This document shows, piece by piece, positions 1-64,000 of a stretch of 64,000 nucleotides of DNA. This DNA comes from Candidatus Omnitrophota bacterium. Lineage in GTDB: Bacteria > Omnitrophota > Gorgyraeia > Zapsychrales > Zapsychraceae. Position 1 is the stretch's first letter. The number at the start of each line of letters is the position of its first letter. The position numbers and the translations under genes were made by a program. Under the pieces are notes generated by a model. That model was given only the letters and a program-made list of their open reading frames with translations, did no database searches and was not told where the DNA came from. The stretch lies in NCBI GenBank assembly GCA_050250375.1, contig JBFWOS010000001.1:1086361-1150360 (forward strand). The letters are read 5' to 3'.

Positions 1-654
1 TGTTAAACGCGTAGTTAGAAGCAAAGGCGTCGGTCATCCAGATTTCACCCCATCCGGAAACCAGTCCGGTAATTCCAACCCGTTTCAGCGCTTCGATGGC
101 CGCAATAAACTCACTGAACGATTGGGGGGCTGTTTTGATTCCAGCTTTTTCCAGAAGTTTTTTATTATAAAGCATCTGGATATTGGTGACATCAATCGGG
201 ACCCCATAAATACCGGGTTCCACGCCGTAAACATTGTCGGCGGTAAAACGATTAACATCCAAAGCCTTTGGAAAAAGCGATTGCTCCCATTCGCCGTTAT
301 TCTTCTGGAATTCTTCCGTCAGGCTGGCAACAAATTCATATTTGATGAAATCCGCAAAGATTTCTTTTTTATCGAGAATGCCGTATATGTCGGGAAGGGT
401 GTTGGCCTGTGCGGAGGCGGTAATTCTTTGAGAATATGTATCAGGCGGGGCAAACAACTGGATTTTAATTTTAACGCCGGTCTCTTGTTCGTACTGCTGG
501 GCCAGGGTCTGAAAGGCCTTATCCCGGTCGGTCATCCAATGCCAGAGGGTAATTTCATTACTCTGCGCTTGGTTCCCTGTGGAACCACCCATCATTTTTA
601 TACCGACTACAACAAGAACAACAAGCACAACAATTACGAGCACTTTTTTCATAT
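1..654 (-). CDS. ABC transporter extracellular solute-binding protein (family 1, sugar-type), truncated at the window edge
   Basis: Reverse-strand translation from the ATG at 652-654 gives MKKVLVIVVLVVLVVVGIKMMGGSTGNQAQSNEITLWHWMTDRDKAFQTLAQQYEQETGVKIKIQLFAPPDTYSQRI..., i.e. signal peptide/lipobox-like N-terminus followed by the typical SBP_bac_1 start (ITLWHWM...). The plus-strand ORF 122-733 on the opposite strand is low-complexity and rejected. Confidence 0.7.
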
Positions 655-737
655 AAACTCCAATGATATTGAAAATGTTGAAGTTAGGAGTATATCACGG
701 TCAATATTAAATGTCAAAAGACTAAATGACTGATCTT

Positions 738-3434
738 TCAACTTAATATGACTTGTAATTTGACTTCCTCCGCTGATTTCTCAATTAGACTTCGCTCGAC
801 CATGAATGACACTGGCTGTCCCTGCTTCACAGGTAATGAATGGTCATTCAACCGAACGGCCTCGATTGTATAATCGCCGAAATCTTTTAATGATTTATTT
901 ATATATTCCACATCCAATCTCTTTCCGGCAAAGCTGCACTGGATTGATGCCTGACCATCCGCACTAAACTGTTCCCTGACCAATTTCGGGGACACCATTA
1001 AATGACCGTTTGAACCAAAGACCCCGAACATCTGTGTCAGCACCGTTAAGACAAGCCAGCTGGCCGAACCTGTCAGGTAATGATACATCCCACGCCCCTG
1101 CGAATCAAAATACTCCGGAATCCCGGGATAAATCCAGCTCTTATCTGTATCCATCGACATATTAAAAATAGATTGGAGGACTTCATATCCTTCACGGACA
1201 AAACCTTGTTTGTACAGGGCGAAGGCGTACATGACAATCATGTGGCTGAAAAATGCGCCGTTTTCTTTTGTCCCGAATGCAAAACCGAAAGCACGCCCCA
1301 AATCAAGATAATGAGAGATCTTAAAATCCGAATTGAGCCGATAGCCTCCCAACTCTTTATCTTTAAGAAATTGTTCTACCGCGGCAATCACTTGTTTGAC
1401 TTCATTTTCTTTTGCCAGTCCACTCATCAACGGGAATACCTGCCCGGTTAACGTCATCCTGGCCGTCTTCCCGACCAAACCTTCAACCTGCATCCCTTTG
1501 TTATCGTAATAGCCGTTGAACCACGTCAAATTTGAAACGGTCACCTTCTCCTGATGCCGGATATGATCAAAAATCCACTGCCCTTTTTTTCGCAAGTCAC
1601 TGACGATATCTTTTATTTTGATAGTAACTTTGTCCCCCGAAATCCTGGGTTCCACGGAATTAAAATACTTCTCAAAGAGTAACGTTCTTTTTTCCTGAAC
1701 GCTGTCATAATCAATCGGAGTATTAAACGTGTCCATTAACAAAGACAGTTCTTTGGCCAATGCTAATTCATGAATGTTTGATTCCCCGGACAAATGTTCG
1801 AGCATCTTGGCCAGCTGAAGCATATTCCCGGCATATTGACTGGCAAAGGCCACGCTTTCACCGCGTTCAAAGGCCATATCGAGCCCGTCATTCCAGTCCG
1901 CATTTTCCAGGCGGATAATATTATGTTCCCCCACATTATAAAACTGGACCAAATGCTGGACGAGAAGATGTTCGACAACCGTGCCTTCATAAATATCGTT
2001 ATTGATATCTCTTAACTTATTTTCGTTATCCGCAACCCACTGGCCGTCTTTTTTAAAATTCCTGGATAACTGGCGGTCTTTGAAATATGAGTTTGTTTCC
2101 AATAAGATATCAAAATCACCCGTCTGGTGGATATAAAGAAACAATGTCATCAACGGCCAGACCCCGTGGTCCATCCACACCCTTGATATGGCATTGCGGT
2201 CTGCAATAAATTCCCCCGGATTGGTCCCGATGATCGTTGCATTGGATCCGTCAATCCGGACACCGGCAAAATTGTTCAGCAGGGTCTCTTTGACCTGATG
2301 CGGCTCGATAAGGATCAGCGACAATAAATCCTGCCAGATATCCCTCCACCCTTTCCCCCCTTTTCCGTAATCATGATCCGGAAGGAATGAACACCCGAAA
2401 ATTCTTCGCAGGACCGGCTGCAAAACGACCCATCGCATCCAGGAATTAAAATCTTTATCCTGCGTCTTAACAACAACCGAATCCGTTTTCTTGATCCAGT
2501 ACGTCCGGTTCTCCATAAAAGCATTGTTGAATTGTTCAGAAAATTTAAACCGGTTGAACACGTCCATCGCCTGATTTTCATCAGCCGCGATTCCGATCAT
2601 GACAAAATATGTTTTTGATTCGTTCGGATTAAGCGTAAGATCATAAAACCTTACGGCTCCTACGGCTTCCTTGCCCTGCAAAGCACGGTCTTCCAGATCG
2701 GCCGGTTCATTATTGCGCAAAACAGCCTCAGGCCGTATAAAATCGCCTGCATATCCGCAAAAACTTTCGACTGTCGGAAAGGTCCCTTTAATCGGCTGTC
2801 CGCTGTCTTCAATTCCGAAAACAAAATAAACGTCACTATTGGCGGCATGTCCTTTTTCATTAAATTTCATCGTTGGGCATACCAATACCCCGTGCTCAAA
2901 CTGTTTTATGCGGTTAAGCAAACTGGTCACATGCTCGTGGTCATGTTTATTCGACAAAGAACGGGCGAACAGCGGAACAGCGACTGTCGGAGTCATTGAT
3001 TGGGGCGTTCCCGACTGATTGGTGACCACCACCCTCATCAATTCAACATTTTCTCCGCTAACCGGGATAAAGTTTAATACTTCAACCGAAATCTGCGATT
3101 GTGAGTCAAACTTAGAGACTTTATGCCATAACGGACCGGCCTCAACCTTGATGGCATTCGGATCACCGTGGGGGTCAGCTATACTGAAAATACCATTATT
3201 GATATTGAGATAAACGTTACGCAACGGCTGGCGCAGATCTTCCGTGGAAACCGGTTTTGTCAGGTAACGGTCTTTATCAAGCTTAATATCTCCTGATAAA
3301 AATGCCGTGATGGAAGATTTTAAATGATTGGATGTCGGGCCACACAACGGAAAATACATTGTACGGTTAAACCCGGCCTTTTCAGATTTGAAAGAAATCT
3401 GGTCTCCATAATAGTTATACAAAGGATGTGGCAT
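738..3434 (-). CDS. GH94-like glycoside phosphorylase (cellobiose/chitobiose phosphorylase superfamily; could be GH149/GH161-type)
   Basis: 898 aa. The (alpha/alpha)6-barrel region contains ENADWNDGLDMAFERGESV, matching the DWNDG catalytic-acid motif of cellobiose-phosphorylase-type enzymes. Length and multi-domain layout fit. It sits next to a sugar SBP. Confidence 0.55.
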   Translation of the reverse strand: MPHPLYNYYGDQISFKSEKAGFNRTMYFPLCGPTSNHLKSSITAFLSGDIKLDKDRYLTKPVSTEDLRQPLRNVYLNINNGIFSIADPHGDPNAIKVEAGPLWHKVSKFDSQSQISVEVLNFIPVSGENVELMRVVVTNQSGTPQSMTPTVAVPLFARSLSNKHDHEHVTSLLNRIKQFEHGVLVCPTMKFNEKGHAANSDVYFVFGIEDSGQPIKGTFPTVESFCGYAGDFIRPEAVLRNNEPADLEDRALQGKEAVGAVRFYDLTLNPNESKTYFVMIGIAADENQAMDVFNRFKFSEQFNNAFMENRTYWIKKTDSVVVKTQDKDFNSWMRWVVLQPVLRRIFGCSFLPDHDYGKGGKGWRDIWQDLLSLILIEPHQVKETLLNNFAGVRIDGSNATIIGTNPGEFIADRNAISRVWMDHGVWPLMTLFLYIHQTGDFDILLETNSYFKDRQLSRNFKKDGQWVADNENKLRDINNDIYEGTVVEHLLVQHLVQFYNVGEHNIIRLENADWNDGLDMAFERGESVAFASQYAGNMLQLAKMLEHLSGESNIHELALAKELSLLMDTFNTPIDYDSVQEKRTLLFEKYFNSVEPRISGDKVTIKIKDIVSDLRKKGQWIFDHIRHQEKVTVSNLTWFNGYYDNKGMQVEGLVGKTARMTLTGQVFPLMSGLAKENEVKQVIAAVEQFLKDKELGGYRLNSDFKISHYLDLGRAFGFAFGTKENGAFFSHMIVMYAFALYKQGFVREGYEVLQSIFNMSMDTDKSWIYPGIPEYFDSQGRGMYHYLTGSASWLVLTVLTQMFGVFGSNGHLMVSPKLVREQFSADGQASIQCSFAGKRLDVEYINKSLKDFGDYTIEAVRLNDHSLPVKQGQPVSFMVERSLIEKSAEEVKLQVILS

Positions 3435-3541
3435 TATTTGAAGTTCTTCGAATTATTGTGTTTTCATCCTGAATTAAACTTTGGAAAGTTTATCACGGCT
3501 GGGCAAGTCAGGTCAAGATTAAATAATACAGATTAGTTTAT

Positions 3542-3898
3542 TTATTGAGATATGGCGTTAGCGTGGAATTTATAAAGGCGGGCCATGCGTAAAAGTTCAA
3601 TTTTATGGAACTTCAATCCGATTTCCCAGAAATTTGCAGCGGTCTTCTTGATCCAGACGACTTCCCCCCGTAAATCCATCGGAGCCAAACCGTCCGGCAG
3701 ATCAATCTCTAAAGCGATCTTATCATTTAAAAAAAGGCGGTCTTTAGTTGTGAATTGCGCCCCGAAGGCAGACGCATTTCGCAGATAAACATTTTCTCCG
3801 AACGGTTCTCGTTCATCCTTGAATTTGGCGGGATAACGGGCTGAAAACCGCTCAAATAAACGCCGGTCATCTTTACGGATTTCTTCAAACATATCCAT
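3542..3898 (-). CDS. PilZ domain protein (c-di-GMP receptor)
   Basis: RxxxR motif (DDRRLFERF) plus N/DxSxxG motif (RNASAFGAQF). 118 aa single-domain PilZ. Confidence 0.6.
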   Translation of the reverse strand: MDMFEEIRKDDRRLFERFSARYPAKFKDEREPFGENVYLRNASAFGAQFTTKDRLFLNDKIALEIDLPDGLAPMDLRGEVVWIKKTAANFWEIGLKFHKIELLRMARLYKFHANAISQ

Positions 3899-3904
3899 AT
3901 TGTT

Positions 3905-4231
3905 TTATTTATGAAAATATTTTTGCAGACGGGCTTTGGAACCACGCATCACATCTTCAAATGTGACACCGATACGGTAATTGGATGATCCTGAAATTGC
4001 CCTGGCCCAAAGGACCCGGCCGATAACCAATACGGGCAAATCTTCTTCGCCTAAATCAAGTTCTATCGGAATTCGTTTATTAACAGGAATGCGGCGGGGA
4101 GAAACAAATCCGAGGCCTCCCTTGCTGATATCAATCACATTGCTGGAATCAAAAATACCGCCTTTTTTTCCATCAACGGGCACTTCACAACTCAATCTTT
4201 TATTTCTGCGTTTATTTAATTCTTTGTTCAT
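3905..4231 (-). CDS. PilZ domain protein (c-di-GMP receptor), tandem paralog
   Basis: KRRNKRLSCEV (RxxxR) and DISKGGLGF (DxSxGG). 108 aa. Confidence 0.6.
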   Translation of the reverse strand: MNKELNKRRNKRLSCEVPVDGKKGGIFDSSNVIDISKGGLGFVSPRRIPVNKRIPIELDLGEEDLPVLVIGRVLWARAISGSSNYRIGVTFEDVMRGSKARLQKYFHK

Positions 4232-4423
4232 AATAAGAAAATTAGACTTGGTTCCTTTAACCTTGCTTTTAGTCTAACAAGGTTGCTGAAATTTTCAATC
4301 AATATCTGAAAAAATTTTGACCTTGAATTTGTTTTTGGAATTAATAAAGCGACTACAGCTTTATTAGTTCAAATATAAAACAGTTTGTACGCAATTTCAA
4401 TAGCGGTTTCGGAATTTATTCAA

Positions 4424-4448
4424 AATATTGACCTTTTTGGTCAATATT
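4424..4448. promoter_or_regulatory. Perfect 10-5-10 palindrome, candidate operator or RNA hairpin
   Basis: aatattgacc-ttttt-ggtcaatatt. A further ttgacc half-site lies at ~4312. Located between the GT9 gene end and the PilZ pair, ~190 nt upstream of the PilZ start. Confidence 0.35.
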
Positions 4449-4474
4449 TTCTCTCGTCCGGACAATTTTTCATT

Positions 4475-5674
4475 TTATTTCATAAAAACCGAATCGTAGA
4501 CCTGTTCGGGTGAAATATCTTTTAAGCACAAATTATCCCGGCACGCCGAGTTGCGATGGTTAAAAACGGACAGACAAGGAGAACACGGGATTCCTGAATA
4601 AAATATTGTAATACGTTCACCGAGCGGCGCAAAGATCTTGGGAGTTTCCGGCCCAAAAAGGACAAATTGCCTGACTTTTGTCAATGCCGCCAGATGCGCC
4701 ATCCCGGAATCGTTCACAACCAAGGCTTTTGACACCGACATGAGGGCCAATAATTCCTGCAATGTTGTCTGCCCCATCAGATTAATGCACCTTTGGGGAT
4801 GATTTTGTGTTTGGGTGATCTGTTTTGCGCGTTCCGCCTTATCTTGCTGCCCGACAATCAACACATAGGTGTTATCGTGCGAAAGGATCTTTGTAACCAG
4901 CCGGGTAAAATACTCTAAAGGCCACTCCCTCAAAGGGATACGCCCTTCTCCCGGACATATCAGATAAATCTCCGCGGTTGCGTCAACCCCCAGGCCATTC
5001 AATTTTTTGTACAGAGATTTTTCCTGCTCTTTCGTATGTTGAAAAGAAACCAGATCAAAGCGGTTATCCTCTTTGAGAATTTCAGGCGACAACTTTTCGT
5101 TCTTTTCGACTGCCGTTCCCATCAGCAAATACATTTCACTGACATGGAGATGCGGATTGTATTGAATCTTATGTGTCAGCAGATCTCCGCGGTAAACCCC
5201 TTCAATTGTATACCGATGAAAGCCGACCCGTTTAAAAGCACCGCTCAGATAAGAAAGAATGGCTGTAAACCTGGAAAAAAATTCTAAATCAATCACGACA
5301 TCAAATTTTTCTTTACGTATCTTCCATAATAAGACAAATACACCTTTTACAAAAGCGGCGGGTGAACTTTCATCAATGGTCCACACATGGACTGGAATGG
5401 ATGGAACGAACACCTCAAATAGTTCCCGGTTACTTTTAAATGTTAAATAATGCAGTTCTGCTTGCGGATATTTTGTGTTCAACTTTTTAAGTAGGGGATA
5501 AGATAAAATGATCGCTCCGAGTTCCGATGGCTTGATGAACAAGATCTTAGACGGATCCTTTAGATCGCGGGAATCCGGAAAAAACAGACTCAATATCTTA
5601 TGCCATAACGTCAATATAAAACAAACGGGAATACCGATCAAATAATCCACCCGTTTCATAAATGTAAATCCCAT
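4475..5674 (-). CDS. Glycosyltransferase family 9 (heptosyltransferase-like)
   Basis: GT9 architecture. C-terminal VVNDSGMAHLAAL matches the conserved (D/N)SGxMHLAAA heptosyltransferase motif. There is an extra Cys-rich C-terminal tail. Confidence 0.7.
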   Translation of the reverse strand: MGFTFMKRVDYLIGIPVCFILTLWHKILSLFFPDSRDLKDPSKILFIKPSELGAIILSYPLLKKLNTKYPQAELHYLTFKSNRELFEVFVPSIPVHVWTIDESSPAAFVKGVFVLLWKIRKEKFDVVIDLEFFSRFTAILSYLSGAFKRVGFHRYTIEGVYRGDLLTHKIQYNPHLHVSEMYLLMGTAVEKNEKLSPEILKEDNRFDLVSFQHTKEQEKSLYKKLNGLGVDATAEIYLICPGEGRIPLREWPLEYFTRLVTKILSHDNTYVLIVGQQDKAERAKQITQTQNHPQRCINLMGQTTLQELLALMSVSKALVVNDSGMAHLAALTKVRQFVLFGPETPKIFAPLGERITIFYSGIPCSPCLSVFNHRNSACRDNLCLKDISPEQVYDSVFMK

Positions 5675-5681
5675 AACGCCT

Positions 5682-7058
5682 CTATTCCTTAAAAAAACTT
5701 TGGGTGATCACGTCCGCTATGTTTCCTGCAATCAGTTTAATGCCGTCGGTTGATAAATGGCCGAAATCTCCGGCAAAATTGTCTACAAAATATTGTTCAT
5801 ACGGCTTCTGACTCAGGGCGTCTTTGAAAATCTTCTCATTGTCCACAAACACAACATTTCTATCCTTACCTAACATTTTAACCAACGGATCTAATTTTCG
5901 CATGGGGTATTGGACACTGACCAACTTGATCCCCCGGCTCAATACAATTTCCTTAATCTGCCTGTAATTATCAACCGTTAACGGAGATAAATATTGGGCA
6001 TCCAGATCAGCGGCTTTAATAAACTTCTCTTCAGCCTCCTTGACTTTCCCTTGAATCAAGTAATAACTCGCCCACATCTTGCTAAAAATATAACTGTCAG
6101 GAAATTTCTCATCAGCCTTTTGTAAGACCTGCTCAAGCTTATCATATTCTTTCTGTTTAAAATAAATCTGAGCCAGCTTTTCATATGCTTCGTCCGAGTC
6201 AGGAATGTTCTGTATCATGGCTAAAACCGTTTCTTCCGCCAAGGAATATTTCATCGCGTAAAAATACCGCATGCTTAACAGACTATACGCTTCTTCATTC
6301 TTTGGATCAAGCTCTATGGCTCTTTTTAAATAGCTGACAGCCAAATCCATTTCCGCATAATACGAATAAATCCCCCCAAGGTTGGAATAAATCGGTGAAT
6401 AATCCGGATCAATCTTCATTGCTTTCTTTAATACCAATTCGGCCTCGTCAAATTCCAATCTATCCATATAATCATAGACCTGTTCCATCAATTTTGTCAT
6501 ACGAGGATCCTCATGAGACAAAACGTAATCCTCTTCCTTTTCAGAATTCCTGGATTGAGCATGTAGGCGAATATGATTCAACAACCGATATACCTTCAAC
6601 CGTTTCACGGCCAAAATAAACCAATTATCTTTATCATTTCCAAGCACTTCTTCCGTAACGTCGTTTCTTCCGTCATTAATTCCAATCATGGTGATAACCA
6701 TGTCCGGGGCGTATTTGCTCAGATTCTCTTTTAAATTAGAAAGGATAATACCGCTGGTTACACCCAGAATACCTTCATTAATGACCCGGAATTTGATTCC
6801 TAAATTTTTTTGATTTAATATTTTTTCCAGCTGATAGGGATACGAATGTTCCAGGGTTCCAGAAAACGTTGTCGATTCGCCGATACATAATATCCGGTAA
6901 GCTCCGGTTTCTTTCAAAGCCTGATGATTTTTATAAGATTGATAATATTTAAATACAAAGCCAGACAGTCGCATTCCGGTTTCGACAAAAATAACGGTCA
7001 TAATGAATCCAACCGCGATTAGAATAATTTTCTGCTTACCCGTTGTCTTGTCTTTCAT
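5682..7058 (-). CDS. TM-anchored SGNH/GDSL hydrolase with inserted TPR-repeat domain (paralog 1 of 4)
   Basis: N-terminal TM helix. Block I is ILCIGESTTFSG (catalytic Ser), block III is MIGINDG. A ~200-aa TPR region follows (repeated AEEAY...LG...Y pattern). Block V is FAGDFGHLS (DxxH). Confidence 0.7.
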   Translation of the reverse strand: MKDKTTGKQKIILIAVGFIMTVIFVETGMRLSGFVFKYYQSYKNHQALKETGAYRILCIGESTTFSGTLEHSYPYQLEKILNQKNLGIKFRVINEGILGVTSGIILSNLKENLSKYAPDMVITMIGINDGRNDVTEEVLGNDKDNWFILAVKRLKVYRLLNHIRLHAQSRNSEKEEDYVLSHEDPRMTKLMEQVYDYMDRLEFDEAELVLKKAMKIDPDYSPIYSNLGGIYSYYAEMDLAVSYLKRAIELDPKNEEAYSLLSMRYFYAMKYSLAEETVLAMIQNIPDSDEAYEKLAQIYFKQKEYDKLEQVLQKADEKFPDSYIFSKMWASYYLIQGKVKEAEEKFIKAADLDAQYLSPLTVDNYRQIKEIVLSRGIKLVSVQYPMRKLDPLVKMLGKDRNVVFVDNEKIFKDALSQKPYEQYFVDNFAGDFGHLSTDGIKLIAGNIADVITQSFFKE

Positions 7059-7068
7059 GAACTTTCTG

Positions 7069-7770
7069 TCATTTCTTCCTGAAGATTAATTGAATAAAAT
7101 CAGCCATCGCTGTTCCCACCACTTTAATATTCGCCCCCGTTGGTACTCCTCCTTCACGGACAAAATGCTCAATCGGCACTTCTTTAATCCTGGCTTTTTT
7201 AACACGGGCATTAATAAACACATGTGTATAAAACGCTCCGGCGTGCGAGTCAATCCCTTCCGTTTCTAAGAACTGTTTATGGAACAATTTAAACCCGCAA
7301 TTGATATCTTTAGACTTAATCCCGAAGGCCGCTCCAACGCAAAAGGTATATAATTTCCCTAACATAATCCGGTGGACCGGATCGACCCGCTTTGAACGGT
7401 AACCGGCTATAATGTCATAGTCTCTGGTATAATTGAGCATCGGATCGATGGAGTTAATCTTAATCTGGCCGTCAGAATCCATAAGCAGAATCCATTCGTG
7501 CCTGGATCGCTCAATCCCCGAAATTAACGCCTTTCCATACCCTTTATTTACCGGAAGAGTGACCACCGTAACATGGTTATAAGATTTCCCCAAATCTTTT
7601 AAGATATCAGGTGAGCGGTCAGTACTGCCATCGTCTACCAGGATTATTTCATACCCGGTAATATTCTTGTGGGAATGAAGATGATTGTATACTTCTTCAA
7701 CGGTCTTTCGGATATTGGATTCTTCATTATAAACCGGAAGAATGACAGATAGGGTCACTTGATCGCTCAT
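7069..7770 (-). CDS. Glycosyltransferase family 2, polyprenol-phosphate sugar synthase-like (DPM1/ArnC-like)
   Basis: LSVILPVYNEESNI ... EIILVDDGSTDRS (DxD-type GT-A fold). 233 aa, soluble. 4-nt overlap with the downstream radical SAM gene. Confidence 0.75.
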   Translation of the reverse strand: MSDQVTLSVILPVYNEESNIRKTVEEVYNHLHSHKNITGYEIILVDDGSTDRSPDILKDLGKSYNHVTVVTLPVNKGYGKALISGIERSRHEWILLMDSDGQIKINSIDPMLNYTRDYDIIAGYRSKRVDPVHRIMLGKLYTFCVGAAFGIKSKDINCGFKLFHKQFLETEGIDSHAGAFYTHVFINARVKKARIKEVPIEHFVREGGVPTGANIKVVGTAMADFIQLIFRKK

Positions 7771-9065
7771 ATCAACGTAATTAGACGCCCGACAAATAAC
7801 TTGAAACTTCGTATGAGCGTGAGCATGTTTGAACTGAGCAAATAGGCAGGCCTCAGATAGTACTTTAAATAAGTTTTACGGATATGCCGGTCGATGTATT
7901 TGTTAAAATTGATGTCAGGCATATAAACATTGCTTTTAAGATAAGGGTATACTTTATGAAATGATACAAAATTTGTGTTTAGTTCCTTGGCGAATTGAAA
8001 GGTTTCATTCCGGTCACTGTCCGATTCTTCCTTCAATCCGAACATATAAAAAGCCAGGGTCTTGATACCGGCCTGTTTGCACATCCTGACCCCTTCTTTG
8101 ATCTTCTCCGGAGAAATATGTTTATTTGTCAGATCCAGGTATTTCTTTGTGCCGCTTTCAACGCCAACATGGATCAATTGACAGCCGGCCGCTTTCATCT
8201 TCTTTAATATTTCCGGATCTACCGAATCAGCCCGGGTCTGGCAGCACCATTTGAAATCGTACTTCTTTTCGATGAGAAAATCACACATCCTTGAAACCTG
8301 CGCCTTATAATGTAGAAATTCAAGATCCATAAAATAAGCTGTTTTGACCCCGTGCTCCTCAACAGCAACCTGAATCTCTTTACAAATCTGTTCGCTGGTT
8401 TTGACCCGCAGTTTCGGTTCGTACATGATCTTGTTGCAGAATTTGCAGCCAAAATTACAGCCGCGGCCCAATTCGAACAGGACAAAATCTTTTCCGAGGA
8501 TTTCATAAAAGTATTTCCTGATATCCAGCAGATGAAACGCCGGAACGGGCAGATCGGTCAACTCAAAATTTCCCCGGTCCGGATTAGATTTGAAATGACC
8601 GTTTTCCCGATAACTGATGCCGGTGATTTGGGAAAGTTCCTGATCCTGACAGATATCATCCACAATGTATTCAGGCCCCCCGCGGATCACGGCCATAGCC
8701 CCGGTATTTTCTAATACCGTCACAGGGTCAACCGTCCCATGATAACCCATGATATAAAAATTATCCGTGTGTTCTTTAATTACTTTTACCGTTTCATAAA
8801 AAGCCGTCATATTAATATTGGGACATTGCCAGCGGTCAAGCGATGAGGATGTAATAAATATTTTATCGTAACCCATTAAATGGGTTTTTAATTTATGAGG
8901 TTTGATTCGCAAAGCATGCGCGTCGAGGATGCGGACAAAATGCCCTCTTTGCTCCAGGATCGCGGCACAATTAGCCAGGCACAGAGGCGGCCAGATACGG
9001 TTATACGTATGCTCTCCCTTTCCATAAGGGTACGGCCAGTAAGGTTTAATCAATAATATTTTCAT
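7767..9065 (-). CDS. B12-binding domain radical SAM protein
   Basis: N-terminal cobalamin-binding-like domain, then FELGRGCNFGCKFCNK (CxxxCxxC). Confidence 0.8.
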   Translation of the reverse strand: MKILLIKPYWPYPYGKGEHTYNRIWPPLCLANCAAILEQRGHFVRILDAHALRIKPHKLKTHLMGYDKIFITSSSLDRWQCPNINMTAFYETVKVIKEHTDNFYIMGYHGTVDPVTVLENTGAMAVIRGGPEYIVDDICQDQELSQITGISYRENGHFKSNPDRGNFELTDLPVPAFHLLDIRKYFYEILGKDFVLFELGRGCNFGCKFCNKIMYEPKLRVKTSEQICKEIQVAVEEHGVKTAYFMDLEFLHYKAQVSRMCDFLIEKKYDFKWCCQTRADSVDPEILKKMKAAGCQLIHVGVESGTKKYLDLTNKHISPEKIKEGVRMCKQAGIKTLAFYMFGLKEESDSDRNETFQFAKELNTNFVSFHKVYPYLKSNVYMPDINFNKYIDRHIRKTYLKYYLRPAYLLSSNMLTLIRSFKLFVGRLITLI

Positions 9066-9068
9066 AGT

Positions 9069-10286
9069 CTAAAAAAACTGTATGATTTTTCTTAACGTTT
9101 CAATAAACAACCGAACTTCTTCTTCCGTATTATACGCATAGAGGGATACTCTCAAACTCGGTGTCAGCCGGTGTCTTTTATACCCCGCGTGACAGCAGTG
9201 CACGCCGCTGCGGGTCATGATGTTTTCCGTCTGGTCCAGAATAATGGACAATTCACCTGAATCCATTCCTTCAACATAAAAATTGATAATCCCGGACCGT
9301 AAATCAGGATCCTGCGGTCCGATTATCCGGACTTTTGGCCAGCTTTTAATCGTGTCGGTCATCAGCCGGTTGAGCATGGATACATGCGCTCTGATTTCTT
9401 TCAGGCCTGTCTTCGTCAAATATTCGATGGCCGCCGTAACGCCTGACGCCCCCGCGTAATTCTGCAGACCAGCTTCAAACCGGTCGGGGACTTTCGATAA
9501 AACAAAAGAATTGGCGCTAACATCATCAACGGTTTCTCCTCCGATATACAACGGCTCCAGATTATCCAGATGTTTCTTCTTAGCATAAAGACATCCCATT
9601 CCGCTGGGGCCAAGCATCTTATGAAACGAAAAAGCGAAAAAGTCAGCATCAAGTTTTTGTACATCAATTGAATGATGGGCGATACTCTGCGCGCCGTCAA
9701 CCAAAACCAATGCGCCGTGTTCATGGGACAACCGGATTATATCCTCAATCGGAAACGTGTACCCCGTAATATGGCTCGTGTGCACGATGCTGACCAATTT
9801 AGCCCCTTCTTTTAAAAGAGCAACAAACCTTTCTTGATCGAATTTCAAATCCTCGGTCAGGCCAAAAATTCTTAAAACGGTCTCTTTCTTTCTTCCAATC
9901 ATCTGCCAGGGTAAAAAATTCGAATTGTGTTCCAGGCTGCTTGTCAGAACCACTTCACCCTTCAAAAAATTTATGCCGTTCGCGACAAGATTAATGGATT
10001 CCGTCGCATTCTTGGTGAAAACGATTTCATCCGCGCTCTTGGCGTTAATAAATCTCTGAACAGACTTCTTGGCCTGTTCATAGGCGGACGTTGTTTTCAG
10101 TCCGAATTTATGAACCGACCGTTTATGACAGCTGGGATGAACCATATAATACTCGTTCATGGCCTCCACCACCTGTCTCGGTCGTAACGTCACACAGGCA
10201 TTATCAAAATAAACCGGCTTTTTCCCTTTACTCACGCTTTCTAACGAAGGGAAATCTTTTCTCAATTGATTGCAATCAAAACCCAT
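9069..10286 (-). CDS. Cysteine desulfurase (class V aminotransferase, SufS/CsdA-like)
   Basis: PLP lysine motif SFHKMLGPSGMG. Active-site Cys region RSGVHCCHAG. Overall SufS-like length of 405 aa. Confidence 0.8.
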   Translation of the reverse strand: MGFDCNQLRKDFPSLESVSKGKKPVYFDNACVTLRPRQVVEAMNEYYMVHPSCHKRSVHKFGLKTTSAYEQAKKSVQRFINAKSADEIVFTKNATESINLVANGINFLKGEVVLTSSLEHNSNFLPWQMIGRKKETVLRIFGLTEDLKFDQERFVALLKEGAKLVSIVHTSHITGYTFPIEDIIRLSHEHGALVLVDGAQSIAHHSIDVQKLDADFFAFSFHKMLGPSGMGCLYAKKKHLDNLEPLYIGGETVDDVSANSFVLSKVPDRFEAGLQNYAGASGVTAAIEYLTKTGLKEIRAHVSMLNRLMTDTIKSWPKVRIIGPQDPDLRSGIINFYVEGMDSGELSIILDQTENIMTRSGVHCCHAGYKRHRLTPSLRVSLYAYNTEEEVRLFIETLRKIIQFF

Positions 10287-10290
10287 GATC

Positions 10291-10656
10291 TTACTTAAAC
10301 CATAATATGACCGGAAAAATTACGCTAATCCAGATCATCAAAAATATTGTTAGATTGAAATTTCTGTATATCATCCCGGAGAATTTCGGAGAAACGGAAA
10401 AAAACCTCCCGGCGATCTTGCACCGGTATAAAGGAATAAACGGCTTCTTATGAATAAGGTTCAGATTCGCCCGGATAACGACCATAAGAAAATTTTTCGT
10501 CCGTCTGGCCGTTGGAACGACAAAACTGAATAAATAAAAAAAGGGCAGCACAACAGCCGACGCAACCAGCATCGGCACAGACAGTGTCAGCAAACCGAAC
10601 AAATTCGGCCCCTTATCTTCCATACTATAACCGCAACAACCTGTTTCACCAATCAT
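10291..10656 (-). CDS. Hypothetical small membrane protein (two predicted TM segments)
   Basis: ORF fills the gap between the cysteine desulfurase and the PP-loop gene. Hydrophobic stretches LFGLLTLSVPMLVASAVVLPFFYLF and LTIFLMIWISVIFPVILWF. No recognisable family. Confidence 0.3.
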   Translation of the reverse strand: MIGETGCCGYSMEDKGPNLFGLLTLSVPMLVASAVVLPFFYLFSFVVPTARRTKNFLMVVIRANLNLIHKKPFIPLYRCKIAGRFFSVSPKFSGMIYRNFNLTIFLMIWISVIFPVILWFK

Positions 10657-10660
10657 AAGA

Positions 10661-11515
10661 TTACCTTTCGATCAGTTTATACAATCTGCTTTCCGGGCCT
10701 TTTTCCACAAACTGATCCAGCTCCCGGGTAAAAGTCGCGATCTTGTCCTTATAAAAGACAAGAGTCGCTTGCTGATATTCATCATAAGTATGATCCGCCA
10801 GGTACAACCATTTTACAAAAATATTAAAAAGAATAAACTGAAAACAGCGCGGCTGCATTTTACGGTCCAACGCGGTGCCTTTGACATTTTCAGACGGCAT
10901 CAGACCGAGTTCATAAAGCTTCCGCCCGGTCGTTTGTGTCTGCGTCGCTGTATTACAAGAAGTCTTGTTGTCCTGCGTAAAAAATCGCTCCAATCTGAGA
11001 CGGTCAGTAAATTCCAGATCCTGCGGGCCATCATATTTAAAGACCGGATTGGTGTAAGTAATCCCAAAACGGGCGTACATGTCCCCGTATTCATTAATGA
11101 TTGTAGCCATCTGGTCGGGAAAAAGGTGCATCCCCTGATTCGCGCCGTCACAGACATTGGGTATTTGGTTCTCGAGGCAAAAGATCGCGGTACGCACATG
11201 CATGGCCAGCTTGCATAATCCGCAAATAGTCAGCAGAAAAAAGCCATGTTTTTTAATATTGCTCAAATATCGTTCGTAAAACACATACCGTGTCAGTTTC
11301 TCTACCTTGATGATATGAAACTCAAATTTATTCTGACCGTATTTATCCTGCAGTTTTTTGACATTAATCATCGGATTGGTGACCGAAGAAAACGCAAACC
11401 GGTCGTAGGTGATCAAATGGATCTTGTCGTATTTTTCGGCCATTAACGCGGCCGTTAATGTCGAATCTGTCCCTCCGGAAAATAATGTCGCTGTTTCATT
11501 TCGTCTCATAAACAA
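10661..11515 (-). CDS. PP-loop ATP pyrophosphatase superfamily protein with CxxC...C cluster (TtcA/TtuA-like thiolation or LarE/QueC-like)
   Basis: N-terminal SGGTDST (SGGxDS PP-loop) within the first 20 aa. CGLC at ~100 and an isolated Cys at ~123. 284 aa. Confidence 0.65.
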   Translation of the reverse strand: MFMRRNETATLFSGGTDSTLTAALMAEKYDKIHLITYDRFAFSSVTNPMINVKKLQDKYGQNKFEFHIIKVEKLTRYVFYERYLSNIKKHGFFLLTICGLCKLAMHVRTAIFCLENQIPNVCDGANQGMHLFPDQMATIINEYGDMYARFGITYTNPVFKYDGPQDLEFTDRLRLERFFTQDNKTSCNTATQTQTTGRKLYELGLMPSENVKGTALDRKMQPRCFQFILFNIFVKWLYLADHTYDEYQQATLVFYKDKIATFTRELDQFVEKGPESRLYKLIER

Positions 11516-11696
11516 CCTGCTCCTGTTTTGCTTTCTCCAGCTCTTTCAGAATGAACTTCAAAATAACGATATACGAAAGGTAAATGAACTGGGTGATCCA
11601 CCCCAGAATTTCAATGTAGACACACCTCATCTTCCAGGGCATGATCAGTCCAAAACCGCATAAGAGTATCGCCAAAATTTTCCTGATCGTCTTCAT
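11496..11696 (-). CDS. Hypothetical small membrane protein
   Basis: 66-aa ORF with one long hydrophobic stretch, wedged between the PP-loop gene and a radical SAM gene. Overlaps the PP-loop start by 20 nt. Confidence 0.3.
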   Translation of the reverse strand: MKTIRKILAILLCGFGLIMPWKMRCVYIEILGWITQFIYLSYIVILKFILKELEKAKQEQVVYETK

Positions 11697-11701
11697 TTAT
11701 T

Positions 11702-13195
11702 TTATCCGCTGGCGGCCATAAAAGATTCTTTCTCCTGTTTACCCGTCTGTCCCTCCGTTACAGACTGCAGGATATACGCTTGTATGATCAATCCCAAAGC
11801 GTTCATTAAATTTTGGGCGTATTTCCACTTATCCGGATACTTTCTAAATCCCCGCCTGATACGGCTCCATTTGAAATAAAAACGCCGCTGTGCCTTTAAA
11901 ATCATCCGGTTTAAATCCTCAGGCGACACTTCCGCTTGTGAACGTTTAACCGAATAATAAGCGATATCTTTAATCTGTTCAAAGATTTTCCGGTTGTCGG
12001 CCGATTCCTTAAAACCGGATTCGTAAATTTTATTAACGTCGTCATAATCAGTCGCTTTAAAAAACGAAGCCACATCTAATTCAGAGTTGACGGCAAAATC
12101 GATGGTCCGGTTAATCTCTTCTTCCGATTCGGATAAATGCCCAAGCATAAAATACCCGCCGGTAATGATCCCTCTCTCTGAAGTCTTGGCAATCATCTCG
12201 TTCACCTGTTGGATATTCAGGTTCTTTCTAAAGGCCTTCTGCAATCGGGAAGATGCGGACTCGATCCCGTAAACTAATTTATAGGTTCCAGCCTGTTTCA
12301 ATAAATCCAGCAGTTCTTCCGTCATAATATCTGCCCTGACGCCATGAGGAAAGGCAAGACTGATGTTTAATCCGGCCTCAATGATCAACCGGCTGATCTT
12401 TTTAGCCCGTTCATTGTCATAGTTAAAAACGGCATCATAAATATGAAATTCTTTCGCCTCGAATCGGGTATGGAGATATTTTATTTCTTCGACCACATGT
12501 TCAGGGGAGCGGGCGAGAAATTTCTTTCCATAAGTTTCACGGCAAAACGTGCACTTAAAAGGACACCCCCGGGATGTAAGGATAGGAATATAAAAATCTT
12601 CCTTAAGCGCGCCGTTCCAATTGGAATACCGGGCATACTCTTTCACGTCGATTAGATCCCAGGCGAACGGGATTATATTGAACGCATCCAAATTTTCCGG
12701 ATATTCACGCGGGGATGTAGTCACAGTCCGATCGTCGTTCTTGTAGACCAATCCCGAAATATTTTGAAAGCCTCCCTTTTGGTTTCCCAAAACACCGATT
12801 AATTCTCCCACGGTCAGTTCAGGCTCCCCAACTACCACAAAATCAATATGCCGATCCTCACAAAGATATTGACTGGAAAATGTGGCCAACTGTCCAAACA
12901 CAACAACTTTAACCCAGGCCTTCCAACTCTTGGATAAAGCCGCCAGCCGATGGACCAGACCAGCCTCCCACGACAACGCGTAAAACACGACCACATCCGG
13001 ATCAAAATTCTCTATTTCCTTCCTGACATCATTCTCGGCCATATCGCCTATGCCGGTGTCCGTCACCTTGAACTCATACTTGTCCGGGAATCTTTCCTGG
13101 ATATGAGAAACGACATACAGAATCTCCAGAGGAGGGATCGGACCGCCCGTACCGACCGTAATATGCGTTCTAATTAAATGGATCTTCTTAATCAA
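11702..13195 (-). CDS. B12-binding domain radical SAM protein
   Basis: LTSRGCPFKCTFCRETYG motif. N-terminal Rossmann-like B12-binding region. Confidence 0.8.
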   Translation of the reverse strand: MIKKIHLIRTHITVGTGGPIPPLEILYVVSHIQERFPDKYEFKVTDTGIGDMAENDVRKEIENFDPDVVVFYALSWEAGLVHRLAALSKSWKAWVKVVVFGQLATFSSQYLCEDRHIDFVVVGEPELTVGELIGVLGNQKGGFQNISGLVYKNDDRTVTTSPREYPENLDAFNIIPFAWDLIDVKEYARYSNWNGALKEDFYIPILTSRGCPFKCTFCRETYGKKFLARSPEHVVEEIKYLHTRFEAKEFHIYDAVFNYDNERAKKISRLIIEAGLNISLAFPHGVRADIMTEELLDLLKQAGTYKLVYGIESASSRLQKAFRKNLNIQQVNEMIAKTSERGIITGGYFMLGHLSESEEEINRTIDFAVNSELDVASFFKATDYDDVNKIYESGFKESADNRKIFEQIKDIAYYSVKRSQAEVSPEDLNRMILKAQRRFYFKWSRIRRGFRKYPDKWKYAQNLMNALGLIIQAYILQSVTEGQTGKQEKESFMAASG

Positions 13196-13207
13196 CAGCT
13201 TGTCCTT

Positions 13208-14671
13208 TCACATCTGAAAAACATTTTCTTTTTTCAATACAGCATAAATAGTCTCGGACATAATCTTATGCCCTTCATTCGTGCAGTGGTCGTCATCGAA
13301 AAAATATTTGCTCTTTGGTTCCAGCCCTTTAAAAGCCGCCTGGTGATCAATCACCGGCAGATGATACTCATCGGCAATCTTCCGGAGAACCTTATTGGCC
13401 ATCATATAGTCTGTCGGGTATAACTGGACAAACAACCGGATATTTTTTTTCTGACATGTCACCGCAACGCTCTTTAAATCATCATAAATCCATTGTTCAA
13501 TTCCAGAGTCCCATTTTTGTTTGTCTTTATAAATATTCAGGTTATTTGTAAAATTTTTACTCAGGGACAGTAACGGATTTTCCTCCTTCATAGTCATCAA
13601 TTTCTGATAGATATCTCGAGAGTCGTAATAACTTTGCAATTCATATAACTTATTCAACTCTGAAAAAAAATAGTCGGCATCAGGATCAACCGCAATCGCC
13701 CGAAGATAATGATCAATCGCCTTGTTATAGTGCAATTTTTTCTTGTGCCAATTCGCCAACTCAAAATTATAATAGGCCAGACCATCATACACCTGTTCCG
13801 ACTGTTGATTCATTTGATACGTTTTTTGTAACAAATCCTCAGCTTTATCAATATTATCCGTCTTATAATAAAAATGAACCAGAGCCAACGCCCCTTCAAT
13901 CGGACTGACCTGTTTGTTTTTCAAAGTTTCCTCTAATAACTCAATTCCCTTTTGCGATTCTCCTGTGTTAAACAAATGCCAGGCTTGTTCAAGATAATTA
14001 TATTCTTGAGGGGTCTTGATCCCTTCCCAATGCTCAAGATGCCCCATGTAATTATCATGCCTGGTAAAAATACTCCGCGTTGGTTTGAGATTCCTGAGCA
14101 TTAATTTCTTTTTCTGAAATTCTATGCCGTCACTTTGATCAACAGCCCAACTGATCCTGATAAACCGGGCCATTTTGACAACACGCAGTTCAAAAAACCA
14201 ATTCTTTAAGGATGACCATTTACTTTTTTTTGCGTATGCCTCATACGCCCAAGGATTAAAACGATTGGTAGCCCCCGCCAGAAGTAAGACGACTTTAGGA
14301 TGATATTTCGAAATCATGGCCGGAATCCGCTGAACCAGTTCATGAGTGTTCAGTTCGCAAATGCCCTGATTGTGTATCTTTACATGGTTGATCTGATTTC
14401 GTTGAAACAATTCTCTTAAATGCGAGGTATAGGTTTCGTGGGCTTCAACCATTCCTCCATGCGTGAATGAATCCCCAACGGCGATAATATCGGTAACATG
14501 CCCCACGCTCTCCGCGGCTGACTCCGTTTCATCCGTACGGTATTCTTCATCGTATTCATAATAGATTTTACCCACCACCCGAAGTCCAACTTCAAGGATA
14601 GTAAGGAAAAAAATAAAGCTGAACACACTCAATAGGATTTTTACGAATAATGGCGTTTTAATTTTCGACAT
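13208..14671 (-). CDS. TM-anchored SGNH/GDSL hydrolase with inserted TPR domain (paralog 2)
   Basis: N-terminal TM. IIAVGDSFTHGG (GDS block I), LLAGATNRF (block III), TPR-like middle region, DDDHCTNEGH (DxxH block V). Confidence 0.65.
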   Translation of the reverse strand: MSKIKTPLFVKILLSVFSFIFFLTILEVGLRVVGKIYYEYDEEYRTDETESAAESVGHVTDIIAVGDSFTHGGMVEAHETYTSHLRELFQRNQINHVKIHNQGICELNTHELVQRIPAMISKYHPKVVLLLAGATNRFNPWAYEAYAKKSKWSSLKNWFFELRVVKMARFIRISWAVDQSDGIEFQKKKLMLRNLKPTRSIFTRHDNYMGHLEHWEGIKTPQEYNYLEQAWHLFNTGESQKGIELLEETLKNKQVSPIEGALALVHFYYKTDNIDKAEDLLQKTYQMNQQSEQVYDGLAYYNFELANWHKKKLHYNKAIDHYLRAIAVDPDADYFFSELNKLYELQSYYDSRDIYQKLMTMKEENPLLSLSKNFTNNLNIYKDKQKWDSGIEQWIYDDLKSVAVTCQKKNIRLFVQLYPTDYMMANKVLRKIADEYHLPVIDHQAAFKGLEPKSKYFFDDDHCTNEGHKIMSETIYAVLKKENVFQM

Positions 14672-14695
14672 AAAAGCCTTTCCTTAGATTTTATT

Positions 14696-14908
14696 TTAAA
14701 ACAAGGCGTAAATGGCCGGTAAAATAGACGAATTCCCAGCCAAATTTACAAAAATACTCAAAAAGGCCAATACAAACAACAAAGGCAAAAGCCACCATTT
14801 TTTATGTTCCTTGATCATTAAAAAAAGCTCAATCAATAAATCTTTGTTTGAACTGATTTTTGATTTTTTTCGTTTTGGTTTTAGGTCGTTTTTCTTTTCT
14901 TCGTTCAT
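14696..14908 (-). CDS. DUF5989-like small membrane protein
   Basis: 70 aa. ...KEHKKWWLLPLLFVLAFLSIFVNLAGNSSILPAIYALF resembles the small KKxWLxP...APFIYTLF family often found next to polysaccharide-modifying genes. Family assignment is from memory. Confidence 0.4.
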   Translation of the reverse strand: MNEEKKNDLKPKRKKSKISSNKDLLIELFLMIKEHKKWWLLPLLFVLAFLSIFVNLAGNSSILPAIYALF

Positions 14909-14936
14909 AATTTCCTGGTAAAGCCTAGTGTATTAT

Positions 14937-16220
14937 TCAACTTATTTTATTGAAGAATTTATTTTCAATCAAAACCTTATATATTGATTGGCTGATAATG
15001 GCATGCCCCAATTTATTCGGATGGATGGTGTCATGCTCAGGATCAAGAAACAAGTACTCATTACTTTTTTGAAAATAAGCGGAAAACTCATCAACAATAT
15101 CCACCAAAACTAACTGTTCTTCTCCGGCAATTTCCTGCATTATAATATTGTATTGTTTAGCCAGGGCTTTGCATTCATAAAGCTCCATGAGAACCGTCTT
15201 TTTAAAATAATTTTCGGCATCCGTTTTTTTGTTTAATTTCAAACTCAACTGTCCCAGATAATAATAAGCCCGGGCAGAATTCGGGTTTAATTCCAAAGCC
15301 GTTTTAAGACCCGCCAAAGCCCCCTCATAATCCTGTAGATTCGTTCTGCGGACAACTTGGTTGATTTTTTCATCAGCTTGCTTTTGGATTTCAGGCGAAA
15401 CATCTTCCGCTGACGGTAAATTCACCGGCATTTTTAACAGGACAACAGTGATGCCATTTTCTTTGGCCGTCTTGATTAAAGACTTCAGATTGTTCCGGTA
15501 ATCCAGGGCCGAAACTCTGCGTTGATTAACATATTCCCCGCTTCCGCGCTGACCAAAATACTGCAGTGACAATGCTTGCGATTGAAGGATAAATTTCTTA
15601 TAAGCAGTAAAAAATTTACTTCGATCTAAAAAATTTTCAATCGCGACCAATACGTCATTTTTAAGGCCTAACTCTTTATCACTCTTCCCATGGTTACGGT
15701 AAAAGCGGTATTTATCGACATCATTAATCACATATGCCACCGTAATTATATCCGGCGCAAGCGGCAGGATTTTTTCTTTAAAAAACCGTAGCCCCTGAAA
15801 TGAGCTGTAACCAATCTGTCCGGCATTAATGACCTCAATATTTGTACGGGTAAAAGTCTTACGCAGTGATTCTTCAAGCTGTTTGGCATAAACTTCATTT
15901 TGATCTACGCCCCAGCCGAACGTCGGTGATGCCCCCAGACAAACAATACGCACCTGTCCGTTCTTTTTTCCGAACGGACGATCACGCAGACCGAGTGCAT
16001 TTGTTCTTACCCGGGCTCCTTCAAAGACTATGTCCAGATGCGGTTTTTGTATCCAGAATAATCCGGTATCCTGCTGCAAAACGCTCCGGATCCTATCAAG
16101 ACGAGTTGGAGTCCCGGCCAGCCAATAGCCCGCCCCTTCGCCTAAGCATAAAAGGACCAGGAAAAAAATCAGCCCAATGAATGGGCCTCGACATTTATAC
16201 CATATTGAATTGTGTGTCAT
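14937..16220 (-). CDS. TM-anchored SGNH/GDSL hydrolase with inserted TPR domain (paralog 3)
   Basis: RIVCLGASPTFGWG (block I, Ser present), VAYVINDV (block III), TPR-like region (ARAYYYLGQLSLKLNK...), DPEHDTIHPNKLGH (block V). Confidence 0.6.
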   Translation of the reverse strand: MTHNSIWYKCRGPFIGLIFFLVLLCLGEGAGYWLAGTPTRLDRIRSVLQQDTGLFWIQKPHLDIVFEGARVRTNALGLRDRPFGKKNGQVRIVCLGASPTFGWGVDQNEVYAKQLEESLRKTFTRTNIEVINAGQIGYSSFQGLRFFKEKILPLAPDIITVAYVINDVDKYRFYRNHGKSDKELGLKNDVLVAIENFLDRSKFFTAYKKFILQSQALSLQYFGQRGSGEYVNQRRVSALDYRNNLKSLIKTAKENGITVVLLKMPVNLPSAEDVSPEIQKQADEKINQVVRRTNLQDYEGALAGLKTALELNPNSARAYYYLGQLSLKLNKKTDAENYFKKTVLMELYECKALAKQYNIIMQEIAGEEQLVLVDIVDEFSAYFQKSNEYLFLDPEHDTIHPNKLGHAIISQSIYKVLIENKFFNKIS

Positions 16221-16223
16221 AAG

Positions 16224-17627
16224 CTATTTAATATACAGCATGCCTTTCGATAACCGATAAAACACATCCAGATTATTAATATAAAATGAAAAATATTTGT
16301 ACATGTGGCTGATAAAAAATTTGGGATTCAAAAATATCTTTTTATAAAAAGCGGCCCGGATTTCGGATAATTTCTTGGAATCCAGAGCGCTGAAATTCTT
16401 CCGGGGGATATCATAATGAAACATTTCCATAATTTCAGTATCATCCACCTGAAGTTTAAGCTGTTCATAACTCGTTGAACCCGGGTATGGACTGAAAAAA
16501 TGGATCTGCATAATATCAGGTTTCAATTCTTTGACAAGGGTAAAGGTTTCCTGAATTTCTTGTTCTGTTTCCGTCGGACTTCCAATGATCAGCAGCGCAT
16601 GGCTGGCGATCCCCAATTCTTTTGTGTAGTCAAAAACCTTTTTGGCCTGGCTGTTCCAGTCAATCTTTTTAAATGATTTAGTCAGCGATTGTACAATCCG
16701 GCTGGAACCTGATTCAACGCCGAACCGCAACAATATGCACCCGGCTTCTTTCATCGTCTTTAAAAGTTCATAATCCACGTTGTCAATGCGTGAGTGCGCC
16801 AACCATTTAATATCCACCGAACGGCGTTTGAGTTCAGCACATAAATTCTGGACATGCTGTCTGGATATCGTCAACAGATCGTCATCAAAACTGATCATAT
16901 TAATTCCTTGAGCCTGAAGCTGTTCAATTTCGTCCACGATGTTTTTAGCCGACCGCAACCGGGCTTTCGCTCCGTAACTTTCACGGGTCACCGGAGAACA
17001 AAAGGTGCATTTATACGGACACCCCCGGGAAGAAAGGATGTGCCCCCAATGAAGTTTCTTGGAAAGCTTGACCGGGTAAATAAACCGGTAATCCTTAATT
17101 TCCTCCTCGGTGTATTCTGGGAACGGAAGACTATCGAGGTCCGTCACTAAAAAATTCGGCTGTTTGCCTTCTTTAAACTTTTTATAACGCTCTTTTTCCT
17201 CCGAATAAGTACTTTCCCCATGTTTAATCCGTTGAATCAAATTAAACACTTCAAATTCCGCTTCGCCGGACAGATAAATATCCAAATCCGACGGAATAAA
17301 CTTTGTTTCAATAGAACCGACCGCAATCGACAATACGTTAATTTTGTTTTTTAGTTCCGAATTAAACCATCGGAATTCCTTTAAAGTAGAAACATTTACT
17401 GAATAGACAACAATATCCGGCTTCCAATGACCTGCTCTAACCAACAACTCGGCATTCTCAATACGGCCGGTCATGGCATCAAACAATCTGACTTCTGCAA
17501 AATTTGATTTTACAATTAACGCCTGAATATACTTTAATGTATATGGAGGGGAACAGTGATTGGGATGTTTAATCCGCTTGCTGTTCGGAAGATTTAGTCG
17601 GACTAAGGCAACTTTGATATCAGACAC
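16224..17627 (-). CDS. B12-binding domain radical SAM protein
   Basis: LSSRGCPYKCTFCSPVTRESYG. Closely related to the 11702 and 28067 paralogs. Confidence 0.8.
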   Translation of the reverse strand: MSDIKVALVRLNLPNSKRIKHPNHCSPPYTLKYIQALIVKSNFAEVRLFDAMTGRIENAELLVRAGHWKPDIVVYSVNVSTLKEFRWFNSELKNKINVLSIAVGSIETKFIPSDLDIYLSGEAEFEVFNLIQRIKHGESTYSEEKERYKKFKEGKQPNFLVTDLDSLPFPEYTEEEIKDYRFIYPVKLSKKLHWGHILSSRGCPYKCTFCSPVTRESYGAKARLRSAKNIVDEIEQLQAQGINMISFDDDLLTISRQHVQNLCAELKRRSVDIKWLAHSRIDNVDYELLKTMKEAGCILLRFGVESGSSRIVQSLTKSFKKIDWNSQAKKVFDYTKELGIASHALLIIGSPTETEQEIQETFTLVKELKPDIMQIHFFSPYPGSTSYEQLKLQVDDTEIMEMFHYDIPRKNFSALDSKKLSEIRAAFYKKIFLNPKFFISHMYKYFSFYINNLDVFYRLSKGMLYIK

Positions 17628-17642
17628 GGCTCGTTCCTCGCT

Positions 17643-19070
17643 TTATTGTCCATGGACAAAAACTAATCTCATCGACTTTTTAAACACAACCTTAAACTGG
17701 CTGAACGATTTAATTTCTTTCAGAATATTAATAAAAATTCTAGGCCGTGTATAAAATTTCCAGAACGCCTTCCTCTGAAGTTTAACCAAAGTTTCCCGCG
17801 GGATATTTTTTGGAGCGTATACGACACTGTTTATATAAAGCGAATCATACCAATTCTTGATTACTTTACCTTCCTGCTTGAGTTTATCGTACTCTATTAT
17901 CCCCGGGAAAGGCGAAAAATTGAAAAAATTAGCCCGGTCAATATTGAGACTGGCGGCAAAATTAATTGTTGCTTCAACATCTTCAATCGTTTCTTCCGGG
18001 TGACCCAGCATAAAAAATCCAGTCACACGAATTTTTGTTGTACTCTTGATAAGGTCAACCTTCTCTCGAATGGTCTCCAGAGAAACACATTTCTTGGTTA
18101 TCTTTAGCATTTTGGCCGTCCCCCACTCAATGCCGACACCGAAAGAATAACAACCCGCTTTTTCCATAAGCCTCAACAAATCCGCGTCCAACGTATCCAA
18201 CCGGATGCCGTTGGGACACGACCAATGGATTTTCAAATTATGATCAAGTAATCCGTGACAGAAATCTTCAACTAGTTTATGTTGCAACGTAAAATTGTCA
18301 TCTAATATATTGATTTCTTCGACGCCATATTTGTTCACAAGCAGTTGAATCTCATCCAGGATATTTTCGATGGAGCGTGTTCGCATTTTTTTGCCCGACA
18401 TACGTCCGGCGGCACAAAATGTGCATGGATATGGACATCCTCTGGTTGCGATAATCGGCGCGACTTTTTTCCTTTTTGAAAACACTCCGATCGGGGCCAA
18501 CGGATAATTATTCGGGCTCATGATATCCCACGGCGGATACGGCAGACTGTCCAAATCATCAATCATAACCCGTGGATTACAGATAATCTTGCCGTCTTTT
18601 TCCCGCCAGACAAGATTATCGACATCTTTTAGCCTGGCCGAATTAAGAGGGTCACTTTCCGTTTGAATGATATCCATCAATTGACAAATACCATGTTCTG
18701 CTTCGCCTCTGAACGAAAAATCAACAGAGGTTAATATCTCCAAAGTCTCTACCGGCTCAAGGATCGCATGCGGACCTCCAACAGCTGTAAATATATTTTT
18801 ATTAACTTCTTTGATTGCTTCCGTATACTTCTTGACGGCCCCGACGTAGGTCGTGAATAAATTAAATCCGATAAAATCATAACTTTTATCTATGATGTAC
18901 TCTTGAAAATGCGCAACATCAATCCTGTCCCTGACACAATCCAGTATTTCCACTTCATGCCCGGCTTTTATCAACGAAGCCGCCAAATAACCCAGACTGA
19001 TATTCGGGATAACGATGACATTAAATTTCTTTAGCGACCACGGATTGACTAACAATATTTTCATTATCAC
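17643..19070 (-). CDS. B12-binding domain radical SAM protein
   Basis: IATRGCPYPCTFCAAGRMSG. 4-nt overlap (ATGA) with the upstream SPASM gene, consistent with translational coupling. Confidence 0.8.
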   Translation of the reverse strand: MIMKILLVNPWSLKKFNVIVIPNISLGYLAASLIKAGHEVEILDCVRDRIDVAHFQEYIIDKSYDFIGFNLFTTYVGAVKKYTEAIKEVNKNIFTAVGGPHAILEPVETLEILTSVDFSFRGEAEHGICQLMDIIQTESDPLNSARLKDVDNLVWREKDGKIICNPRVMIDDLDSLPYPPWDIMSPNNYPLAPIGVFSKRKKVAPIIATRGCPYPCTFCAAGRMSGKKMRTRSIENILDEIQLLVNKYGVEEINILDDNFTLQHKLVEDFCHGLLDHNLKIHWSCPNGIRLDTLDADLLRLMEKAGCYSFGVGIEWGTAKMLKITKKCVSLETIREKVDLIKSTTKIRVTGFFMLGHPEETIEDVEATINFAASLNIDRANFFNFSPFPGIIEYDKLKQEGKVIKNWYDSLYINSVVYAPKNIPRETLVKLQRKAFWKFYTRPRIFINILKEIKSFSQFKVVFKKSMRLVFVHGQ

Positions 19071-20152
19071 ACCCCAATTCTGTTTTTATAGGTCGGATGA
19101 TCGTGGATGAAAACCGGCAAATTTTCTACTCTGTCCAATGGATTGATATATTGATCAATGAAATTCTTATCCAAAGCGGCGATGCATGTTTTCTTTCGCT
19201 CACTAACCAATTTATGTGCCTGCAGTCTATCCCATATCTGTTCTAAACTTTCGTTACGGATATTGCCGTAAGAAATCTGAATGAACGCGCAGGGAATAAC
19301 ATGACCGAATGCCGTTATATAAATAATCTCTTTGCCGCACGGGCAACCATCTCCCAGAAAATTAACTTGTCCGGCCCAGCGGGCATGGGATGTCCTGACG
19401 ATTTTATGGAACGCTTCTTTGTTCTTTTCTGTCAGCAAAATATTCTCTTTCCCCCGCCATTCCCCGGATTTTGAGGCAGGATTAACTGTAATCGGCACAT
19501 TCAATTGTTCGGCAAACTTGATCACTTTCATTAAACCGTCATTTTCTAAATTCTGATTGGTGGCTACGGTACTAAGCATGAGTTCAATGCCGGATTCCCT
19601 AATCCATGGAATAGCCTGCATGATTTTCTCATAACATCCCTTAATTCCACGACTCTCATCGTGTTCTTTATGATCAGCGCTGTCCAGGCTGATCTGAACA
19701 ACATCCAGACCGGCTTCTTTTAATTCAAGAACTTTCTTTTTCGTTAACAGAACCCCATTGGTCGTGACGGCAACCAGCGATCTCGATTTTTTCGCAAAGC
19801 GAATAGCATCACATAAATGATGACACATCAGAGGCTCTCCGCCGATAAACTCAAAAGTAAATGCTCCCAATTTGATGGATTGAGTGATAATACTTTTGAC
19901 TTCCTCTAAACTTAATTGCGGGCTCTGGTCATTCTCAAGTGTCGTGGCAAAACAAAATTTACACTTGGCGTTACAACCCGCGATGATCGCAATATCAACT
20001 TTGCGCAAGACTTTCTTTTTTAGCACAAGTAAATCAAAATAATCCTTGGCTATCCGCGGCAAGACTACATAGCTTTTTGTGAGGATCCTACTGTGCTTTA
20101 GAATGTTTTTGAACTTGCTCACCGTTAATAACCTCTTTCGGAATTTGTTCAA
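19067..20152 (-). CDS. Radical SAM/SPASM (or twitch) domain protein, paralog A
   Basis: DIAIIAGCNAKCKFCFA (CxxxCxxC) after a ~45-aa N-terminal extension. C-terminal Cys-rich auxiliary-cluster region (GDGCPCGKE...CAF). 361 aa. Confidence 0.7.
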   Translation of the reverse strand: MNKFRKRLLTVSKFKNILKHSRILTKSYVVLPRIAKDYFDLLVLKKKVLRKVDIAIIAGCNAKCKFCFATTLENDQSPQLSLEEVKSIITQSIKLGAFTFEFIGGEPLMCHHLCDAIRFAKKSRSLVAVTTNGVLLTKKKVLELKEAGLDVVQISLDSADHKEHDESRGIKGCYEKIMQAIPWIRESGIELMLSTVATNQNLENDGLMKVIKFAEQLNVPITVNPASKSGEWRGKENILLTEKNKEAFHKIVRTSHARWAGQVNFLGDGCPCGKEIIYITAFGHVIPCAFIQISYGNIRNESLEQIWDRLQAHKLVSERKKTCIAALDKNFIDQYINPLDRVENLPVFIHDHPTYKNRIGV

Positions 20153-21245
20153 CGGGCATCGGTTTGATCCCTTCGGATGAATAGATATGTTTATTTATTT
20201 CAATAATTTTCTTGTCCCAGGCAGCACGGCATGATTTTTTCTGGTTTCCATCACAAACAATCTCATTTTTCATCATACGGTTCCATACCGTGTTCAACTT
20301 TTCCTTGTTGAGATTTCCATAAGAAATCGGCATCAACCCGCAAGGCTGCACTTCCGCATAAGGGCTGATCAAAATTTTCTCAGTTCCGCACGGACAAAAT
20401 TCATTCGTGTAATTGGTGCTGCCGGCCCAGCGGGTATGTGTTTGTTTCCGGATTTCCTGATAAACATTCCATTCTTCCGCATTCAATTCACTGTCTTGTT
20501 GTTTCGACCAGCCGCCGACCCGGGCGGAACAATTCACGTTTATCTTTAAATCAAGATCTTTAGCCAGCTGAACGGCCTGCCAAATCTCGCCGTTCGCAAT
20601 GTTTTTCTTGGTCATAATTGTGCTCAGAATGACCTTAATCCCGGCTTTTTTAAGCAAGGCAATCCCGTTGATTGCCCGCTCATAACACCCTTTTAATTTT
20701 CTAATTTCATCGATCTCATCGGGATTTATCGCCCCGCCCAAGTCAACCTGAATGACGTCCAGCCCGGATTTTTTAAGCTTTGTAACAACGTCTTGGGACA
20801 ATAAATACCCGTTGGTTGACATACCCGCAATCCCATGATTTTTTTTCACACACCGGATGGCGTCATAAATGTGCTTATAAACGAGCGGCTCGCCCCCCAA
20901 AAAGTTAAAAACAACGGCCCCCATTTGAGCCGCCTGTTCAATATAAGACTTTATTTCATCAATACCCATCGGTCTTTGGTGCTGCCGGCTCTCCCGCCCC
21001 TGCGCATTCCGCATGTCAACGGTGGCATCAATACAGCAATGCTCACATTTTGCGTTGCAGGCGGCTGTTATAGAAATATCAACGGCCCGGATAACTCTTT
21101 GCTTGAGGACAAAAATCTTGTAATAATTCTTGATCAAGCGGAATATTAGAAATGGATTTTTTACAATAAAACCAAGATAAAATTTGTAACTCTTAAGTTT
21201 TGTCTTGAAGGCTGATACTTTGGGCTGGTCTTTAACACTGTTCAT
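20088..21245 (-). CDS. Radical SAM/SPASM (or twitch) domain protein, paralog B
   Basis: DISITAACNAKCEHCC. Its N-terminal extension is homologous to that of paralog A (VSAFKTKLKSYKF...KIFVLKQRVIRAVD vs VSKFKNILKHSRI...DLLVLKKKVLRKVD). C-terminal Cys cluster (EFCPCGTE...CGL). Confidence 0.7.
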   Translation of the reverse strand: MNSVKDQPKVSAFKTKLKSYKFYLGFIVKNPFLIFRLIKNYYKIFVLKQRVIRAVDISITAACNAKCEHCCIDATVDMRNAQGRESRQHQRPMGIDEIKSYIEQAAQMGAVVFNFLGGEPLVYKHIYDAIRCVKKNHGIAGMSTNGYLLSQDVVTKLKKSGLDVIQVDLGGAINPDEIDEIRKLKGCYERAINGIALLKKAGIKVILSTIMTKKNIANGEIWQAVQLAKDLDLKINVNCSARVGGWSKQQDSELNAEEWNVYQEIRKQTHTRWAGSTNYTNEFCPCGTEKILISPYAEVQPCGLMPISYGNLNKEKLNTVWNRMMKNEIVCDGNQKKSCRAAWDKKIIEINKHIYSSEGIKPMPVEQIPKEVINGEQVQKHSKAQ

Positions 21246-21485
21246 CGTGCCTCCGGGTTTGATAGGTAGTATAAAAAAACTGACTTTACGTGCCTGTATG
21301 TCCAGTAGACTATTCTATAATTATGATTTTTATAATAGTTATATAAAGTATACCCTTCGAGGTATTCAAAAACAAGCAAAAAATCTCTGGAACTTTTGTC
21401 TGTTTTTATAAAATTGGAAACCTTATTTGAATCTTAACCGCATGCCAATAAATGAGATTTGACTTGTTTGGTCCTGATTGATTAA
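21246..21485 (-). promoter_or_regulatory. AT-rich intergenic region upstream of the 21245->4475 gene string (candidate operon promoter)
   Basis: 240-nt gap, the only sizeable one between 29575 and 4475. Downstream genes have 0-15 nt gaps or overlaps. No boxes verified. Confidence 0.3.
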
Positions 21486-22886
21486 TTAGAGTTTATTTAA
21501 GATCGTTTCTGCGATATTACGGGCTAATATTCCGTTTCCTTTTGGGGTGCAATGCCCGAAATCCCCGGCAAAATTATCAATAAAGATAGCATCATAACCC
21601 TCTTTTTGGACAGCGGCATTAAACACCATTTCATTATCGACAAAAATTATGTTGTTGTCGTGACCAACCAGAGTCTTTAATACGGCGACCTCCCGCCTAG
21701 GATACTGAACCAGAACTAATTTAAGATGGTTTTTGAAGACTTTTTCTTTAAGGATTTTATAATTATGTTTTGTAACAGGATTAAAGGAGCCCGCTTTCGC
21801 CTGCTTAGATTTTATCAAATACTCATTGGCCAACCGTAGATTATCTTGTGTCTCATAAAAGAGTTTCAAGGCTTTGTAAGAATCATGGGTTTCTTGCCTT
21901 TTGGCGCTGTTGGTAAATAACATTTCCGCTTTCTGGGTATCCCCGTCTTTTAAATAGCTCCACCCCAAAGACATGTCAATGTCATTATTGTCGTTGTCTA
22001 ATGATTTAGCCTGAACCAGTACATTAATCGCATCTTTCCACTGTTGATGAATGATATATATCTGGCCTAAGGTAATATACAAGTTCGAATTATTCGGATC
22101 CTTGCTTATCCCTTCTTTCATGACGATTTCAGATTCATTCAGTTTTCCGGCTAAGGCTAAGCATAGACCTAAATTAACATACGTATCTGCATCCCCCGGA
22201 AAATCTTTGAGAGTCTGCCGAAACAATTTCTCCGCATCATTAAATTTTCCTTCAGCAATCATCCCCCAGCCTGTTTCGAAATGAGGGCCATAACCTTCGG
22301 ATACATCCTCAATAATTCTCCGGTAAATAAATTCCAGTTCCTTGGATAAATTCCGGCCGCGGTTCTTGTTTATTTTATTTTGAACGGACAAATACAATAA
22401 ATGGAATAATTTATAAACCCTTAAATCTTTCGCCGCACCTTTGAAATACACTCCGATGTCATTCTTAAATTCAACGCGATCATCGGCAAAATCATTTATC
22501 CCCATCATAACGATAACCATGTCCGGTTTATAACTATTAAGGTACTCGTCCAATTTTGTCAGGATATAAGATGTTGTAATTCCCGGAATACCTTTGTTAA
22601 TCGTTCGGAATTGGATATCCGGTCTTTTCTCATTCAGAATTTTTTCGAGCTGTTTCGGATAGGAAAATTCTCCCCCCAAAGCTGTTGACGATTCCCCCAA
22701 ACATAAAATTTTATATGTACCCCCCTCACTCAGATTTTTCTTATTCTGAAGATCCTGGGAAAAAATGTATACAACTCCTCCCAAACGTAAACCGACCTCA
22801 AGCAGCACGAATAAAAATATCAGACTGCCGACAATCAACAGAAATTTTTGTCTCATGTCTTTACTCCCGTCCCCCGCGGATGACAA
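21486..22886 (-). CDS. TM-anchored SGNH/GDSL hydrolase with inserted TPR domain (paralog 4)
   Basis: YKILCLGESSTALGG, MMGINDF, TPR-like region, FAGDFGHCT (DxxH). Closest paralog of 5682-7058. Confidence 0.7.
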   Translation of the reverse strand: MSSAGDGSKDMRQKFLLIVGSLIFLFVLLEVGLRLGGVVYIFSQDLQNKKNLSEGGTYKILCLGESSTALGGEFSYPKQLEKILNEKRPDIQFRTINKGIPGITTSYILTKLDEYLNSYKPDMVIVMMGINDFADDRVEFKNDIGVYFKGAAKDLRVYKLFHLLYLSVQNKINKNRGRNLSKELEFIYRRIIEDVSEGYGPHFETGWGMIAEGKFNDAEKLFRQTLKDFPGDADTYVNLGLCLALAGKLNESEIVMKEGISKDPNNSNLYITLGQIYIIHQQWKDAINVLVQAKSLDNDNNDIDMSLGWSYLKDGDTQKAEMLFTNSAKRQETHDSYKALKLFYETQDNLRLANEYLIKSKQAKAGSFNPVTKHNYKILKEKVFKNHLKLVLVQYPRREVAVLKTLVGHDNNIIFVDNEMVFNAAVQKEGYDAIFIDNFAGDFGHCTPKGNGILARNIAETILNKL

Positions 22887-24207
22887 CCTCGATTAACTCG
22901 GAATTTTCAAGATACCGGGAGGTTTTATTTGTTTGCGGGTCAACCTTTCTTAATTGCGATATCTCTTTGACTATTCCAACTCCCCTGGCAAACCACGCTG
23001 TGCTAGTCGTTATATCGTACGTGCCGTCAGACTCAACCCATTTGTCATAATACTCGACTCTTATGCAACCCATAAATCTTCCGGCCTTGACCGTTACATC
23101 TTCTACGCCGGTAATTTTAAACTCGATTCTTCCTTCCGCAATGACACTTCCTTGTGAAAAGTCATCTGGTCTTGAATATTTCGAAAAAAATGCTTTCAAA
23201 ACATTAAATGACAAATCGGGAAGAATGTTACTCGGAGGGTCATAGATCTCCGAATTCCCTTCGTCAAATTCTTTATATTTTCGAATACCTGTCTCGTCAT
23301 AAGCAAAACACTTATATCCTTCTTGCGAAAAATAGACTTTCCACGTATCCTGCCCTCCAATATTTTCCCTGCCCCGGATTTGAAACTTGCGGATAAAACT
23401 ATTTTGATTCGAATCATCCACCCGGTAAACCCACCTATTCCCTTCATATAGAGGGTAATACTCGCTGGCTTTAAATTCACGTCCGGCATATTCAGAAGTC
23501 TCCTGGTCGTGTTCTTGCACGGAAACCGCAACTAGAGCTCCTGCCAAAACGAAAATCAGGATTGGAATGATTTTTAGCCAATTCATCTTTCTTATTTTTC
23601 GCATGAACAATATTCTTCTTAACGACCGGAGAATAATCAAACCATTAATAGATAAGAAAACCGGGAAATGATTTAGTTCATGATCATAATAGGTTATCCA
23701 GAATCCAAAAAGCAAACAGTTTCCGCCGATCGTATGCAGCAGGGACCACTTTTTTATTCCAAGCTCTTTTTGGGATCTGTCGTTTGACGTCAGCGCCATC
23801 CCCCCGGTAAACACGATGGCAATAACTCCCAGGATGTACTCCGGAATCGTCGTGTCTTTAATAAAAAACGGCGTGTCATAAACCATCTTTAAAAATAATC
23901 CGAAGAAATGGATAAAGAAAAATACGGAAAAAGCGATTCCAAAATATTTGCGTTGACGCAGTATCCAGTGTGTAAATTGATTAGGAAGAAAATAGCAGGC
24001 TGTTGAAGCCCCGAAGCTCAGCATAAACATTATTAACATGCTCTCTCCGGTTATTTTTAAAAACTTGTAGATTGTGTCAAGATTGTATTCGCCGAAAAAA
24101 ATAATGCCCGCGCTAAGCAAGGAAACAAAAATCGGCATAAAAATACTCATCCGGACTAATTTTGTATCGGACCAAACCTTCTTTTCCTGCAGACCATTCT
24201 TTGTCAT
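22861..24207 (-). CDS. Membrane protein: N-terminal ~6-TM domain with paired His (possible ferric-reductase/MsrQ-like heme b domain) plus C-terminal extracytoplasmic domain
   Basis: Helices contain FTHWILRQRKYF...FFIHFFG and LLHTIGGNCLLF...YYDHEL (His pairs spaced as in di-heme b proteins). After the last TM there is a ~220-aa beta-rich soluble domain. Confidence 0.3.
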   Translation of the reverse strand: MTKNGLQEKKVWSDTKLVRMSIFMPIFVSLLSAGIIFFGEYNLDTIYKFLKITGESMLIMFMLSFGASTACYFLPNQFTHWILRQRKYFGIAFSVFFFIHFFGLFLKMVYDTPFFIKDTTIPEYILGVIAIVFTGGMALTSNDRSQKELGIKKWSLLHTIGGNCLLFGFWITYYDHELNHFPVFLSINGLIILRSLRRILFMRKIRKMNWLKIIPILIFVLAGALVAVSVQEHDQETSEYAGREFKASEYYPLYEGNRWVYRVDDSNQNSFIRKFQIRGRENIGGQDTWKVYFSQEGYKCFAYDETGIRKYKEFDEGNSEIYDPPSNILPDLSFNVLKAFFSKYSRPDDFSQGSVIAEGRIEFKITGVEDVTVKAGRFMGCIRVEYYDKWVESDGTYDITTSTAWFARGVGIVKEISQLRKVDPQTNKTSRYLENSELIEVVIRGGRE

Positions 24208-24209
24208 TT

Positions 24210-25961
24210 TTACCAGCCGCTGGTGGGATTATAAAAAGAAAAATCGTTGAGCAGCCGCATATCCTGCCAAAAACTGTATATCAAAAACAATCCCACAATT
24301 ATTTTCAGGATTCTTTTAAACATTAACGGTTGCTGTTCAACATAAATCATCATGACAATCAACAACGGTGGAACTATCTGGGTCAAATGGTTCGTCTGTT
24401 TCCAGTCTACAATTGAAAAGAGGATTGCTCCGGAAAAAATCCAGGCGGCAAACAAAGAAACATATCGACCGGGAAATTTTATCAGACAAAAAATAAGAGT
24501 AAATACGGTTATGGGAAGATACGGGAATTCAAATTTAAATTCCAGCCATAGCCGTAAGAACCCGGGATAATCTTCAGCAAACAGGGTATTATGATGGAAG
24601 AGCCGATCAAACAGATGGACTTTCACATGCGATAGAATAAACGCATGATAATCAATCACCATCCCGTATACCCAGAACAGAACCGACCCCAGGGCAAATC
24701 CGATCGGTATAACTGATCGTTCCTTTAAACTTTTCAAAAACCCTTTCTCTTTCCTCTCTTTACGCGATTGGTACACTTGAATCAAGAACAGGGGCAAGAC
24801 CAAAACAACAATCTTCTGGTTGATCAAACCGGACAGGACTCCGGGAATATATTTCAGAAACTTCAGAGACCATTTTGAATTTTCCCATATCTCCGGACGG
24901 AAATATTGATAGGCCAGCACGACCATTAAACAATTCGTAAACGCCACATGCTCTGATAGACAGGATCTGACAAAGATGGCCGGGGTAAAAATATAGGCAT
25001 ATCCCCCGACAATTCCCAACAACCTGGACTGGGTTAAACCGGTGATCAACTTATACAAAATAAAGAAAACCAGAAGGCTCGCAAAAATATTGGATGCTCT
25101 CGCCGGGAATACATTCGGCCGGGAGAAAAAATGATTTTGGTCTTGCCAATTGATATATTCGATCAATCCCGTTTTTGTATAGGAATAATCAACCAGGTCA
25201 TTCCCGGACAGCTTCTTCAGCGTAAAATATTGCCCGTTAAAATTTCTTAAGTGAACTGTTTCACCCATAAATTCTGCCGTTGCTTCTTCCCCGGGAGACA
25301 ACTTAAGAACCTTTTCAGTCAGCACGGCTGAATCATAAAAATATTTATAATCATCCGTTTTATCCAGAAGAAATATGCTAAACGCGTTAAATAAATTTGT
25401 CATCGGCGGATGGGCAAAATAAAACGCCGACCCGATAAAATCATCACTAGTCAAATACGGTTTTAACTCATGAATCAAGCCATAGGCTGTCCCCTGATGC
25501 TCACCATCGAGGTCCAGTTTTTCCGGGATCGTCTTCATTCCCACAAAAATGCAGCTAAATATACAAACCAACGATAACCATAGGATGAGCGTTTCCTTGT
25601 AATCATAGCGAAACGTCTGAAAAACTTCCGCAGGGCGAGTTAGGATGATGCCGAGATTAACGATCATGCCCGTCAGCAGAAGAAAATGAACCGGCTTAGG
25701 GTTAATTCCGGCCGCCAAAAATCCGATTAGAATTATTGTCAGCACAGAGAAAGAAAAGACAAAAATAAAAAACACCAGAAAAACGCTGTCTTTGACATGT
25801 TTCTTTATCAGTCCGATCCAGGCCAGTCCGGGGACAATGTATATCACGGCGGTAACAACCAACGCTGATAAGAAATCACCCGCCTCTGTGTATAAAATCA
25901 AAATATTACTAAACAGGAACAAGTTACATAACAAGGCAATATGCCGGTTTCTGATAAACAT
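24210..25961 (-). CDS. Polytopic integral membrane protein (>=12 TM), possible GT-C-type glycosyltransferase or polymerase/ligase
   Basis: 583 aa, hydrophobic throughout, no soluble domain recognisable. Sits in the glycan locus. Confidence 0.35.
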   Translation of the reverse strand: MFIRNRHIALLCNLFLFSNILILYTEAGDFLSALVVTAVIYIVPGLAWIGLIKKHVKDSVFLVFFIFVFSFSVLTIILIGFLAAGINPKPVHFLLLTGMIVNLGIILTRPAEVFQTFRYDYKETLILWLSLVCIFSCIFVGMKTIPEKLDLDGEHQGTAYGLIHELKPYLTSDDFIGSAFYFAHPPMTNLFNAFSIFLLDKTDDYKYFYDSAVLTEKVLKLSPGEEATAEFMGETVHLRNFNGQYFTLKKLSGNDLVDYSYTKTGLIEYINWQDQNHFFSRPNVFPARASNIFASLLVFFILYKLITGLTQSRLLGIVGGYAYIFTPAIFVRSCLSEHVAFTNCLMVVLAYQYFRPEIWENSKWSLKFLKYIPGVLSGLINQKIVVLVLPLFLIQVYQSRKERKEKGFLKSLKERSVIPIGFALGSVLFWVYGMVIDYHAFILSHVKVHLFDRLFHHNTLFAEDYPGFLRLWLEFKFEFPYLPITVFTLIFCLIKFPGRYVSLFAAWIFSGAILFSIVDWKQTNHLTQIVPPLLIVMMIYVEQQPLMFKRILKIIVGLFLIYSFWQDMRLLNDFSFYNPTSGW

Positions 25962-25965
25962 AAGC

Positions 25966-26742
25966 TTAATAAATTTTCCTGATAATAAGGTTAGTCAAGC
26001 CGGGTGACAACCGGTTTAACAAATATAGCGGTATACACTTTTTTCCGATGACGACCATTTTTTTGTTCTTTTCAATGGCCGTCAGAATGGCCTGTGCAAC
26101 GGTGTCGGCACTGATCCCTGTTCTTTTATGTTGATACGGTTCATCACGGTACAAAACGTTTGGTTCGAATTCCGTTTCAACTTTCCCAGGACAGACCAAA
26201 ATAACCCGGATATTATCTTTCCTTGCATCTTCAGCCAGCGATTCGGTCAATCCGTTGACAGCAAACTTGGAAGACGAATACAATCCGCAATCATAAAATC
26301 CTTTGATTCCCGCCACCGAAGAAACATTCAGGATAACTCCTCCTCTCCGTTTCTTCATATATGGATAAACGGCACGGGTACAATACAATACTCCGTACAA
26401 ATTCGTAGCCAGCATGTCCCGATACAAATCCATCGGGCCCGTGATGATCGACCCCTTAAATCCCACACCGGCATTATTAATCAAGACATCCACTTGTCCG
26501 TATTTCCGGATCACTTGTTCCACCAAGTGCTGAACCTGATCTTCCTTCCCGACATCAGCCGGGATGACCATCGTATCACCACCGGTTAATTTACCTGCGA
26601 CAGCGTCAAGTTTATCTTTTCGGCGGGAAACAAGTACAACCCTGGCGCCTTTCTGGGATAACAACCCTGCACAGCTTTGTCCGATCCCCGAGGATGCACC
26701 TGTCACAATGACCACCTTGTTAGTAAAATCATATTTTTTCAT
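25966..26742 (-). CDS. Short-chain dehydrogenase/reductase (SDR) family oxidoreductase
   Basis: VVIVTGASSGIGQS (TGxxxGxG NAD(P)-binding motif). 258 aa. 4-nt overlap with the upstream DegT gene. Confidence 0.85.
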   Translation of the reverse strand: MKKYDFTNKVVIVTGASSGIGQSCAGLLSQKGARVVLVSRRKDKLDAVAGKLTGGDTMVIPADVGKEDQVQHLVEQVIRKYGQVDVLINNAGVGFKGSIITGPMDLYRDMLATNLYGVLYCTRAVYPYMKKRRGGVILNVSSVAGIKGFYDCGLYSSSKFAVNGLTESLAEDARKDNIRVILVCPGKVETEFEPNVLYRDEPYQHKRTGISADTVAQAILTAIEKNKKMVVIGKKCIPLYLLNRLSPGLTNLIIRKIY

Positions 26743-28055
26743 GAAAACTCCATCGGCTTGTTCATCGCCGGATAACCAAAATATTCTCTTATCACATTTG
26801 CCTGATAATAAATATCTTCATCCGATAAAAACTGTGAACACGGCAGCTCAATGATCTTTTCATCAACCAACTTCATTTGCGGATAACTTTCCTCATCATT
26901 TAAGAGCTCCGCGCAGTTACGCATGGACGATTCTTTCGAATCAATTCCTCTTAACAACAAATGCGTTCGGATCGCTTTTTTAAGAGGAGTAATTATATTA
27001 AACGACAACGCGATATGCTCCCTGTTTTCAACAATCGGTATCAGACCAATCTCTTTAACATCTTTCAGAAGATTTTCTAAAAGTTTTGCTTTAACGACGC
27101 GCCGGTCATTTGTTTCATCCAGCCTGGCCAGTTGGGAAAGCCCAAGTTGGGCTTGAAAGACTGTATACGGACTGATTTTGCTTTTGGAACGCGCATCCGC
27201 CGGGGTATATTTATCGCCTGTCAAGCGTTCAATCGGATCAAACTGAAACAAGTTAGAAAGAACGAGCCAGGGGTAGACAAAGAGCGAAAATAACAGCCGG
27301 TTCGTCAATGTTATCTGAAGTAATGATTTTAGATAATACCGGTAGCTTTTCAGCCGTTTATAGTCTCCGTGTACTCCATCCAGAATCTCTTTAAACTTAA
27401 AGAATCGCTTATTGTCTTTGCAGACGATCATTCCCCCGCCGAGTGTAACCAGACATTTTCCCGTTCCAAAACTGAACATTCCGAAATCCCCGAAACTTCC
27501 AATTTTCCGCCCCCTTTTTTCAGCCCCGCAGGCATGAGCTGCATCTTCAATAAGGATCAAATCATGCTTCATACAAATCGTTTGGATTTCCTGGATTTCA
27601 GCCGCACGGCCGAATAAATGGGTAACAACAATACCCCGGGTTTTAGGAGTGATTTTTTTCTCGATCATTCTGGAATCTATATTCAGAGTCTCCGAGTCGA
27701 TGTCTACAAATACCGGCTTCAACCCCTTACTCTTAAGCATGATCGGCATCACATGATAATTATAGGCCGCGAGAATGATCTCATCTCCCTGACACAGTCC
27801 GAGAGAATCGAGTAAACACGAAAAACCCTCCCGGACAGACGAAACGGCAGATGCATGCGGTACGCCGATATACTCTGCAAACCTTGTCTCGAATTCCAGA
27901 ATCTTGTCCGTTTTGTTCCTTGCTAAAAAAGATCCGCCCACGGATTTCAGATCTGCTTTGGAATAGGACACCAACCGTCTTGGAATGATTTTCAATTTTA
28001 CCCTTGTGTTTGTTTGATTAAATAATTTTTGATTCGATTTGGAAAACTCATTCAA
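26739..28055 (-). CDS. DegT/DnrJ/EryC1/StrS family PLP-dependent sugar aminotransferase (or dehydratase) with C-terminal extension
   Basis: LIEDAAHACGAEKRGRKIGSFGDFGMFSFGTGKCLVTLGGGMIV matches the family signature (EDAAqA.GA...G..G...FSF...K....GEGG) with the PLP lysine. Confidence 0.75.
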   Translation of the reverse strand: MNEFSKSNQKLFNQTNTRVKLKIIPRRLVSYSKADLKSVGGSFLARNKTDKILEFETRFAEYIGVPHASAVSSVREGFSCLLDSLGLCQGDEIILAAYNYHVMPIMLKSKGLKPVFVDIDSETLNIDSRMIEKKITPKTRGIVVTHLFGRAAEIQEIQTICMKHDLILIEDAAHACGAEKRGRKIGSFGDFGMFSFGTGKCLVTLGGGMIVCKDNKRFFKFKEILDGVHGDYKRLKSYRYYLKSLLQITLTNRLLFSLFVYPWLVLSNLFQFDPIERLTGDKYTPADARSKSKISPYTVFQAQLGLSQLARLDETNDRRVVKAKLLENLLKDVKEIGLIPIVENREHIALSFNIITPLKKAIRTHLLLRGIDSKESSMRNCAELLNDEESYPQMKLVDEKIIELPCSQFLSDEDIYYQANVIREYFGYPAMNKPMEFS

Positions 28056-28066
28056 AACTTTTTAAG

Positions 28067-29575
28067 TTATGATCTTACGGGCATCGGACTGACAACACCG
28101 ACAGAATTTTCCATCTTTTCATTCTCTCCATGAATTAAAAACATAATTCCGTCTTTGACAAGCTTTAAACTCCCCGGAGAATTACTCAGATAATATGGCA
28201 GATAGTTATAGAGATGTGAAAACACAAAAGAAGGCCTGAATAATATTTTTTTATAGAATACCCGTTGGATCTTTTTGAGAGCGGATAAATCTATTTGGCT
28301 CAAATTAACAATCGGCTTCAAGTAATGATGCGGAGATTGTAATTCTGAACTTTTGTCTGAATACCGTTTATAATCCACCGATCCGGGATAAAGTGTGAAA
28401 AAATGGACTTTTACCAGATTCGGCTGGATTTCCTGGCATAAGTCTATACTTTGCTGGATATCATGCTCTGATTCCGTTGGGCTCCCGACGATAAACATCG
28501 CGCACGAAGCGATTCCTGCCCGTCTTACATTATCAAACGCTTCCTTGACCTTTTGCCTCCAACCTGCCTGAAAAGAAGCTTTATGCAGCACATTCACGAT
28601 TTTTTGGGAACCCGATTCAATCCCGAACAAGAGCAGTTCGCAACCGGCATTTTTCATCACGGTTAATAATTCGGGAGGAACCTCATCAACGCGCGCATGA
28701 CAGGCCCATTTGATTTTAAGATTACGCCTGACAATCTCTTCACAAATTTTTGTAACATGATCTTTATTAAGTACAAAATCGTCGTCCTCAAAAGAAACCA
28801 CGTTAACGCCTATCCGGGTCAGCCGTTCTATCTCTTCAACCACTTTTTCCGGGCTGCGGGTTCTCAGCTTACGCCCGTAACTCTTTCTTACTGTCGGTGA
28901 ACAAAATGTACAGGCATGCGGACAGCCTCGTGATGTGGAGATGTATCCCGACACCATTTTTTGTGAAACCCGCATGGGATAAATATATGGGTACTTCGTC
29001 AATTCATCTTTACTCCAATCCAGGACCGGCAATTCGTCAATGTCATCTAACTGAATCAATTCATTACTTTTTATCTGGTTATAGTATGCTTTGACTGACT
29101 CAAAATCTTCCGGTGAATTTAAACGGTTAATCAGCGCATTTAATTCGATTTCAAACTCACCCCGGATAATCACGTCAAATAATTCCGGCAGGCTCAAATA
29201 AAACCGGTGTTTTTCAGAGACATCCGACCCGACCGCAACAATCGGCAAAGCCTTCTTTTTCTTAATTTTTCGGCACAATTCGATGGCGGCCTCAGATGAC
29301 GGTGAACCAATGGATACAACTATTAGATCAATTGCCTGCTGTTGAATTTGGTCCATAAGTCCATCAAAAGTCGGAGGATCAACCCAATAATCCAAAAGAG
29401 TAATATTATATTGACCTTGGTCCTGTAAAATCTTCTGAGCATATTTTAAAGGCAGGCAAGGCGCATAATGAACCGGATGCTTAATCTTTTTTCGATGGGA
29501 GTTCCCTGCCCGTATAAGAAGAATATTTTGATATTTTAGGACGGTGTTATTTATTGGTTTCATGTTCGAAATCAT
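28067..29575 (-). CDS. B12-binding domain radical SAM protein
   Basis: STSRGCPHACTFCSPTVRKSYG. N-terminal B12-binding-like domain. Confidence 0.8.
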   Translation of the reverse strand: MISNMKPINNTVLKYQNILLIRAGNSHRKKIKHPVHYAPCLPLKYAQKILQDQGQYNITLLDYWVDPPTFDGLMDQIQQQAIDLIVVSIGSPSSEAAIELCRKIKKKKALPIVAVGSDVSEKHRFYLSLPELFDVIIRGEFEIELNALINRLNSPEDFESVKAYYNQIKSNELIQLDDIDELPVLDWSKDELTKYPYIYPMRVSQKMVSGYISTSRGCPHACTFCSPTVRKSYGRKLRTRSPEKVVEEIERLTRIGVNVVSFEDDDFVLNKDHVTKICEEIVRRNLKIKWACHARVDEVPPELLTVMKNAGCELLLFGIESGSQKIVNVLHKASFQAGWRQKVKEAFDNVRRAGIASCAMFIVGSPTESEHDIQQSIDLCQEIQPNLVKVHFFTLYPGSVDYKRYSDKSSELQSPHHYLKPIVNLSQIDLSALKKIQRVFYKKILFRPSFVFSHLYNYLPYYLSNSPGSLKLVKDGIMFLIHGENEKMENSVGVVSPMPVRS

Positions 29576-29743
29576 TCATAACCCTTTGGAAATGATAAAT
29601 TAAAGACACATACACTATTAGGCGCGGAACAAATAATATTCGCTAAGTCTTTTATTTTGAATACTTTTGCATTTCAATAATAACACATTATCCCGGTTAT
29701 TTCATCAAGATTTTTAGGACGGATGGTCCTTTCCACAAATCAA

Positions 29744-31636
29744 TTATTCAAAGGGTTTTCCCAATTCAAATCTGGACTTGAGATCATCATGATATATGCT
29801 TTTAGCCTGATAAAACATCTTTCGAGCCTTACCCTGATATCCCAATTCTTGATAAATAGAACCCAAACGATAGTAACTGCGGGCGTCATCTGGATTAATG
29901 TCCAGGGTTTTCTGAAAAAACTCTACAGCCAGTTCATTCTGCCCCATTGAGGAATAACATTGTCCGATTTGAAAATAGGCTCTATAGTGTTTTGGATCTA
30001 AGGTTATAACCTGATTGAAATGCCGGATCGCTTCGGTATAATTCTTTGTCCTCAAATTAATCATCCCTAAATAATATTGCGCCCGAAGATGATAACCAGA
30101 TGATTTGTCAACCTTCTGCAATTCTTCAAAAGCGGTTTTATCTAAATTATTATAATAGTTGATAACTCCCAGATAATAATGAATATATGGGGCATCCTCC
30201 TGGATCAAGGCGAGACTATACCGGTAATTCAATTCCTGGTTCTGGCTATAAAACAAATTATACGGATGTATAAAGTCCGGTTCGATTTCCATTGCCTTAA
30301 ACCATGCGTCCAGTGATGAATTAAAATCATTCTTCTGAATAAATAACCATCCCAGATAACTCAGTGTTTCAATGTCGTTCGGTGAGTTTCGCAATAATCT
30401 TTTAACCTCGGCAATAGCCGGATCAAACATTTTTTTGTCTTCGTACATTCTGGCCGCGATATAATCATCATCAACAAAAGCTGAAAACCGGCGCGGCGGA
30501 TAACCCAGCCGATCAATAGTCAGAATAAAAATAGCGGCATTTATAACCAGATAAAATCCGTAAACAAGAACAACGGATTTGCAAACCCGGGAACGCCTAA
30601 ATCCTTCTGACAACATTTTGGCTGTGAAACAAACCGCTGGAATCAATACAATCGCCGCCCACCAAAACTCCCCCCACTTTAAGCCTGGCAGACTAAAAAA
30701 ACTCAACACACTGAAAACGACCGCAAAAATAAAATATAAAAGTTTGTAAAAATCATTTTTTATAAATTTAACAGAATATACCGTTCCAACCAGTAGAATA
30801 ATCCCCGTCAGACCGTCAATAATTGCATCCTCCCAACTGATTCTTAACCGATAGTCGACTCCTTCCAGCCAGGATAATGGCGCGATCAAGAAGAAGTTTA
30901 GTGCCGTCCGGTTGGGGATCCAGGCCGGCTTCAAATACATCTCGGGATTAAAAATCAACTGAGAGCTGCCGTAAATCGTGACCCATAAAATCCAGGGTGA
31001 AATCGTAACAATAAAGAATAAAAATGTTAAATAAAACTCCTTTGTTCGAAACCACTCTCTTTTTTTATTATCCGTAAATAAGAATAAAATCAATGCCGCC
31101 GCTAAAAGCAGACTTACTCCTTTTGTCAGAAAGGCCAATCCGCCTAGCGGTCCCAACCACAAAAACAGCTTTCGGTCGTTAGTTTTCACCGCTTTATGAT
31201 AGATCCAGATGATCAGCGTCGTTAAAAACAGCAACAGGCTGTTATTTTCCGACTTTACAGAAACATGCATATGAAACTGATTGAACGCTAGTAAAAATAC
31301 GGCCCAAAGGGCTTCCTGTTTTCCAATTTCCAGAACAAGGACATAAAGGACAACCAGCGTCAGGATACCAAACAACAAATGAAAAAAACGGACACCTAAA
31401 TTGGATTCGCCCAAAAACAGTGTTCCTATCTTGGTGGCATAGACGCTCAACAGCGGATGTGTTTCATAAGGGTCCTCAGCAGGAAGATTCAAATGATCCG
31501 GATTAAACGAAATTGAACGCGCGATTAATATCCCCTTACGCTCATCTTCTGTAAAAGGCGCGTTGAGAAGCATAATGCGCAATAATGAACCGATGAAAAT
31601 AAACGCAGTTAAAGTTATGTAATGTCTTTTCATCAA
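29744..31636 (-). CDS. GT-C-type membrane glycosyltransferase fused to C-terminal TPR repeats (TMTC/PMT_2-like)
   Basis: N-terminal ~11 TM helices followed by ~250 aa of TPR-like repeats (YYLGVINYYNN..., AQYYLGMINLRTKNYTEAIRHF..., AYFQIGQCY..., SYYRLGSIYQELG). Confidence 0.55.
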   Translation of the reverse strand: MMKRHYITLTAFIFIGSLLRIMLLNAPFTEDERKGILIARSISFNPDHLNLPAEDPYETHPLLSVYATKIGTLFLGESNLGVRFFHLLFGILTLVVLYVLVLEIGKQEALWAVFLLAFNQFHMHVSVKSENNSLLLFLTTLIIWIYHKAVKTNDRKLFLWLGPLGGLAFLTKGVSLLLAAALILFLFTDNKKREWFRTKEFYLTFLFFIVTISPWILWVTIYGSSQLIFNPEMYLKPAWIPNRTALNFFLIAPLSWLEGVDYRLRISWEDAIIDGLTGIILLVGTVYSVKFIKNDFYKLLYFIFAVVFSVLSFFSLPGLKWGEFWWAAIVLIPAVCFTAKMLSEGFRRSRVCKSVVLVYGFYLVINAAIFILTIDRLGYPPRRFSAFVDDDYIAARMYEDKKMFDPAIAEVKRLLRNSPNDIETLSYLGWLFIQKNDFNSSLDAWFKAMEIEPDFIHPYNLFYSQNQELNYRYSLALIQEDAPYIHYYLGVINYYNNLDKTAFEELQKVDKSSGYHLRAQYYLGMINLRTKNYTEAIRHFNQVITLDPKHYRAYFQIGQCYSSMGQNELAVEFFQKTLDINPDDARSYYRLGSIYQELGYQGKARKMFYQAKSIYHDDLKSRFELGKPFE

Positions 31637-33261
31637 TCGGAACTTGTCCTTTTAAAAATGTACACACCCTCATTATCTTTGGAAAATTGACGGATATGTT
31701 TAAACGTATGCCAGAACAGTTCCGGCCTTGTTAGATCATACCAATAGAGATTTATTTGTTTCACCGGCATAAAATCGATCCCCCGGGAAGAATAATTCTG
31801 CATTATTTGTTCGGCTTGATAAAGATAAATCCCAAAAGCAACGATATAGTCAGGAACTTCTTCCCCTTTGAAATGAATCCGGGGCAAGTCCTTAAATTGG
31901 GTGCTTTCTTTTTCGATTTGCCAGGCGTACAGCGGCTCCGGCGCATGATACATTAACGGGTATGCCGCATAATCCGGGGTCACCCACAGATTGTCCTGCG
32001 AAGAAATATTCTGACGAATCCATTGAGCCGTTTCCCAGTACGCGCTGGGGGGAGGATTTAGAATTTCCAAAATGTAATTAAAAATCGTTGACCGAATCGT
32101 GCCCCGGGCAATGACCTGACTAAAAATCGTTTTATCATCAATACCGGCTAGAGACCCCCCGTGTAAAATGTTCGTGAAAAATGACAGAACAATGATACTC
32201 AAAGCTATTAATTTTGAGTGAACCCGAATAAGATGCACGCTCAGTACAGTGATCAAAATCCCCAAAGGAATTAAAGGAACCAGATAACGGACAAACGCCA
32301 CCGACAATAAACTAATCGGTTGGGGAGACATAACCGAAACCACCAAAACATAAATAAAGAAAACCTGAAAACAGCGCCATAACCGCCTGTCTTTATGAAA
32401 AAGCGCTAAACCAGGCGCTAATAATCCGATAATTGCCCCCACACCTAATTCACAACGGTTAAAATCCCTCCAATTCCATAAAAACAAAAATCCTTTTTCA
32501 ATAATCCATGGCTTTCTGGGGACACCCCAAACATCAATCGATAAAGGATTATAAAAACTGACGAGGACTGCTCCTAATACCAATTGACTGGTTAAAAACA
32601 AAATTATTTGTTTTCTGTTCCACGGTTTTTCTTTATTTCCCCAGAAAAAATAATCGGCCGTTAAACCACCCACAACCCCGGCATAACATAGATAATTCGA
32701 ACATAACAACAAAAAAGAAAACAGGCTCAAAATAACGGTTGTTTTTGTACGGTTATCGCGAAAATGATAAAAATACGCCACAAGGACAGAAAACAACACG
32801 GCTGGGCCAAAGTAACGGCACTGGCGAAAAAACAGAAAAAATGAAACATTCGTCAAAAAACCTAAACACATAAGGATCCAGGTTATCTGCGGGGCCTGGC
32901 TGCGTCTCAACCAGAATAAGACAACCCCTAACGTCACTAATCCACAAAATGCAAATGGCATCCTGGCCGCTAATGCTGATCCCGGCGCCTGCCCCACAAA
33001 CGGCGCTGCCAGATAAAAAGATAATGGCGGGATAAACCGATTACGAAAATCTTTCAATTCTACCCCGGAATTATACGCGACAATATTTTGCCCGATCTTA
33101 GCGCTTGTATCACCGGTCCTCCAGACGGACTGGGCAAATAAAGCGGTCGTCGCCTCGTCATCCCATAAGGCGTATGATCCCAGGTTACAAAATAATAGAA
33201 ATGAGGCCGCCAAGAGAACAACAATACTCAGGAAGACTTGGGTTTGATTATTTGGAGGCAT
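31633..33261 (-). CDS. GT-C membrane glycosyltransferase, ArnT/PMT (GT39/GT83)-like
   Basis: First periplasmic loop carries LWDDEATTALFAQ, the DE-containing signature of ArnT/PMT-type GT-C enzymes. Polytopic, 542 aa. Confidence 0.6.
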   Translation of the reverse strand: MPPNNQTQVFLSIVVLLAASFLLFCNLGSYALWDDEATTALFAQSVWRTGDTSAKIGQNIVAYNSGVELKDFRNRFIPPLSFYLAAPFVGQAPGSALAARMPFAFCGLVTLGVVLFWLRRSQAPQITWILMCLGFLTNVSFFLFFRQCRYFGPAVLFSVLVAYFYHFRDNRTKTTVILSLFSFLLLCSNYLCYAGVVGGLTADYFFWGNKEKPWNRKQIILFLTSQLVLGAVLVSFYNPLSIDVWGVPRKPWIIEKGFLFLWNWRDFNRCELGVGAIIGLLAPGLALFHKDRRLWRCFQVFFIYVLVVSVMSPQPISLLSVAFVRYLVPLIPLGILITVLSVHLIRVHSKLIALSIIVLSFFTNILHGGSLAGIDDKTIFSQVIARGTIRSTIFNYILEILNPPPSAYWETAQWIRQNISSQDNLWVTPDYAAYPLMYHAPEPLYAWQIEKESTQFKDLPRIHFKGEEVPDYIVAFGIYLYQAEQIMQNYSSRGIDFMPVKQINLYWYDLTRPELFWHTFKHIRQFSKDNEGVYIFKRTSSD

Positions 33262-34906
33262 CAGTCACGGAATCCTTAGGTTCAAACACATAATGAACAT
33301 TTATCGTGTGATGATAATATGACAGCTCAAAACATGGAAATATATGGGTTTGCTTATAATATTGGTTAATTGCATCCTTAAACCGGGGTGTCCAGCGGTC
33401 GTACTCCATCCCCACCCCTGTCATGATGATTATTCCAAACCGATGGTTCTTCAGATCGTTAATTATTCGGCCTTCATCCCATTTTCCATCTAGGGCCAAC
33501 TGAGCCATGGAGAAGGACTGATAGACAGACTCTTTCCCGTTTTGAAGGGCATATCCCATATATTCAGATAACACTTCCCCGGATGAGTCGCGAATCAATT
33601 CAGTCATATCGTTTGAGGCCTGACGGTATTCCGCTGACGGCAGGGTAAAATCAATCCGTTTGTGAAGAATTAATAGTTGTATAATGAGTAACATGAAAAA
33701 AAATAAACCCAGCAGATGGGCTTCCCATTTTAGAGCTCCCCTCTCGAACCGGCTTAAAAGTAAACCTGTCAACACGCAATTTGCGGCCCAGAACTCCAAA
33801 AAGTAATTTATGGATGCCCCCAATTTCCCCGCGGTTATTGTGACCAGCAGCGAAAACAACCAAAAGAACTCGGGAACAGACATTTCCCTTTTCTTAAAAG
33901 CGATAACGACTGACAAGGCCGATATCCCCGTCAAAACCCAATGTGTATTCCAGAACTCTTTAAACCATTTGAAAAAATCACTCAGCTCAAACGAACTCAT
34001 CGTATAAAATACAGTGTGCCGGATAAACTCTCCATGGGTAACACAATTAAGCGCAAAGAGAACCCCGGCCGTTATCCCAAAGAACAAAAGCAGAAATAAT
34101 TTAAAATACTCTACGTTTCGTTTCCTATCTTGTCCCTTTATAATGTTCCATCCGTACCAAGCCGCACAAGCTACCGGTGCGGCAATCATACTTTGACGTG
34201 AATATAACGCGGCGCTAAAGCATAATACGGATAAAAAAATCGCAACAAAATCCTTAGGCTGATCTTGATTTGTGACAAGACTAATCCCGGCCAGGACAAA
34301 CATCAAAGCAAACACATCAATCCGGCAAAGGACTGACCAACAGATCAACCAGCTGGACGTAAAAAAGATTAAACCGGCAATCAGAGCCGACACCTGCTGC
34401 CGGGTGACATTGTTAACAATCTTATAGATAAAATAACCGGACAAGACAGCGGCCCCGACCGAAAGCATTCGTCCCAGCATAATTTTCGGGCCAAAAACCT
34501 TAATCAGACCTGCCAGGATAAATTCGAAGAACGGCGTATAGTTCATGACGAAATACGGCTCCCGGTCAATGGGAGAATATATATTTTCTCCCTTTGACAA
34601 CAACCAGGCCCGATTAATGATCAACCCTTCCCCGACATCAAGATCATACGGATAGACGATCAAATTAAATGCATAGGCCGCATAGTTCAGGAAGTTATAC
34701 ACCAGAACAGCCGCCATAACCCATAAAAAAATTCTGACTATCCAGTTTTCCTGAGAAGGTGTTTTGGGTAATTGAGACATTCTAGTTTGATTTCCTGATT
34801 TAAACTCAATCCTACCAGACAATATTAATTCTGCTCTTGAAGAATCTCGGGTTTGCTTAAAAAGGGAACCGCTTGATTTTTGACTAAATTTATTACTGCC
34901 AAACAA
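33248..34906 (-). CDS. Polytopic membrane protein, putative GT-C glycosyltransferase
   Basis: Polytopic membrane protein with a soluble 45-aa N-terminus. A likelier start is the Met at ~34780 (MSQLPK...), which removes the 82-nt overlap with the upstream gene. Contains PYDLDVGEGLIINRAW in the first loop. Confidence 0.4.
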   Translation of the reverse strand: MFGSNKFSQKSSGSLFKQTRDSSRAELILSGRIEFKSGNQTRMSQLPKTPSQENWIVRIFLWVMAAVLVYNFLNYAAYAFNLIVYPYDLDVGEGLIINRAWLLSKGENIYSPIDREPYFVMNYTPFFEFILAGLIKVFGPKIMLGRMLSVGAAVLSGYFIYKIVNNVTRQQVSALIAGLIFFTSSWLICWSVLCRIDVFALMFVLAGISLVTNQDQPKDFVAIFLSVLCFSAALYSRQSMIAAPVACAAWYGWNIIKGQDRKRNVEYFKLFLLLFFGITAGVLFALNCVTHGEFIRHTVFYTMSSFELSDFFKWFKEFWNTHWVLTGISALSVVIAFKKREMSVPEFFWLFSLLVTITAGKLGASINYFLEFWAANCVLTGLLLSRFERGALKWEAHLLGLFFFMLLIIQLLILHKRIDFTLPSAEYRQASNDMTELIRDSSGEVLSEYMGYALQNGKESVYQSFSMAQLALDGKWDEGRIINDLKNHRFGIIIMTGVGMEYDRWTPRFKDAINQYYKQTHIFPCFELSYYHHTINVHYVFEPKDSVTDASK

Positions 34907-36630
34907 ATGGTCAATGCCGTGACGATTAATCCGATTATAAAAGTTTCAGGAAGATAGTATAATCTGATCTGATAAGTCCCGGGCGGCAACAGGACGGAAA
35001 TCAACCCATGGATTTCTGTTACTGGTGTTTTCTTACCAGCAACCTCCGCCTTCCATCCCTGATGATAATTTTGATTGATCATCAATAGATTCGCCTCATT
35101 CAAGTTAACCGAGAATCTTTGTTCGTTTGGTGAGAAATATTCTTGGTCAATTTCCCCGTACGGTCGGTCCAAATAAAATTCTCCCCTGTAATCCGGTTCC
35201 CCCATCACTTTCACATCTCCCTGCTTAAGTTGCATTACTTCGTAAGCCTCAATTATCCCGCCGTTACTAAGAAAAACGGGATATATTGAACTGTTCACCA
35301 AATAGTCCTCATAAAACAAAACTTCCCTGTATCTCTGAGCAAATATAATATTTTCCCGAAGCTGTACAGATTCAACTCTAAACGCATTCTGAAACACCGA
35401 AGAGTTTGATTCGTATAAATCATATGTAACCAACATAAAAAGAGCCATCGGTATAACAAATAAATAATTCTTATGTTGATTACTTTTCTTTTGCATGTAT
35501 TGGTCAAATGCATAAAACGTCATCCCGGCAATAATCGAAAGATAGAAAATAAACCCAAGGATAAACCTGGAGGGGACAGTCAAAGAATCATACACTGGAA
35601 ATTTGTGAAGCATGGACCAAAGGTTTAACAATGGCGAATTACCCATCGCAATGATGAACGTGATCAGACCAGAACAAATCAACGGCCATTGCTTTTCGAA
35701 AAACTTTATAGTCCCCCACATACATAAAATTAACGGAATATATCCGACGTAAGCCCCGTATTCATGCCATTCGTAAACCAATCCCATCCTGTAACCATCC
35801 AGCCAATTCATCATATCCAATATGCTTTGGTCAGGATTCAATAGCATATGAAACAACACGTTTATCGAAACGGCGCTGTCATCAGACATCACCCGCGGAT
35901 TATGTCCAATGAAATCCAACATCGGGATCAATTTAACGGCACAAAAGAGAAATGTCCCGGCAAGAATGACGCCCAATGATTTAACCGGGAACCATTGCCG
36001 CATCTGGATGGACTTTAAAAAAGCAAACAGAACTATAAAAACCATCATAATATTAAAAACATCCACACTTCCATTGAGCAGGATCAGGCTTAGAAAAATG
36101 ATTCCCCCCAAAATATTTTTTGATTCTTCTAAACTTTTTAAATAAAATAAAAAAAACCACGGGACAAACGCCATGGCCAGCCATTCTGTGTGCCCTTCTG
36201 TGAGATGCAGCGAGAACAAAGAAGAGCCCATAAAAATAAACGATGATAAATACCCTCCCATTCCCCGAACACCGAGATGTTTGGTCAAAATATACATTCC
36301 GCAGAAACCTAAAAAAAGATGCACAGTAATTTGTATTTTTAACCCCATGATCGGTCCAAAAAATAATACGAAGATGAAAAACGGAGAAAGAAACGGTGAA
36401 TGCGGATGGGCAAGCATAACATTCCCGCCATTCACATAAGGATTCCAGAGAGGAAATTGGTGATACGTTAAAATGGTTTTATGCGGAACCGCATTCCACA
36501 TAATAAATTGATCCCAGTCCTTCTGCCCGAACAGTTCGTTGTTTTCAAAAATGGAATGAGAAAAAATGATAGCAGCCAGTGCAAAAAGAAGCATCGTGAT
36601 GAAAAAATTATTTTTCATAAAGTTCAACAT
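34825..36630 (-). CDS. Polytopic membrane protein with C-terminal extracytoplasmic domain (YfhO/GT-C-like)
   Basis: ~12 TM segments followed by a ~170-aa soluble C-terminal domain. Sits in the GT-C array. Confidence 0.35.
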   Translation of the reverse strand: MLNFMKNNFFITMLLFALAAIIFSHSIFENNELFGQKDWDQFIMWNAVPHKTILTYHQFPLWNPYVNGGNVMLAHPHSPFLSPFFIFVLFFGPIMGLKIQITVHLFLGFCGMYILTKHLGVRGMGGYLSSFIFMGSSLFSLHLTEGHTEWLAMAFVPWFFLFYLKSLEESKNILGGIIFLSLILLNGSVDVFNIMMVFIVLFAFLKSIQMRQWFPVKSLGVILAGTFLFCAVKLIPMLDFIGHNPRVMSDDSAVSINVLFHMLLNPDQSILDMMNWLDGYRMGLVYEWHEYGAYVGYIPLILCMWGTIKFFEKQWPLICSGLITFIIAMGNSPLLNLWSMLHKFPVYDSLTVPSRFILGFIFYLSIIAGMTFYAFDQYMQKKSNQHKNYLFVIPMALFMLVTYDLYESNSSVFQNAFRVESVQLRENIIFAQRYREVLFYEDYLVNSSIYPVFLSNGGIIEAYEVMQLKQGDVKVMGEPDYRGEFYLDRPYGEIDQEYFSPNEQRFSVNLNEANLLMINQNYHQGWKAEVAGKKTPVTEIHGLISVLLPPGTYQIRLYYLPETFIIGLIVTALTICLAVINLVKNQAVPFLSKPEILQEQN

Positions 36631-38284
36631 ACACCCCGTCTTTTGTTTTTTTAAGGGTTTTCGTATAATGCATATCCATATAGCGCCTTACATTTTGTGA
36701 ATTTAATCCCAATATTTTGGATTCTACCCCATCATTATGCCAACTGGCAATAATCAACCATACCCGTTCAAAATTTTGATCAACGGTCGAATCATCCATG
36801 AGTAACATTGTTCCGTTCGGCAAAGGAACAAAGACTTGCATTTGATCGATTTTATCCTGAGGGATCATCCGCAACAAAGCGTTAATCTTTAAAAAACGAT
36901 TATCAAACCTCTGCATTAATTTCGGAAACATAAAAAACCGAAATTGTTCAAACGACAACGGTAGTTTTTCTCCTGAATGTTTTAACAAATATGAGAAAAC
37001 CATCACATACGCCTGGGTATCCGTAACGACTATCCGGTCTCCCTTTTTAAAATGATCTTTAACATAATCAAACTGCGACCAATAATTTTTTTTAGGGACG
37101 ACCCCTGTAAAATAAAGCGCACGGGCCGGATGGTCAAACATGTAATTCCTGTAATAATTATAAAGACAAGAAACCTGCAGAAGTAAAATACAAATGACCA
37201 CGAAGTTCTGGTCTTTTTTTGAAGTTATCCCCTCTATCCCTTTCGCGATCAGTAAAAAATAATATGGTGAGAAAATCAATAGTTGGCGGTTGATATATAA
37301 CGGAATAACTTTCAAAGATAAAAAATAAATTAAAATAATTGGAGCAACGCCCAAGAGTAAAATCAAAACCGCTTTTGTGCGGGATTCGTTAAAACACACG
37401 TAAAACCCCCAGAAAAACAGAATAAGAAATATCACCAGACCAATGCTATATTGAATAATTCCAGCCGAATATCCGAGGCTGAAAATCATCCAGGTGAACA
37501 AAAACATGCCGGGTGTAGGCGAAGGCAGCCAGAAGTCTTCCTTGACAAAACTGACCTGACTGCTAAAAACAGGAAGATAAAAAGAACTGACTGCGGCCAT
37601 GATGACCATCGCCAAAAACCATTTTTTCATTTTTGGTTTATTGTCCTTAAAATTCATGGCCACGACAAATATACTTAACAAAAAAACAGCATAATATGTA
37701 GCAAACAACGATAAAACACCCAATATGGAAAATCCGATCCAATATCGCCATTGATCTGTGTTCAAGGCACGAATGAACAAATAGACCATAGACAAAGTCA
37801 AAAATACGGCCAAAGAGTACACCCTGGCTTCCTGGGCATACCATATATGGACGGGACTAATAGCCATTACCAGCAACGCATAAACGCTTACCTTTTGATT
37901 AAAAAACAATCTGGACAATTGATAAAAGACTCCCAATGCCAAAATACTAAACATGACAGATAGAATGCGCAGCGATTCCCCGTCCCCAAAAAATCGGCTG
38001 ACCTGATATATCAAACCATAATAAAGAGTTGAATGTGGATCATTATGAATACGATCTCTAAAAATAGTAGACCCGTTCAGATGTGATAATTGAGCCATCT
38101 TGTGAATATTATCATATGAGAACAAATCCGTTCCCAATTCATCAAACCATAGGTCATAGGCATATAGTCCATAAACTCTTACAATTATTGCACATATAAA
38201 AATAATTAAAATTATAAATTTTGGCTGACGCATCTTCAAAATAATATTTTTATTATTATTAATATTTATCAATGTAATATACAC
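36608..38284 (-). CDS. GT-C membrane glycosyltransferase, ArnT/PMT-like
   Basis: N-terminal loop YAYDLWFDELGTDLFSY (DE motif as in ArnT/PMT). Polytopic with a C-terminal soluble domain. Confidence 0.5.
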   Translation of the reverse strand: MYITLININNNKNIILKMRQPKFIILIIFICAIIVRVYGLYAYDLWFDELGTDLFSYDNIHKMAQLSHLNGSTIFRDRIHNDPHSTLYYGLIYQVSRFFGDGESLRILSVMFSILALGVFYQLSRLFFNQKVSVYALLVMAISPVHIWYAQEARVYSLAVFLTLSMVYLFIRALNTDQWRYWIGFSILGVLSLFATYYAVFLLSIFVVAMNFKDNKPKMKKWFLAMVIMAAVSSFYLPVFSSQVSFVKEDFWLPSPTPGMFLFTWMIFSLGYSAGIIQYSIGLVIFLILFFWGFYVCFNESRTKAVLILLLGVAPIILIYFLSLKVIPLYINRQLLIFSPYYFLLIAKGIEGITSKKDQNFVVICILLLQVSCLYNYYRNYMFDHPARALYFTGVVPKKNYWSQFDYVKDHFKKGDRIVVTDTQAYVMVFSYLLKHSGEKLPLSFEQFRFFMFPKLMQRFDNRFLKINALLRMIPQDKIDQMQVFVPLPNGTMLLMDDSTVDQNFERVWLIIASWHNDGVESKILGLNSQNVRRYMDMHYTKTLKKTKDGVYVELYEK

Positions 38285-38355
38285 CAGAATGGAATTGAAT
38301 TGAACGAAATTCTAAAGAGTTATATGAAGAACATCAATCTTGTGCGGAAAAATGA

Positions 38356-38586
38356 TTATTGGTAGCAAATGCCGGAGAAAACCGAAGCACCACCGGGCGT
38401 ACTTCCTGTATTCACCCAATTCGTGGTTGTCCCGCCACAGGCGGTAGGCCCCAAAGATGTCGCCAGCGATAACGTCGCGCATTGGGCTTGCACATCTTTC
38501 GGTTCAGACAGGACAACATAGCCAAAAAGACTTACAAAGACCATATATATGATTAGCAGCGAATAAATTATTCTATCTTTGTTCAT
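38356..38586 (-). CDS. Small secreted Cys-rich peptide, paralog 3
   Basis: 76 aa. Signal peptide ending VQA-Q. Mature peptide with 3 Cys, Thr/Gly/Ser-rich. Confidence 0.5.
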   Translation of the reverse strand: MNKDRIIYSLLIIYMVFVSLFGYVVLSEPKDVQAQCATLSLATSLGPTACGGTTTNWVNTGSTPGGASVFSGICYQ

Positions 38587-38601
38587 ATTAAAGCCCCTAG
38601 C

Positions 38602-38862
38602 TTAATTTTGAAAACATAAATATGCGTTAATCGGCACACCGTATGGTCCCGCAGTATATCCCATAATTTGTGGACCACTGGGCTGAGCCGTGCCCGGACA
38701 ACCTGGTATACATCCGGCACCTGTACAGGTTTCAATCGTTATTTGAAAACACGTAGTCTGGGCATTGACAATACTTGGTTTATATAAAACCGCATAAAGA
38801 AGCAAATAAACGAATACCATCGTCGTTGAAATGAACATATATATGGTTCGTTTTCTATTCAT
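38602..38862 (-). CDS. Small secreted Cys-rich peptide, paralog 2
   Basis: 86 aa. Signal peptide ending VNA-Q. Mature peptide QTTCFQITIETCTGAGCIPGCPG... with 5 Cys. Confidence 0.55.
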   Translation of the reverse strand: MNRKRTIYMFISTTMVFVYLLLYAVLYKPSIVNAQTTCFQITIETCTGAGCIPGCPGTAQPSGPQIMGYTAGPYGVPINAYLCFQN

Positions 38863-38876
38863 AAAAAATAACCTTT

Positions 38877-39140
38877 TTATGGATTAAAGCATAAACCTGT
38901 TTTCATCTGTACTCCATATACACCAGGGGTGTATCCACTATTGACAATATCCGATGATAATAAACCGTTCAATGGACATATAGGTGTACACGTTGCTCCT
39001 ATGCATGTTGCTAGGGTGATTCTATAACACACCTGCGCTTCAACTTCTTTTGGTTTACTCAAAAAAGAATATAAAAAAGTATACGCCGCAACAATCATCA
39101 CTGGAATAAATAAATAGATCAAACGCCTTTTAGACATCAT
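38877..39140 (-). CDS. Small secreted Cys-rich peptide, paralog 1
   Basis: 87 aa. Sec-type signal peptide (n-region KRR, h-region, cleavage-like VEA-Q). Mature ~52 aa with 5 Cys, Thr/Gly-rich. Confidence 0.55.
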   Translation of the reverse strand: MMSKRRLIYLFIPVMIVAAYTFLYSFLSKPKEVEAQVCYRITLATCIGATCTPICPLNGLLSSDIVNSGYTPGVYGVQMKTGLCFNP

Positions 39141-39219
39141 CTTCTCCTGAAAAAACCTATCAAAATTATATCATCCTGTATAAACTCTATCAAGCTCCGG
39201 AATCACATCATCAACCAAC

Positions 39220-40563
39220 TTAAGGTTGACAGGCTCCCCCCGGACAATTCGCAGCACCGGCACAACAATCACCATTATTTACCCCTCCGACACAAACACC
39301 GGTTTGACCCGGAAGACAACAATATGGTCCTCCTGGAGCCCCGCCGCCGACACAGTTATTACTACAGCAATCCGCAGGAACCGCACAATCAATTCCATTT
39401 GGAGTACAGGATCCAGCCGTATCAAACTGGCAACACCCTAGAACTTCTTGATTCCCTGCATTACAGCCACTTATATCTGCTACACCAGTTCCACACGCAT
39501 TCTGTTGAACAGCCATACAACAATATCCGCCCCCTCCAATCCATTCACACCAAGGAAAAAATTCACATCTGGCAAAACGATTGTCGATGGCCGGTGTAGG
39601 ATATAACAAAGCCACGTTTGTTAAAAAAGATGTGCATGGCGTGTGTTCTTGACAGCCGCTGAACGGATTCCAATTGCAGGCAGATCCATAAATCTGTTCA
39701 CATTGGTCAAAGGGTAAGCCCACGCAACCTGTTGGTTCAGGGGGGGCGGGCGGGGGTATTCGTACACCGCAATCACCGGCCGAAAGCGTACAATCTATAA
39801 TACACACACCTAAAATATTGATTGATCCCGACGGACATTCACAGGATGTTGCCCCAAAACCCGGAACAAACGAAGTCGCACATTCCCACTGACATTTGGG
39901 TGCACTCCCGACAGGAGCACTGCACTTACCTTCTTCAACAAAAACAACATTCTGACTGGCAGGCAAATTGATATTGTCTTGAGGACAGATGTCCGTAGCG
40001 TATTCAGGGTCTCCTGGATTGGGTGGATTTAAACATTGATTTAAACAATTTCTATTAAATTGGCATTCCACTCGGGTGGGATTGTTGTGATCAGGATCGC
40101 CCCCGCAAGAATATAAGGCAGGAACCTCATCGGCGGCACATCCCTGAGTACCGCAATTAATTGGCACAGGCAATTGAACGGGCGTGGTACAACAAGCCGG
40201 CGTTTCAGTACATAAATAATTTAAGCCGCCCGGAGGGGAATTATAACCCAGAGGATTACAAATCCATGCTTGAGTGGCTTCGTATTCTTCACATGTTCCA
40301 TAACCGCAACATGGCGGTAAACTGCATGGTTCTTGATAACTACAAGTCCCGGTAACATCGATGACTCCAGGGGGACTTGCCCCGATTGGATCTTGGAAGG
40401 AATCTGTGACAGAGTCCTCCCAGCCTTTGATATTGGCATTCCAAGAACGGATTACGTAAGGGCTCATGACATAAACCCCGGCCAGGACTAAAATAATCAA
40501 AAGGGCATATTCAATAATACTCTGCCCTTTTTCAGAAAACAATTTTTGAAAAAGCTTCCGCAT
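39220..40563 (-). CDS. Flp-pilin-like (class III signal peptide-like) N-terminus fused to a ~400-aa Cys/Pro/Gly-rich extracellular domain
   Basis: N-terminus KGQSIIEYALLIILVLAGVYV fits the Flp motif G-x4-EY followed by a hydrophobic helix. The rest has >50 Cys (CC, CxC, CxxC patterns) and low hydrophobicity. Confidence 0.5.
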   Translation of the reverse strand: MRKLFQKLFSEKGQSIIEYALLIILVLAGVYVMSPYVIRSWNANIKGWEDSVTDSFQDPIGASPPGVIDVTGTCSYQEPCSLPPCCGYGTCEEYEATQAWICNPLGYNSPPGGLNYLCTETPACCTTPVQLPVPINCGTQGCAADEVPALYSCGGDPDHNNPTRVECQFNRNCLNQCLNPPNPGDPEYATDICPQDNINLPASQNVVFVEEGKCSAPVGSAPKCQWECATSFVPGFGATSCECPSGSINILGVCIIDCTLSAGDCGVRIPPPAPPEPTGCVGLPFDQCEQIYGSACNWNPFSGCQEHTPCTSFLTNVALLYPTPAIDNRFARCEFFPWCEWIGGGGYCCMAVQQNACGTGVADISGCNAGNQEVLGCCQFDTAGSCTPNGIDCAVPADCCSNNCVGGGAPGGPYCCLPGQTGVCVGGVNNGDCCAGAANCPGGACQP

Positions 40564-40693
40564 AGATAATAGTCCTATTAAGTAATGTTAGTATATATCA
40601 ATACTTTTTATTATTCAAGAAAAGTTATCTTTTGGAATGCGTTGTAAAAATCTTCAATATTGTATAACTAACCGTAGATATCGTTACGAAAAC

Positions 40694-43600
40694 CTATAGA
40701 CTTTGATGGCATTGAAGCAATACATCCGCTCCTAATTTCCAGCAATGATACAGGTCTCCCAGGAACGCCGCTGGACACGGAGCCCCTTCATTTATTGTAT
40801 AGCCGGGATACCCGGAGAAAGCCGCCCCGCAGGCAGGAGAGAATGGAATCAACTGTGTTGTTTGCTGAATTTTAATCCATTCCCCGTCCTCCGCACAAGC
40901 ACCCGCATCAACTGAATACCCGGAATTACATTGATATTCACATTTTGGAGCCCCGCAGGTAATCACCAGAGATCTGTTCATATTCGTCCCACCCGGGATA
41001 TTCGTATCATCCCCGGAACAATATGCTGCATTGGCCGGTACGCTACCGATACAAATATTCGGGTCGCACACTCCACCGCCGTCATGATATGTATCCGTGC
41101 AGATGTATTCACATTTCGTTCCAACCGTGCACGCAGGCACAACCGTTCGTGGCACGTCGGAATTGCCGGGGATATTAGCATCGTCTCCGGAACATATTGT
41201 TGTGTTTGCAGGCACAGCTCCTATACATTGGTTAAGATTGGTACACCCTGAACCATCGAAATTAAATCCGTCATCACAAATATATTCACATTTTGTTCCA
41301 GCAGTACAAGCTGCCACGACCGTGCGCCCGACATCAGCATTCCCCGGAATATTGATATCATCTCCGGAACAAATCGTCGCATTAATTGGAATAGCCCCTG
41401 TACATATATTTACATCACATGAAGCCCCTCCGAAATTATATCCATCATTACAAATATATTCACATTTAGTTCCAGCCGTACAAGCACCCACCAGAGTACG
41501 GGAAACATCAGAATTGCCCGGGATATTTGTTCCGTCACCGGAACATATGGACGCGTTGGAAGGAGTTGCTCCTGTACAGACATTGACATCACATTGGTTG
41601 GCTCCTCCGTCGTGATATCCGCTGTTGCAAGTATACTCACACAAAGTTACTGTACAAGCCGATACGGTTGTAACCGGCGTATCCGCCAATAATCCGGTGT
41701 TATCTCCCGGACAAATCAGTGCGTTCGCATCAGGTGTTCCTGTACACATGAACGGACGGCACGTGTTCGCGTCTTTGGTAAATCCCGGATCACAGGTGTA
41801 TTCACACTTTGTTCCGCCGGTACATGCATTCGCCACGGTCCGGCCGACATTTAAATTTCCCGGAATGTTTGTATCATCTCCGCTGCATAACGTCGCGTTG
41901 GATGGAACCGTTCCGGTACAAATATTGACGTCACAAACCCCACCGGACTCGTGGAATCCGTCATTACACAAATATTGACAATAAATCGGCAACGTACAAG
42001 CGCCTACGGCCGTGCGGACAACGTCCGAGTTCCCAGGAATTCCGGTATCGTCCCCTGCACAGAGTGTTGCGTTTGACGGAACAGTCCCCGTACAGGCATT
42101 TAAATCACACACCCCGGCGTCATAATTGTATCCGTTGCTGCAGGTATATTCACATTTTGTTCCAATCGTACAGACCGGAACCAAAGTTCGAGCCACATCA
42201 CTGTTCCCAGGAATATTCGTGCCATCCCCCGTACACAATCCCGCATTTGGCGGTACCGCCCCGGTACAGACATTGGCCACACAAATCGTTCCGTTAAAAT
42301 TGAAACCACTGCTGCAGGTATATTCACATTTTGTTCCGGCCGTACAAGCCGCCACCAAGGTTCGGGTAACATCACCATTACCGGGAATATTAATGTTATC
42401 CCCGATACACAAAGTTGCATTAGCCGGCGGCGCTCCGGTACAAACATTGGCATCACATTGATTAATTCCGGCGTCCTTATATCCGCTGTTGCATGTATAT
42501 TCACACATCGTTGCTGTACAGGCTGATACTGTTGTGACCGGCGTATCCGCCAGTAACCCAATATTATCTCCCGGACAGATGGTTGAATTCGAAGCCGGGG
42601 TGCCGATACAATCAAACGTTTCCACCACACAAGCTGTACCGGCGAGATTTAATTCATATCCGGGGTCACAAATGTATTCACACTTGGTCGCTGTACAAGC
42701 GCCAACAAGTGTTAAAGCTAAATTGGCCCTTCCGGTTATATTGGTCCCATCCCCCGCACACAATGTTGCATTAGACGGCGCTGATCCGGTACAAACATTA
42801 ACGTCACACTGGTTAACCCCCGCATCATGATATTCCGTGTTACACCGGTATTCACATTTTGTACCAAACGTACAGGTATTTACCGTCGAAACTGACACAT
42901 CCACGGTCAATCCTGCATTATCTCCAGCACACAGTACAGAATTCGGATCAGGCACTCCGGTACATGCCGGCGCACGACAATCGTTTCCATCAAGAACAAA
43001 ACCGGCATTACATTCATATTCACATTGTGTTCCGGCCGTACACCCTCCTGTAATAACGGCTGTTTTGGGAGTATTCGCCGGCAAATCATCATTATCATTC
43101 AGACAGATTGTGCTATTTGTCGGATCCGGGCCGGTACATAGATAAAGGGGAACACAGGTTATTCCACTGCGGACATAAAACGGCCGGCAGACATGCTCGC
43201 ACTTCACGGGCTGGGTACACGTATCGACTAAGGTATTCGGGGTGTCTGCTGTAAGGCCGGTATCATCCGGTTCGCATATGGTATCAAGATCATAATCGAC
43301 ACAGCACAAATTAGAATGGGCGGGTGCGGGACCGGTACATTGAAACAGAACACAGGCAGTACCATCACTGTAATATCCCGGGTCGCATAAATATTCACAT
43401 TTAGTTCCCGCTGTACATGCGCTGACCGGAGTCCGTGGAGTATCTGCACTTAAACCCGTATCATCGCCGGCACAGAGTGATGAATTAGTTGGAACAGCCC
43501 CGGTACAGACATACGGCACACAACTACCAGCGGAATAATAGTAACCGGCATTACAGCTATATTCACATTTTGTCGGGCCGGTACAAGAAGCAACAAGCGT

Positions 43601-44956
43601 AATCGGAACATCTCCTCTGGTCAGGCCGGCATTATCTCCCGAGCATATTGACGCGTTCGCCGGAGCTGCGCCGGTACAGACAAAAGTACAACTTCCACAG
43701 GTGTACTCATCTCCGCACGGGTTAATACTGCAATCTCCGGTATAATTATATCGGCAGTTTGAACCCGATACCTGACAACCGTCGCTTAAACTGACCGGAC
43801 AATCGGTATAACTGGCACAAGCCGGTGCGATCGCGTAACAGGCCTGAACCGGAGGTTCCAAACAATATCTGCATTCACCGGATGATAATTTTGTATAATC
43901 ATCGCATAAATATTCACATTTTGTTCCGGCCGTACAGGTCGCTACTGAAGAATTCGGTGTATTTGCTGTCAGTCCGGCATTATCTCCCGGGCATAAAGTA
44001 GAATTAATCGGGACCGCGCCGGTACAAGAACAAAAACCGCAATCGGCATTACAACTAAATCCACTGTTGACTGTCCCGCAAGTCTCCGTCCCGGTACAGC
44101 ACCCGTCCCCGCAGACATCGGTCGTGCAATCCCCAGGACAGGTACACTTATTTTCCACTCCGTTACAAATTAAATCCCCGCAAACCGGCACCGCGCAATC
44201 CGACGCACAGCTCACACTATCTTCCGTACCGTCGCATGTTCCGTCCCCGCAGCATGGCGAACAGCTCCCACACGTGCCGCATTGACCGGTGCAATCAAAA
44301 TGGGAATCCCCGCAGGAACACGCCCCGCATTCAACACAGGGATTATACCCCGGCCCGGCCCCGCCGGTGCAGTGTTCAGTACCGACAGCACAAAACCCGT
44401 CACCGCAGACAATCGGACAGGCCCCGCAGTCACTCGTACACATCGGGTCCCCTGTCTCCGGAGCAGGCAACATGCTATCGTTAGATCCGCAGCTTTCCTG
44501 AAAACCCCAATACGTTACGGCATTGGAACACACCCCATCACCGCAAGTCGGACATTCGGCCATAGTCACACCGAGAAATGAACCTCCCAGCACAGCGGCT
44601 TTAAAACTGTTCCACTGGGTCTGAGTCGCCGTGGGAATAAAATATTCTATAATGGACGTGTTGGATATATCCCAGCATTCCGCTTCACCAACATTAGGTG
44701 TTGTGTTGGAGGTATAACTCAAATTAATTCGTAGAGAAGGAATCGTTCCAAGACCTGCATTCCCATCGAGCATATATCCGCCGTTTTCCCATCCATAAAT
44801 CCGGCAGTTGACATTTCCTGACGGGCCGTCATCACAATAACATCCCGTAGCCGGCGGCACACAAGGATCACCGACCGCTGAAAATGCCGCAGAGGCAAAA
44901 CCCAGCATTATGGTTGTAATGAGACCGCCTATTTTTCCCCAAGAACGTTTTTTCAT
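40694..44956 (-). CDS. Giant secreted cysteine-rich repeat protein (about 17 tandem six-Cys modules of roughly 57 aa)
   Basis: N-terminal signal peptide (MKKRSWGKIGGLITTIMLGFASAAFSA). The repeat consensus is roughly CTGxxPxNxxLCxGDxxxIPGNxDVxRTxVxACTxGTKCEYxCxxGYxxDGxxCDVN. Many spurious overlapping ORFs on both strands come from the repetition. Confidence 0.8.
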   Translation of the reverse strand: MKKRSWGKIGGLITTIMLGFASAAFSAVGDPCVPPATGCYCDDGPSGNVNCRIYGWENGGYMLDGNAGLGTIPSLRINLSYTSNTTPNVGEAECWDISNTSIIEYFIPTATQTQWNSFKAAVLGGSFLGVTMAECPTCGDGVCSNAVTYWGFQESCGSNDSMLPAPETGDPMCTSDCGACPIVCGDGFCAVGTEHCTGGAGPGYNPCVECGACSCGDSHFDCTGQCGTCGSCSPCCGDGTCDGTEDSVSCASDCAVPVCGDLICNGVENKCTCPGDCTTDVCGDGCCTGTETCGTVNSGFSCNADCGFCSCTGAVPINSTLCPGDNAGLTANTPNSSVATCTAGTKCEYLCDDYTKLSSGECRYCLEPPVQACYAIAPACASYTDCPVSLSDGCQVSGSNCRYNYTGDCSINPCGDEYTCGSCTFVCTGAAPANASICSGDNAGLTRGDVPITLVASCTGPTKCEYSCNAGYYYSAGSCVPYVCTGAVPTNSSLCAGDDTGLSADTPRTPVSACTAGTKCEYLCDPGYYSDGTACVLFQCTGPAPAHSNLCCVDYDLDTICEPDDTGLTADTPNTLVDTCTQPVKCEHVCRPFYVRSGITCVPLYLCTGPDPTNSTICLNDNDDLPANTPKTAVITGGCTAGTQCEYECNAGFVLDGNDCRAPACTGVPDPNSVLCAGDNAGLTVDVSVSTVNTCTFGTKCEYRCNTEYHDAGVNQCDVNVCTGSAPSNATLCAGDGTNITGRANLALTLVGACTATKCEYICDPGYELNLAGTACVVETFDCIGTPASNSTICPGDNIGLLADTPVTTVSACTATMCEYTCNSGYKDAGINQCDANVCTGAPPANATLCIGDNINIPGNGDVTRTLVAACTAGTKCEYTCSSGFNFNGTICVANVCTGAVPPNAGLCTGDGTNIPGNSDVARTLVPVCTIGTKCEYTCSNGYNYDAGVCDLNACTGTVPSNATLCAGDDTGIPGNSDVVRTAVGACTLPIYCQYLCNDGFHESGGVCDVNICTGTVPSNATLCSGDDTNIPGNLNVGRTVANACTGGTKCEYTCDPGFTKDANTCRPFMCTGTPDANALICPGDNTGLLADTPVTTVSACTVTLCEYTCNSGYHDGGANQCDVNVCTGATPSNASICSGDGTNIPGNSDVSRTLVGACTAGTKCEYICNDGYNFGGASCDVNICTGAIPINATICSGDDINIPGNADVGRTVVAACTAGTKCEYICDDGFNFDGSGCTNLNQCIGAVPANTTICSGDDANIPGNSDVPRTVVPACTVGTKCEYICTDTYHDGGGVCDPNICIGSVPANAAYCSGDDTNIPGGTNMNRSLVITCGAPKCEYQCNSGYSVDAGACAEDGEWIKIQQTTQLIPFSPACGAAFSGYPGYTINEGAPCPAAFLGDLYHCWKLGADVLLQCHQSL
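40950..43750 (-). repeat. Intragenic tandem coding repeats (~170-nt period) inside the giant Cys-rich gene
   Basis: Recurrent nucleotide blocks such as ggtacaaaatgtgaatat / cggaacaaaatgtgaatatac visible every ~170 nt on the plus strand. Confidence 0.7.
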
Positions 44957-44988
44957 CTTTTGTTTTTTCCAGGCCGATTTTTATAAAT

Positions 44989-46170
44989 TCAGCGGGAAGA
45001 ATCCATTTCCATGCCGCGCTTGATTTGATTAATTTCTTTTCTCAAAGAATCAATCTCTTCACTTTGATGTTCGATCAATACCTGCTGTTCTTTAATCGCT
45101 TCAATCATCGGAGCGATCAAATTTCCGTATTTCACATATTTTCTGCCGGACGTTTCATCCGTATGAACCAACTCAGGATAAACTTTTTCGACATCCTGGG
45201 CGGTAATCCCGATATCCTGTTGGCCATTCTCTTTCCAGGTATAACTCAAACCTTCAATTTGTTTAATACCGCTCAACCCTAAAACCGGTTTAAAATTCTC
45301 CTTCAGACGGGCATCCGAAGAATATAAATAAGCATTCGCCGTAACGGTCCCGTTAACATCAAATTCGGTGGTCGGAGCGGCATTTAAAACCCCGATCCTC
45401 CGGGTAGATTGAAGGATCGTCAATAAATGGCTGGCATTATCCGCATCATAAACGTAAAATTGGGCCCCTCCGCCGATGTCACTGTGAACATCAAAACCAC
45501 CGCCAGGAGCTATGGCCAAATCACCGTTGGTCGTGGAAATCGCCGGATTTGCCCCGTTAAAAATCAAATCATTGGTCAACTCAACATCACCGTTGACCTC
45601 CAGCTCCGATGTAGGACTGGTTGTACCGATTCCGACATTTCCCGCACTTGTTATACCCAGACGAAACGCCTCAGCCCCTTCAGCACCGCCCCAAATTGAA
45701 AATCCGTCGGTCAAGCTGGTTTGATGCGCGCGCAATTCCCAAACGGAGTCGGCGGCATCTGTGTTCTGAATCCTGATCGCCGTAAAATCCGTAGCTGCGC
45801 TCTGAACATGCAGTTTGGTCGCCGGAATATTTGTCCCGATGCCTATATCTGCGGTAGACCATGATATGGGATAAAGATCCGTACCGTCCAAAGTCCATTC
45901 ACCAACAGAGTTGGTATAAGAAGTTCCGTCGCAAAACTGTAAATCCCCTGAAACATCAACATACATGGTCCCGGTCGTTGAAACGCTGCAAGCCGGTGGA
46001 GACGCATTCGGGGCCAGTCTTAATGATTGATATACACCAAAGGGAGACGGATAATACGTTGTCATCGTCAAAGTCTCTGCCTGGGCTAAAACCGGCATCA
46101 CCATCAAGGTGATGGTAAGCATCGTGATTCTATATTTTTTTATCATGTCCCTGCCTTTTTGTTGCGTCAA
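44989..46170 (-). CDS. Secreted fibre-like protein with C-terminal peptidase S74 intramolecular chaperone auto-processing domain
   Basis: Signal peptide (MIKKYRITMLTITLMVMPVLAQA). C-terminus SDARLKENFKPVLGLSGIKQIEGLSYTWKE...DIGITAQDVEKVYPELVH...YGNLIAPMIEAIKEQQ matches the SDxRxK...IGxIAQE chaperone-of-endosialidase/tail-fibre domain. Gly/Thr/Ser-rich middle. Confidence 0.7.
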   Translation of the reverse strand: MTQQKGRDMIKKYRITMLTITLMVMPVLAQAETLTMTTYYPSPFGVYQSLRLAPNASPPACSVSTTGTMYVDVSGDLQFCDGTSYTNSVGEWTLDGTDLYPISWSTADIGIGTNIPATKLHVQSAATDFTAIRIQNTDAADSVWELRAHQTSLTDGFSIWGGAEGAEAFRLGITSAGNVGIGTTSPTSELEVNGDVELTNDLIFNGANPAISTTNGDLAIAPGGGFDVHSDIGGGAQFYVYDADNASHLLTILQSTRRIGVLNAAPTTEFDVNGTVTANAYLYSSDARLKENFKPVLGLSGIKQIEGLSYTWKENGQQDIGITAQDVEKVYPELVHTDETSGRKYVKYGNLIAPMIEAIKEQQVLIEHQSEEIDSLRKEINQIKRGMEMDSSR

Positions 46171-46457
46171 AAAAAAACCTATCCTTCATCCAAGAAGAAT
46201 AGGCTTATCATTGACTATGATGCTGGCAACTGGCTATCCTAAAAAAACTAGGACCCTTTAGCTTTGTGCCCCACCTTCTCAGATGGTTTACCTTTTGCAT
46301 GTATTTTCTGTTCTCTAGTATATAAAGCATAACATACGCTCTTTTCATTTGCCAGATTACTTTAACATGGGTAATATTAGGATTGAACAAAAATGTCATA
46401 AATGTTATACTCGGTAAATCTTCGAAAAGTTCATAACTATAATCCTTTCAATAAAAA
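46171..46457. promoter_or_regulatory. Divergent intergenic region (likely promoters for the fibre gene and the cvpA-like gene)
   Basis: 287-nt AT-rich spacer between divergently oriented genes. No specific boxes verified. Confidence 0.3.
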
Positions 46458-47216
46458 ATGAACAATTCAATCGATATTGCCGTCTTGGTCTTATTCCTTT
46501 ATTACTTTTGGCGAGGTTGGAAGAAGGGGCTATTAGGCTCTGTTCTCGGTCCGATTTCCTTGATTTTAGGTTGTATCCTCAGCTATGCCTATTTCCTGAA
46601 AACCCAAAATGTGGTTATCTCATTAGCCATCAGTCTGTTTAGCCCCATATTTCTTCAGGGGACAGTGGCTATCCTCTTAAAAATATGGTCAATCCCGACA
46701 CCAAAAAAAAATACATTGTCCCTGACCAGCCGTTTGATTGGATCGGCCGTCAGTCTGGCCTGGAGCGGAGGAATGATCATTGTCCTTATTTTGCTAATTA
46801 TGGTCATCCCTTCCGGATTTCCTTATGCCGGGAAGACCCGTGATGTGTTGTCGGAAACAAAAACTTATGCCCTGATCAACTATTATGCCCATCAGAATTC
46901 ATTACAAAACGAACCGGAAAAAATGGAACGTCTGGTTAAAACAGATGAATTTAAAAAAGTCATCGAAGATGATCATTTCAAAGAAATTATGAACGACCCA
47001 GACATACAAAAATATCTGAAAGAAAAAGATATTGAAGGACTGATGAATGATAAACACGCGCGGGAAAAAATGGCCGGCATGTTAAACAACCGGGATTTAG
47101 TCATGATGCTGTTTGAATTTCAGAAAAAAATGATTGAAGACAGTATGGGGCTAGAGGGGTTTGAAACGAAAGACCCGCCAAAACCAAAGACGATCACGAT
47201 TGAAAACCGGCTGTAA
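46458..47216 (+). CDS. cvpA: CvpA family membrane protein (colicin V production protein-like) with C-terminal soluble extension
   Basis: N-terminus MNNSIDIAVLVLFLYYFWRGWKKGLLGSVLGPISLILG matches the CvpA pattern (DIIILLILLxSxxRGFRRG...). 4 TM helices, then a Lys/Glu-rich tail. Confidence 0.55.
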   Translation: MNNSIDIAVLVLFLYYFWRGWKKGLLGSVLGPISLILGCILSYAYFLKTQNVVISLAISLFSPIFLQGTVAILLKIWSIPTPKKNTLSLTSRLIGSAVSLAWSGGMIIVLILLIMVIPSGFPYAGKTRDVLSETKTYALINYYAHQNSLQNEPEKMERLVKTDEFKKVIEDDHFKEIMNDPDIQKYLKEKDIEGLMNDKHAREKMAGMLNNRDLVMMLFEFQKKMIEDSMGLEGFETKDPPKPKTITIENRL

Positions 47217-47222
47217 CTCCCT

Positions 47223-48617
47223 TTATTTTCCTATACAAAACTGTGAGAAAATGTTATCGAGCAAGTCGTAATCAATATTTCTTCCGGTGATACCATCCAG
47301 ATAATTAACGCCGACTTTTATTTCTTCAGAGACAAATTCCAAGGATAATCCGTCTGACAGGTATTCCTGGGCTTTATTTAAGGACTGCCGGCAATCTTTC
47401 AACGCCGCAATATGCCGCATATTACTGACCAACAGGTTTTGTGAAGAAACCTGCTTGCCTTGCAAAACGTTGTCGACGATTGACTTCTTTAGTTGATCAA
47501 TATCCGTTAATTTTAACGCGGAAATTGATTGAATTATTTTTCCCGGAGCAACATTGATCAAATCCTGCTTGGTCGTTTTCTGGGGTAAGTCGGATTTGTT
47601 CAGGATGAGAATTAAATTTTGCTCTTTAAACTGTCGGATAAGATTGTGATCGGCCTCATCCAGAGGCTGGGAACCATCCACCAAAAGTAAAACTAAATCC
47701 GCTCCCTGGATATGAAGGTGACTGCGCCTGACCGCTTCTTCTTCGATAACATCCCTCGGATCTAATATACCTGCGGTGTCAACAAACAAAAACGGAAATC
47801 CGTTGATATGGGTCGTTTCTTCGATCGTATCCCGAGTAGTCCCGGCGATATTTGAAACAATCGCCCGCTCCGTTTTTAAAAAAACATTCAGCAATGAAGA
47901 TTTACCGACATTGGGTTTTCCGCATAAAACAATCTTGATCCCTTCCTTAAGTAACCGTCCCTGGTCGGCTGATGACAGTAATTGAATGACCTTTTCTTTA
48001 GCGGATTCTATATCCTTTTTCAGCCGATCCCTGCCCTTTGAATCAATTTCATCTTCCGGAAAATTAACAATAGCCTCCATTTCGATGTAAACATTCATCA
48101 GCCGTTCACGAATATATGTGAGTTCCGAGGACAATTCACCTCGCAATTGGTTCGTGCTTATTCTCAAGAAGGTATCGGTTTTCGATTGAATAATATCCAG
48201 CACTGCCTCGGCCTGCGTCAAATCAATGCGTCCGTTCAGAAATGCCCTCTTAGTAAATTCACCAGGGTGAGCAAGCCTGGCCCCGTAATCATGCGCCAAA
48301 TTCAATATGGCCCGCAGGGAAACAATCCCACCGTGACAACTGATCTCGACGACATCCTCTTTCGTATAACTTTTGGGGGACCTCATAACCGTCAAAAGGA
48401 CTTCATCCACCGTTTTCTCATCTTGAGAGACAACCCAGCCGTAATGTGTCGTATAACTTTTAAACGCGGAGAATTGCTTCGAACTACAGGACCGGAACAT
48501 TTTTGCGGCTATTCCCAAGGCTTCTTTTCCGCTTAAACGAATGATACCGATTCCTCCCTGTCCGCTCGGAGTGGATATCGCTACGATTGTGTCATTTAAC
48601 CCTTCATATTGATACAT
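47223..48617 (-). CDS. mnmE: tRNA modification GTPase MnmE
   Basis: N-terminal TIVAISTPSGQGGIGIIRLSG, G-domain GKPNVGKSSLLN, C-terminal CIGK. Confidence 0.9.
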   Translation of the reverse strand: MYQYEGLNDTIVAISTPSGQGGIGIIRLSGKEALGIAAKMFRSCSSKQFSAFKSYTTHYGWVVSQDEKTVDEVLLTVMRSPKSYTKEDVVEISCHGGIVSLRAILNLAHDYGARLAHPGEFTKRAFLNGRIDLTQAEAVLDIIQSKTDTFLRISTNQLRGELSSELTYIRERLMNVYIEMEAIVNFPEDEIDSKGRDRLKKDIESAKEKVIQLLSSADQGRLLKEGIKIVLCGKPNVGKSSLLNVFLKTERAIVSNIAGTTRDTIEETTHINGFPFLFVDTAGILDPRDVIEEEAVRRSHLHIQGADLVLLLVDGSQPLDEADHNLIRQFKEQNLILILNKSDLPQKTTKQDLINVAPGKIIQSISALKLTDIDQLKKSIVDNVLQGKQVSSQNLLVSNMRHIAALKDCRQSLNKAQEYLSDGLSLEFVSEEIKVGVNYLDGITGRNIDYDLLDNIFSQFCIGK

Positions 48618-49993
48618 AATTGTCCTATCCTGCCTGGAGCCCTGTTTAAAAGCAAACCCCTCGCCTCACTGGCCACAAAGATTGATCCGGTAATTAAAAT
48701 AATCCCGTCGTGAGGACATTCATTCCAAGCCAGCTTCAATGCGTCCGCCACAGAATTTGTCTTAATAAGATCGAGACCTGAAAACAAATGTGATAACTCT
48801 TCATCTTTAAATTCATACGCTCTTTTATTATCCGCTTTCGTAATATAAACCCTGGAAGCAATATTTTTGACGGCCGTGCATATTTCACTGATCTTTTTAT
48901 CGTTCGACACACCTAAGATCAGATGGACTTTCTGATCGCCGAAGTATAAACGCACTGTCCCTGCCAACCGCAACATGGAATCTTCATTGTGCGCCGCGTC
49001 CAGGATAACAAACGGGTTCTTTCCGAGAATCTCAAACCGTATAGGCCAAAAGGCTGTTTTTAATCCCCGATAAATCGCCTCTCTTGAAATCAAAAATCCT
49101 TTCTTATTAATCAATTCAGCCACACTGACAGCCGCCGCGGCATTACTGCATTGATGGACTCCCAACAATAAAATTTCCAAGTCTTGATAATCCGACTTTG
49201 CCGTTTTCAAATGAACAGTCTGATTCAAAAAATTCTGTTCGATTTTTTTAATCATTATGTCTTCAGCAACATTGACGGGTTTAATCCCAAACTGCTCGCA
49301 CCGTTTAAGAATAACTTCCATGGCCTGCGTCCGTTGCGGGGCAATAACGACATCCTGGTATTTTTTGATGATGGCCGCTTTTTCATAAGCAATCTTATCT
49401 AGAGTATCTCCAAGGATATGGGTATGTTCCAGGCTGATCGGAGTAATCACCGCGACCATTGAGTCGATAACGTTGGTCGCATCCAACCTTCCGCCAAGCC
49501 CTGTTTCAATAACGGCAAAATCAATCTGCTCCTGATTAAAATAATAAAACGCTAAGGCGGTATAAACTTCATAAAAAGTAAGCCGGCCGTGCGTGCGATC
49601 ACTCCTGACTTCTTCAATAACAGACTGAATAGAAGTCAAAACCTGTGCCAGACGATCATCAGAAATGCTGTCAGGAAATACTGCCTCGGTTGCCGGTTCA
49701 GCCCCCAAGGTTAAAATACGAATTCTTTCGTTATACGATTGAATATGCGGCGACGTATACAAACCCACTTTATACCCCGCTTCCTTAAGAATATGCGCGA
49801 CCATGACAGACGTCGACCCTTTTCCTTTTGAACCGGCGATATGAACCGTTTTTAAATTTTTGTGAGGATTACCTAAGGCTAGCAGCAGTTTATGAACACG
49901 CTCCAACTTAAATATCTTATTGGTAACATTATCCAAAGATTGTTCGAGGTCGATGAATGAATTCAGGTATGTCCGAGCTTGTTGGGGAGTCAT
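48596..49993 (-). CDS. folC: Folylpolyglutamate synthase/dihydrofolate synthase (Mur ligase family)
   Basis: HIAGSKGKGST P-loop. Mur-ligase middle and C-terminal domains. 465 aa. Confidence 0.8.
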   Translation of the reverse strand: MTPQQARTYLNSFIDLEQSLDNVTNKIFKLERVHKLLLALGNPHKNLKTVHIAGSKGKGSTSVMVAHILKEAGYKVGLYTSPHIQSYNERIRILTLGAEPATEAVFPDSISDDRLAQVLTSIQSVIEEVRSDRTHGRLTFYEVYTALAFYYFNQEQIDFAVIETGLGGRLDATNVIDSMVAVITPISLEHTHILGDTLDKIAYEKAAIIKKYQDVVIAPQRTQAMEVILKRCEQFGIKPVNVAEDIMIKKIEQNFLNQTVHLKTAKSDYQDLEILLLGVHQCSNAAAAVSVAELINKKGFLISREAIYRGLKTAFWPIRFEILGKNPFVILDAAHNEDSMLRLAGTVRLYFGDQKVHLILGVSNDKKISEICTAVKNIASRVYITKADNKRAYEFKDEELSHLFSGLDLIKTNSVADALKLAWNECPHDGIILITGSIFVASEARGLLLNRAPGRIGQLCINMKG

Positions 49994-50012
49994 GACAGGC
50001 CTCCATAAGCAA

Positions 50013-51569
50013 TTAATGCTTAAAATGCCTTACCGATGTGAAGACCATGGCTAATTTATGGCGATCAGCGGCGGCGATGACTTCTTTGTCAGCGATTGAT
50101 CCGCCGGTCTGGATAATCGCGCTAACGCCGGCTTTGGCCGCCAGATCAATGTTGTCCGTTTTTGGGAAAAAAGCGTCTGAGATCAAAATAGAATTTTTCG
50201 CCTGTTTGCCGGCTTTGTTGACGGCCGTGTGGACGCTCTCCACCCGGGAGGTTTGGCCGCATCCAATTCCGACCACACGTTTACTTTTTACGAGCAGAAT
50301 CGCGTTTGATTTTACATTCTTGATGACCTGCCATCCGAATTTCATGGCTTCAAGCTGCGGGGCTGTTGGTTTTTTCTTGGTAACAATTTTCAGATCTTCA
50401 TCCTTTAAAATATGCTCATCTTTTTCCTGAAGAAGTAAACCCCCGTAAATCTTCTTACTGTCAAAAGGCTCTTTGATCATTTTCTTAAAATCAAATTCAA
50501 TCAATCTCAAATTCTTTTTAACGCCCAGGATAGCCTTGGCTTTACTGCTGAATTTCGGGGCAATAATACATTCCATAAAACCGCTTTTGTTGATCAACTC
50601 AGCGGTCTCTTCGTCAACCGTCCGGTTCAAACCGATAATTCCCCCGAATGCAGAAACAGGATCACACGCCCACGCCTGTTTATAGGCACTGGCTATTGAC
50701 TGGTCCTGCGCAATACCCGTCGGATTATTATGTTTAATAATAACGGCCGTGGGTTCCTTAAAATCCTTGATAAATTCGATCGCCGCGTTTAAATCCAGAA
50801 AATTGTTAAATGAAAGCTCTTTACCGTGCAATTGTTTGATGTCGGCCAATCCATAGGCTTCCGGACCGGACATATATAACGCGGCTTTTTGGTGAGGATT
50901 TTCACCATAACGCAAAGTCTGCCGTTTTTCATATTTCTGGTCATACTGGACCGGCAGAGGATCAAAATCAGATCCCGTCAACCGTGACTTAAGAAATTTC
51001 TGGATAATTTCATCATAACGGGCCGTATAACCGAAGGCCTCAACGGCTAATTTATACAAAACCGAATCCGGGAGCAATCCATTGTTTTGTTTTAGTTCCT
51101 CCAGGACCGTATCATAATGGTCAGGATTACAGACAACGGCCACACTGCGATAATTCTTTGCCGCGGAACGTAACATCGACGGCCCACCGATATCAATGTT
51201 CTCGATGGCTTCCTCCAAATGAACATTCTTCTTTTGTGTAACCTTTTCAAAAGGATAAAGATTAACCACGACCATATCGATCATCCCGATCCCGTGTTTT
51301 TTGATCTGTTCCATGTGGTCTTTGTTATTGCGGACAGCCAAAAGACCCCCGTGAATTTTGGGATGCAGGGTTTTAACGCGGCCGTCCAGCATCTCGGGAA
51401 AACCGGTATACTCCGATACGTCCTGAACCGATACACCCGCCTCACGAATCAGCCGGGCCGTCCCTCCGGTTGAAAGGATTTCGACATTCAGGTCCGACAA
51501 ACCTTTAACAAACGGTATCAGTCCTTTTTTATCAGAAACACTGATGAGTATTCGATGAACTTTAAGCAT
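50013..51569 (-). CDS. purH: Bifunctional AICAR transformylase/IMP cyclohydrolase
   Basis: N-terminal MGS-like domain ALISVSDKKGL...LSTGGTA. 518 aa. Confidence 0.9.
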   Translation of the reverse strand: MLKVHRILISVSDKKGLIPFVKGLSDLNVEILSTGGTARLIREAGVSVQDVSEYTGFPEMLDGRVKTLHPKIHGGLLAVRNNKDHMEQIKKHGIGMIDMVVVNLYPFEKVTQKKNVHLEEAIENIDIGGPSMLRSAAKNYRSVAVVCNPDHYDTVLEELKQNNGLLPDSVLYKLAVEAFGYTARYDEIIQKFLKSRLTGSDFDPLPVQYDQKYEKRQTLRYGENPHQKAALYMSGPEAYGLADIKQLHGKELSFNNFLDLNAAIEFIKDFKEPTAVIIKHNNPTGIAQDQSIASAYKQAWACDPVSAFGGIIGLNRTVDEETAELINKSGFMECIIAPKFSSKAKAILGVKKNLRLIEFDFKKMIKEPFDSKKIYGGLLLQEKDEHILKDEDLKIVTKKKPTAPQLEAMKFGWQVIKNVKSNAILLVKSKRVVGIGCGQTSRVESVHTAVNKAGKQAKNSILISDAFFPKTDNIDLAAKAGVSAIIQTGGSIADKEVIAAADRHKLAMVFTSVRHFKH

Positions 51570-51608
51570 GGTCGTGGTGGATTAAAAAAACTTTATTCGT
51601 GGCCAATA

Positions 51609-52121
51609 TCAAATATTTAATTGCTTAATGACTTCAACGGTAAACGCAGTCAAATCTTCAGGTTTGCGGGAAGTGATGAGATTTTTGTCAACAACAACTT
51701 CCTGATCGGACCAATCAGCCCCGGCGGCAATAAGATCATCCTTAATGGCAAAAAAGCTGGTTGCCTTTTTGCCTTTCAAAATTCCAGCCGAAACAAGCAT
51801 CCACCCGCCGTGGCAGATGGCCGCTACGATCTTATTCTGATCATAAATTTCCCTGACGAATTGCGCCATTCTGGGCACCCGGCGCATAAAATCAGGAGCG
51901 AATCCTCCCGGGACAATTACTCCGTCAAACTGATCGGCGTTAACTTCTGAAATGGAACAATCCGCTTTTGCCGGATACCCCTCCTTACTGCCGTAACTGT
52001 TTTTCGTGCCGGATCCGACCAACTTAACGTCAATTCCGTTTTCACGCAAACGCAGCCAAGGGTACCAGACCTCAAGCACTTGATATTGATCTTCTATTAA
52101 TATGGCGATTGACTTTGTCAT
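51609..52121 (-). CDS. DJ-1/PfpI family protein
   Basis: AAICHGGWMLVSAGILKGKKATSF (nucleophile-elbow Cys-His). The start is reassigned to the Met of MTKSIAILIED at 52121 because the annotated 52151 start overlaps a strong hairpin. Confidence 0.75.
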   Translation of the reverse strand: MTKSIAILIEDQYQVLEVWYPWLRLRENGIDVKLVGSGTKNSYGSKEGYPAKADCSISEVNADQFDGVIVPGGFAPDFMRRVPRMAQFVREIYDQNKIVAAICHGGWMLVSAGILKGKKATSFFAIKDDLIAAGADWSDQEVVVDKNLITSRKPEDLTAFTVEVIKQLNI

Positions 52122-52137
52122 TTTATGATTGGAAATG

Positions 52138-52168
52138 AATAAGGGACGCAAGAACTGCGTCCCTTATT
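52138..52168 (-). terminator. Hairpin downstream of rpsU (12-bp perfect stem)
   Basis: aataagggacgc-aagaact-gcgtcccttatt, followed on the coding (minus) strand by a cATTTCC T-containing tract. Confidence 0.5.
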
Positions 52169-52206
52169 AGATATACTTAGAGACCGCAAATGATCTCTTT
52201 TATAAA

Positions 52207-52362
52207 CTATCGTTTACCTTTTAGCCGTTTTTTCTCGGATGGCTTGCTGTAAAAACGTCTGTCTTTCAGTTCCATCATGAATCCGTCTTTCTGACAGGCC
52301 TTTTTAAAGATACGCATAGCTTTCTCAAAACTGTTATTGTCGTTTACTTTAACTTCTATCAT
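52207..52362 (-). CDS. rpsU: 30S ribosomal protein S21 (short form, 51 aa)
   Basis: Reverse translation gives MIEVKVNDNNSFEKAMRIFKKACQKDGFMMELKDRRFYSKPSEKKRLKGKR, matching the S21 pattern (MPxVKVREN.S...ALRRFKRSCEKAG...E.RRR.FYEKP.E.RK). Absent from the ORF track because it is under 60 aa. Confidence 0.7.
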   Translation of the reverse strand: MIEVKVNDNNSFEKAMRIFKKACQKDGFMMELKDRRFYSKPSEKKRLKGKR

Positions 52363-52524
52363 CGGGTATATTCACCACCTTTATCGGTTAATCGTTTTCT
52401 ATAGGAAGGTTGTATTATATACCAGATTGTTAAATTGTAAAGGATTTTTCAACCGCCAGCTTCGGATCAAAACTCACAGGACAAATTCTTCGTTACTCTA
52501 TGAAATTAAATGATTTATAAGAAT

Positions 52525-52827
52525 CTAAATTGCCATGGCGCCATCTTCGCCTGTACGAATCTTGATGACATTCTCCAGAGGAATAACCGCGATTTTACCG
52601 TCACCGGTCGATCCTGTTTTGGCAACCTGCCGGACCATTTCAACAACTTTATCCACCTGGAACTCATCAACGTAAATATCAATCTTTCTTTTGGGCTGAA
52701 GACCGTTGCGGTGCCTTCCGAAACCTTTTGCCTCCGTGACCGTCAGACCGCCGACTCCGGAGTCTTCCAGGACTTTAATCACAGCATTAAATTTTTCTTC
52801 TCTAACGATAATTTCTAACTTTTTCAT
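52525..52827 (-). CDS. P-II (GlnB/GlnK) family signal-transduction protein
   Basis: MKKLEIIVREEKFNAVIKVLEDSGVGGLTVTEAKGFGRH...GDGKIAVIPLENVIKIRTGEDGAMAI. The T-loop is shorter than in canonical GlnB. The start is moved to the second ATG (52827) because the first lies in a conserved leader element. Confidence 0.7.
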   Translation of the reverse strand: MKKLEIIVREEKFNAVIKVLEDSGVGGLTVTEAKGFGRHRNGLQPKRKIDIYVDEFQVDKVVEMVRQVAKTGSTGDGKIAVIPLENVIKIRTGEDGAMAI

Positions 52828-52875
52828 ATGAAACTCCCGTTCATTTTTCTTCATTCTCTAGTTAAGAAGAAAATG
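52828..52875 (-). promoter_or_regulatory. Conserved leader/RBS element (copy 1 of 3) upstream of the P-II gene
   Basis: Plus-strand ctcccgttcatttttcttcattc...aagaagaaaatga is near-identical to the copies at 60000-60045 and 60520-60565. In coding orientation it reads TCATTT...GAATGAAGAAAAATGAACGGGAG then N5 then ATG. Confidence 0.45.
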
Positions 52876-52877
52876 AC

Positions 52878-52908
52878 CTGCCTCGCCTTGCTCGGCAAGG
52901 CGGGCGTG
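52878..52908 (-). terminator. GC-rich hairpin after the KamA-like gene
   Basis: cgccttgc-tcg-gcaaggcg (8-bp stem) within ctgcctcgccttgctcggcaaggcgggcgtggc. On the minus strand it is followed by aggcaggTCATTTTCTTCTT. Confidence 0.5.
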
Positions 52909-52946
52909 GCACGCCATAGAAATGACGGCCTTAAGAAATTTTAAAT

Positions 52947-54116
52947 TTATTCAGGATCATGATAATAAAATTCATCATGATTGAAATTACGTAACGTGTA
53001 TGTACTTTTTTCTTTTTTAACCACATAATTCGGTGAAATGGGAATTTTTCCACCGCCGCCGGGTCCGTCCACCACATACGTCGGCACGGCGTAACCCGTT
53101 GTGTGTCCGCGTAACTGCTCCATGATGTTAATACCGGTCGAGATCTCCGTCCTAAAATGCTTTGAACCGAGAATCGGGTCACACTGATAAATGTAATACG
53201 GCCTGATCCTTATTTTTAGGAGTTCGTGCATCAACTTTTTCATAATCTCCGGCTGGTCGTTGACCCCTTTGAGCAACACTGTCTGACTTCCCATGGGTAT
53301 CCCCGCGTCGGCAATCAAATCACAAGCGAACTTCACGCGGGGAGTGATTTCTTCCGCATGATTGAAATGAATACTCATCCAAATCGGACTATACTTTTTC
53401 AGCATGTTAATCAGCTGCGGGGTTACCCGCTGCGGCAATGTTACCGGAATTCTCGTGCCGATTCTGACAAACTCAACATGCTCAATGGATTTGATTTCCT
53501 GGATAATATGCTCAAGCACACGGTCGCTCAAGGTCAACGGATCTCCGCCGGAAATTAACACATCTCTTATTTCTTTGTGACTCCTGATGTAGTCAAAAGC
53601 CTTTTGATACGATTCCATACTCAACGATCGTTCACCATCCCCGACCATTCTTGAACGCGTGCAATACCGGCAATACATGGCACACATCTCATTGACCAAA
53701 AAAAGGACTCGGTCCGGGTAACGGTGCACCAGGCCATGAATGGGAGAATGTTTGTCCTCACCACAGGGATCCGCCATTTCTTCCGGGGCTGCCGTTAACT
53801 CATCTACCTGGGGGATACTTTGTAAACGGATCGGACACGTCGGATCGTCCGGACGGATCAGGGCCGCAAAATAAGGCGGAATAGCCATCGTCAGTTTTTT
53901 TCCGCAGCCGACAATACCGGCTTTTTCTTTTTTTGTTAGGTTCACAATACTTTCCAGAACTTCCTTGCTGCGGATCCTGTTGCGAATCTGCCAACGCCAA
54001 TCGTTCCAATCTGATTCCGTGGCCCCGTCAAAAAACTCAAGGACTCTCATTTCCTGAGATGTAAGTGGTATCTGGGAAATTTGCAATTCTTGGTCAAGGG
54101 CGTCCATTGGATTCAT
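52947..54116 (-). CDS. KamA-family radical SAM protein (lysine 2,3-aminomutase-like)
   Basis: CAMYCRYCTRSRM (CxxxCxxC). N-terminal WNDWRWQIRNRI. 389 aa. Confidence 0.75.
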   Translation of the reverse strand: MNPMDALDQELQISQIPLTSQEMRVLEFFDGATESDWNDWRWQIRNRIRSKEVLESIVNLTKKEKAGIVGCGKKLTMAIPPYFAALIRPDDPTCPIRLQSIPQVDELTAAPEEMADPCGEDKHSPIHGLVHRYPDRVLFLVNEMCAMYCRYCTRSRMVGDGERSLSMESYQKAFDYIRSHKEIRDVLISGGDPLTLSDRVLEHIIQEIKSIEHVEFVRIGTRIPVTLPQRVTPQLINMLKKYSPIWMSIHFNHAEEITPRVKFACDLIADAGIPMGSQTVLLKGVNDQPEIMKKLMHELLKIRIRPYYIYQCDPILGSKHFRTEISTGINIMEQLRGHTTGYAVPTYVVDGPGGGGKIPISPNYVVKKEKSTYTLRNFNHDEFYYHDPE

Positions 54117-55165
54117 TAAGCATTTATCTCCTGGTAAAAGGGTTTTAACAATTCTTGTTCTGTTTGATCAATGAGACCGTAACGGGCCAGTGATATATTT
54201 AATATTATGTTTAATATTTGATTAAAATCAAGCCCAAACAATTGAGGAAAGACATGAAACACATCTTCTTTATCCATGGTCGGAAGAGGGTTAATCTCCA
54301 AAACATACGGCCTTCCCTCTTTAGAGACACGAAAATCAATCCTCGCCAGATCCCGGCAATCCACCGATCTAAAAACCTTCACCGCAATTTCCTGTATTTC
54401 TTTCGTTAATTCCGGCGTTATCTGGGCCGGACACACATATTTTAAGGCCGCCGAATAAATCCGCTCGTTGGTATATATCCGGTCATCCAATTCCAAATTG
54501 CCGTCAATACAGATCTGAACAACCGGCATGGCTACCGGAGTTGCATTTCCCAATACTGGAACCGTAAATTCCCTTCCGGCAATAAATTGTTCAACCAGAG
54601 CTGGCTGGCTGTACGTCCGGTTAATAAAATCGACCCTTCGTTTCAATTCTGTAATATTTTGAACCCTTGATTCATTATTAATTCCTTTGGAAGACCCTTC
54701 ATGTTTGGTTTTGACCATCAAAGGAAAGCCAATCGTGTTCAGTTGTTCAAGGTCATCGGTTGACTCTGCTGAAAAATATCCCGGGGTCGGGATATTCTGC
54801 CCCATAAACACTTTCTTGGCCATAATCTTGTCTAGAGTAACCCCCAACGACAACGCATCCGCCCCCAAATAAGGGATCTGATTCATTTCCAGAATAATCG
54901 GTACCTGTGATTCACGGTTACGGCCCGACCGGCCTTCGCACATGTTATAGACGAAATCGACATTCAGGTCTTCCACGCACTGGATAAGCTGATGGAAATT
55001 TCCAATCCGGATCACTTCATGTCCGCCGCTTTCGATCGCAGCGATAATCATTTCCAGCGTCTCGGGTTTATCAAATTCCGCGTTGATGTCTGCAGGGTCA
55101 CTATCTTTTTTGACCCAATCTGTTTTTAAATCGTATGTTATTCCAATTTTCATGATGTTTACCAA
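54116..55165 (-). CDS. ATP-grasp enzyme of the D-Ala-D-Ala ligase family
   Basis: Ddl-like N-domain (KIGITYDLKTDW...), central and C-terminal ATP-grasp pattern (FIAGREFTVPVLG..., ARIDFRV...YVLEINPLP). Its stop overlaps the KamA gene by 1 nt and its start overlaps mgtE by 7 nt. Confidence 0.55.
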   Translation of the reverse strand: MVNIMKIGITYDLKTDWVKKDSDPADINAEFDKPETLEMIIAAIESGGHEVIRIGNFHQLIQCVEDLNVDFVYNMCEGRSGRNRESQVPIILEMNQIPYLGADALSLGVTLDKIMAKKVFMGQNIPTPGYFSAESTDDLEQLNTIGFPLMVKTKHEGSSKGINNESRVQNITELKRRVDFINRTYSQPALVEQFIAGREFTVPVLGNATPVAMPVVQICIDGNLELDDRIYTNERIYSAALKYVCPAQITPELTKEIQEIAVKVFRSVDCRDLARIDFRVSKEGRPYVLEINPLPTMDKEDVFHVFPQLFGLDFNQILNIILNISLARYGLIDQTEQELLKPFYQEINA

Positions 55166-56508
55166 AGGATTAAAGTTGCGATTTTAAAATACACTAAAAG
55201 TGAAACAATATCAACAATACATGTGATAAAAGGCCCGGACATCAAGGCCGGGTCCAATTTTAATTTCTTGAACAAGATCGGCAATAATGCCCCCAATGAC
55301 GCCGCCAGCATTACGGAAGTAATCATAGACAGTCCGACAACAATTCCGAGTTTTAGGTCACGTTTCAAAAAGAAAGCCATGAATGAAGCCAATAATCCCA
55401 TTGAGGTGCCTACCATTGCCCCGACCATCAACTCTTTCCGCCAGACTTTCATGAAATCCCGCAACTCAATATCTTCTGTTGCCAAGCCCCTAATGACAAC
55501 CGTTGACGTTTGAGTGCCGGCATTTCCGCCCGCCCCCAGCAATAAGGGAATAAAAAAACTTAAAGCCATTACCGTTTGAAGCGTTTCGGCATTGTTCTGC
55601 AGAACCCAAGCCGAAATAAACCCCACAAAAATCAAAATCATCAGCCAGAGTGTTCTTTGCCGGGCGACCTTAAACGGATTGGCCTTCATATAATCGACAT
55701 AAACCCCGGCGGCCGCCAACTTATACATATCTTCGGTCGTCTCTTCCTCAACGACGTCCATAACATCGTCAACCGTCACGATGCCGACCAGCCGGCTTTC
55801 ATTGTCCACGATCGGGATTGCCAAAAAATCATAATCGGACAATTTCCTGGCCACAGCTTCTTTGTCATCATCGACATTCGCACTGATGACATGAGTATTC
55901 ATAATGTCTTCAATTTTTTTGGTCGATGGCGCGATGATGATGTCTCTTAACGAAACAAAACCCAACAATTTTCGGTCATTATCGATGACATAAATATAAT
56001 AAATGGTCTCACTGTCAATAGCCTGGATCTTGATTTTCTCGATGGCTTCATTGACTGTGATATTTTTTGGGAGAAACGCATACTCCGTTGTCAGAATGGA
56101 TCCGGCGGTCTCTTCTTTATACTTGGTCAATTTCTTTATATCGAGACGTTCGGCCCTGGCCACCAGCGGTAGAATTTCTTCAAGGCGTTCCTGCGGCAAA
56201 TAGACAATAAAATCCGCCCGCTCATCCGGCGACATTTCCTCTAAAACATCGGCCATCCATTCTTTATCGAAACAGTTGAATATTTCTTTCTTACGCTCAT
56301 CATCAAACTGTTCAAAAAGCTCAATCCCGGTCGGGATACCTAAAGCCTTGATGCATTCGGCGATTTGGTTGTCTTCCAGATTCTCACAAAGAACATAAAT
56401 ATCATACGTGTGCATATCCGAAAATAAATTCCGGATCTTTTCAACCTTTTCCGGCGATTCAAGGATCGAATGAATTTGCGGGGTTATTAAAGCTCCTCTT
56501 TTCTGCAC
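55159..56508 (-). CDS. mgtE: Magnesium transporter MgtE
   Basis: MgtE_N, tandem CBS domains (FVSLRDIII..., GIVTVDDVMDVV), C-terminal 5-TM domain. Confidence 0.85.
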   Translation of the reverse strand: MQKRGALITPQIHSILESPEKVEKIRNLFSDMHTYDIYVLCENLEDNQIAECIKALGIPTGIELFEQFDDERKKEIFNCFDKEWMADVLEEMSPDERADFIVYLPQERLEEILPLVARAERLDIKKLTKYKEETAGSILTTEYAFLPKNITVNEAIEKIKIQAIDSETIYYIYVIDNDRKLLGFVSLRDIIIAPSTKKIEDIMNTHVISANVDDDKEAVARKLSDYDFLAIPIVDNESRLVGIVTVDDVMDVVEEETTEDMYKLAAAGVYVDYMKANPFKVARQRTLWLMILIFVGFISAWVLQNNAETLQTVMALSFFIPLLLGAGGNAGTQTSTVVIRGLATEDIELRDFMKVWRKELMVGAMVGTSMGLLASFMAFFLKRDLKLGIVVGLSMITSVMLAASLGALLPILFKKLKLDPALMSGPFITCIVDIVSLLVYFKIATLILW

Positions 56509-56518
56509 GTGGCATCCT

Positions 56519-57181
56519 TTACCGGCTGATGGTTACATTTGATTTCGCGCAATATCGGCTGACACTGCACCTCGAGCACAACGGCGAAACAGGCTTACAA
56601 ACGTTCTGTCCCCAGGTGACCAGCAAAGCATTATAATCTATCCAATGTTTTTTAGGCAACTTCTTTCTTAAGGCCCATTCTGTTTCTTCCGGAGATTTTG
56701 TCTGTATGTAACCGAAACGGTTGGAAATCCGGTGGACGTGTGTATCAACGCACATGGCCGGGATATTAAACCCTTCCGTCAAAACTAAATTAGCTGTTTT
56801 GCGTCCGACGCCTTTCATCGTCAATAATGTTTCAATATCATCGGGGACTTTATGATTAAATTTCTCGATAATGTCTTTGCAGATACCAAGGATGGTCCGG
56901 GCCTTCGTCTTGTAAAAACCAACCGGAAAAATTGCCTTTTCAATCTGGGAGGCTGATAACTTGATCATGGTCTCAGGAGTATCGGCCAGTTTGAATAATC
57001 GTTCCGAAGCCGGCAGCGTTGTTTCGTCTTTTGTCCGCAGACTCATAATGCAGGAAATCAGAACCAAAAATGGGCTCTTCCACCTTTTACCGACAAGAGT
57101 CACTGACGGATCCGGCAGGCCTTTCATTTGTTCTCTTATATTAAGAATCACCGTATCAATATTTCGATTCGTAACAGGCAT
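56519..57181 (-). CDS. nth: Endonuclease III (HhH-GPD DNA glycosylase with 4Fe-4S cluster)
   Basis: LLTMKGVGRKTANLVL (HhH), VDTHVHRISNR, C-terminal CKPVSPLCSRCSVSRYC. Confidence 0.85.
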   Translation of the reverse strand: MPVTNRNIDTVILNIREQMKGLPDPSVTLVGKRWKSPFLVLISCIMSLRTKDETTLPASERLFKLADTPETMIKLSASQIEKAIFPVGFYKTKARTILGICKDIIEKFNHKVPDDIETLLTMKGVGRKTANLVLTEGFNIPAMCVDTHVHRISNRFGYIQTKSPEETEWALRKKLPKKHWIDYNALLVTWGQNVCKPVSPLCSRCSVSRYCAKSNVTISR

Positions 57182-57217
57182 AATTATCCAACAGCCCTGC
57201 TGGCTGTGCGCCGGGCA

Positions 57218-57880
57218 TTATTTTATAATTTTTTTCTTGAGTTTATCCGGTATCCCGATATCCGCCACAATGACTTTGCCCGTTTTCTGCGGACCTTCAC
57301 TCTGATAAAAACCGCACTTGGGAAAACTGAAAGTTACGGTAAGGTTCGCTTTTACACACACTCCGTGTATTTTCCCGTTCGTGCCGTCCAGTCCAGACGG
57401 GATGTCAACGGCAACAACCTTTTTTGCTTCACGGTTAATCGTTTCAATAATTCTTTTATAAGGATCGGTAATTTCGCGGTTTAATCCTACCCCGAAAATC
57501 GCATCGACCACGACATCAGCTTCTCTGATCAGAGTCAAGGAGCGTGTCGTTAGCCGTGCTGTTTCCCGGACCGGATGCTTCAACTGCCTCAGGATCCTGT
57601 AATTAACCAACGCATCCTGCTTCAGATCTGCGGAACGACCGATTAAAATTATATTTGTTTTAACCCCAGCGTTGATCAAATGCCTAGCCGTGACAAAACC
57701 GTCTCCCGCGTTATTCCCTTGGCCGCAAATGACGATGACAACAGCAGGCCGAAAATTTTTCATCACTTCTTCGTAAACCCGACGCCCCGCATTTTCCATT
57801 AAAACCAGAGAAGGGAAACCATAGTGATTAATCGCGATTTCATCCAGCTTCTGTATTTGTTTAACCGTCACCGCCTTCAT
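57218..57880 (-). CDS. nnrE: NAD(P)H-hydrate epimerase (YjeF N-terminal domain only)
   Basis: LMENAGRRVYEEV...VVIVICGQGNNAGDGFVTARHL. 220 aa. Confidence 0.7.
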   Translation of the reverse strand: MKAVTVKQIQKLDEIAINHYGFPSLVLMENAGRRVYEEVMKNFRPAVVIVICGQGNNAGDGFVTARHLINAGVKTNIILIGRSADLKQDALVNYRILRQLKHPVRETARLTTRSLTLIREADVVVDAIFGVGLNREITDPYKRIIETINREAKKVVAVDIPSGLDGTNGKIHGVCVKANLTVTFSFPKCGFYQSEGPQKTGKVIVADIGIPDKLKKKIIK

Positions 57881-58809
57881 GACAATCCGAGAGAATCGTA
57901 TCCCAATTCCTGCAGAATGGAAATATCATCCCGCCAGCGTTTACTGACCTTGACATGTGTTTCCAGAAAAACTTTCTGCTCCAATAAGTATTCCAGGTCT
58001 GTTCTGGCCAGCATCCCGACGTTTTTCAGGGTCTGCCCGTTTTTTCCGATGACGATTTCTTTCTGTGTACTTCTTTCGACGTAAATTAATGCCTTAATAT
58101 GCATCGTATTCCCCTTGGCGGGGAGCATCTGTTCAATAAAAACCCCGATCGAATGGGGCAATTCCTCCCGCAGCGTCATGAAAAATTTCTCTCGAATGAT
58201 ATCCGCAATCGCCATCTTTTGCGGCAAATCGGTGATAATATCATCCGCGTAAAAGGCCGGACCTTCCGGCAAATATTCAAAGATAACGTCAATCAATTTA
58301 TCAACATTAATCCCTTTTTCCCCGGATAGGGCGACCAAAGAAATATTTTTCATCTCTGTAATGGGCGTGCCCACAACCTTTTCGTAAAACTGGATGTATT
58401 GATCAACGGCCGCGCTTTTAATGTCCACTTTATTGAGCCCCAGAATAACCGGCACTTTGACATCCTTGACTTTCGCGGCAATATTTTCCTCTTCTTTTCC
58501 AATCCGGCGGCTGGGATCAACCAGATAAATTAAACAATCCACCTGATCAATCGTGGAGACAGAGGCATTGTTCATATACTTATCCAGATTGTCCCCCCCG
58601 GGATGATAACCGGGCGTATCAATAAAAACGATCTGCCCGCGCTGGTCATTGTACATACCCCTGATCTGGTTACGAGTGGTCTGAGGGACCTTGGAAACAA
58701 TTGCTATTTTTTCCCCGACAATCTTATTCAGCAAGGTGGATTTACCGACATTCGGCCGCCCGACGATGGAAACCATCCCCGCCTTGGTTTTGACTTTTTT
58801 CTCTTTCAT
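57877..58809 (-). CDS. era: GTPase Era
   Basis: MVSIVGRPNVGKSTLLNKIVG, G-domain motifs, C-terminal KH domain. 310 aa. Confidence 0.9.
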   Translation of the reverse strand: MKEKKVKTKAGMVSIVGRPNVGKSTLLNKIVGEKIAIVSKVPQTTRNQIRGMYNDQRGQIVFIDTPGYHPGGDNLDKYMNNASVSTIDQVDCLIYLVDPSRRIGKEEENIAAKVKDVKVPVILGLNKVDIKSAAVDQYIQFYEKVVGTPITEMKNISLVALSGEKGINVDKLIDVIFEYLPEGPAFYADDIITDLPQKMAIADIIREKFFMTLREELPHSIGVFIEQMLPAKGNTMHIKALIYVERSTQKEIVIGKNGQTLKNVGMLARTDLEYLLEQKVFLETHVKVSKRWRDDISILQELGYDSLGLS

Positions 58810-59081
58810 TGTTTTAAACCGCCTCTGTATTTTACAGTGACAACCACGACCCCGGAAAAAAGGACCATATTGATGATACTGTATGTTTTGTAAACAAGAT
58901 CCGTTGATGTAAGCGCCGAAGGCAGCATAATGATAAAACAGGAAAAGACACCAATGGCCCAGGTCATACTGATATCTTCCGATGACTTGCGTTTAACAAT
59001 CCTGATAATCAACGGGAGGCTGAAAAACGGAAGCACAACCGCACCGATCATCCCGGAAATATAAATCCAACTAGTTCCCAT
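58806..59081 (-). CDS. Small 3-TM membrane protein, SemiSWEET/PQ-loop-like
   Basis: 91 aa. FSLPLIIRIVKRKSSEDISMTW resembles the PQ-loop (LPQ..R..KTK...GIS) with Q replaced by L. 4-nt overlap with era. Confidence 0.4.
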   Translation of the reverse strand: MGTSWIYISGMIGAVVLPFFSLPLIIRIVKRKSSEDISMTWAIGVFSCFIIMLPSALTSTDLVYKTYSIINMVLFSGVVVVTVKYRGGLKQ

Positions 59082-59086
59082 AATAT

Positions 59087-59994
59087 TTACACCACCGGCA
59101 TAATATGTTTACACAATTCTTTTAACCGGCCGTTGACGCCGGTCATTGTCAGATCAGCGGTCTTGGCCATACCGAAACCTTCCACATTGTACGATGATAG
59201 CGTAGTCGCGTACAAAAGCGCTTTATGGAGCGCCTTCTGTGTGACCCTCCCCGTCTGGGACAAATAGCCCATTAACCCGCCGGCGAATGAATCCCCGGCC
59301 CCGGTCGGGTCAACCACGGTTTCCACAGGATAAGCCGAAAAAGCAAAATGATGCTGATCACTGTAAAACATCACGCCGTTTTCTCCCTTTTTAATGACAA
59401 CCATCCCCGGCCCCATACGGCGGATTGCCTTGGCCGCCTTATGGAGATTTGTCTCTTCCGTCAACAACTTAGCCTCGCGGTCATTCACGATCATCAGATG
59501 AACCTTCTTCATTAAATTTTTAACAGACTTGTTTTTAATATCAATCCAAAGATTCATCGTATCCATACCGATGAATTTCGGGTTGCTCATTAATTTAAGG
59601 AAACTCATCTGGATATCCGGGTCAAAATTCGCCAAAAATACATTCGGTATTTTCTTTTGTTCAGCGGCGACTTGAGGCGTGTATTGCTCCAGAACTCCCA
59701 ACACCGTCGTATGTGTGATGGCTGTGTTCAAATCTTCCTTTTTATATTCTCCCGTCCAGGAAAACGTCTTCCCGTCAGAGATGGTCACCGAATCCAGGTT
59801 AATCCCTTTTTTCTTGAAAAACTTCAGATGCTTATCAGGAAAGTCTTTTCCAATGACACTCACCAGGTTCACCGGTGTAAACAGCCGGGCACAGACAGAG
59901 AAATGACTGGCCGAACCTCCCAGAAGGGATTCCTTTTTTCCTGAAGGTGTTACAAGGTTATCTAAAGCGACTGTACCGATAGTGATTAAACTCA
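59087..59994 (-). CDS. PfkB-family carbohydrate kinase
   Basis: VVDPTGAGDSFAGGLMGYL (DTxGAGDxF signature) and N-terminal GG motif region. Start moved to the Met of MSLITIG (59994) because the upstream 9 codons belong to the conserved leader element. Confidence 0.75.
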
Positions 59995-60042
59995 TATTAC
60001 TCTCCCGTTCATTTTTCATCATTCCGTTTTGAAAGAAATGAA
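59995..60042 (-). promoter_or_regulatory. Conserved leader/RBS element (copy 2 of 3) upstream of the PfkB kinase gene
   Basis: tctcccgttcatttttcatcattccgttttgaaagaaatgaacc. In coding orientation GGTTCATTTCTTTC...GAATGATGAAAAATGAACGGGAGAGTAATATG. GTTCATTT and AAATGAAC can pair, sequestering the region next to the GGGAG SD. Confidence 0.45.
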
Positions 60043-60071
60043 CCTGCCTCGCTCGGCAAGGCGGGCGAGGC
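60043..60071 (-). terminator. GC-rich hairpin after the YjbQ-like gene (homologous to the 52878-52908 hairpin)
   Basis: gcctcgc-tcggcaaggcggg-cgaggc within cctgcctcgctcggcaaggcgggcgaggc. On the minus strand it is followed by aggTTCATTTCTTTC. Confidence 0.45.
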
Positions 60072-60093
60072 TAGCCCTCACTAATTTTTAAAA

Positions 60094-60516
60094 TCAAGGG
60101 CTGCCGATTATTTTGATTAACACCCGTTTTTTCCGGCGGCCGTCGAATTCACCGTAGAATATTTGTTCCCAGGGGCCGAAATCCAACTTCCCGTTGGTTA
60201 CCGCAACAACCACTTCCCGCCCCATGACCTGTCTTTTCAAATGGGCATCTGCGTTGTCTTCACCGGTGTCATTGTGACGATATTGGTCAACCGGGGCATG
60301 CGGGGCCAATTTCTCAAGCCACTTGTCATAATCCTGCAATAATCCCCGTTCGTCATCATTGATATAAACGCTGGCGGAAATATGCATGGCGTTAACGAGA
60401 CACAGCCCCTCTTTGATCCCGCTTTTATCAATCGCTTTCTGAACATCCGGCGTGATATTGAGATACTCACGCCTTGTCTGCGTATTAAACCACAACTCTT
60501 CCCGGTAACTTTTCAT
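60094..60516 (-). CDS. YjbQ/UPF0047 family protein
   Basis: From [10 protein letters not shown]: ...[37 protein letters not shown]...[51 protein letters not shown] matches the UPF0047 pattern. Start moved to 60516. Confidence 0.65.
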
Positions 60517-60599
60517 CTGTTCTCCCGTTCGTCTTTCATTATTTCCTTTTAGAAGGAAATGAACGAGGCCCGCTTCTGGATTCAAAATCCGGAGCGGCC
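60517..60599 (-). promoter_or_regulatory. Conserved leader/RBS element (copy 3, more diverged) plus small hairpin after the GT-C gene
   Basis: tctcccgttcgtctttcattatttccttttagaaggaaatgaacg. In coding orientation a tiny overlapping uORF ATGAAAGACGAACGGGAGAACAGATGA (MKDERENR, stop overlapping the gene ATG). Hairpin ggattcaaaatcc at 60575-60590. Confidence 0.4.
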
Positions 60600-62351
60600 T
60601 TAAAATCCAATGTCCTGCGGCAAATCCAATTCATCTTTATGATCAATAATGTTCAAAATGAAAGCGTGATACTTTTGATCCGGCAGAACCGTTTTAATGT
60701 CTTCCCATACCTTTCGGGCGGACGGTTCATCCCCTTTCATCAGGTAAATTTGCGTCAAATAACAATACCCACGGTAGGAAGGTGTTAATTCTATACTTTT
60801 TTTAATCTGAAATAAAGCTTTATCTATATCCCCCTTCAATAAATGGATCCGGCCTAAACCCAGATGCAACATGGCATATTCCGGGTAAAAACGGATCCCT
60901 TCTTCCAGATACCGCTGCCCCTCGTCTAATTCCCGCAGTGTACATAACCCCAAAATATAATATGTCCGCGGGTCTTTTAATCCCAGCCGCATCCCCTTTA
61001 GAATAACTTCCTTGGCTTTTTCCAATTCCCCAATCCGTTGATAAGTGATCCCCATAAACAGATGACTGCTCGGATCATTCGGGTGGTTCTGGTATAAACG
61101 AAAAGCCATGATATAGTCGTGACGCCACATGGCGTTGATCTGAACTGTGATGATTCCGCTCGCTCCAATATACCCTAAAGCCAAAATGTAGATAAAATGC
61201 CGCGCCCCGGTCTTCTCATTCAGCCAACGACCTATATCCAGAATTAACCGGGCCAGGATAAAAAGAATGCCCACCGATGGCAAATACATAAAACGGTGCG
61301 CCATCGGGTTCACCAGCGGGATAATATTGGACACCGGGATCAGGGTAATCAGAAACCAGCCCGCAAAAAACTTTATTTCTTTCTGACCCGCGGCCATTTT
61401 ATAGAATAAAAAGAAACTGAGAAAAATAATTAATAAAATCAGCCAGGTGGTCGTCCCCCATGGCTGTCCGATTTGAGGCAGGTAAACCGGCGGCATGACT
61501 TTGACCAGCATCGGAATAAAAAATCCGCTCAGATAATCTCCAAAGATATGAATACAAACCGAAACATGACTTAATAGATTTCCATGAAACCAGCCGATTG
61601 ATCCGGCCGTTTTGTTCGGGAATACAATTAAATAAACGTAGAGATAGACCAAGCATATGGCGACGTATCCGATGTATCGTTTGAGGCGTTCCCCGAAATT
61701 ATCTCTTTTCTCCCCGGGATTGATCCATTGGTCATAAATCAGCAACAAGGCCGGAAAGATAATCACCGATTCTTTAGTAAATACAGCGAATAAAAAGCTG
61801 AACAACGACAACGACCCCATCATTATTTTCTTGGATTGAGAACGGAATAAGATATAAGAGACAAGGGCCGCCAACAAAAAAAAAGTGGATACCAGGTCCG
61901 CCCTGTATCCGATACTGCAGACCGCTTCACTTTTATACGGGTGCACCGCAAACAATAAAGCGGTCAAGAATGAAATGTTGCCGGCCCGGGTGATCAGAAA
62001 CACCAGCGCATAAACCGCGCAAACATTGGCCAGATGCCACAACAAATTTGTCAGGTGGTAACCGAATGGTTTTAACTGCCAAATAAAATAATCCAGAAAA
62101 TATGTCAGCGACAGAACCGGCCGGTAAGCAACCGATCCGGAAAAATAACGGCTCTTGTCCTGAACATTGAGTGCCTCAACAGAACTGGTCAAATATTTTG
62201 AGGTAAACAAATCTTTTGCGTTAGACCATGATGTATAAAAATCATTATCGATGATCAAGAAATTGTCATCCCCGACAAACCCGTTCAACAATGAATTCCC
62301 AAACACAAATACGGTTAAAGCAAATAGGATGATAATTGGTTTTCGATACAT
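60600..62351 (-). CDS. GT-C-type polytopic membrane protein with C-terminal TPR repeats (TMTC/PMT_2-like)
   Basis: ~11 TM helices, then TPR-like repeats ([60 protein letters not shown]). Same architecture as 29744-31636. Confidence 0.55.
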
Positions 62352-62357
62352 AAACAG

Positions 62358-62828
62358 TTAAGGTTTGGTAATGATAAAATGATAAAGAATATTACAAAGG
62401 AAAAAAGCCGTGAGAATTAATACAGCATAAAGTAAAAACTTAAACCGGGCTGATTGCCGTAGGAGGGTCAGCGCGTCATCAGCCTTGACAGAGCGGTACT
62501 TCAACCCCAGGACATAACGCACACCTGAAGGAGTTTCTTTTTTTTCATACCATGAAATCTGGGCAATCGCGTTAACGGGACGTTGCGATAATGGGAGATG
62601 AAACTTCAAGACAAGTAAAATATGCTGCTGGTTCAGATATTTGATGGTGGATTCACTCAGCGTATGGGTTTCCAGGCAAACTCCGCCCTTGCTGACATTG
62701 ACCGTGTGCCCTTTTTGACTGCCGACCCCCGGCAGGAGTATGTCCTGCTCATCCATCACGGAGAAATCAACGGGAATCTTTTGGGCAACCCTGAAATATT
62801 TTCTTTTTTCTGAAGTGACGTCGCTCAT
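62358..62828 (-). CDS. PilZ domain protein with C-terminal TM anchor
   Basis: EKRKYFRV (RxxxR-like), NVSKGGVCL (DxSxGG-like), C-terminal hydrophobic helix LLYAVLILTAFFLCNILYHFII. Confidence 0.5.
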   Translation of the reverse strand: MSDVTSEKRKYFRVAQKIPVDFSVMDEQDILLPGVGSQKGHTVNVSKGGVCLETHTLSESTIKYLNQQHILLVLKFHLPLSQRPVNAIAQISWYEKKETPSGVRYVLGLKYRSVKADDALTLLRQSARFKFLLYAVLILTAFFLCNILYHFIITKP

Positions 62829-62839
62829 CGCATCAATTA

Positions 62840-63952
62840 TTATTTAAACTCCCTGGCAAAATTTATCCTTTTTTGGATCGGCGGATGATCATAAAAAAAT
62901 AATTCGATGAACGGGTTTGGCTGAAACTCCGACAGATTCATCCGTCCCAGCTTGTTCATCATGGTGATAAATACATTCGGCTTGCCGGTCATCTCCAAGC
63001 TGAATCGGTCGGCGGATTTTTCCAGGCGGCAACTGTACCAATTGGTGAACGGGGTGATGACTAAACCAAAAACAGAAAATGCTAAAACAAATAACGGTAA
63101 GGAGGCGATGTCATCAATTCCGTGAAAACCGAAAACACCGGATGCCCCTTTTAAAATCTTGTCAATGATATACAGACCGGAAAATATCAACCCGGCGCTG
63201 ACCATCAGCAGTTTTAAAATATCCCGGTGGCAATAATGCCCCAACTCATGCGCAACCACGGCCTCGATTTCTTCATTTTCAAATTCCGACAGCAACGTAT
63301 CACTCAGCACGACCCGGCGTGAATTTCCAAGCCCGCAGATAAAGGCGTTCGCTTTTTTAGTCTTGCTTGAAAAATCAATCGCGTAAATGTCCTTTAGGTT
63401 CGTTTTACATTCCTTAAACAGGGTATGAATACGGTGTTTGAGCGCTTCATTATCGACATTCTTATATTTATAGAACAACGGGACGATCACATTCGGCGTT
63501 AGTTTCGCCAGGACAAAACTTACAAACACCCAGAAAAAACCTGCGGCCAGCCACCAGGTATTTTCCATCCGTCCGAGAAACCAATAGACCGTACAGACCA
63601 GGACGATGGCGAGCACCAAACCCAACAAGGATTTCTTTACATCATCTTTGAACCATTGCCCAAACGTCTGGTTCGACAGCCCGAACCTGTGTTCCCAAAT
63701 ATACCCGTTTAAAAAGCTGAGAGGAAAATGGATGATATACGAAAGCGCTCCCAGCCAAACGACATAAAAAGCATTCCCCGCAACCGAAGGGCCGATAAAC
63801 GAATACGCCGCCTTCTTGATGGCAAACGTCATTCCGCTGTAAAGCAACCCCGAGAGCAAAATTATATCCAATAAAAAACCCGCAAAAAAAATCCGATATT
63901 TCATACCGTGATACTTTTGTGGGTCTTTGGTTGGATTATCCATTATTTTCAA
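62840..63952 (-). CDS. M48 family zinc metallopeptidase (Ste24/HtpX-like)
   Basis: VVAHELGHYCHRD (HExxH). Multiple TM helices. C-terminal FFYDHPPIQKRINFAREF typical of M48A. Confidence 0.8.
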   Translation of the reverse strand: MKIMDNPTKDPQKYHGMKYRIFFAGFLLDIILLSGLLYSGMTFAIKKAAYSFIGPSVAGNAFYVVWLGALSYIIHFPLSFLNGYIWEHRFGLSNQTFGQWFKDDVKKSLLGLVLAIVLVCTVYWFLGRMENTWWLAAGFFWVFVSFVLAKLTPNVIVPLFYKYKNVDNEALKHRIHTLFKECKTNLKDIYAIDFSSKTKKANAFICGLGNSRRVVLSDTLLSEFENEEIEAVVAHELGHYCHRDILKLLMVSAGLIFSGLYIIDKILKGASGVFGFHGIDDIASLPLFVLAFSVFGLVITPFTNWYSCRLEKSADRFSLEMTGKPNVFITMMNKLGRMNLSEFQPNPFIELFFYDHPPIQKRINFAREFK

Positions 63953-64000
63953 CAGGGGCCGTTCGTTTCTTGTACAATGTCGTAAAATATTTCTGAAAAC

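Follow-up and report, generated by a model that had tools for sequence, protein, structure and literature searches.

The DNA analysed here, a 64-kb stretch from a metagenome-assembled genome (MAG) of Candidatus Omnitrophota (the window), carries an undescribed gene set shared by Omnitrophota, Elusimicrobiota and Bdellovibrionota, which is the main new result. This cassette encodes an SGNH protein, a DUF5989 microprotein, a second SGNH protein, a B12-binding radical SAM enzyme (B12-rSAM), the membrane microprotein TM66 and a DUF7411 protein, with or without the two-TM protein hyp121 and a SufS-type desulfurase. It is the sole part of the surrounding block that is conserved across phyla. The core proteins TM66, DUF7411, hyp121 and SufS are orthologous at 34–52% identity across the three phyla, and the carriers in Bdellovibrionota are Bacteriovorax and Halobacteriovorax. 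We tentatively propose that the block could form the core of a two-layer cell-envelope decoration supercluster in Candidatus Omnitrophota.

Extent of the locus and linkage of the cassette

Between positions 4475 and 29575 lie 22 co-directional minus-strand genes, seven of them for radical SAM enzymes and four for SGNH-TPR proteins (Table 1). Every ORF of at least 100 amino acids with a family match is on the minus strand, as an earlier note made from the sequence alone had described. The tight spacing it reported holds in part: the 240-nt gap is present, and the remaining gaps are 28 nt or less only if two conserved microprotein genes that it overlooked in seeming gaps (DUF5989 and TM66) are counted. 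The 240-nt gap contains a weak promoter-like match (21347–21320) and is possibly an internal promoter. The boundary drawn at 29575 was not borne out, as five more minus-strand genes for polytopic membrane proteins lie upstream (29744–38284) and the unit reaches to ∼38284, spanning at least 34 kb (about 4475–38284). A 935-nt gap precedes the first gene of this unit, which encodes a PMT_2 protein, and the best promoter-like site (39193–39165) lies upstream of it. The entire gene order is kept in relatives with 47–89% protein identity, and the downstream PilZ/GH94-like order is identical in relative L107. The block is conserved within the lineage and syntenic in diverged relatives, and with radical SAM enzymes encoded by seven of 22 genes and the whole order conserved, the pattern exceeds chance.

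Table 1. Features of the locus, numbered by position in the window.
Feature	Position	Strand	Basis or remark
Two PilZ (c-di-GMP receptor) proteins and GH94-like protein	738..4231	−	Conserved downstream neighbours
GT9 (heptosyltransferase-like)	4475..5674	−	Glyco_transf_9 104.8 bits
SGNH1, membrane-anchored, long TPR insert	5682..7058	−	Domain search, alignment
GT2, soluble, polyprenyl-phosphate-sugar-synthase-like (PgfS/ArnC/PpgS-like)	7069..7770	−	Glycos_transf_2 107.9 bits
B12rSAM1, class-B-type radical SAM, weak B12 domain	7767..9065	−	Family searches
SufS-type (class V, type II) cysteine desulfurase	9069..10286	−	TIGR01979 417 bits vs cutoff 475
hyp121, two-TM protein	10291..10656	−	Orthologs, alignment
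DUF7411 PP-loop (AANH) ATP pyrophosphatase, YcfA-like	10661..11515	−	Family search, alignment, structure
TM66, undescribed 66-aa membrane microprotein	11496..11696	−	Motif C..LPWRLR..GW..Q..Y..Y
B12rSAM2, B12-binding radical SAM, travels with cassette	11702..13195	−	Orthologs in DUF7411 loci
SGNH2, membrane-anchored, TPR insert, second cassette-linked type	13208..14671	−	Domain search, alignment, linkage
DUF5989 microprotein, 70 aa	14696..14908	−	Pfam 54.3 bits vs cutoff 27
SGNH3, membrane-anchored periplasmic, short TPR-like insert	14937..16220	−	SGNH type closest linked to cassette
B12rSAM3, class-B-type radical SAM, no Pfam B12 domain	16224..17627	−	Family searches
B12rSAM4, B12-binding radical SAM	17643..19070	−	B12-binding 61.6 bits
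SPASM1, radical SAM with twitch/partial SPASM	19067..20152	−	Radical_SAM 85 bits, SPASM 33.5 bits
SPASM2, radical SAM with twitch/partial SPASM	20088..21245	−	Radical_SAM 83 bits, SPASM 20.3 bits (just below cutoff)
Non-coding gap, 240 nt, AT-rich	21246..21485		Sole true non-coding gap of block
SGNH4, membrane-anchored, TPR insert	21486..22886	−	35% identical to SGNH1
448-aa protein, five N-terminal TM segments, weak DUF3108-like C-terminal domain	22861..24207	−	
583-aa polytopic membrane protein	24210..25961	−	Invariant DxDxE...YFAHP motif
Short-chain dehydrogenase/reductase (SDR)	25966..26742	−	adh_short 194.6 bits
DegT/DnrJ/EryC1 sugar aminotransferase	26739..28055	−	Pfam 208 bits
B12rSAM5, B12-binding radical SAM	28067..29575	−	Radical_SAM 91.7 bits, B12-binding 33.2 bits
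GT-C (PMT_2) with C-terminal TPR domain	29744..31636	−	PMT_2 92.4 bits, TPR families
Polytopic membrane protein, nine predicted TM segments	31633..33261	−	Sequence
GT-C glycosyltransferase (PMT_2)	33248..34906	−	PMT_2 32.7 bits
YfhO-like GT-C membrane protein	34825..36630	−	YfhO 39 bits vs cutoff 28.5
GT-C glycosyltransferase (PMT_2)	36608..38284	−	PMT_2 36.5 bits vs cutoff 26.1

Among 17 non-redundant, well-flanked DUF7411 loci, TM66 is present in 94%, any SGNH protein in 82%, DUF5989 in 71%, any B12-rSAM in 71% and SufS in 35%. Orthologs of B12rSAM2 itself (36–55% identity) occur in 53% of these loci. The partners are modular: DUF5989 and SGNH are constant, and the cytoplasmic activator is either DUF7411/TM66 or a NodU carbamoyltransferase with SxtJ. 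The combination recurs in the sxt cluster, in which sxtI-J-K are accompanied by the GDSL lipase gene sxtL.

Proteins of the cassette

DUF5989 has an N-in topology with a single TM segment and a periplasmic C-terminal tail; the extracytoplasmic placement is predicted from the charge distribution (8.0 K+R before the TM segment vs 0.0 after it). The protein of the block ends in AIYALF-COOH, an FxYxxF-type motif, and the motif match in the family always extends to the final residue. Tyrosine at −4 is found in all 41 members of one set and in 146 of 149 representatives, of which 140 have phenylalanine at −1 and 103 the strict FxYxxF-COOH. This is the type of hexapeptide described, with its role as an acyl shuttle, in DltX and PatA (PMC12148441). 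Since the DUF5989 profile does not find DltX, the likeness may be convergent. In 18 of 23 cases, DUF5989 has an SGNH gene no more than 400 nt away. All four membrane-anchored SGNH paralogs of the block retain Ser, Gly, Asn and DxxH and carry the TPR insert between blocks III and V, hence the description as 'split SGNH' in the earlier note is correct. Their N-terminal anchor contains a conserved E..R..G motif, and relatives of SGNH1 are nearly all from Omnitrophota MAGs.

The earlier note offered no interpretation of the desulfurase and PP-loop pair. In DUF7411 the SGGxDS motif and three cysteines are invariant and a fourth cysteine is near-invariant. The top Foldseek match of its AF2 model (pLDDT 86) is YcfA (E 1e-10, TM 0.77), also recovered by phmmer (E 1e-7). 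This closest solved relative, which it resembles in sequence as well as fold, is a thioamide synthase, the mechanism of which has been described (PMC12494993). TM66, the near-obligate partner upstream of DUF7411, matches no Pfam family and is unrelated to SxtJ. The orthologs of hyp121 in the three phyla (34–37% identity) share an invariant N-terminal Cys-Cys-Gly (C7, C8, G9) and C79, and hyp121 is a candidate persulfide acceptor. The SufS-type protein matches SufS structures in the PDB with E values of 1e-85 to 1e-88 and is predicted to be competent, the PLP lysine and catalytic cysteine (HK and HC in the alignment) being kept.

Radical SAM and glycan enzymes

CxxxCxxC is present in all seven radical SAM enzymes. 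Of the five reported to bind B12, all are of the class-B type and align with BchE/HpnJ-type models from the N-terminus, while a B12-binding domain above the Pfam threshold is present in three (B12rSAM2, 4 and 5), with a weak match in B12rSAM1 (18.5 bits) and none detected in B12rSAM3, whose orthologs give a faint match. B12rSAM3 and B12rSAM5 are 36% identical. The two reported radical SAM/SPASM proteins are indeed paralogous (36% identical); their domains are not full SPASM domains and, with four C-terminal cysteines in SPASM1 and five in SPASM2, appear twitch-like, with space for one auxiliary cluster. HMM searches, which the earlier note had named as a test that could refute its reading, do not refute it and placed none of the seven in a known non-glycan family: all score far below the cutoffs of curated families (BchE, HpnJ, HpnR, PhpK and others), including 142–164 bits against the BchE model (cutoff 481). 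The top NCBIfam matches are the Sden_1168 P-methyltransferase for B12rSAM4 (186 vs cutoff 575), HpnJ for B12rSAM5 (159 vs 578) and AhbD for SPASM2 (110 vs 500). Among PDB entries the closest are QCMT for B12rSAM2 (9CCB, E 1e-13), AprD4 followed by QCMT for B12rSAM4, and SkfB, CteB and BlsE for SPASM1. The nearest relatives are therefore mixed, comprising the non-methylating HpnJ, BchE and AprD4 and the protein C-methyltransferase QCMT. Because of this, and because no curated cutoff is reached, the heavily C-methylated glycan suggested earlier has no specific support.

Domain searches agree with the GT9, GT2, DegT, SDR, desulfurase and PP-loop assignments of the earlier note, and its view of a surface-glycan locus is supported by the first four together with the GT-C proteins. 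No described pathway matches the locus. GT9 is below the cutoff of the heptosyltransferase II model (120.5 vs 134.6), GT2 reaches no NCBIfam equivalog cutoff and has no predicted TM segment, and DegT is below the cutoffs of the PseC, LegC, ArnB and DesI models. Four of the five upstream membrane proteins match GT-C families (three PMT_2, one YfhO). The YfhO-like protein has seven predicted TM segments, and the first PMT_2 protein of the unit weakly matches mannosyltransferase and Agl23. The fifth (31633..33261) has no Pfam or NCBIfam match; its N-terminal 'LWDDE' loop motif suggests a GT-C protein, and relative L106 has a 542-aa gene in its place. Within the block, the 583-aa protein has no Pfam or NCBIfam match, reaches an hhalign probability of 30% against GT-C proteins, and has 18 homologs, almost solely in Omnitrophota-type metagenome contigs. 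A relative has a 238-aa DUF3108-like gene in place of the 448-aa protein. Homologous loci elsewhere also carry Wzy_C, CE4 deacetylase, carbamoyltransferases, methyltransferases, GT1, FdtA and extra GT2 and GT-C genes.

A proposed two-layer decoration system

The envelope-glycan context is well supported, and the first layer is probably a polyprenyl-phosphate-sugar glycosylation system. This is favoured by GT9, GT2, DegT, SDR and the PMT_2 and YfhO matches, by tight co-directional packing with full synteny in relatives, and by the glycan enzymes in homologous loci. In the cytoplasm, DegT and SDR, perhaps with some of the radical SAM enzymes, would tailor a sugar that the soluble GT2 would place on polyprenyl phosphate. 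On the periplasmic side, the five GT-C-type membrane proteins would then pass the sugar to acceptors in the envelope, one of which, as GT9 suggests, is an LPS-core-like glycolipid. In the window, neither an acceptor polymer nor an initiating phosphoglycosyltransferase or a flippase was identified.

The second layer may work in a way analogous to acylation by Dlt and PatAB but independently of an MBOAT protein, a mechanism in which our confidence is fairly low. DUF7411, anchored to the membrane through TM66, would adenylate a carbonyl or carboxyl group and, where SufS and hyp121 are present, would exchange oxygen for sulfur through a persulfide relay. B12rSAM2 would tailor the group, the invariant tyrosine of the DUF5989 tail would carry it, and the catalytic serine of the SGNH-TPR enzymes would accept it for transfer to an envelope polymer. 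The scheme builds on the observed genes with their linkage and synteny and on the motifs, folds and topology of the proteins, and from these we infer the substrate, the transferred group, its route across the membrane, the roles of the other five radical SAM enzymes and the action of SGNH as transferase rather than esterase. In its favour are the conserved tyrosine on an extracytoplasmic tail, the adjacent SGNH genes with intact catalytic residues, and the constant DUF5989 and SGNH pair with a variable activator, paralleled in sxt. The sulfur step is favoured by the likeness of DUF7411 to YcfA, its SGGxDS and conserved cysteines, the Lys and Cys of SufS and the CCG of hyp121. However, only about one cassette in three includes SufS and hyp121, SGNH3 retains the hydrolase-typical block II Gly that is replaced in PatB and OatA, and the failure of the DUF5989 profile to find DltX also counts against the scheme. 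Furthermore, Dlt and PatAB include an MBOAT membrane enzyme, whereas in homologous loci no polytopic protein, MBOAT and AT3 proteins included, accompanies the cassette, and no MBOAT or AT3 protein is encoded in the window. Hence, TM66 is the only candidate catalyst for loading the periplasmic tyrosine from a cytoplasmic adenylate, and it is a very small protein that lacks a conserved His.

A RiPP-like alternative, in which the microprotein is itself the substrate, fits at least as well on the nearest solved relatives of B12rSAM2 and DUF7411, since QCMT modifies a protein and YcfA makes thioamides. With its desulfurase, PP-loop protein and microproteins, the cassette points away from simple sugar tailoring and towards sulfur chemistry and a mechanism of the Dlt-like or RiPP-like kind. 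On the preferred Dlt-like reading, it may use a tyrosine shuttle to bring a group of unusual chemistry across the membrane.

Gene content and extent of the block

All 20 open reading frames of at least 100 residues with family matches in the block lie on the minus strand, as had been claimed for every gene in it. Pfam and NCBIfam scans bear out the GT9, GT2, SufS-like, PP-loop, SDR and DegT genes listed in the earlier note, together with two radical SAM (rSAM)/SPASM paralogs, five rSAM proteins of the BchE/HpnJ type and four TPR-bearing SGNH proteins. The tight packing described there, with gaps of at most 28 nt except for one of 240 nt, holds only when two overlooked small genes are counted. 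These encode a 70-aa DUF5989 protein (54.3 bits versus a Pfam cutoff of 27) and TM66, a 66-aa membrane protein, and both are conserved outside the window. The upstream end that had been placed at 29575 did not stand, as the co-directional unit continues through five polytopic membrane proteins, four of which exceed the Pfam cutoffs for the PMT_2 or YfhO families of GT-C glycosyltransferases. Beyond them is a 935-nt gap that holds the best promoter-like site of that strand, the single notable site in promoter and terminator scans whose counts barely exceeded those of shuffled controls. The polytopic membrane protein mem583 resembles GT-C proteins in its motifs and may be a sixth one, though at an hhalign probability of only 30%.

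Relatives at 47-89% protein identity keep the entire arrangement, from the upstream GT-C genes to the two PilZ genes and the GH94 gene that lie downstream. The supercluster is therefore stable within the lineage and is not a chance juxtaposition. The genes around it, which include those for MnmE, Era, PurH and a Mur ligase, place the block on the chromosome. A search of the intergenic gaps for RiPP precursors found nothing conserved in the 240-nt gap, and such precursors were rejected because the sole conserved small open reading frames are the two membrane microproteins.

Coordinates of the features discussed, in the window unless a homologous locus is named
Feature	Position	Strand	Description
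PilZ pair	3542-4231		two PilZ genes that close the block
Block	4475-29575	-	co-directional genes
SGNH1	5682-7058	-	membrane-anchored SGNH with TPR insert
B12rSAM1	7767	-	class-B-type rSAM
SufS	9069-10286	-	cysteine desulfurase-like
hyp121	10291-10656	-	small membrane protein
DUF7411	10661-11515	-	PP-loop protein
TM66	11496-11696	-	membrane microprotein
B12rSAM2	11702	-	class-B-type rSAM
SGNH2	13208-14671	-	membrane-anchored SGNH with TPR insert
DUF5989	14696-14908	-	membrane microprotein
SGNH3	14937-16220	-	membrane-anchored SGNH with TPR insert
B12rSAM3	16224	-	class-B-type rSAM
B12rSAM4	17643	-	class-B-type rSAM
SPASM1	19067-20152	-	rSAM/SPASM paralog
SPASM2	20088-21245	-	rSAM/SPASM paralog
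SGNH4	21486-22886	-	membrane-anchored SGNH with TPR insert
mem583	24210-25961	-	583-aa polytopic membrane protein
B12rSAM5	28067	-	class-B-type rSAM
GT-C-type genes	29744-38284	-	five polytopic membrane proteins
Promoter-like site	39193-39165	-	in the 935-nt gap
Surface-protein genes	39220-46170	-	three putative fibre/adhesin genes
c-di-GMP-I-GGC riboswitch	46221-46301	-	RF03167
LAM-like rSAM and ATP-grasp	52947-55165	-	gene pair
Third PilZ gene	62358-62828		
L040 (Bacteriovorax stolpii CP030035)	9336-9779		Peptidase_S74-domain protein
L040	913-4001		B12 enzyme and MeaB
L041 (Bdellovibrionota)	17414-20514		B12 enzyme and MeaB
L042 (Elusimicrobiota)	13705-20831		three WD40/beta-propeller proteins

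Radical SAM and SGNH-TPR enzymes

The CxxxCxxC motif is present in all seven rSAM proteins. Five of these had been described as B12-binding, and all five do have the class-B architecture, aligning N-terminally to class-B models and sharing with QCMT, AprD4, HpnJ, BchE and PhpK/Sden_1168 an N-terminal Rossmann-like domain followed by the CxxxCxxC core. However, the Pfam B12-binding domain is above threshold in only three, with one weak match and one protein in which it was undetected. Since the class-B relatives AprD4 and ArsL do not bind cobalamin (PMC12931638), cobalamin binding by the five proteins is uncertain. None of the seven reaches the NCBIfam cutoff of a known family, the families compared including BchE, HpnJ, HpnR, PhpK and GenK-type methylases. 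Membership of non-glycan families such as BchE or HpnP, which the earlier note had named as a ground for refuting its reading, is thus not borne out, and the best scores of the five class-B proteins (142-186 bits versus cutoffs of 481-578) are 3-5 fold too low. Their top matches are HpnJ, BchE, AprD4, a P-methyltransferase family and QCMT, with HpnJ the top NCBIfam match for three of the five, AprD4 the best PDB match of B12rSAM4 and QCMT the nearest solved relative of B12rSAM2. HpnJ and BchE catalyse ring chemistry, in the case of HpnJ on a glucosamine head group, AprD4 is an aminoglycoside sugar diol-dehydratase, and QCMT C-methylates a glutamine of methyl-coenzyme M reductase. With chemistries so mixed among the top matches, nothing indicates the heavy C-methylation that had been suggested. 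Pairwise identity among the five proteins is 24-36%, and, judged by sequence, each forms an orphan lineage for which homology does not reveal the chemistry.

The two rSAM/SPASM proteins are indeed paralogs (36% identical), with CxxxCxxC at residues 60 and 63, but their C-terminal regions are twitch-like, with 4 and 5 cysteines past residue 250 in place of the full 7-Cys SPASM motif for two auxiliary clusters. The Pfam SPASM domain scores 33.5 and 20.3 bits versus a cutoff of 21.5.

The description of the four SGNH paralogs as split by a TPR domain is accurate. Their alignment with relatives places the TPR insert between blocks III and V, downstream of an N-terminal signal-anchor, and the block I Ser, block II Gly, block III Asn and block V DxxH are conserved throughout, so that all four look catalytically competent. 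The predicted fold of SGNH3 (pLDDT 92) is nearer to ordinary esterases (carbohydrate acetyl-esterases) and CgnD than to PatB or OatA, and the protein may be either a transferase or an esterase. The membrane anchor of SGNH1 and its paralogs also contains a near-invariant E..R..G motif (LLExGLRxxG), and such conserved charged residues in or beside the transmembrane (TM) helix suggest a specific intramembrane partner. Nearly all relatives of the SGNH-TPR proteins are from Omnitrophota MAGs. In the 38 genome loci found with SGNH1 the genes form tandem arrays of up to five or six, often adjoining genes for B12-rSAM, SPASM-rSAM, GT2, GT-C, SAM methyltransferase, sulfatase and NodU-type carbamoyltransferase proteins. 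The gene content around the arrays differs by locus, a variation typical of surface-polymer loci.

A cassette shared across phyla

The PP-loop protein DUF7411 has 316 relatives, some of them in Elusimicrobiota, in a Halobacteriovorax marinus assembly and in Bacteriovorax stolpii, a cultured species with the cassette at about 191.7-196 kb of CP030035. Their contexts reveal a strictly syntenic core of TM66, DUF7411, hyp121 and the SufS-like gene (34-52% identity to the window proteins), in the vicinity of which is one or other of an SGNH3-type gene, DUF5989, a B12rSAM2 ortholog and a carbamoyltransferase/SxtJ pair. Another 62 DUF7411 loci came from a metagenome scan, and from these and four genome contexts 17 non-redundant loci flanked on each side by 6 kb or more were used to quantify the association. 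The typical operon runs SGNH3, DUF5989, B12rSAM2, TM66, DUF7411 (hyp121, SufS) and SGNH2, which equals the window from 16220 down to 9069. Other neighbours are envelope-glycan enzymes (Wzy_C, PMT_2, CE4 and methyltransferases), and about 25 loci include 6 with a carbamoyltransferase and SxtJ beside the cassette. The presence of an MBOAT or AT3 enzyme hidden nearby was considered and rejected, as none is present among 164 unmatched neighbour open reading frames from about 25 loci. The same loci contain no recurrent polytopic family, and there was no MBOAT or AT3 match among the scanned window open reading frames. The rSAM that follows SufS in Bdellovibrionota was rejected as an ortholog of B12rSAM1.

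Occurrence of gene types in the 17 well-flanked DUF7411 loci
Gene type	Loci
TM66	94%
Any SGNH	82%
SGNH3 type	76%
DUF5989	71%
Any B12-rSAM	71%
B12rSAM2 type	53%
SPASM rSAM	41%
SufS	35%
hyp121	29%
GT-C	18%
DegT	18%
GT2	12%

Several further features of the homologous loci were observed. In B. stolpii a 147-aa Peptidase_S74-domain protein is encoded directly upstream of TM66-DUF7411 and is 35% identical over 72 aa to an S74 protein of the window, which makes this a second case, in another phylum, of S74 and the cassette occurring together. The same locus has a PqqD gene adjoining a short SPASM rSAM and, like a second locus from Bdellovibrionota, a fused methylmalonyl-CoA-mutase-like B12 enzyme (708-711 aa) with MeaB near the cassette. 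In Elusimicrobiota three successive WD40/beta-propeller proteins of ~1000 aa each are encoded directly downstream of the cassette SGNH gene. Carriers of the cassette or of SGNH-TPR genes are mostly very small cells or host-attached or predatory bacteria (Omnitrophota, Elusimicrobiota, and Bacteriovorax and Halobacteriovorax of the Bdellovibrionota), and some MAGs are labelled CPR (Gottesmanbacteria, Parcubacteria, Daviesbacteria), although sampling or binning bias could account for this pattern.

The cytoplasmic part of the cassette resembles sulfur-transfer systems. The AlphaFold2 model of DUF7411 (pLDDT 86) has as its best Foldseek match YcfA of Erwinia amylovora (E 1e-10, TM 0.77), followed by QueC, NcsA, TtuA, LarE and ThiI, and YcfA is also the only meaningful PDB sequence match (E 1e-7). 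YcfA activates a carbonyl by adenylation and replaces its O with S, working alongside the class-V PLP enzyme YcfC (PMC12494993). In common with YcfA-YcfC and with ThiI, MnmA or TtuA and IscS, the cassette combines the PP-loop ATPase fold and its SGGxDS motif (S13, G14, G15, D17 and S18 are invariant) with an adjacent class-V PLP enzyme. The identity of DUF7411 to YcfA, which forms a double heptamer, is just 17-19%, and DUF7411 differs in a C-terminal helical extra of ~60 aa and in conserved cysteines, of which three are invariant and one nearly so. The SufS-like gene, two genes downstream of DUF7411 and strictly syntenic in three phyla, encodes an enzyme that keeps both the PLP Lys and the persulfide-forming Cys, so the cassette fits the canonical pairing of AANH enzymes and cysteine desulfurases (ThiI, MnmA or TtuA with IscS). 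YcfC, in contrast, is a C-S lyase that lacks the desulfurase Cys, and retention of this residue points to a persulfide route. The protein hyp121 (about 120 aa, two TM helices) has an invariant N-terminal Cys-Cys-Gly and is a plausible candidate for a membrane-tethered persulfide acceptor. Unlike YcfA-YcfC, the system is membrane-associated through TM66 and hyp121, and GTP is unlikely as its substrate. TM66 has no Pfam family, its signature being invariant P20, R24, G32 and W33 plus Q36, Y39 and Y42. The possibility that it is a miniature SxtJ was rejected (hhalign probability 0.4%).

DUF5989 proteins have a single TM helix and a strongly basic N-terminus, with means of 8.0 Lys plus Arg before the helix and 0.0 after it, an asymmetry by which the short C-terminal tail is predicted to be extracytoplasmic. 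The window protein ends in AIYALF-COOH, and the Tyr at −4 is invariant in all 41 unique orthologs of the retrieved loci. Searched exhaustively, a set of 1.84 billion representatives contained 346 family members (representatives at 50% identity), nearly all of 47-113 aa, with the match extending to the last residue in every case. Across 149 representatives the terminal heptapeptide is P-F-I-Y-T-L-F, with Tyr at −4 in 146, Phe at −1 in 140 and a strict FxYxxF-COOH in 103, and none of 150 representatives is fused to a larger membrane enzyme. Position −6 is Ala in DUF7411-linked proteins (LPAIYALF, 30/41) and Phe in the family at large (PFIYTLF, 106/149), and this residue may determine which group is transferred or which enzyme is the partner. 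An FxYxxF sequence that ends a protein on the extracellular side is known as the 'acyl shuttle' motif from DltX and from PatA, AlgI and other MBOAT proteins, in which the Tyr is acylated and the group then passes to the catalytic Ser of an anchored SGNH protein, DltD or PatB; pathways other than Dlt are said to lack a separate shuttle microprotein (PMC12148441). DUF5989 and SGNH genes are likewise coupled: in DUF7411-anchored loci, which were chosen for neither gene, 18 of 23 distinct cases have the two no more than 400 nt apart, and 21 no more than 3 kb apart. DUF5989 plus SGNH is thus the constant pair, whereas the cytoplasmic partner varies between DUF7411/TM66 and a NodU carbamoyltransferase/SxtJ, the last two being sometimes fused. 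Homology of DUF5989 to DltX by sequence was rejected, as a profile search against all PDB chains gave nothing relevant and Pfam gave DUF5989 alone. Neither DUF5989 nor DUF7411 is mentioned in the literature searched.

Proposed surface group transfer and alternative readings

We propose that the block and the GT-C genes upstream of it probably constitute a polyprenyl-phosphate-sugar glycosylation system, comprising GT2, five GT-C-type proteins, DegT, SDR and GT9, that decorates envelope acceptors. This is based on family matches and on established knowledge of the three-component Gtr, Arn and CsbB-YfhO systems. A GT2 resembling polyprenyl-P-sugar synthases and GT-C proteins (PMT_2/YfhO) are shared with GtrA/B/V, ArnC/ArnT, CsbB/YfhO, PgfS/PgfM and PpgS/Rv3779, and a DegT (ArnB-like) aminotransferase with the Arn system. 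Unlike these systems, the window has one GT2 (233 aa, no TM helix, 107.9 bits; best equivalogs PgfS, ArnC and PpgS) for five GT-C-type paralogs, all equivalog models are below cutoff, and the genes are embedded among seven rSAMs. There was also no match to a GtrA-type flippase in the window, including among hyp121 and the microproteins.

Upstream of the GT-C genes are three putative surface-fibre or adhesin genes. One product (393 aa) contains a domain of the endosialidase intramolecular chaperone type, Peptidase_S74; another (1420 aa), from a gene of higher GC content (0.49), is rich in Cys and has Sushi-like repeats; and the third (447 aa) has a Flp/TadE-like N-terminus (GQSIIEYALLI). It is possible that all three are acceptors for the adjacent GT-C(TPR) glycosyltransferases. 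The riboswitch match (59.5 bits versus a gathering score of 59, E 1.7e-11) is directly 5' of the S74-domain gene and suggests c-di-GMP control of a surface-protein operon just upstream of the GT-C/rSAM block. Farther away, a radical SAM protein resembling lysine-2,3-aminomutase (LAM_C domain) is followed by an ATP-grasp protein of the D-Ala-D-Ala-ligase type, a pair that suggests a beta-lysine-containing product unrelated to the block.

Tentatively, and with rather less than even confidence, we further propose that the cassette works in the manner of the Dlt and PatA-PatB pathways but independently of an MBOAT enzyme. DUF7411 and TM66 (with or without SufS and hyp121) together with the B12-rSAM would prepare an activated group, possibly sulfur-bearing, which the Tyr of DUF5989 would carry to the SGNH-TPR enzymes for transfer onto a polymer. 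Common to the cassette and the known pathways are a single-TM microprotein with an extracytoplasmic C-terminal hexapeptide of the FxYxxF type and an invariant Tyr, an SGNH protein that is genetically coupled to it, held by an N-terminal anchor outside the cytoplasm and intact in its Ser/His/Asp triad, and a cytoplasmic adenylate-forming activator. However, the cassette has neither an MBOAT/AT3 conduit nor a carrier protein, its activator is a PP-loop (AANH) enzyme and not a DltA-type adenylation enzyme, a B12-rSAM is integral to it and a cysteine desulfurase is often present, its SGNH proteins are interrupted by a TPR insert but retain the Gly of block II, and DUF5989 lacks detectable sequence homology to DltX beyond the motif. 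The main weaknesses of the proposal are that there is no candidate catalyst to load the periplasmic Tyr from a cytoplasmic adenylate and that the predicted fold of SGNH3 is closer to esterases and CgnD than to the transferases PatB and OatA.

In a wider form, which we regard as doubtful, DUF5989 would be a second DltX-like family of Tyr shuttles that, with SGNH(-TPR) proteins, provides a general MBOAT-independent export route served by interchangeable activators, in this case leading to a thio-modified surface glycoconjugate. The DUF7411-type and NodU-type activators are both adenylate-forming, and NodU/TobZ-type carbamoyltransferases proceed via carbamoyl-AMP. Paired with SxtJ, a NodU carbamoyltransferase would lead to periplasmic O-carbamoylation, and DUF7411 with TM66 and the B12-rSAM (with or without SufS and hyp121) to a sulfur-containing or C-methylated acyl group. 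The sxtI-J-K-L and similar loci, in which we take SxtK to be a DUF5989 protein, have in common with the cassette DUF5989, an SGNH protein and an adenylate-forming activator with its own small membrane partner, but DUF7411/TM66 takes the place of the NodU-type carbamoyltransferase/SxtJ in the window and TM66 is unrelated to SxtJ. In the saxitoxin cluster these genes are described as sxtI, the short open reading frames sxtJ and sxtK, and the GDSL lipase sxtL (PMC2885083). Systems of this type without an MBOAT enzyme are absent from the acyl-shuttle literature searched.

The block could also reflect plain multi-step glycan tailoring, as the earlier note had proposed, a reading that we consider rather unlikely. 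All seven rSAMs would then modify sugars carried on nucleotides or polyprenyl, whether by C-methylation, epimerisation, deoxygenation or ring contraction, while DegT and SDR would produce an amino or deoxy sugar, the PP-loop enzyme and SufS would amidate or thiolate a uronic acid or sugar, the SGNH-TPR proteins would be periplasmic O-acyl esterases or transferases, and the two microproteins would merely be membrane adaptors. The set of glycan enzymes and the neighbouring genes are as expected for such a pathway, and so are the affinities to HpnJ and AprD4, the likeness of the twitch-like, single-auxiliary-cluster SPASM proteins to the sugar-acting BtrN and BlsE (among their PDB matches) and the esterase-like predicted fold of SGNH3. 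Plain tailoring nevertheless leaves unexplained both the FxYxxF-ended microprotein so closely tied to SGNH genes and the near-obligate partnership of TM66 with DUF7411, and no rSAM is above the threshold of any sugar-pathway family. Moreover, no more than 12-18% of the cassette loci also contain GT and DegT genes, and hence the cassette is not tied to one sugar pathway.

It is unlikely, in our judgement, that DUF5989 (and possibly TM66) is a RiPP-like precursor anchored in the membrane, the tail of which (…P-[F/A]-I-Y-x-L-F) is modified in the cytoplasm by C-methylation (the QCMT-like B12-rSAM), thioamidation (the YcfA-like PP-loop enzyme with SufS) or, in SxtJ-type loci, carbamoylation. The tail would flip to the periplasm on membrane insertion, where an SGNH-fold peptidase would free a small modified peptide or cofactor, and the GTs may glycosylate the product as in mycofactocin. 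A precedent is the crocagin RiPP pathway, which also has a carbamoyltransferase and in which CgnD is an SGNH-fold protease that frees a Tyr-containing C-terminal core peptide (PMC10070186). This precedent makes the idea credible, together with the nearest solved relatives of B12rSAM2 and DUF7411, QCMT being a protein C-methyltransferase and YcfA a thioamide synthase. However, CgnD is soluble and cytoplasmic with no TM anchor or TPR insert, its precursor CgnA is not a membrane protein, and the pathway, with CgnI as carbamoyltransferase, has no rSAM or PP-loop enzyme. A precursor role would dispense with a transmembrane catalyst and so remove the main gap in the proposed shuttle. Seven rSAMs per locus are typical of RiPP or cofactor clusters, and models of the RiPP enzyme ApyD match all five class-B rSAMs (E 1e-30 to 1e-47), though below cutoff. 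The PqqD gene and SPASM rSAM near the cassette in Bacteriovorax are in keeping with such a pathway, yet the family scans matched no PqqD or RRE domain in any window protein, and the putative leader of DUF5989 varies and is no more than basic. A peptidase role does not readily account for four to six SGNH paralogs alongside one DUF5989, the TPR inserts and the GT-C/GT9 setting suggest polymer or protein acceptors, and the hexapeptide matches the acyl-shuttle motif at precisely the same distance from the C-terminus.

Modification of lipids, in which AhbD-like SPASM rSAMs and B12-rSAMs would bridge, methylate or cyclise membrane-spanning lipids (cf. Hbs, Hgm and Grs) and SGNH proteins would remodel acyl chains, is highly improbable: AhbD is the best NCBIfam match of both SPASM proteins, Tes is among the PDB matches of SPASM1 (E 1e-8) and there are weak matches to a ladderane-lipid B12-rSAM model, but the partner genes encode glycosyltransferases and sugar enzymes, and Tes, Mss and other lipid-synthesis genes are absent from the window. 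Hbs, the H-GDGT bridge synthase, is an AhbD homolog with reported homologs in Omnitrophota, and Hgm is a B12-rSAM (10.1101/2023.10.20.563219). The criteria for Hbs are a COG4001 domain of ~100 aa at the N-terminus, no fewer than 400 aa in all, E ≤ 1e-80 to Tg-Hbs and clustering with Tes or Mss. The window SPASM proteins have 361 and 385 aa, an extension of ~55 aa and 110-124 bits versus AhbD, and assignment to Hbs/Hgm was rejected on length, the missing COG4001-size extension and the lack of Tes/Mss.

A surface glycoconjugate cluster is a known type of locus, and it is the cassette that would be new, as a form of extracytoplasmic group transfer or, if DUF5989 is a precursor, as a RiPP system. 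Extracytoplasmic acylation of bacterial envelope polymers is described in the literature searched as requiring an MBOAT or AT3 membrane enzyme (PMC12148441). The widespread DUF5989 family of 346 representatives has the same terminal motif and is wired to SGNH proteins, yet it is paired with entirely different cytoplasmic chemistry, namely a thioamide-synthase-like PP-loop enzyme, a cysteine desulfurase, B12-radical SAM enzymes or carbamoyltransferases. If DUF5989 is a peptide precursor, it would represent a new class, anchored in the membrane. If it is a shuttle, the cassette would be a new route for decorating the cell surface, possibly with sulfur-bearing groups, in small-cell, host-attached or predatory carriers to which surface chemistry is central. 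In its wider form the shuttle would also provide a function for the long-unexplained sxtJ, sxtK and sxtL and a thio-modified surface glycoconjugate without known precedent. In either case there are now testable hypotheses for DUF5989, DUF7411, TM66 and hyp121, and these are directly testable because the cassette is present in cultured Bacteriovorax stolpii and in the Halobacteriovorax marinus assembly.

Follow-up and report, generated by a model that had tools for sequence, protein, structure and literature searches.

A conserved Omnitrophota gene cluster, possibly for cell-surface glycosylation, pairs small exported peptides with one GT-C clade

The Gtr, Arn, CsbB/YfhO and GT136 pentofuranose systems each consist of a polyprenol-phosphate-sugar synthase, a flippase and a GT-C glycosyltransferase (PMC11127046; PMC5836110). 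Bacterial protein O-glycosylation by a GT2 and a GT-C is carried out by streptococcal GtrB/PgtC2 and S. mutans Pgf (bioRxiv 10.1101/2024.05.05.592596) and by actinobacterial Ppm1/Pmt (PMC8698208), which modify Ser/Thr-rich disordered regions of many proteins, and TfpW arabinosylates the pilin of Pseudomonas (bioRxiv 10.1101/2020.04.19.049825). B12-binding radical-SAM (rSAM) enzymes, i.e., GenK, GenD1 and MoeK5, methylate sugars in gentamicin and moenomycin (PMC9204698). The first-pass annotation of the locus reported here was aware of no described bacterial system of its composition; since the three-component systems Gtr, Arn and Pgf, as well as PMT/Ppm1 and TfpW, are known analogues, the cluster is not without precedent.

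The window analysed is a 64,000-nucleotide stretch of a Candidatus Omnitrophota MAG, in which a 42-kb block (positions 4475-46170) carries all its 34 genes on the minus strand (Table 1). Neighbouring genes overlap or lie at most 32 nt apart at 24 of the 33 junctions, and nine intergenic gaps exceed 70 nt. The block encodes six GT-C proteins, one GT2, one GT9, DegT, SDR, PP-loop ATPase and SufS enzymes, four SGNH enzymes, eight rSAM enzymes and, among exported products, four to six Cys-rich proteins. Every component originally named for three modules, i.e., sugar tailoring, polyprenol-linked sugar synthesis with GT-C transfer, and exported proteins, was found. The estimate of six to seven GT-C proteins holds for six, but the TMTC-like TPR fusions, given in the plural, come down to a single protein. 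The description of the system as self-contained does not hold: domain searches detected no flippase family among the window proteins, and neither an NDP-sugar dehydratase nor a prepilin peptidase was found in the window. The cluster extends beyond the block, as the riboswitch belongs to it.

Table 1. Features of the cluster by position in the window, all on the minus strand
Positions	Feature	Basis
4475..5674	GT9 glycosyltransferase, WaaF-like	
5682..7058	SGNH enzyme, TM-anchored, TPR insert	
7069..7770	GT2, polyprenol-phosphate-sugar-synthase-like, without C-terminal TM helices	
7767..9065	B12-binding rSAM enzyme (B12a), highly conserved	
9069..10286	SufS-type cysteine desulfurase	
10291..10656	Membrane protein, 121 aa, function unassigned	
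10661..11515	PP-loop ATPase (DUF7411/asparagine-synthetase-like)	
11702..13195	B12-binding rSAM enzyme (B12b)	
13208..14671	SGNH enzyme, TM-anchored, TPR insert	
14937..16220	SGNH enzyme, TM-anchored, TPR insert	
16224..17627	rSAM enzyme, class B (B12-type)	
17643..19070	B12-binding rSAM enzyme	
19067..20152	rSAM/SPASM enzyme	
20088..21245	rSAM/SPASM enzyme	
21486..22886	SGNH enzyme, TM-anchored, TPR insert	
22861..24207	Membrane protein, 448 aa, DUF3108-like C-terminal domain	
24210..25961	583-aa 13-TM protein, GT-C fold, without Pfam family	AF2 model
25966..26742	Classical SDR oxidoreductase	
26739..28055	DegT-family sugar aminotransferase	
28067..29575	B12-binding rSAM enzyme	
29744..31636	GT-C (PMT_2) with C-terminal TPRs, TMTC-like architecture	
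31633..33261	GT-C, 542 aa, WDDE motif, without Pfam match	hhalign
33248..34906	GT-C (PMT_2)	Pfam
34825..36630	GT-C, YfhO-like	Pfam
36608..38284	GT-C (PMT_2, GT39-like), peptide-co-evolving; start probably 38233	Pfam, AF2
38356..38586	Small exported Cys peptide, 76 aa	
38602..38862	Small exported Cys peptide, 86 aa	
38877..39140	Small exported Cys peptide, 87 aa	
39165..39193	Best sigma-70-like promoter match of the region, 11/12 + extended -10	Consensus match only
39220..40563	447-aa pilin-like Cys-rich protein (G/QSIIEY)	
40694..44956	1420-aa exported Cys-rich protein	
44989..46170	Exported fibre, C-terminal S74 intramolecular-chaperone domain; true start probably ATG 46146	Pfam PF13884, 54.9 bits
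46175..46206	Terminator-like hairpin + U-run	
46221..46301	c-di-GMP-I-class (GGC variant) riboswitch aptamer, S74 gene leader	Rfam RF03167

As in the three-component systems, a GT2 is encoded together with GT-C proteins predicted to act outside the membrane and with auxiliary sugar-modifying enzymes. The closest solved relatives of this GT2 are ArnC, DPMS and GtrB, and PgfS is its top NCBIfam match, although the curated family cut-off is not reached. The locus differs in having six GT-C proteins instead of one, no recognisable flippase in the window, a GT2 that lacks C-terminal transmembrane helices, and additional rSAM enzymes, SGNH-TPR proteins and in-cluster exported peptides. Pfam assigns PMT_2 to three of the six GT-C proteins and a YfhO-like family to one, while the 542-aa protein aligns with a PMT_2 GT-C profile at 97% probability (hhalign, E 9e-11). 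The 583-aa protein, whose gene invariably comes after DegT-SDR, gave an AF2 model (pLDDT 89) that matches ArnT, DPY19, ALG12 and Pmt4, with the highest TM-score to ArnT. The metazoan TMTC O-mannosyltransferases combine a GT-C with C-terminal TPRs; one of the six proteins resembles them, by architecture alone, but a cadherin-like acceptor is absent from the cluster.

The family of small exported peptides and a single GT-C clade are in strict co-evolution, which is the tightest link in the cluster and a new one. Two or three tandem peptide genes lie directly upstream of this monophyletic clade without exception, in all members for which upstream sequence is available (about 11 distinct lineages), and none of the roughly 37 GT-C paralogues outside the clade has adjacent peptides. 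One of the three peptides in the window (38356-38586) is missing from the ORF list, being below its 80-aa limit. The peptides have cleavable-looking Sec-type signals (AxA|Q) and mature parts of 41-66 residues; their alignment contains three invariant Cys, a mostly odd number of Cys and no invariant Ser/Thr column, and the promoter-like site lies just upstream of their genes. The AF2 model of the partner GT-C (pLDDT 89.8) has the GT-C fold and superposes best on ArnT (TM 0.60), the best Foldseek E-values belong to the protein-glycosylating STT3, PglB and AglB, and a DE motif is invariant among orthologues. Usual companions of the pair are GT9, which adjoins it in most other lineages, and the pilin-like Cys-rich protein. 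This constant pairing, together with the retention of the cluster genes in relatives, suggests a surface glycosylation system of a kind not yet described. It resembles TfpW, where the structural subunit gene is directly followed by a dedicated GT-C using a polyprenol-phosphate sugar; however, the TfpW subunit is a type IVa pilin, whereas the adjacent genes here encode Sec peptides other than pilins, and it is the 447-aa protein that is pilin-like. The donor logic equals that of GtrB/PgtC2, Pgf and Ppm1/Pmt, and the acceptors are exported proteins there as the candidates are here; unlike in those systems, the candidates are compact Cys-rich peptides with no invariant Ser/Thr, each genetically paired with a dedicated GT-C.

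The pilin-like N-terminal motif (G/xxxxEY) of the 447-aa protein, which contains 11% Cys, is conserved in all homologues, and the protein does not match the Pfam Flp models. One repeat unit of it recurs in the 1420-aa protein, and a C-terminal module recurs in a peptide of locus L002. The 1420-aa protein, with 158 Cys, starts with CGDG-type repeats; after these come about 17 six-Cys repeats, CCP/Sushi-like and 58 aa long, and an NxS/T motif stands at 12 of 16 repeat starts.

Omnitrophota relatives at 35-80% identity retain these families side by side in several gene orders; among those with proteins only 33-50% identical, at least five arrangements occur. The order differs in L008-L010, L012, L014 and L099-L101, and synteny of the whole cluster is retained at 37-48% identity. 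This indicates that the modules are functionally linked, and the first-pass view that all three belong together is borne out. The co-occurrence expected across related MAGs is strict for the peptides and their GT-C clade, but many loci across the phylum have rSAM/GT-C/GT2 clusters that lack such peptides, so the tailoring and GT-C machinery is not dedicated to these exported proteins. B12a is followed by GT2 in 12 of 14 metagenome loci, and the two genes overlap by 4 nt in the window; the SGNH-B12b-PP-loop trio is also conserved among relatives, and nucleotide-sugar chemistry is suggested by L104, where a PglF-like dehydratase is fused to DegT. All four SGNH proteins have N-terminal, N-in membrane anchors, a TPR insert that separates SGNH block III from block V, and intact Ser/Asn/His catalytic blocks. 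None of the rSAM enzymes of the cluster reached a curated family cut-off, so all their substrate assignments are inferred. Class B rSAM enzymes are encoded with glycosyltransferases and aminotransferases here as in the gentamicin and moenomycin clusters, although those are secondary-metabolite pathways. In moenomycin, the asparagine-synthetase-like MoeF5 accompanies the rSAM enzyme, as the PP-loop ATPase does here.

We hypothesize, at about an even chance of being right, that the whole block forms a single conserved cell-surface system of Omnitrophota with GT-C glycosylation of peptide acceptors; on this hypothesis, protein glycosylation is the best reading of the cluster. Judged by family membership, DegT, SDR, the B12 and SPASM rSAM enzymes, the PP-loop ATPase and GT9 would make one or more unusual sugars in the cytoplasm, and GT2, whose translation is apparently coupled to that of the B12-rSAM with the highest conservation, would load a sugar on polyprenol phosphate. 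The lipid-linked sugars would then be flipped and used by the six GT-C proteins at the outer face of the inner membrane, where the four membrane-anchored periplasmic SGNH-TPR enzymes could add or remove ester groups. The TPRs of the SGNH and TMTC-like proteins might, as the first pass proposed, serve to recognise substrate proteins. Comparative genomics suggests the tandem peptides encoded directly upstream as the acceptor of the partner GT-C and, second in likelihood, the pilin-like protein as an acceptor or partner. By the same evidence, the S74 fibre and the CCP-repeat protein of 1420 aa, which have domains in common with the pilin-like protein, are lineage-specific additions transcribed from the c-di-GMP-class riboswitch leader. 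The earlier proposal of a GT2 synthase feeding the GT-C proteins agrees with their closest relatives, but its second half, exported proteins as acceptors, is weakened by the lack of invariant Ser/Thr in the peptides. If this reading holds, the cluster is a variant of polyprenol-phosphate/GT-C glycosylation to which the peptide-GT-C pairing adds a new link.

It is possible, though we consider it rather unlikely, that an envelope glycolipid or polysaccharide (LPS core/lipid A-type or lipoglycan) is what these enzymes assemble or modify, and that the exported proteins are not acceptors but are merely encoded nearby, or that the small peptides serve the GT-C as accessory subunits. The Arn system and the mycobacterial Emb/Aft/PimE arrays are parallels: DegT, GT2 and GT-C mirror ArnB, ArnC and ArnT, and ArnT, whose acceptor is lipid A, had the best TM-score for both modelled GT-C proteins. 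The best match of GT9 is LPS heptosyltransferase II (120.5 bits; cut-off 134.6), so that a lipid or glycan acceptor stays in play, some of the peptide-free clusters have UbiA-like prenyl-phosphoribose-type genes, and the peptides lack a conserved Ser/Thr. The one-to-one co-evolution and adjacency of the peptides with one GT-C clade and the Foldseek ranking of its member argue otherwise, and the signal peptides and probable promoter of the peptides' own fit abundant secreted products better than stoichiometric subunits.

Improbable in our view is a role of the peptides as RiPP-like precursors, cross-linked or methylated by SPASM and B12 rSAM enzymes before export, with the invariant Cys as thioether donors and glycosylation secondary or absent. 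The number and invariance of the Cys would suit it, as would the eight rSAM enzymes, two of which carry SPASM domains and count sactipeptide and other peptide maturases among their relatives, and B12a adjoins the peptides in L008-L010. However, the peptides have Sec-type signals instead of RiPP leaders, the cluster genes encode neither an RRE/PqqD domain nor a leader protease nor an ABC exporter, and the constant partner of B12a is GT2, not the peptides. Moreover, rSAM clusters without peptides exist, and no rSAM gene lies within 10 kb of the peptides and GT-C of L003-L005. Independent operons for surface proteins, polysaccharide and rSAM enzymes, adjacent by chance, are disfavoured as very improbable: the nine larger gaps, the promoter-like site of the peptides' own and the separate riboswitch leader would allow for them, but the families have stayed together through extensive rearrangement in about 10 lineages.

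The surface-protein module had been taken as one unit, from which the S74 fibre and the 1420-aa protein separate, being confined to the subclade of the window, absent from most peptide-bearing loci and served by a riboswitch leader of their own. Orthologues of the S74 protein, which has a signal peptide, occur only in L001, L002/7 and L024. Like c-di-GMP riboswitch-controlled adhesins and pili (GEMM-I), these exported adhesin-like genes have an aptamer and terminator in their leader and PilZ genes nearby; the best model in the window is, however, the GGC variant, and the riboswitch covers the S74 end only. To our knowledge, the ligand of the GGC variant is not established. The aptamer matches RF03167 over its full length (59.5 bits, gathering score 59), and the hairpin is its probable expression platform. 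Such an element likewise lies upstream of S74 in L001 and in L024, where RF01051 is the best model (61.2 bits, gathering score 35), and the riboswitch DNA is nearly invariant, with one compensatory stem change.

The window derives from the chromosomal DNA of a Candidatus Omnitrophota MAG, and the peptide-linked GT-C transferase and a 583-aa protein are 100% identical to Omnitrophota NCBI proteins. The minus strand carries nearly all genes, and the cluster comprises 34 co-directional genes, which overlap or are separated by no more than 32 nt at 24 of the 33 junctions, with no intergenic terminators marking operon borders within 4000-23000. The flanks are housekeeping (MnmE, PurH, Era and MgtE among others), and no tRNAs or mobile-element genes were found in the window. 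A genomic-island reading was dropped in view of these flanks, the lack of integrases and the CvpA/MnmE junction kept in L001 and L024 (L001-L104 are related loci from Omnitrophota genomes and metagenomes). Each component named in the first-pass annotation was found in the window, i.e., the tailoring block, the GT-C array and the exported proteins. Six proteins of that array were upheld as GT-C transferases, while the TPR fusion ascribed to several of them is present in one only.

Features of the cluster and its surroundings
Feature	Coordinates	Strand	Remark
GH94-family gene	738-3434		cellobiose-phosphorylase-like
PilZ-domain genes	3542-3898, 3905-4231, 62358-62828		stand-alone
Cluster	4475-46170	minus	34 genes
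B12a	7767-9065	minus	B12-type radical-SAM
PP-loop ATPase	10661-11515	minus
B12b	11702-13195	minus	B12-type radical-SAM
DUF3108-like protein	22861-24207	minus	448 aa
GT-C-TPR fusion	29744-31636	minus	TMTC-like architecture
Peptide-linked GT-C	36608-38284	minus
Third peptide	38356-38586	minus	76 aa
Other two peptides	38602-38862, 38877-39140	minus
Flp-like protein	39220-40563	minus	447 aa, Cys-rich
Giant repeat protein	40694-44956	minus	1420 aa
Tandem DNA duplications	41257-41594, 42136-42451		period 174 nt
S74 fibre	44989-46170	minus
Terminator-like hairpin	46175-46206		13 bp, U-run
c-di-GMP-I-GGC aptamer	46221-46301	minus	RF03167
Lysine-2,3-aminomutase-like radical-SAM gene and its neighbour	52947-55165		neighbour: ATP-grasp gene

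Three sets of loci were annotated by phmmer with the window proteins and a peptide HMM: orthologues of the peptide-adjacent GT-C with their contexts and 79 genome loci, 14 metagenome loci around B12a, and contexts reached from the peptide side and from the 583-aa protein side. The B12a metagenome loci cover 10 kb of flank, less than the 30 kb that separate B12a from the peptides in the window, and so do not bear on the presence or absence of peptides. The entire cluster is kept in the same order in L002/L102, L103 and L024/L006 at 37-48% protein identity (S74, giant repeat protein, Flp-like protein, peptides, four to five GT-Cs, radical-SAM (rSAM), GT-C-TPR, DegT and SDR, then 583-aa GT-C, DUF3108-like protein, SGNH-TPR, two SPASM rSAMs, two B12 rSAMs and SGNH). 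The same families occur in other arrangements in distant lineages. L009 has a compact 13-kb version (GT2, the further B12-type rSAM B12d, GT-C-TPR, another such enzyme, B12c, DegT, B12a, GT9, two peptides, GT-C) and L014 the order B12d, SGNH, B12b, PP-loop, GT-C, GT9, three peptides, GT-C; L099 contains two GT-Cs, B12a, GT2, SGNH, GT9 and peptides, and L100 contains SGNH, PP-loop, B12b, SGNH, peptides, GT-C and GT9. Gene families retained through rearrangement are a standard signature of functional coupling, which is thus indicated for the families of this cluster.

The invariant trio of DegT, SDR and the 583-aa GT-C is one constant unit, and a trio of SGNH gene, PP-loop ATPase and B12b is kept in L014 and L100. 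B12a is directly followed by GT2 in 12 of the 14 metagenome loci and likewise in the window, with a 4-nt overlap between the two genes there. Only the subclade of the window has S74 and the giant repeat protein, and L003-5, which have the peptides and their GT-C, show no rSAM gene within 10 kb. Many other Omnitrophota loci, L013, L015, L023, L029, L038 and L041 among them, combine a GT-C paralogue with B12/SPASM rSAMs and GT2, some with a UbiA-like membrane prenyltransferase, and have no peptides. Because such loci are common, the link between rSAMs and GT-Cs is phylum-wide and independent of the peptides, and this speaks for sugars or lipid-linked sugars, not peptides, as the substrates of the rSAMs. 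The integrated hypothesis of the first-pass annotation, in which the tailoring block and the GT-C array glycosylate the exported proteins, is partly supported: it gains from the co-retention of families in distant, rearranged relatives and loses from the common peptide-less rSAM/GT-C/GT2 loci and the subclade-only S74 and giant repeat protein. Its description of the system as self-contained does not hold, since no flippase family (GtrA, ArnE/F, MATE or Wzx types; Pfam and NCBIfam) is present among the 34 genes, and genes resembling an NDP-sugar 4,6-dehydratase or a prepilin peptidase were likewise not found.

The closest association is that between the small peptides and their GT-C. The peptide-associated enzymes fall into a single clade of an NJ tree built from 51 GT-C homologues. 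Wherever upstream sequence is available for a member of this clade, two or three tandem peptides precede it, with 100-400 nt between their end and the GT-C; upstream peptides accompany 0 of the ~37 paralogues outside the clade. GT9 adjoins the peptide/GT-C pair in 7/7 lineages outside the window's subclade. The third of the three peptide genes is shorter than the 80-aa limit of the ORF list, and the first is closely preceded by the region's best sigma-70-like consensus match (11/12, extended -10). The family is small, with 11 clusters in a word-indexed set of 5.8 billion proteins and about 64 representative clusters among 1.84 billion proteins (E 1e-3 or better); the 3505-aa P0093, which also matched the peptide profile, was judged spurious as a gliding-type protein rich in repeats. 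A basic N-terminus is followed by ~20 hydrophobic residues and an AxA|Q signal-peptidase-like site, and the predicted mature peptide has 41-66 residues, usually with Gln first. Three Cys are invariant, at most 4 residues from the new N-terminus, in the centre and 2-6 residues before the C-terminus. The mature part has an odd number of Cys in 61 of 70 family members, as have 8 of 9 distinct homologues of the Flp-like protein, which suggests a conserved unpaired Cys that could form an intermolecular disulfide or be a site of modification. Ser and Thr make up 8-30% of the peptides; no Ser/Thr column is invariant, and the best columns reach 55-68% Ser/Thr.

Among orthologues of the peptide-linked GT-C, D31 and E32 of the acidic motif in the first external loop are invariant. 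Its AF2 model (pLDDT 89.8) has a GT-C_A fold with the protein-glycosylating STT3, PglB and AglB as top E-values, whereas the top TM-score, 0.60, belongs to ArnT, so the acceptor is not settled by the predicted fold. Pfam recognizes a PMT_2 domain in three proteins of the GT-C set and a YfhO-like one in another. The PMT_2 proteins resemble PMT (GT39) in this domain but differ in that they have no MIR match in Pfam and their C-terminal domain is an unrelated alpha/beta domain. The GT-C-TPR fusion combines PMT_2 (residues 60-218) with TPRs (~400-617) in one polypeptide, and L002 has two such fusion genes; an exact look-up of the 630-aa GT-C gave no match, probably due to a differing called start codon. 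PDB sequence searches with the 583-aa and 542-aa proteins returned only noise, and therefore structure prediction and profile comparison were used. The 542-aa protein aligned with the PMT_2 GT-C profile (hhalign 97%, E 9e-11, 399 columns) with WDDE/WFDE motifs in register. The 583-aa protein is without a match in Pfam, NCBIfam or PDB sequences, and its family did not match the same profile in hhalign although the folds agree: GT-C enzymes (ArnT, DPY19, ALG12, Pmt4 and STT3) are the sole matches of its AF2 model (pLDDT 89.4), and DxDxE is invariant across the family.

The top solved relatives of GT2 are the polyprenol-phosphate glycosyltransferases ArnC (E 1e-15), DPMS and GtrB, whose C-terminal TM helices it lacks, and its top NCBIfam matches, PgfS, ArnC, PpgS and AglJ, are each under the cut-off. 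GT9 clearly meets Pfam GT9 and is nearest to LPS heptosyltransferase II, slightly short of the cut-off (TIGR02195, 120.5 bits vs 134.6). All eight radical-SAM enzymes score below the cut-offs of the curated families, with class B enzymes of the HpnJ/BchE type and SPASM enzymes of the AhbD/NirJ/PqqE type as top matches. Each of the four SGNH proteins is anchored by an N-in TM segment and keeps the Ser, Asn and Asp-His blocks of the class (I, GxSxT; III, GxND; V, DxxH); Ser62, the Asn/Gly blocks, Asp426 and His434 are invariant in the four paralogues, and a TPR region of ~250 aa lies between blocks III and V, inside the domain and not appended to it. The sole solved relative of the PP-loop ATPase is an "asparagine synthetase domain-containing protein" (PDB 9kq6, E 1e-7). 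In the 448-aa protein a DUF3108-like domain follows an N-terminal half with about six TM segments, and just a 238-aa DUF3108-like part stands at its position in L102 and L103; Pfam searches at E 5 with its halves, with a 121-aa membrane protein and with the Cys-rich domains gave nothing useful.

With gene content, folds, motifs, synteny and co-evolution as observed here, the best-supported model would be a lipid-linked, GT-C-dependent glycosylation system with donors from an unusually elaborate cytoplasmic tailoring pathway, for which we infer the reactions as well as the flipping, the residues that act as acceptors and what the TPRs do. The peptide-linked GT-C would most probably act on the tandem peptides. 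Three-component GT2/flippase/GT-C systems (PMC11127046) and the streptococcal GtrB/PgtC2 and Pgf protein glycosylation (bioRxiv 10.1101/2024.05.05.592596) are precedents, TfpW is a GT-C encoded beside its pilin substrate (bioRxiv 10.1101/2020.04.19.049825), and class B rSAMs C-methylate sugars in gentamicin and moenomycin (PMC9204698).

Chance adjacency of the gene blocks is disfavoured by neighbourhoods that are rearranged yet retained. In a serious rival reading the enzymes would serve an envelope glycolipid or polysaccharide, and the peptides would be bystanders or subunits of the GT-C, which is consistent with the WaaF-like GT9, an enzyme set similar to Arn, the frequency of clusters without peptides and the lack of a conserved acceptor Ser/Thr; we consider it possible, though rather doubtful. 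The invariant Cys and the SPASM enzymes could also mark the peptides as RiPPs, but their N-termini are Sec-type, the RRE, protease and exporter are absent (no PqqD, protease or ABC families among the cluster genes) and GT2 is the constant partner of B12a, which makes this reading very unlikely.

Modules are shared among the exported proteins. In the Flp-like protein, KGQSIIEYALLIILVLAGV is conserved in 9/9 distinct homologues and a G/XXXXEY processing motif is followed by a hydrophobic helix; the G/QSxxEY pilin-type N-terminus and the juxtamembrane motif are strictly conserved. Flp/Tad type IVb pilins are small (about 50-80 aa) and have a Flp_Fap match, in contrast to this 447-aa protein, which matches nothing in Pfam even at E 5, a Flp model included, and no Tad or prepilin peptidase genes are present in the window or the related loci. 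It carries a single copy of the giant repeat protein's 58-aa repeat, and its C-terminal 62-residue Cys module recurs at 50% identity as an extension on a small peptide of L002 (8841-9305), with a second such fusion in P0091, another match to the peptide profile. In the giant repeat protein, Cys repeats of the CGDG type at the N-terminus are followed by about 17 six-Cys repeats resembling CCP/Sushi. In 12/16 cases in the window and 7/11 in L024 a repeat opens with C-T-G-x-x-P-x-N-[AS]-[ST]-L-C, an NxS/T motif; taken over the whole sequence, sequons are weakly enriched in the window (21 vs 16.4±3.8) and more strongly in L024 (24 vs 11.8±2.9). The two tandem duplications inside its gene (58 aa per period, 76-77% identical) indicate recent repeat expansion. 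The S74 protein ends in an S74 intramolecular-chaperone domain (PF13884, 54.9 bits vs cut-off 22).

A full-length c-di-GMP-I-GGC aptamer (59.5 vs gathering 59) lies on the coding strand outside the reported cluster range; it precedes the hairpin, a terminator-like platform, by 15 nt and the probable S74 start by ~75 nt. It is also found upstream of S74 in L001 (1937-2017; RF03167 59.5 vs 59), and the best model for the L024 aptamer (1919-1999) is canonical c-di-GMP-I (RF01051, 61.2 vs gathering 35). The DNA of aptamer and hairpin is almost invariant between divergent flanks, with one compensatory stem change, and position and sequence are kept in relatives with proteins only about 45-60% identical; no such element was found upstream of peptides or GT-Cs in other lineages. 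Adhesins and pili elsewhere are regulated by cyclic dinucleotides. Given this riboswitch and the three PilZ genes, a cyclic dinucleotide probably controls the genes at the S74/repeat protein/Flp-like end, whose aptamer in the window is of the GGC variant.

A bolder proposal, which we regard as unlikely, is that the peptides represent a novel class of secreted glycopeptides matured in the periplasm, to which the dedicated GT-C would add radical-SAM-tailored sugars, possibly at the conserved unpaired Cys rather than at Ser/Thr. Via that Cys or shared modules they would join the odd-Cys pilin-like protein and the CCP-repeat adhesin in a cyclic-dinucleotide-regulated attachment structure of host-dependent Omnitrophota cells.

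Omnitrophota are abundant, uncultured and suspected host-dependent or predatory nanobacteria, and to our knowledge their surface biology is unknown. The candidate substrates, the dedicated GT-C, the riboswitch and the conserved pair of B12-rSAM and GT2 make the cluster a concrete and testable surface system. Glycosylation through GT2, polyprenol phosphate and GT-C follows a known logic, and our literature search found no description of this gene combination in Omnitrophota. New are the pairing of a dedicated GT-C with small Cys-peptides, two conserved units (B12-rSAM/GT2 and SGNH/B12-rSAM/PP-loop), SGNH enzymes that carry their TPRs internally and a GT-C family without a Pfam model, which together with the peptide family makes two unannotated families now defined. 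If the model is true, lipid-linked GT-C glycosylation extends to small disulfide-rich peptides, and class B radical-SAM chemistry is tied to primary cell-envelope glycans instead of antibiotics.

Records of several related loci (L008-L010, L015, L023, L027 and others) are titled "uncultured Planctomycetales/Planctomycetia" despite clear orthologues of Omnitrophota genes, and these titles are probably coarse or wrong taxonomic labels. Two of the PilZ genes stand in tandem just downstream of the cluster, beside the GH94-family gene. On the other side of the cluster, the lysine-2,3-aminomutase-like radical-SAM gene is directly followed by a D-Ala-D-Ala-ligase-type ATP-grasp gene, an unusual pairing.

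Follow-up and report, generated by a model that had tools for sequence, protein, structure and literature searches.

A four-gene cassette with a proposed role in sulfur insertion during surface-polymer tailoring in Omnitrophota and related loci

What does a cysteine desulfurase paired with a PP-loop ATPase do in a locus of glycan-type genes? The pair lies in the 64-kb stretch of Candidatus Omnitrophota DNA analyzed here as a whole (the window), and its neighbors include B12-radical-SAM, SPASM radical-SAM, SGNH-TPR, GT2, GT9, GT-C/PMT_2, DegT, and SDR genes, with at least 7 radical SAM genes in the locus. The initial annotation proposed ATP-dependent sulfur insertion into a sugar, nucleotide sugar, or cofactor made by the cluster, an interpretation that we find partly supported. 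Specifically, the pair and two tiny membrane ORFs probably form a dedicated, membrane-tethered, ATP-dependent sulfur-insertion machine for surface-polymer tailoring, one that most likely replaces the oxygen of a carbonyl with sulfur on a membrane-proximal molecule.

Cassette anatomy and genomic context

The ORF listing and translation of the window place the four-ORF cassette on the minus strand (Table 1) and confirm the components initially described, i.e. a SufS-like desulfurase, an SGGxDS PP-loop protein with a CGLC...C arrangement, and two tiny membrane ORFs. All four genes share a strand and lie close together, with 4-bp gaps and a single overlap of 14–20 nt between orf66 and the start of the PP-loop gene. 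The more plausible start of the latter is probably the ATG at 11509 (282 aa), which has AGGAG ahead of it and matches the Met of its homologues. The ORFs are genuine rather than chance reading frames, because the PP-loop protein has 316 homologues in the database and both tiny ORFs are syntenic across phyla.

Table 1. Coordinates of the cassette, its upstream neighbors, and selected residues in the window
Feature	Position	Strand	Basis or remark
orf66, 66-aa membrane microprotein	11496..11696	-	ORF; annotated AB7S78_08685 in source MAG
PP-loop ATP pyrophosphatase, YcfA-like	10661..11515	-	284 aa from TTG; sub-threshold Pfam, YcfA match
orf121, 121-aa two-TM microprotein	10291..10656	-	ORF, synteny; annotated AB7S78_08695 in source MAG
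SufS-like (type II) PLP cysteine desulfurase, 405 aa	9069..10286	-	Aminotran_5 profile
B12-binding radical SAM enzyme	11702..13195	-	profile; upstream of orf66, 5-bp gap
SGNH/GDSL-TPR protein, membrane-anchored	13208..14671	-	Pfam
DUF5989 microprotein, 70 aa	14696..14908	-	PF19451 at 54 bits
SGGTDS PP-loop motif, aa 13–18 of PP-loop protein	11462..11479	-	translation
C98-G-L-C101 of PP-loop protein	11213..11224	-	translation
C224 of PP-loop protein	10844..10846	-	translation
Cys-Cys pair of orf121, aa 7–8	10633..10638	-	translation
Putative PLP lysine K223 of desulfurase	9618–9620	-	translation
Putative active-site cysteine C364 of desulfurase	9195–9197	-	translation

A survey of 46 related loci from Omnitrophota, Elusimicrobiota, and Bdellovibrionota (47 with the window) reveals that the cassette, with surface-sugar tailoring genes nearby, recurs in several bacterial phyla. 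An orf66 homologue immediately precedes the PP-loop gene in 41 of the 44 loci with enough flank, while orf121 and the desulfurase gene are both present in 19 loci and both absent from 20 (exceptions, 1 + 1). Where present, the desulfurase gene is always the second gene after the PP-loop gene, orf121 being the first. The tiny ORFs, initially regarded as incidental, are thus conserved parts of the system. The expected conservation of the pair with radical SAM and SGNH genes holds in that the cassette recurs in other phyla, but not for the desulfurase in half of the loci: among the 41 whose downstream flank is long enough, 20–21 have neither this gene nor orf121, and as such the PP-loop enzyme is not strictly dependent on them.

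SGNH families are the most frequent companions of the cassette (33/47 loci); the B12 radical SAM family (24/47) and carbamoyltransferases (15/47) also recur, across at least three phyla. The window itself encodes 4 SGNH/GDSL-TPR paralogues, the one in Table 1 and 3 others (5682–7058, 14937–16220, and 21486–22886). B12 radical SAM orthologues (46–66% identity) sit directly upstream of orf66 in 11 loci, making this enzyme a recurrent neighbor in the Omnitrophota-type arrangement, and a distant PP-loop branch (~30% identity) adjoins DegT, carbamoyltransferase, and GT2 genes. The window also encodes Cys-rich proteins of 1420 aa (11% Cys) and 447 aa, which have no conserved counterparts next to the cassette in the other loci. 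SPASM radical SAMs are present in the window, and a PqqD gene is found in the Bacteriovorax stolpii locus.

The DUF5989 microprotein, encoded between two SGNH-TPR genes, combines a basic N-terminus with a single TM helix and ends in ...LPAIYALF; all 29 homologues terminate in AIY(A/V/S)(L/I/V)F. Of the 46 related loci, 30 carry this microprotein, whose gene immediately precedes orf66 in 11 of them and lies one gene away in 7; in 26 of the 28 loci checked, an SGNH gene or a carbamoyltransferase gene is its neighbor. It is also found with carbamoyltransferase and SxtJ genes in arrangements where no PP-loop gene is required. A literature search found no mention of DUF5989, which we regard as an associated context element and possibly an acyl-shuttle microprotein.

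A Pfam scan of 57 window ORFs, i.e. nearly all those of at least 110 aa outside larger genes, reveals no Suf scaffold, SufE/SufU, or tRNA-thiolation genes. There are no tRNA genes in the 64 kb, and the window scans found no dndB-E, sspB-D, suf, or isc partner genes and no MBOAT or AT3 domain. These scans bear out the reported setting of radical SAMs, glycosyltransferases, and sugar-modifying genes, free of Suf or tRNA-modification context.

The enzymes and their membrane partners

Profile scores rule out QueC, TilS, TtcA, and LarE as identities of the PP-loop protein. Its scores fall below threshold for DUF7411 (21.8 bits; gathering score 28.7) and, at the N-terminus, for QueC (19 bits; cut-off 22), and the QueC, QatC, and DUF7411 matches span only ~30–60 residues of the PP-loop region, although many homologues carry a DUF7411 flag in the database. 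Profile searches with DndC, SspD, TtcA, MnmA, ThiI, and TilS models gave no match, nor did any WbuX-type model match at E ≤ 0.01. The closest solved relative is YcfA (E = 1e-7 with the single sequence and 1.3e-18 with the profile), relative to which the family has a C-terminal extension of ~60 aa. The top Foldseek matches of the AF2 model (pLDDT 84) are likewise all YcfA (E = 2e-9, TM 0.6/0.77), with NcsA/TtuA ranking after them (E ~1e-4, TM ~0.37). The classification therefore agrees with the initial view that the protein is not a housekeeping enzyme such as QueC or TilS. The suggested likeness to TtcA, TtuA, and LarE stands for motif pattern and spacing but not for family membership, as the hhalign alignment with TtcA is limited to 21 PP-loop residues.

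Residues S13, G14, G15, D17, and S18 are invariant, and the SGGTDS motif, a putative binding site for the ATP alpha/beta-phosphates, is present in 28/28 members of the distant branch. Among 120 homologues, C98 and C101 are 100% conserved and C224 is 99% conserved; in the distant branch the counts are 28/28 and 27/28, respectively, so that the CxxC...C triad noticed at the outset is kept even at ~30% identity. C98-G-L-C101 lies at the N-terminus of helix 97–116 and is followed by the invariant K102 and H106, whereas C224, 123 aa from the CxxC, falls within an invariant Q-P-R-C-F-Q at the start of helix 225–238 (TQxTCxFG in the distant branch). We propose that C98 and C101 supply two of the three ligands of a [4Fe-4S] cluster and C224 the third. 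The YcfA residues for ATP binding and adenylation are also retained (the PP-loop D, K102, H106, D123-G124, P133, and Q135), and the protein is proposed to be both an adenylating and a sulfur-inserting enzyme.

The desulfurase matches Aminotran_5 at 375 bits and the SufS subfamily model TIGR01979 at 417 bits, below its cut-off of 475. Its best solved relative is Synechocystis SufS (1t3i; E = 1.7e-88), with which the HK and HC motifs align, and B. subtilis SufS is matched at E = 2e-85; scores against SspA and DndA are 165 and 161 bits. In the cassette orthologues K223 (23/23) and C364 (22/22, within RSGVHCCHA) are invariant, and by motif K223 would bind PLP and C364 would form the persulfide. 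We regard this protein as a dedicated SufS-like paralogue.

No Pfam family was found for orf66 or orf121. Hydropathy indicates a basic N-terminus for orf66, followed by a single clear TM helix and an aromatic stretch that is amphipathic; its motif is LPW(R/K)xR...E.LGW..Q...Y...LKFI..EL. We propose that it anchors the PP-loop enzyme to the membrane or serves as one of its subunits. Homologues of orf121 are few, with 78 representative clusters in a set of 1.84e9 proteins; none is fused to another domain, and complete members are ~116–136 aa, besides a few fragments and one member of 167 aa. They share the N-terminal pair C7-C8(-G9), which is invariant, a central loop that is strongly basic and carries [R/K]78-C79, and an F100-N101 motif (C7 and C8 in 76/76, C79 in 68/76). 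AF2 predicts a disordered tail (1–18), a straight TM1 (19–44), and TM2 (90–120). Given this straight TM1 and 9.2 K/R in the loop, the positive-inside rule predicts that the Cys-Cys tail would face outside the cytoplasm, away from the desulfurase, which counts against the proposed machine. We propose orf121 as a desulfurase-specific partner, i.e. a tether and/or persulfide acceptor.

Proposed mechanism and competing explanations

As its catalytic residues are invariant, the SufS-like enzyme, with PLP on K223, would take sulfur off L-cysteine to form a persulfide on C364. The sulfur would then pass to the PP-loop enzyme, possibly via an orf121 cysteine; the partnership with orf121 is suggested by synteny, and the relay role is speculative. 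At the membrane with orf66, the PP-loop enzyme would hold a [4Fe-4S] cluster on C98, C101, and C224, with the free iron carrying sulfide, as suggested by motif, spacing, and invariance. By the chemistry of YcfA, TtcA/TtuA, CtaC, and LarE, ATP at SGGTDS would adenylate a carbonyl or carboxyl oxygen of the substrate, and the cluster-bound sulfide would displace AMP to give C=S (thioamide or thiocarbonyl) or a thiocarboxylate. Where the desulfurase is missing, sulfur may come from a housekeeping desulfurase or free sulfide. Membrane tethering and the amino-sugar, glycosyltransferase, SGNH, carbamoyltransferase, and DUF5989 neighbors point to a lipid-linked or membrane-proximal surface-polymer intermediate, with an N-acyl or carbamoyl carbonyl, or a carboxylate, as the likeliest target. 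The earlier thioamide idea gains weight because YcfA, the closest characterized relative, is thioamide-forming (PMC12494993). A literature search found no natural thio-acyl sugar, and the tight linkage to a DltX-like microprotein and SGNH genes means that the module could instead activate a group for transfer, with sulfur absent from the product.

Desulfurases paired with PP-loop ATPases are common to tRNA thiolation and Dnd/Ssp systems, and a role in either, or in general Fe-S biogenesis, has to be weighed. Such a housekeeping or DNA-phosphorothioation role is very improbable: the SspA and DndA matches are generic beside that to the SufS model, the PP-loop protein matches none of the corresponding models, partner genes are missing from the window, and the membrane microproteins are obligatory in a glycan-type context across several phyla. 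The original view of the pair as a dedicated sulfur module is supported. Somewhat less remote, yet improbable, is chemistry without sulfur, in which the PP-loop enzyme would, for example, amidate an N-acetyl sugar, convert it to an amidine, or form a nitrile while the desulfurase feeds the radical SAM Fe-S clusters. Amidation has a precedent in WbuX/PseA-type amidotransferases and nitrile formation in QueC, and the many radical SAM enzymes in need of clusters, the loci without an adjacent desulfurase, and the weak QueC-type N-terminal similarity all fit; the sub-threshold scores, confined to the PP-loop region, and the missing WbuX-type match do not. Also against it stand the invariant CxxC...C triad, the hallmark of sulfur-inserting PP-loop enzymes, which YcfA lacks, the fixed position of the desulfurase gene, and the lack of a Suf/Isc scaffold nearby. 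A mechanism of the YcfA/YcfC type, with free L-cysteine joining the adenylated substrate and the PLP enzyme acting as a C-S lyase with no persulfide, agrees with the kinship to YcfA and with a class-V PLP partner like YcfC (PMC12494993). We nonetheless consider it quite unlikely, since T16, G128, and M129 replace R18, Y128, and Q129 of YcfA, the persulfide cysteine missing in YcfC is kept in all 22 orthologues, the Cys triad would have no role, and many loci lack any PLP enzyme.

Two further explanations change the target or the fate of the sulfur. The target might not be a glycan but a protein or peptide, e.g. the invariant, disordered Cys-Cys(-Gly) tail of orf121 or the Cys-rich secreted proteins, with RiPP-like thioamidation or a cysteine-derived modification alongside the SPASM and B12 radical SAM enzymes. 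SPASM radical SAMs and PqqD would suit such a pathway, and CtaC is a PP-loop Fe-S enzyme that thioamidates peptide backbones (PMC6772006). However, orf121 follows the desulfurase and not the PP-loop gene, both its two-TM fold and its cytoplasmic loop are conserved, unlike a precursor peptide, and the Cys-rich proteins are not retained near the cassette in the other loci; we consider this target quite unlikely. The least improbable alternative, although still unlikely, is a Dlt-like export route: the PP-loop enzyme would adenylate a small carboxylic or carbamic acid, and sulfur, from cluster sulfide or a microprotein Cys, would yield a thioacid or thioester. The activated group would cross the membrane to the C-terminal Tyr of DUF5989 and go on, through periplasmic SGNH-TPR enzymes, to the surface polymer, with sulfur as a transient activator in place of CoA, carrier protein, and MBOAT. 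The placement of DUF5989 beside orf66 and SGNH or carbamoyltransferase genes, the absence of MBOAT and AT3, and the predicted extracytoplasmic Cys-Cys tail favor this route, as do the resemblance of the AIYALF-type ends to FXYXXF of DltX/PatA (PMC12148441) and the ability of LarE to turn an adenylated carboxylate into a thioester or thiocarboxylate (PMC9283937). Against it, the model is inferential throughout, the DUF5989 motif starts with Ala rather than Phe, the carbamoyltransferase and SxtJ arrangements manage without a PP-loop gene, and the catalytic need for a full cysteine desulfurase is left unexplained. To our knowledge, thioacid-driven acyl shuttling also lacks a precedent.

Comparison with known systems

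The proposed sulfur-insertion cassette shares parts with several characterized systems. Its desulfurase aligns with SufS/CsdA in the PLP-Lys and active-site Cys motifs; those enzymes use SufE, SufU, or CsdE acceptors, whereas the cassette has no SufE, SufU, or SufBCD nearby and couples its desulfurase to orf121 and its Cys-Cys. QueC, QatC, and DUF7411 resemble the PP-loop protein in the N-terminal PP-loop region only, with QueC and DUF7411 scores below gathering. DUF5989 is similar to DltX/PatA in its single TM, basic cytoplasmic N-terminus, short tail with a C-terminal x-I-Y-x-x-F, and adjacent SGNH gene. In DltX and PatA, the FXYXXF acyl-shuttle motif hands acyl groups to SGNH enzymes (PMC12148441); DUF5989 differs in motif position 1 and also pairs with carbamoyltransferase and SxtJ, and the locus has no MBOAT, AT3, DltA, or DltC gene.

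YcfA-YcfC, from 6-thioguanine biosynthesis in Erwinia amylovora (PDB 9KQ6/9KQ7), follows the same two-protein logic of a PP-loop adenylating enzyme and a class-V PLP enzyme: YcfA adenylates an amide carbonyl to give a thioamide, and YcfC has no persulfide cysteine (PMC12494993). Besides the ATP and adenylation residues, YcfA and the PP-loop protein have C113 and F132 in common. By contrast, YcfA lacks the CxxC...C triad, its L-cysteine site is replaced, and its general base E134 is not conserved in the PP-loop protein. YcfA is a soluble tetradecamer acting on GTP, whereas the cassette has two membrane microproteins and occupies glycan-type loci.

TtcA, TtuA/NcsA, CtaC, and LarE of Thermotoga maritima share SGGxDS and the CxxC...C triad with the PP-loop protein, which has no profile-level membership in their families. 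They are soluble enzymes without dedicated membrane microproteins, acting on tRNA, carrier-bound peptides, or a nicotinic acid cofactor. The spacing is nevertheless close: from the second Cys to the Gly of strand beta-4 it is 23 residues, a value identical to that of E. coli TtcA, and the CxxC-to-C distance is similar to the 127 aa of CtaC in closthioamide biosynthesis (C157 to C284; PMC6772006). The spacing is also comparable to that of T. maritima LarE. The CtaC and T. maritima LarE triads bind a [4Fe-4S] cluster and are required for sulfur transfer (PMC6772006; PMC9283937), and for this LarE a cysteine desulfurase, IscS, can be the sulfur source (PMC9283937).

Gene order and conservation of the cassette

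The genes of the cassette region all form a tight array on the minus strand, with gaps of 3–5 bp. ORF calls and translation agree in every particular with the initial annotation, which had described a cysteine desulfurase and a PP-loop protein with a CGLC...C arrangement, accompanied by two tiny membrane ORFs. For the PP-loop protein, we favor the ATG at 11509 as the probable true start, which yields 282 aa, because homologues share a conserved first Met and an AGGAG box is present. The two microproteins are annotated as hypothetical (AB7S78_08685 and AB7S78_08695, Candidatus Omnitrophota MAG). No riboswitch or tRNA was found in the cassette region, and promoter and terminator scans were uninformative, with counts near shuffled expectation.

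Coordinates of the cassette genes and of other features of the surrounding locus
Feature	Position	Strand	Remarks
B12-binding radical SAM gene	13195-11702	-	First in transcription order
orf66 (66 aa)	11696-11496	-	Overlaps PP-loop start; hypothetical protein, no Pfam family
PP-loop ORF	11515-10661	-	SGGTDS (aa 13-18), CGLC (aa 98-101) and C224 confirmed by translation
orf121 (121 aa)	10656-10291	-	Hypothetical protein, no Pfam family
SufS-like desulfurase	10286-9069	-	PLP lysine K223 and active-site cysteine C364 confirmed by translation
Second B12 radical SAM gene	9065-7767	-	Last in transcription order
SGNH paralogues, N-terminally anchored (n = 4)	5682-7058, 13208-14671, 14937-16220, 21486-22886	-	TPR repeats inserted in or after hydrolase domain
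DUF5989 (SxtK-like) protein, 70 aa	14696-14908	-	54 bits
Three PMT_2-type GT-C and YfhO-like membrane protein, with DegT, SDR and small GT2	29744-38284 (-), 26739-28055, 25966-26742, 7069-7770
Secreted cysteine-rich 447-aa protein	39220-40563	-	After 1420-aa protein
Secreted 1420-aa protein, 11% cysteine	40694-44956	-	About 70-aa repeats CTG..P.NxT.C.GD...CT.GTKCEY.C, each with N-x-T/S sequon
Peptidase_S74 fibre-like protein gene	44989-46170		In window, 33 kb upstream of cassette
c-di-GMP-I (GGC variant) riboswitch	46221-46301	-	59.5 bits; gathering score 59

A pattern search across 185,579 species genomes gave 76 loci, and the 46 that encode a protein 36–78% identical to the PP-loop protein make up the set of related loci. 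Their hosts are Omnitrophota, Elusimicrobiota, Bacteriovoracaceae/Halobacteriovoraceae, one Gottesmanbacteria bin, and bins labelled Planctomycetia or Rickettsiales. A homologue of orf66 adjoins the PP-loop gene in 41 of the 44 loci with enough flank, and these homologues share the strongly conserved motif LPW(R/K)xR...E.LGW..Q. The orf121 and desulfurase genes are both found in 19 loci and both missing from 20, with one exception each way. The universal core is thus formed by orf66 and the PP-loop protein, and orf121 and the SufS-like enzyme are an accessory sulfur-supply sub-module, present in nearly all Bdellovibrionota loci and missing from many of those in Omnitrophota and Elusimicrobiota. 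Loci that have no accessory pair presumably obtain their sulfur as free sulfide or from a housekeeping desulfurase, options also open to other PP-loop enzymes of the Fe-S kind (PMC9283937). In one Omnitrophota MAG (L007, 10753-11028) an in-frame stop interrupts the orf121 homologue, and there is no desulfurase; this locus may represent a decaying accessory sub-module, consistent with joint loss of both genes.

A further branch of PP-loop proteins, at about 30% identity (loci L050-L075, e.g. L051 8810-14857), has the motifs CLGCR...TQxTCxFG. Its genes do not have orf66, orf121, SufS, or DUF5989 as neighbors, and are located between a DegT aminotransferase and carbamoyltransferase and GT2 genes. 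Five proteins (L057, L058, L064, L070, and L075) have hydrophobic N-terminal extensions, which contain an LPxRL-like motif and may replace orf66. The orf66 HMM matched these extensions weakly (best E 0.008 in a 28-sequence search), and an orf66–PP-loop fusion was not counted as evidence.

Family placement of the two enzymes and the cysteine triad

Against DUF7411 of Pfam, the PP-loop protein scores 21.8 bits (gathering threshold 28.7) over profile positions 3-62 of 194. Many of its homologues are flagged PF24167 in precomputed data, and therefore the family sits at the edge of DUF7411. All Pfam and NCBIfam matches are sub-threshold and confined to the PP-loop itself, including those to QueC (PF06508, 19 bits vs 22, residues 10-38 only; TIGR00364, 20.5 bits vs 150), and PADLOC gave only weak QueC and QatC matches. 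By profile score, the protein is not QueC, TilS, TtcA, ThiI, LarE, DndC, or SspD, and a housekeeping identity (QueC, TilS, TtcA, or ThiI) was rejected. The closest solved relative is instead an "asparagine synthetase domain-containing protein" (9KQ6/7/9/D), i.e. YcfA, which forms thioamides together with YcfC in 6-thioguanine biosynthesis. This match has an E of 1e-7 with a single sequence and 1.3e-18 with a profile of 28 homologues (residues 6-164), compared with 5e-4 for QueC. When the AlphaFold model (pLDDT 84) was searched with Foldseek, the top 20 hits were YcfA chains only (E about 2e-9, TM 0.6/0.77), followed by carbapenam synthetase, NcsA, TtuA, ThiI, and QueC at 1e-5 to 1e-4; PP-loop sulfur insertase families appeared at about 1e-4 with a TM of about 0.37.

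The PP-loop protein also carries a cysteine triad, which is conserved among 120 homologues (C98 100%, C101 100%, and C224 99%) and in the branch at about 30% identity (28/28, 28/28, and 27/28, respectively). In the predicted model, the CxxC and C224 motifs are both at helix N-termini. The layout is that of [4Fe-4S] PP-loop sulfur insertases, and C98, C101, and C224 probably bind a cluster. In enzymes of the TtcA/TtuA/NcsA/CtaC/LarE_Tm kind, the triad holds an oxygen-labile [4Fe-4S] cluster beside the ATP site. C122-x-x-C125 of Escherichia coli TtcA is followed at +23 by the Gly of "LGHH", and here C101 is followed at +23 by G124 of "DGAN". Similarly, the distance from CxxC to the third cysteine is 127 aa in CtaC, where C154, C157, and C284 are required for Fe-S-dependent thioamidation, and 123 aa in our protein (PMC6772006). 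The CXXC-C motif is also common to Thermotoga LarE, where it binds a [4Fe-4S] cluster to which a cysteine desulfurase delivers sulfur (PMC9283937).

The equivalence with the TtcA triad rests on spacing read from the sequences, because an hhalign comparison of the family profile with E. coli TtcA covered just 21 columns, i.e. the PP-loop only, at a probability of 15%. Likewise, no NCBIfam or Pfam match links the protein to the TtcA/TtuA/NcsA/CtaC/LarE_Tm families. The proposed likeness to TtcA, TtuA, or LarE thus holds for the CxxC...C triad and its spacing, but not for profile-level homology beyond the PP-loop. In its proposed mode of action the system resembles the Fe-S PP-loop thiolases, and in structure it stands beside YcfA; it lacks defining features of both groups.

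The partner enzyme is a class-V PLP enzyme of the SufS/CsdA type (Aminotran_5, 375 bits), closely matching SufS of Synechocystis (E 1.7e-88) and Bacillus subtilis (2e-85), with 417.4 bits against TIGR01979, below the 475.1 cut-off of the SufS subfamily. Its K223 (SFHKM) and C364 (GVHCC) correspond in the alignment to the SufS motifs HK and HC, and are kept in 23/23 and 22/22 cassette-linked orthologues, respectively. As first noted, there is no Suf or tRNA-modification context: a scan of 57 window ORFs found no SufE, SufU, SufBCD, or Isc gene, no tRNA genes are encoded in the window, and MnmE, the one tRNA-modification gene there, is 36 kb from the cassette. PADLOC gave generic SspA and DndA matches for the desulfurase, and window scans found no DndB/D/E or SspB/C partner genes. 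A Qat/Dnd/Ssp defence identity was ruled out by PADLOC, where the PP-loop protein has only its weak QueC/QatC match.

Membrane microproteins and the glycan-locus setting

Database searches with orf66 and orf121 returned close relatives only and no fusions. For orf121, an exhaustive profile search through 1.84 billion representative proteins recovered no more than 78 clusters (complete members about 116–136 aa), none of them fused to another domain. Across 76 aligned members, C7 and C8 are invariant, G9, P28, F100, and N101 are nearly so, and C79 is present in 68, always after Arg or Lys. In the AlphaFold prediction, residues 1-18 are a disordered tail, and two TM helices, the first straight (19-44) and the second at 90-120, flank two amphipathic helices. 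With an average of 9.2 Lys/Arg vs 1.4 Asp/Glu, the central loop should be cytoplasmic, which would place the Cys-Cys tail outside the cytoplasm. Given its strict coupling to the desulfurase, orf121 is very likely a partner of this enzyme, and could serve as tether, activator, or sulfur acceptor, with C79 in the loop as the topologically easier candidate cysteine. Known partners of type II desulfurases are SufE, SufU, or CsdE. A comparison of orf121 with SxtJ gave no relationship.

We clustered every ORF lying up to 8 kb from the PP-loop gene across 47 loci (the window and its 46 related loci). The most frequent neighbors are two families of membrane-anchored SGNH/GDSL proteins, which occur in 28 and 25 loci (33 combined). 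Radical SAM enzymes of the B12 type are present in 24 loci and those of another family in 11; the desulfurase is found in 20, as is orf121, and NodU/CmcH-type carbamoyltransferases in 15. The gene tables of Bacteriovorax stolpii and Halobacteriovorax marinus add DegT aminotransferases, FdtA, GT1/GT2, SPASM radical SAMs, PqqD, SxtJ, and DUF5989. The carbamoyltransferase and the Bdellovibrionota-type radical SAM are both absent from the window, where the cassette lies inside a co-directional array of about 42 kb. Besides GT9 and PilZ genes, this array holds the riboswitch, the Peptidase_S74 gene, both cysteine-rich proteins, and the GT-C, YfhO-like, DegT, SDR, and GT2 genes listed above. The radical SAM, glycosyltransferase, and sugar-enzyme neighbors listed in the initial annotation are therefore real (GT-C, GT2, GT9, DegT, SDR, and radical SAMs), and the association with SGNH and B12 radical SAM genes, which the initial annotation had proposed to check, recurs in relatives at the frequencies just given.

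The small GT2 resembles polyprenyl-phosphate sugar synthases (ArnC/PpgS-like matches), and the GT-C/DegT/SDR/GT2 layout recalls the Arn pathway, in which an amino sugar is built, attached to polyprenyl phosphate, and transferred outside the cytoplasm. The genes of both cysteine-rich proteins are upstream of the GT-C genes; these proteins are possible glycosylation targets, and have no conserved counterparts close to the cassette in other loci. The riboswitch immediately precedes the Peptidase_S74 gene, the first of the long minus-strand array, and there are PilZ-domain genes at 3542-3898 and 62358-62828; c-di-GMP may control the surface locus as a whole. A Peptidase_S74 (endosialidase chaperone) gene is also immediately upstream of the cassette in Bacteriovorax (L077 9336-9779, B. 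stolpii CP030035; and L026), with weak similarity to that of the window (35% over 72 aa; two other loci only). A lysine-2,3-aminomutase-like radical SAM gene followed by a D-Ala-D-Ala-ligase-type ATP-grasp gene (52947-55165, minus strand) may be a beta-lysine ligation pair, apparently unrelated to the cassette.

DUF5989 genes are found in 30 of the 46 related loci, directly upstream of the orf66 homologue in 11 (L008, L012, L015, L033-L038, L042, and L043) and separated from it by a single B12 radical SAM gene in 7. In 26 of the 28 loci checked, no more than about 170 bp separates DUF5989 from an SGNH or carbamoyltransferase gene. All 29 copies have a basic N-terminus, one TM helix, and a C-terminal end ...LPAIY(A/V/S)(L/I/V)F, which reads AIYALF in 24 and AIY(A/V/S)(I/V)F in the rest. 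In DltX and PatA (FIYANF), the tyrosine of a C-terminal FXYXXF motif carries an acyl group to an extracytoplasmic SGNH transferase (PMC12148441). DUF5989 has the topology of DltX and a closely similar hexapeptide, but its first motif residue is Ala rather than Phe and no MBOAT lies alongside. The SGNH adjacency and DltX-like tail may indicate a function for DUF5989/SxtK. The resemblance to the acyl-shuttle motif, and the fact that no MBOAT or AT3 domains were seen in the window, raise the possibility of a PP-loop and sulfur module that activates a group that is then shuttled outward, a reading we consider unlikely.

Proposed mechanism and comparison with YcfA/YcfC

On balance, we lean toward a dedicated, membrane-tethered, ATP-dependent exchange of oxygen for sulfur as the most likely mechanism, with all steps inferred from invariant residues, motif geometry, YcfA homology, and synteny. 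The SufS-like enzyme would form a persulfide, whose sulfur would reach, perhaps through orf121, a [4Fe-4S] cluster held by C98, C101, and C224 of the PP-loop protein. The PP-loop site would adenylate a carbonyl or carboxyl oxygen of the substrate, and cluster-bound sulfide would then displace AMP. By context, the substrate that fits best is a membrane-proximal intermediate in the tailoring of surface polymers, with an N-acyl or carbamoyl carbonyl, or a carboxylate, as the group that is modified.

A far more speculative extension, to which we give a low probability, makes the cassette the cytoplasmic, ATP- and sulfur-dependent activation stage of an unrecognised CoA- and MBOAT-free surface-polymer route. 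The PP-loop enzyme, tethered by orf66, would make a thioacid, thioester, or thiocarbonyl; orf66, orf121, and DUF5989 (with the tyrosine of its C-terminal AIYALF) would handle the group across the membrane; and periplasmic SGNH-TPR enzymes, or carbamoyltransferase/SxtJ in other lineages, would install it on a glycan or glycoprotein. If true, this could yield a sulfur-containing (thio-acyl or thiocarbamoyl) surface modification.

ATP-dependent exchange of oxygen for sulfur by PP-loop enzymes is established for tRNA, a few cofactors, and two natural products, and we know of no case for cell-envelope polymers. The cassette also adds two microprotein families that have no Pfam family or informative annotation, with orf121 as a candidate new membrane-bound sulfur acceptor for type II desulfurases, and the linkage of the cassette to DltX-like DUF5989/SxtK and SGNH enzymes suggests a function for these widespread unknowns. 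Among cultivable hosts, B. stolpii carries the cassette near 191.8-194.4 kb of CP030035 (L077 9867-12429), and H. marinus has it as well, and therefore these predictions are directly testable. Literature searches (DUF7411; DUF5989; thioamide, AANH, and polysaccharide) found no paper describing it.

The closest comparison is with YcfA and YcfC. YcfA has a two-layer heptameric (tetradecamer) assembly and a guanine nucleotide substrate; it adenylates GTP at the O6 carbonyl and attaches free L-cysteine, and YcfC, a PLP enzyme with no desulfurase cysteine, cleaves the adduct to the thioamide (PMC12494993). Our PP-loop protein keeps the adenylation apparatus (the PP-loop Asp, K102, H106, D123-G124, P133, and Q135). 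By contrast, Arg18, Tyr128, and Gln129, which bind and activate L-cysteine in YcfA (PMC12494993), are replaced by T16, G128, and M129, the last of these invariant. Glu134 of YcfA, a general base and GTP-contact residue, is not conserved in the PP-loop family, whereas F132 (about 60–70%) and Q135 (invariant) are. YcfA also has no cysteine at the positions of C98, C101, and C224, whereas C113, the fourth conserved cysteine of the family, is common to both; in the model, C113 lies 12 residues from C101 along the same helix, and so probably does not help to bind the cluster of the triad. Finally, the SufS-like partner retains C364, the opposite of YcfC, which argues for a persulfide route over a cysteine adduct and lyase. 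The cassette marks out an uncharacterised cross-phylum clade that joins features of two enzyme kinds—i.e. the fold of YcfA, which does not use a persulfide, and the Fe-S triad and true desulfurase of the classical route—and as such offers a natural test case for the divergence of two thioamidation strategies.
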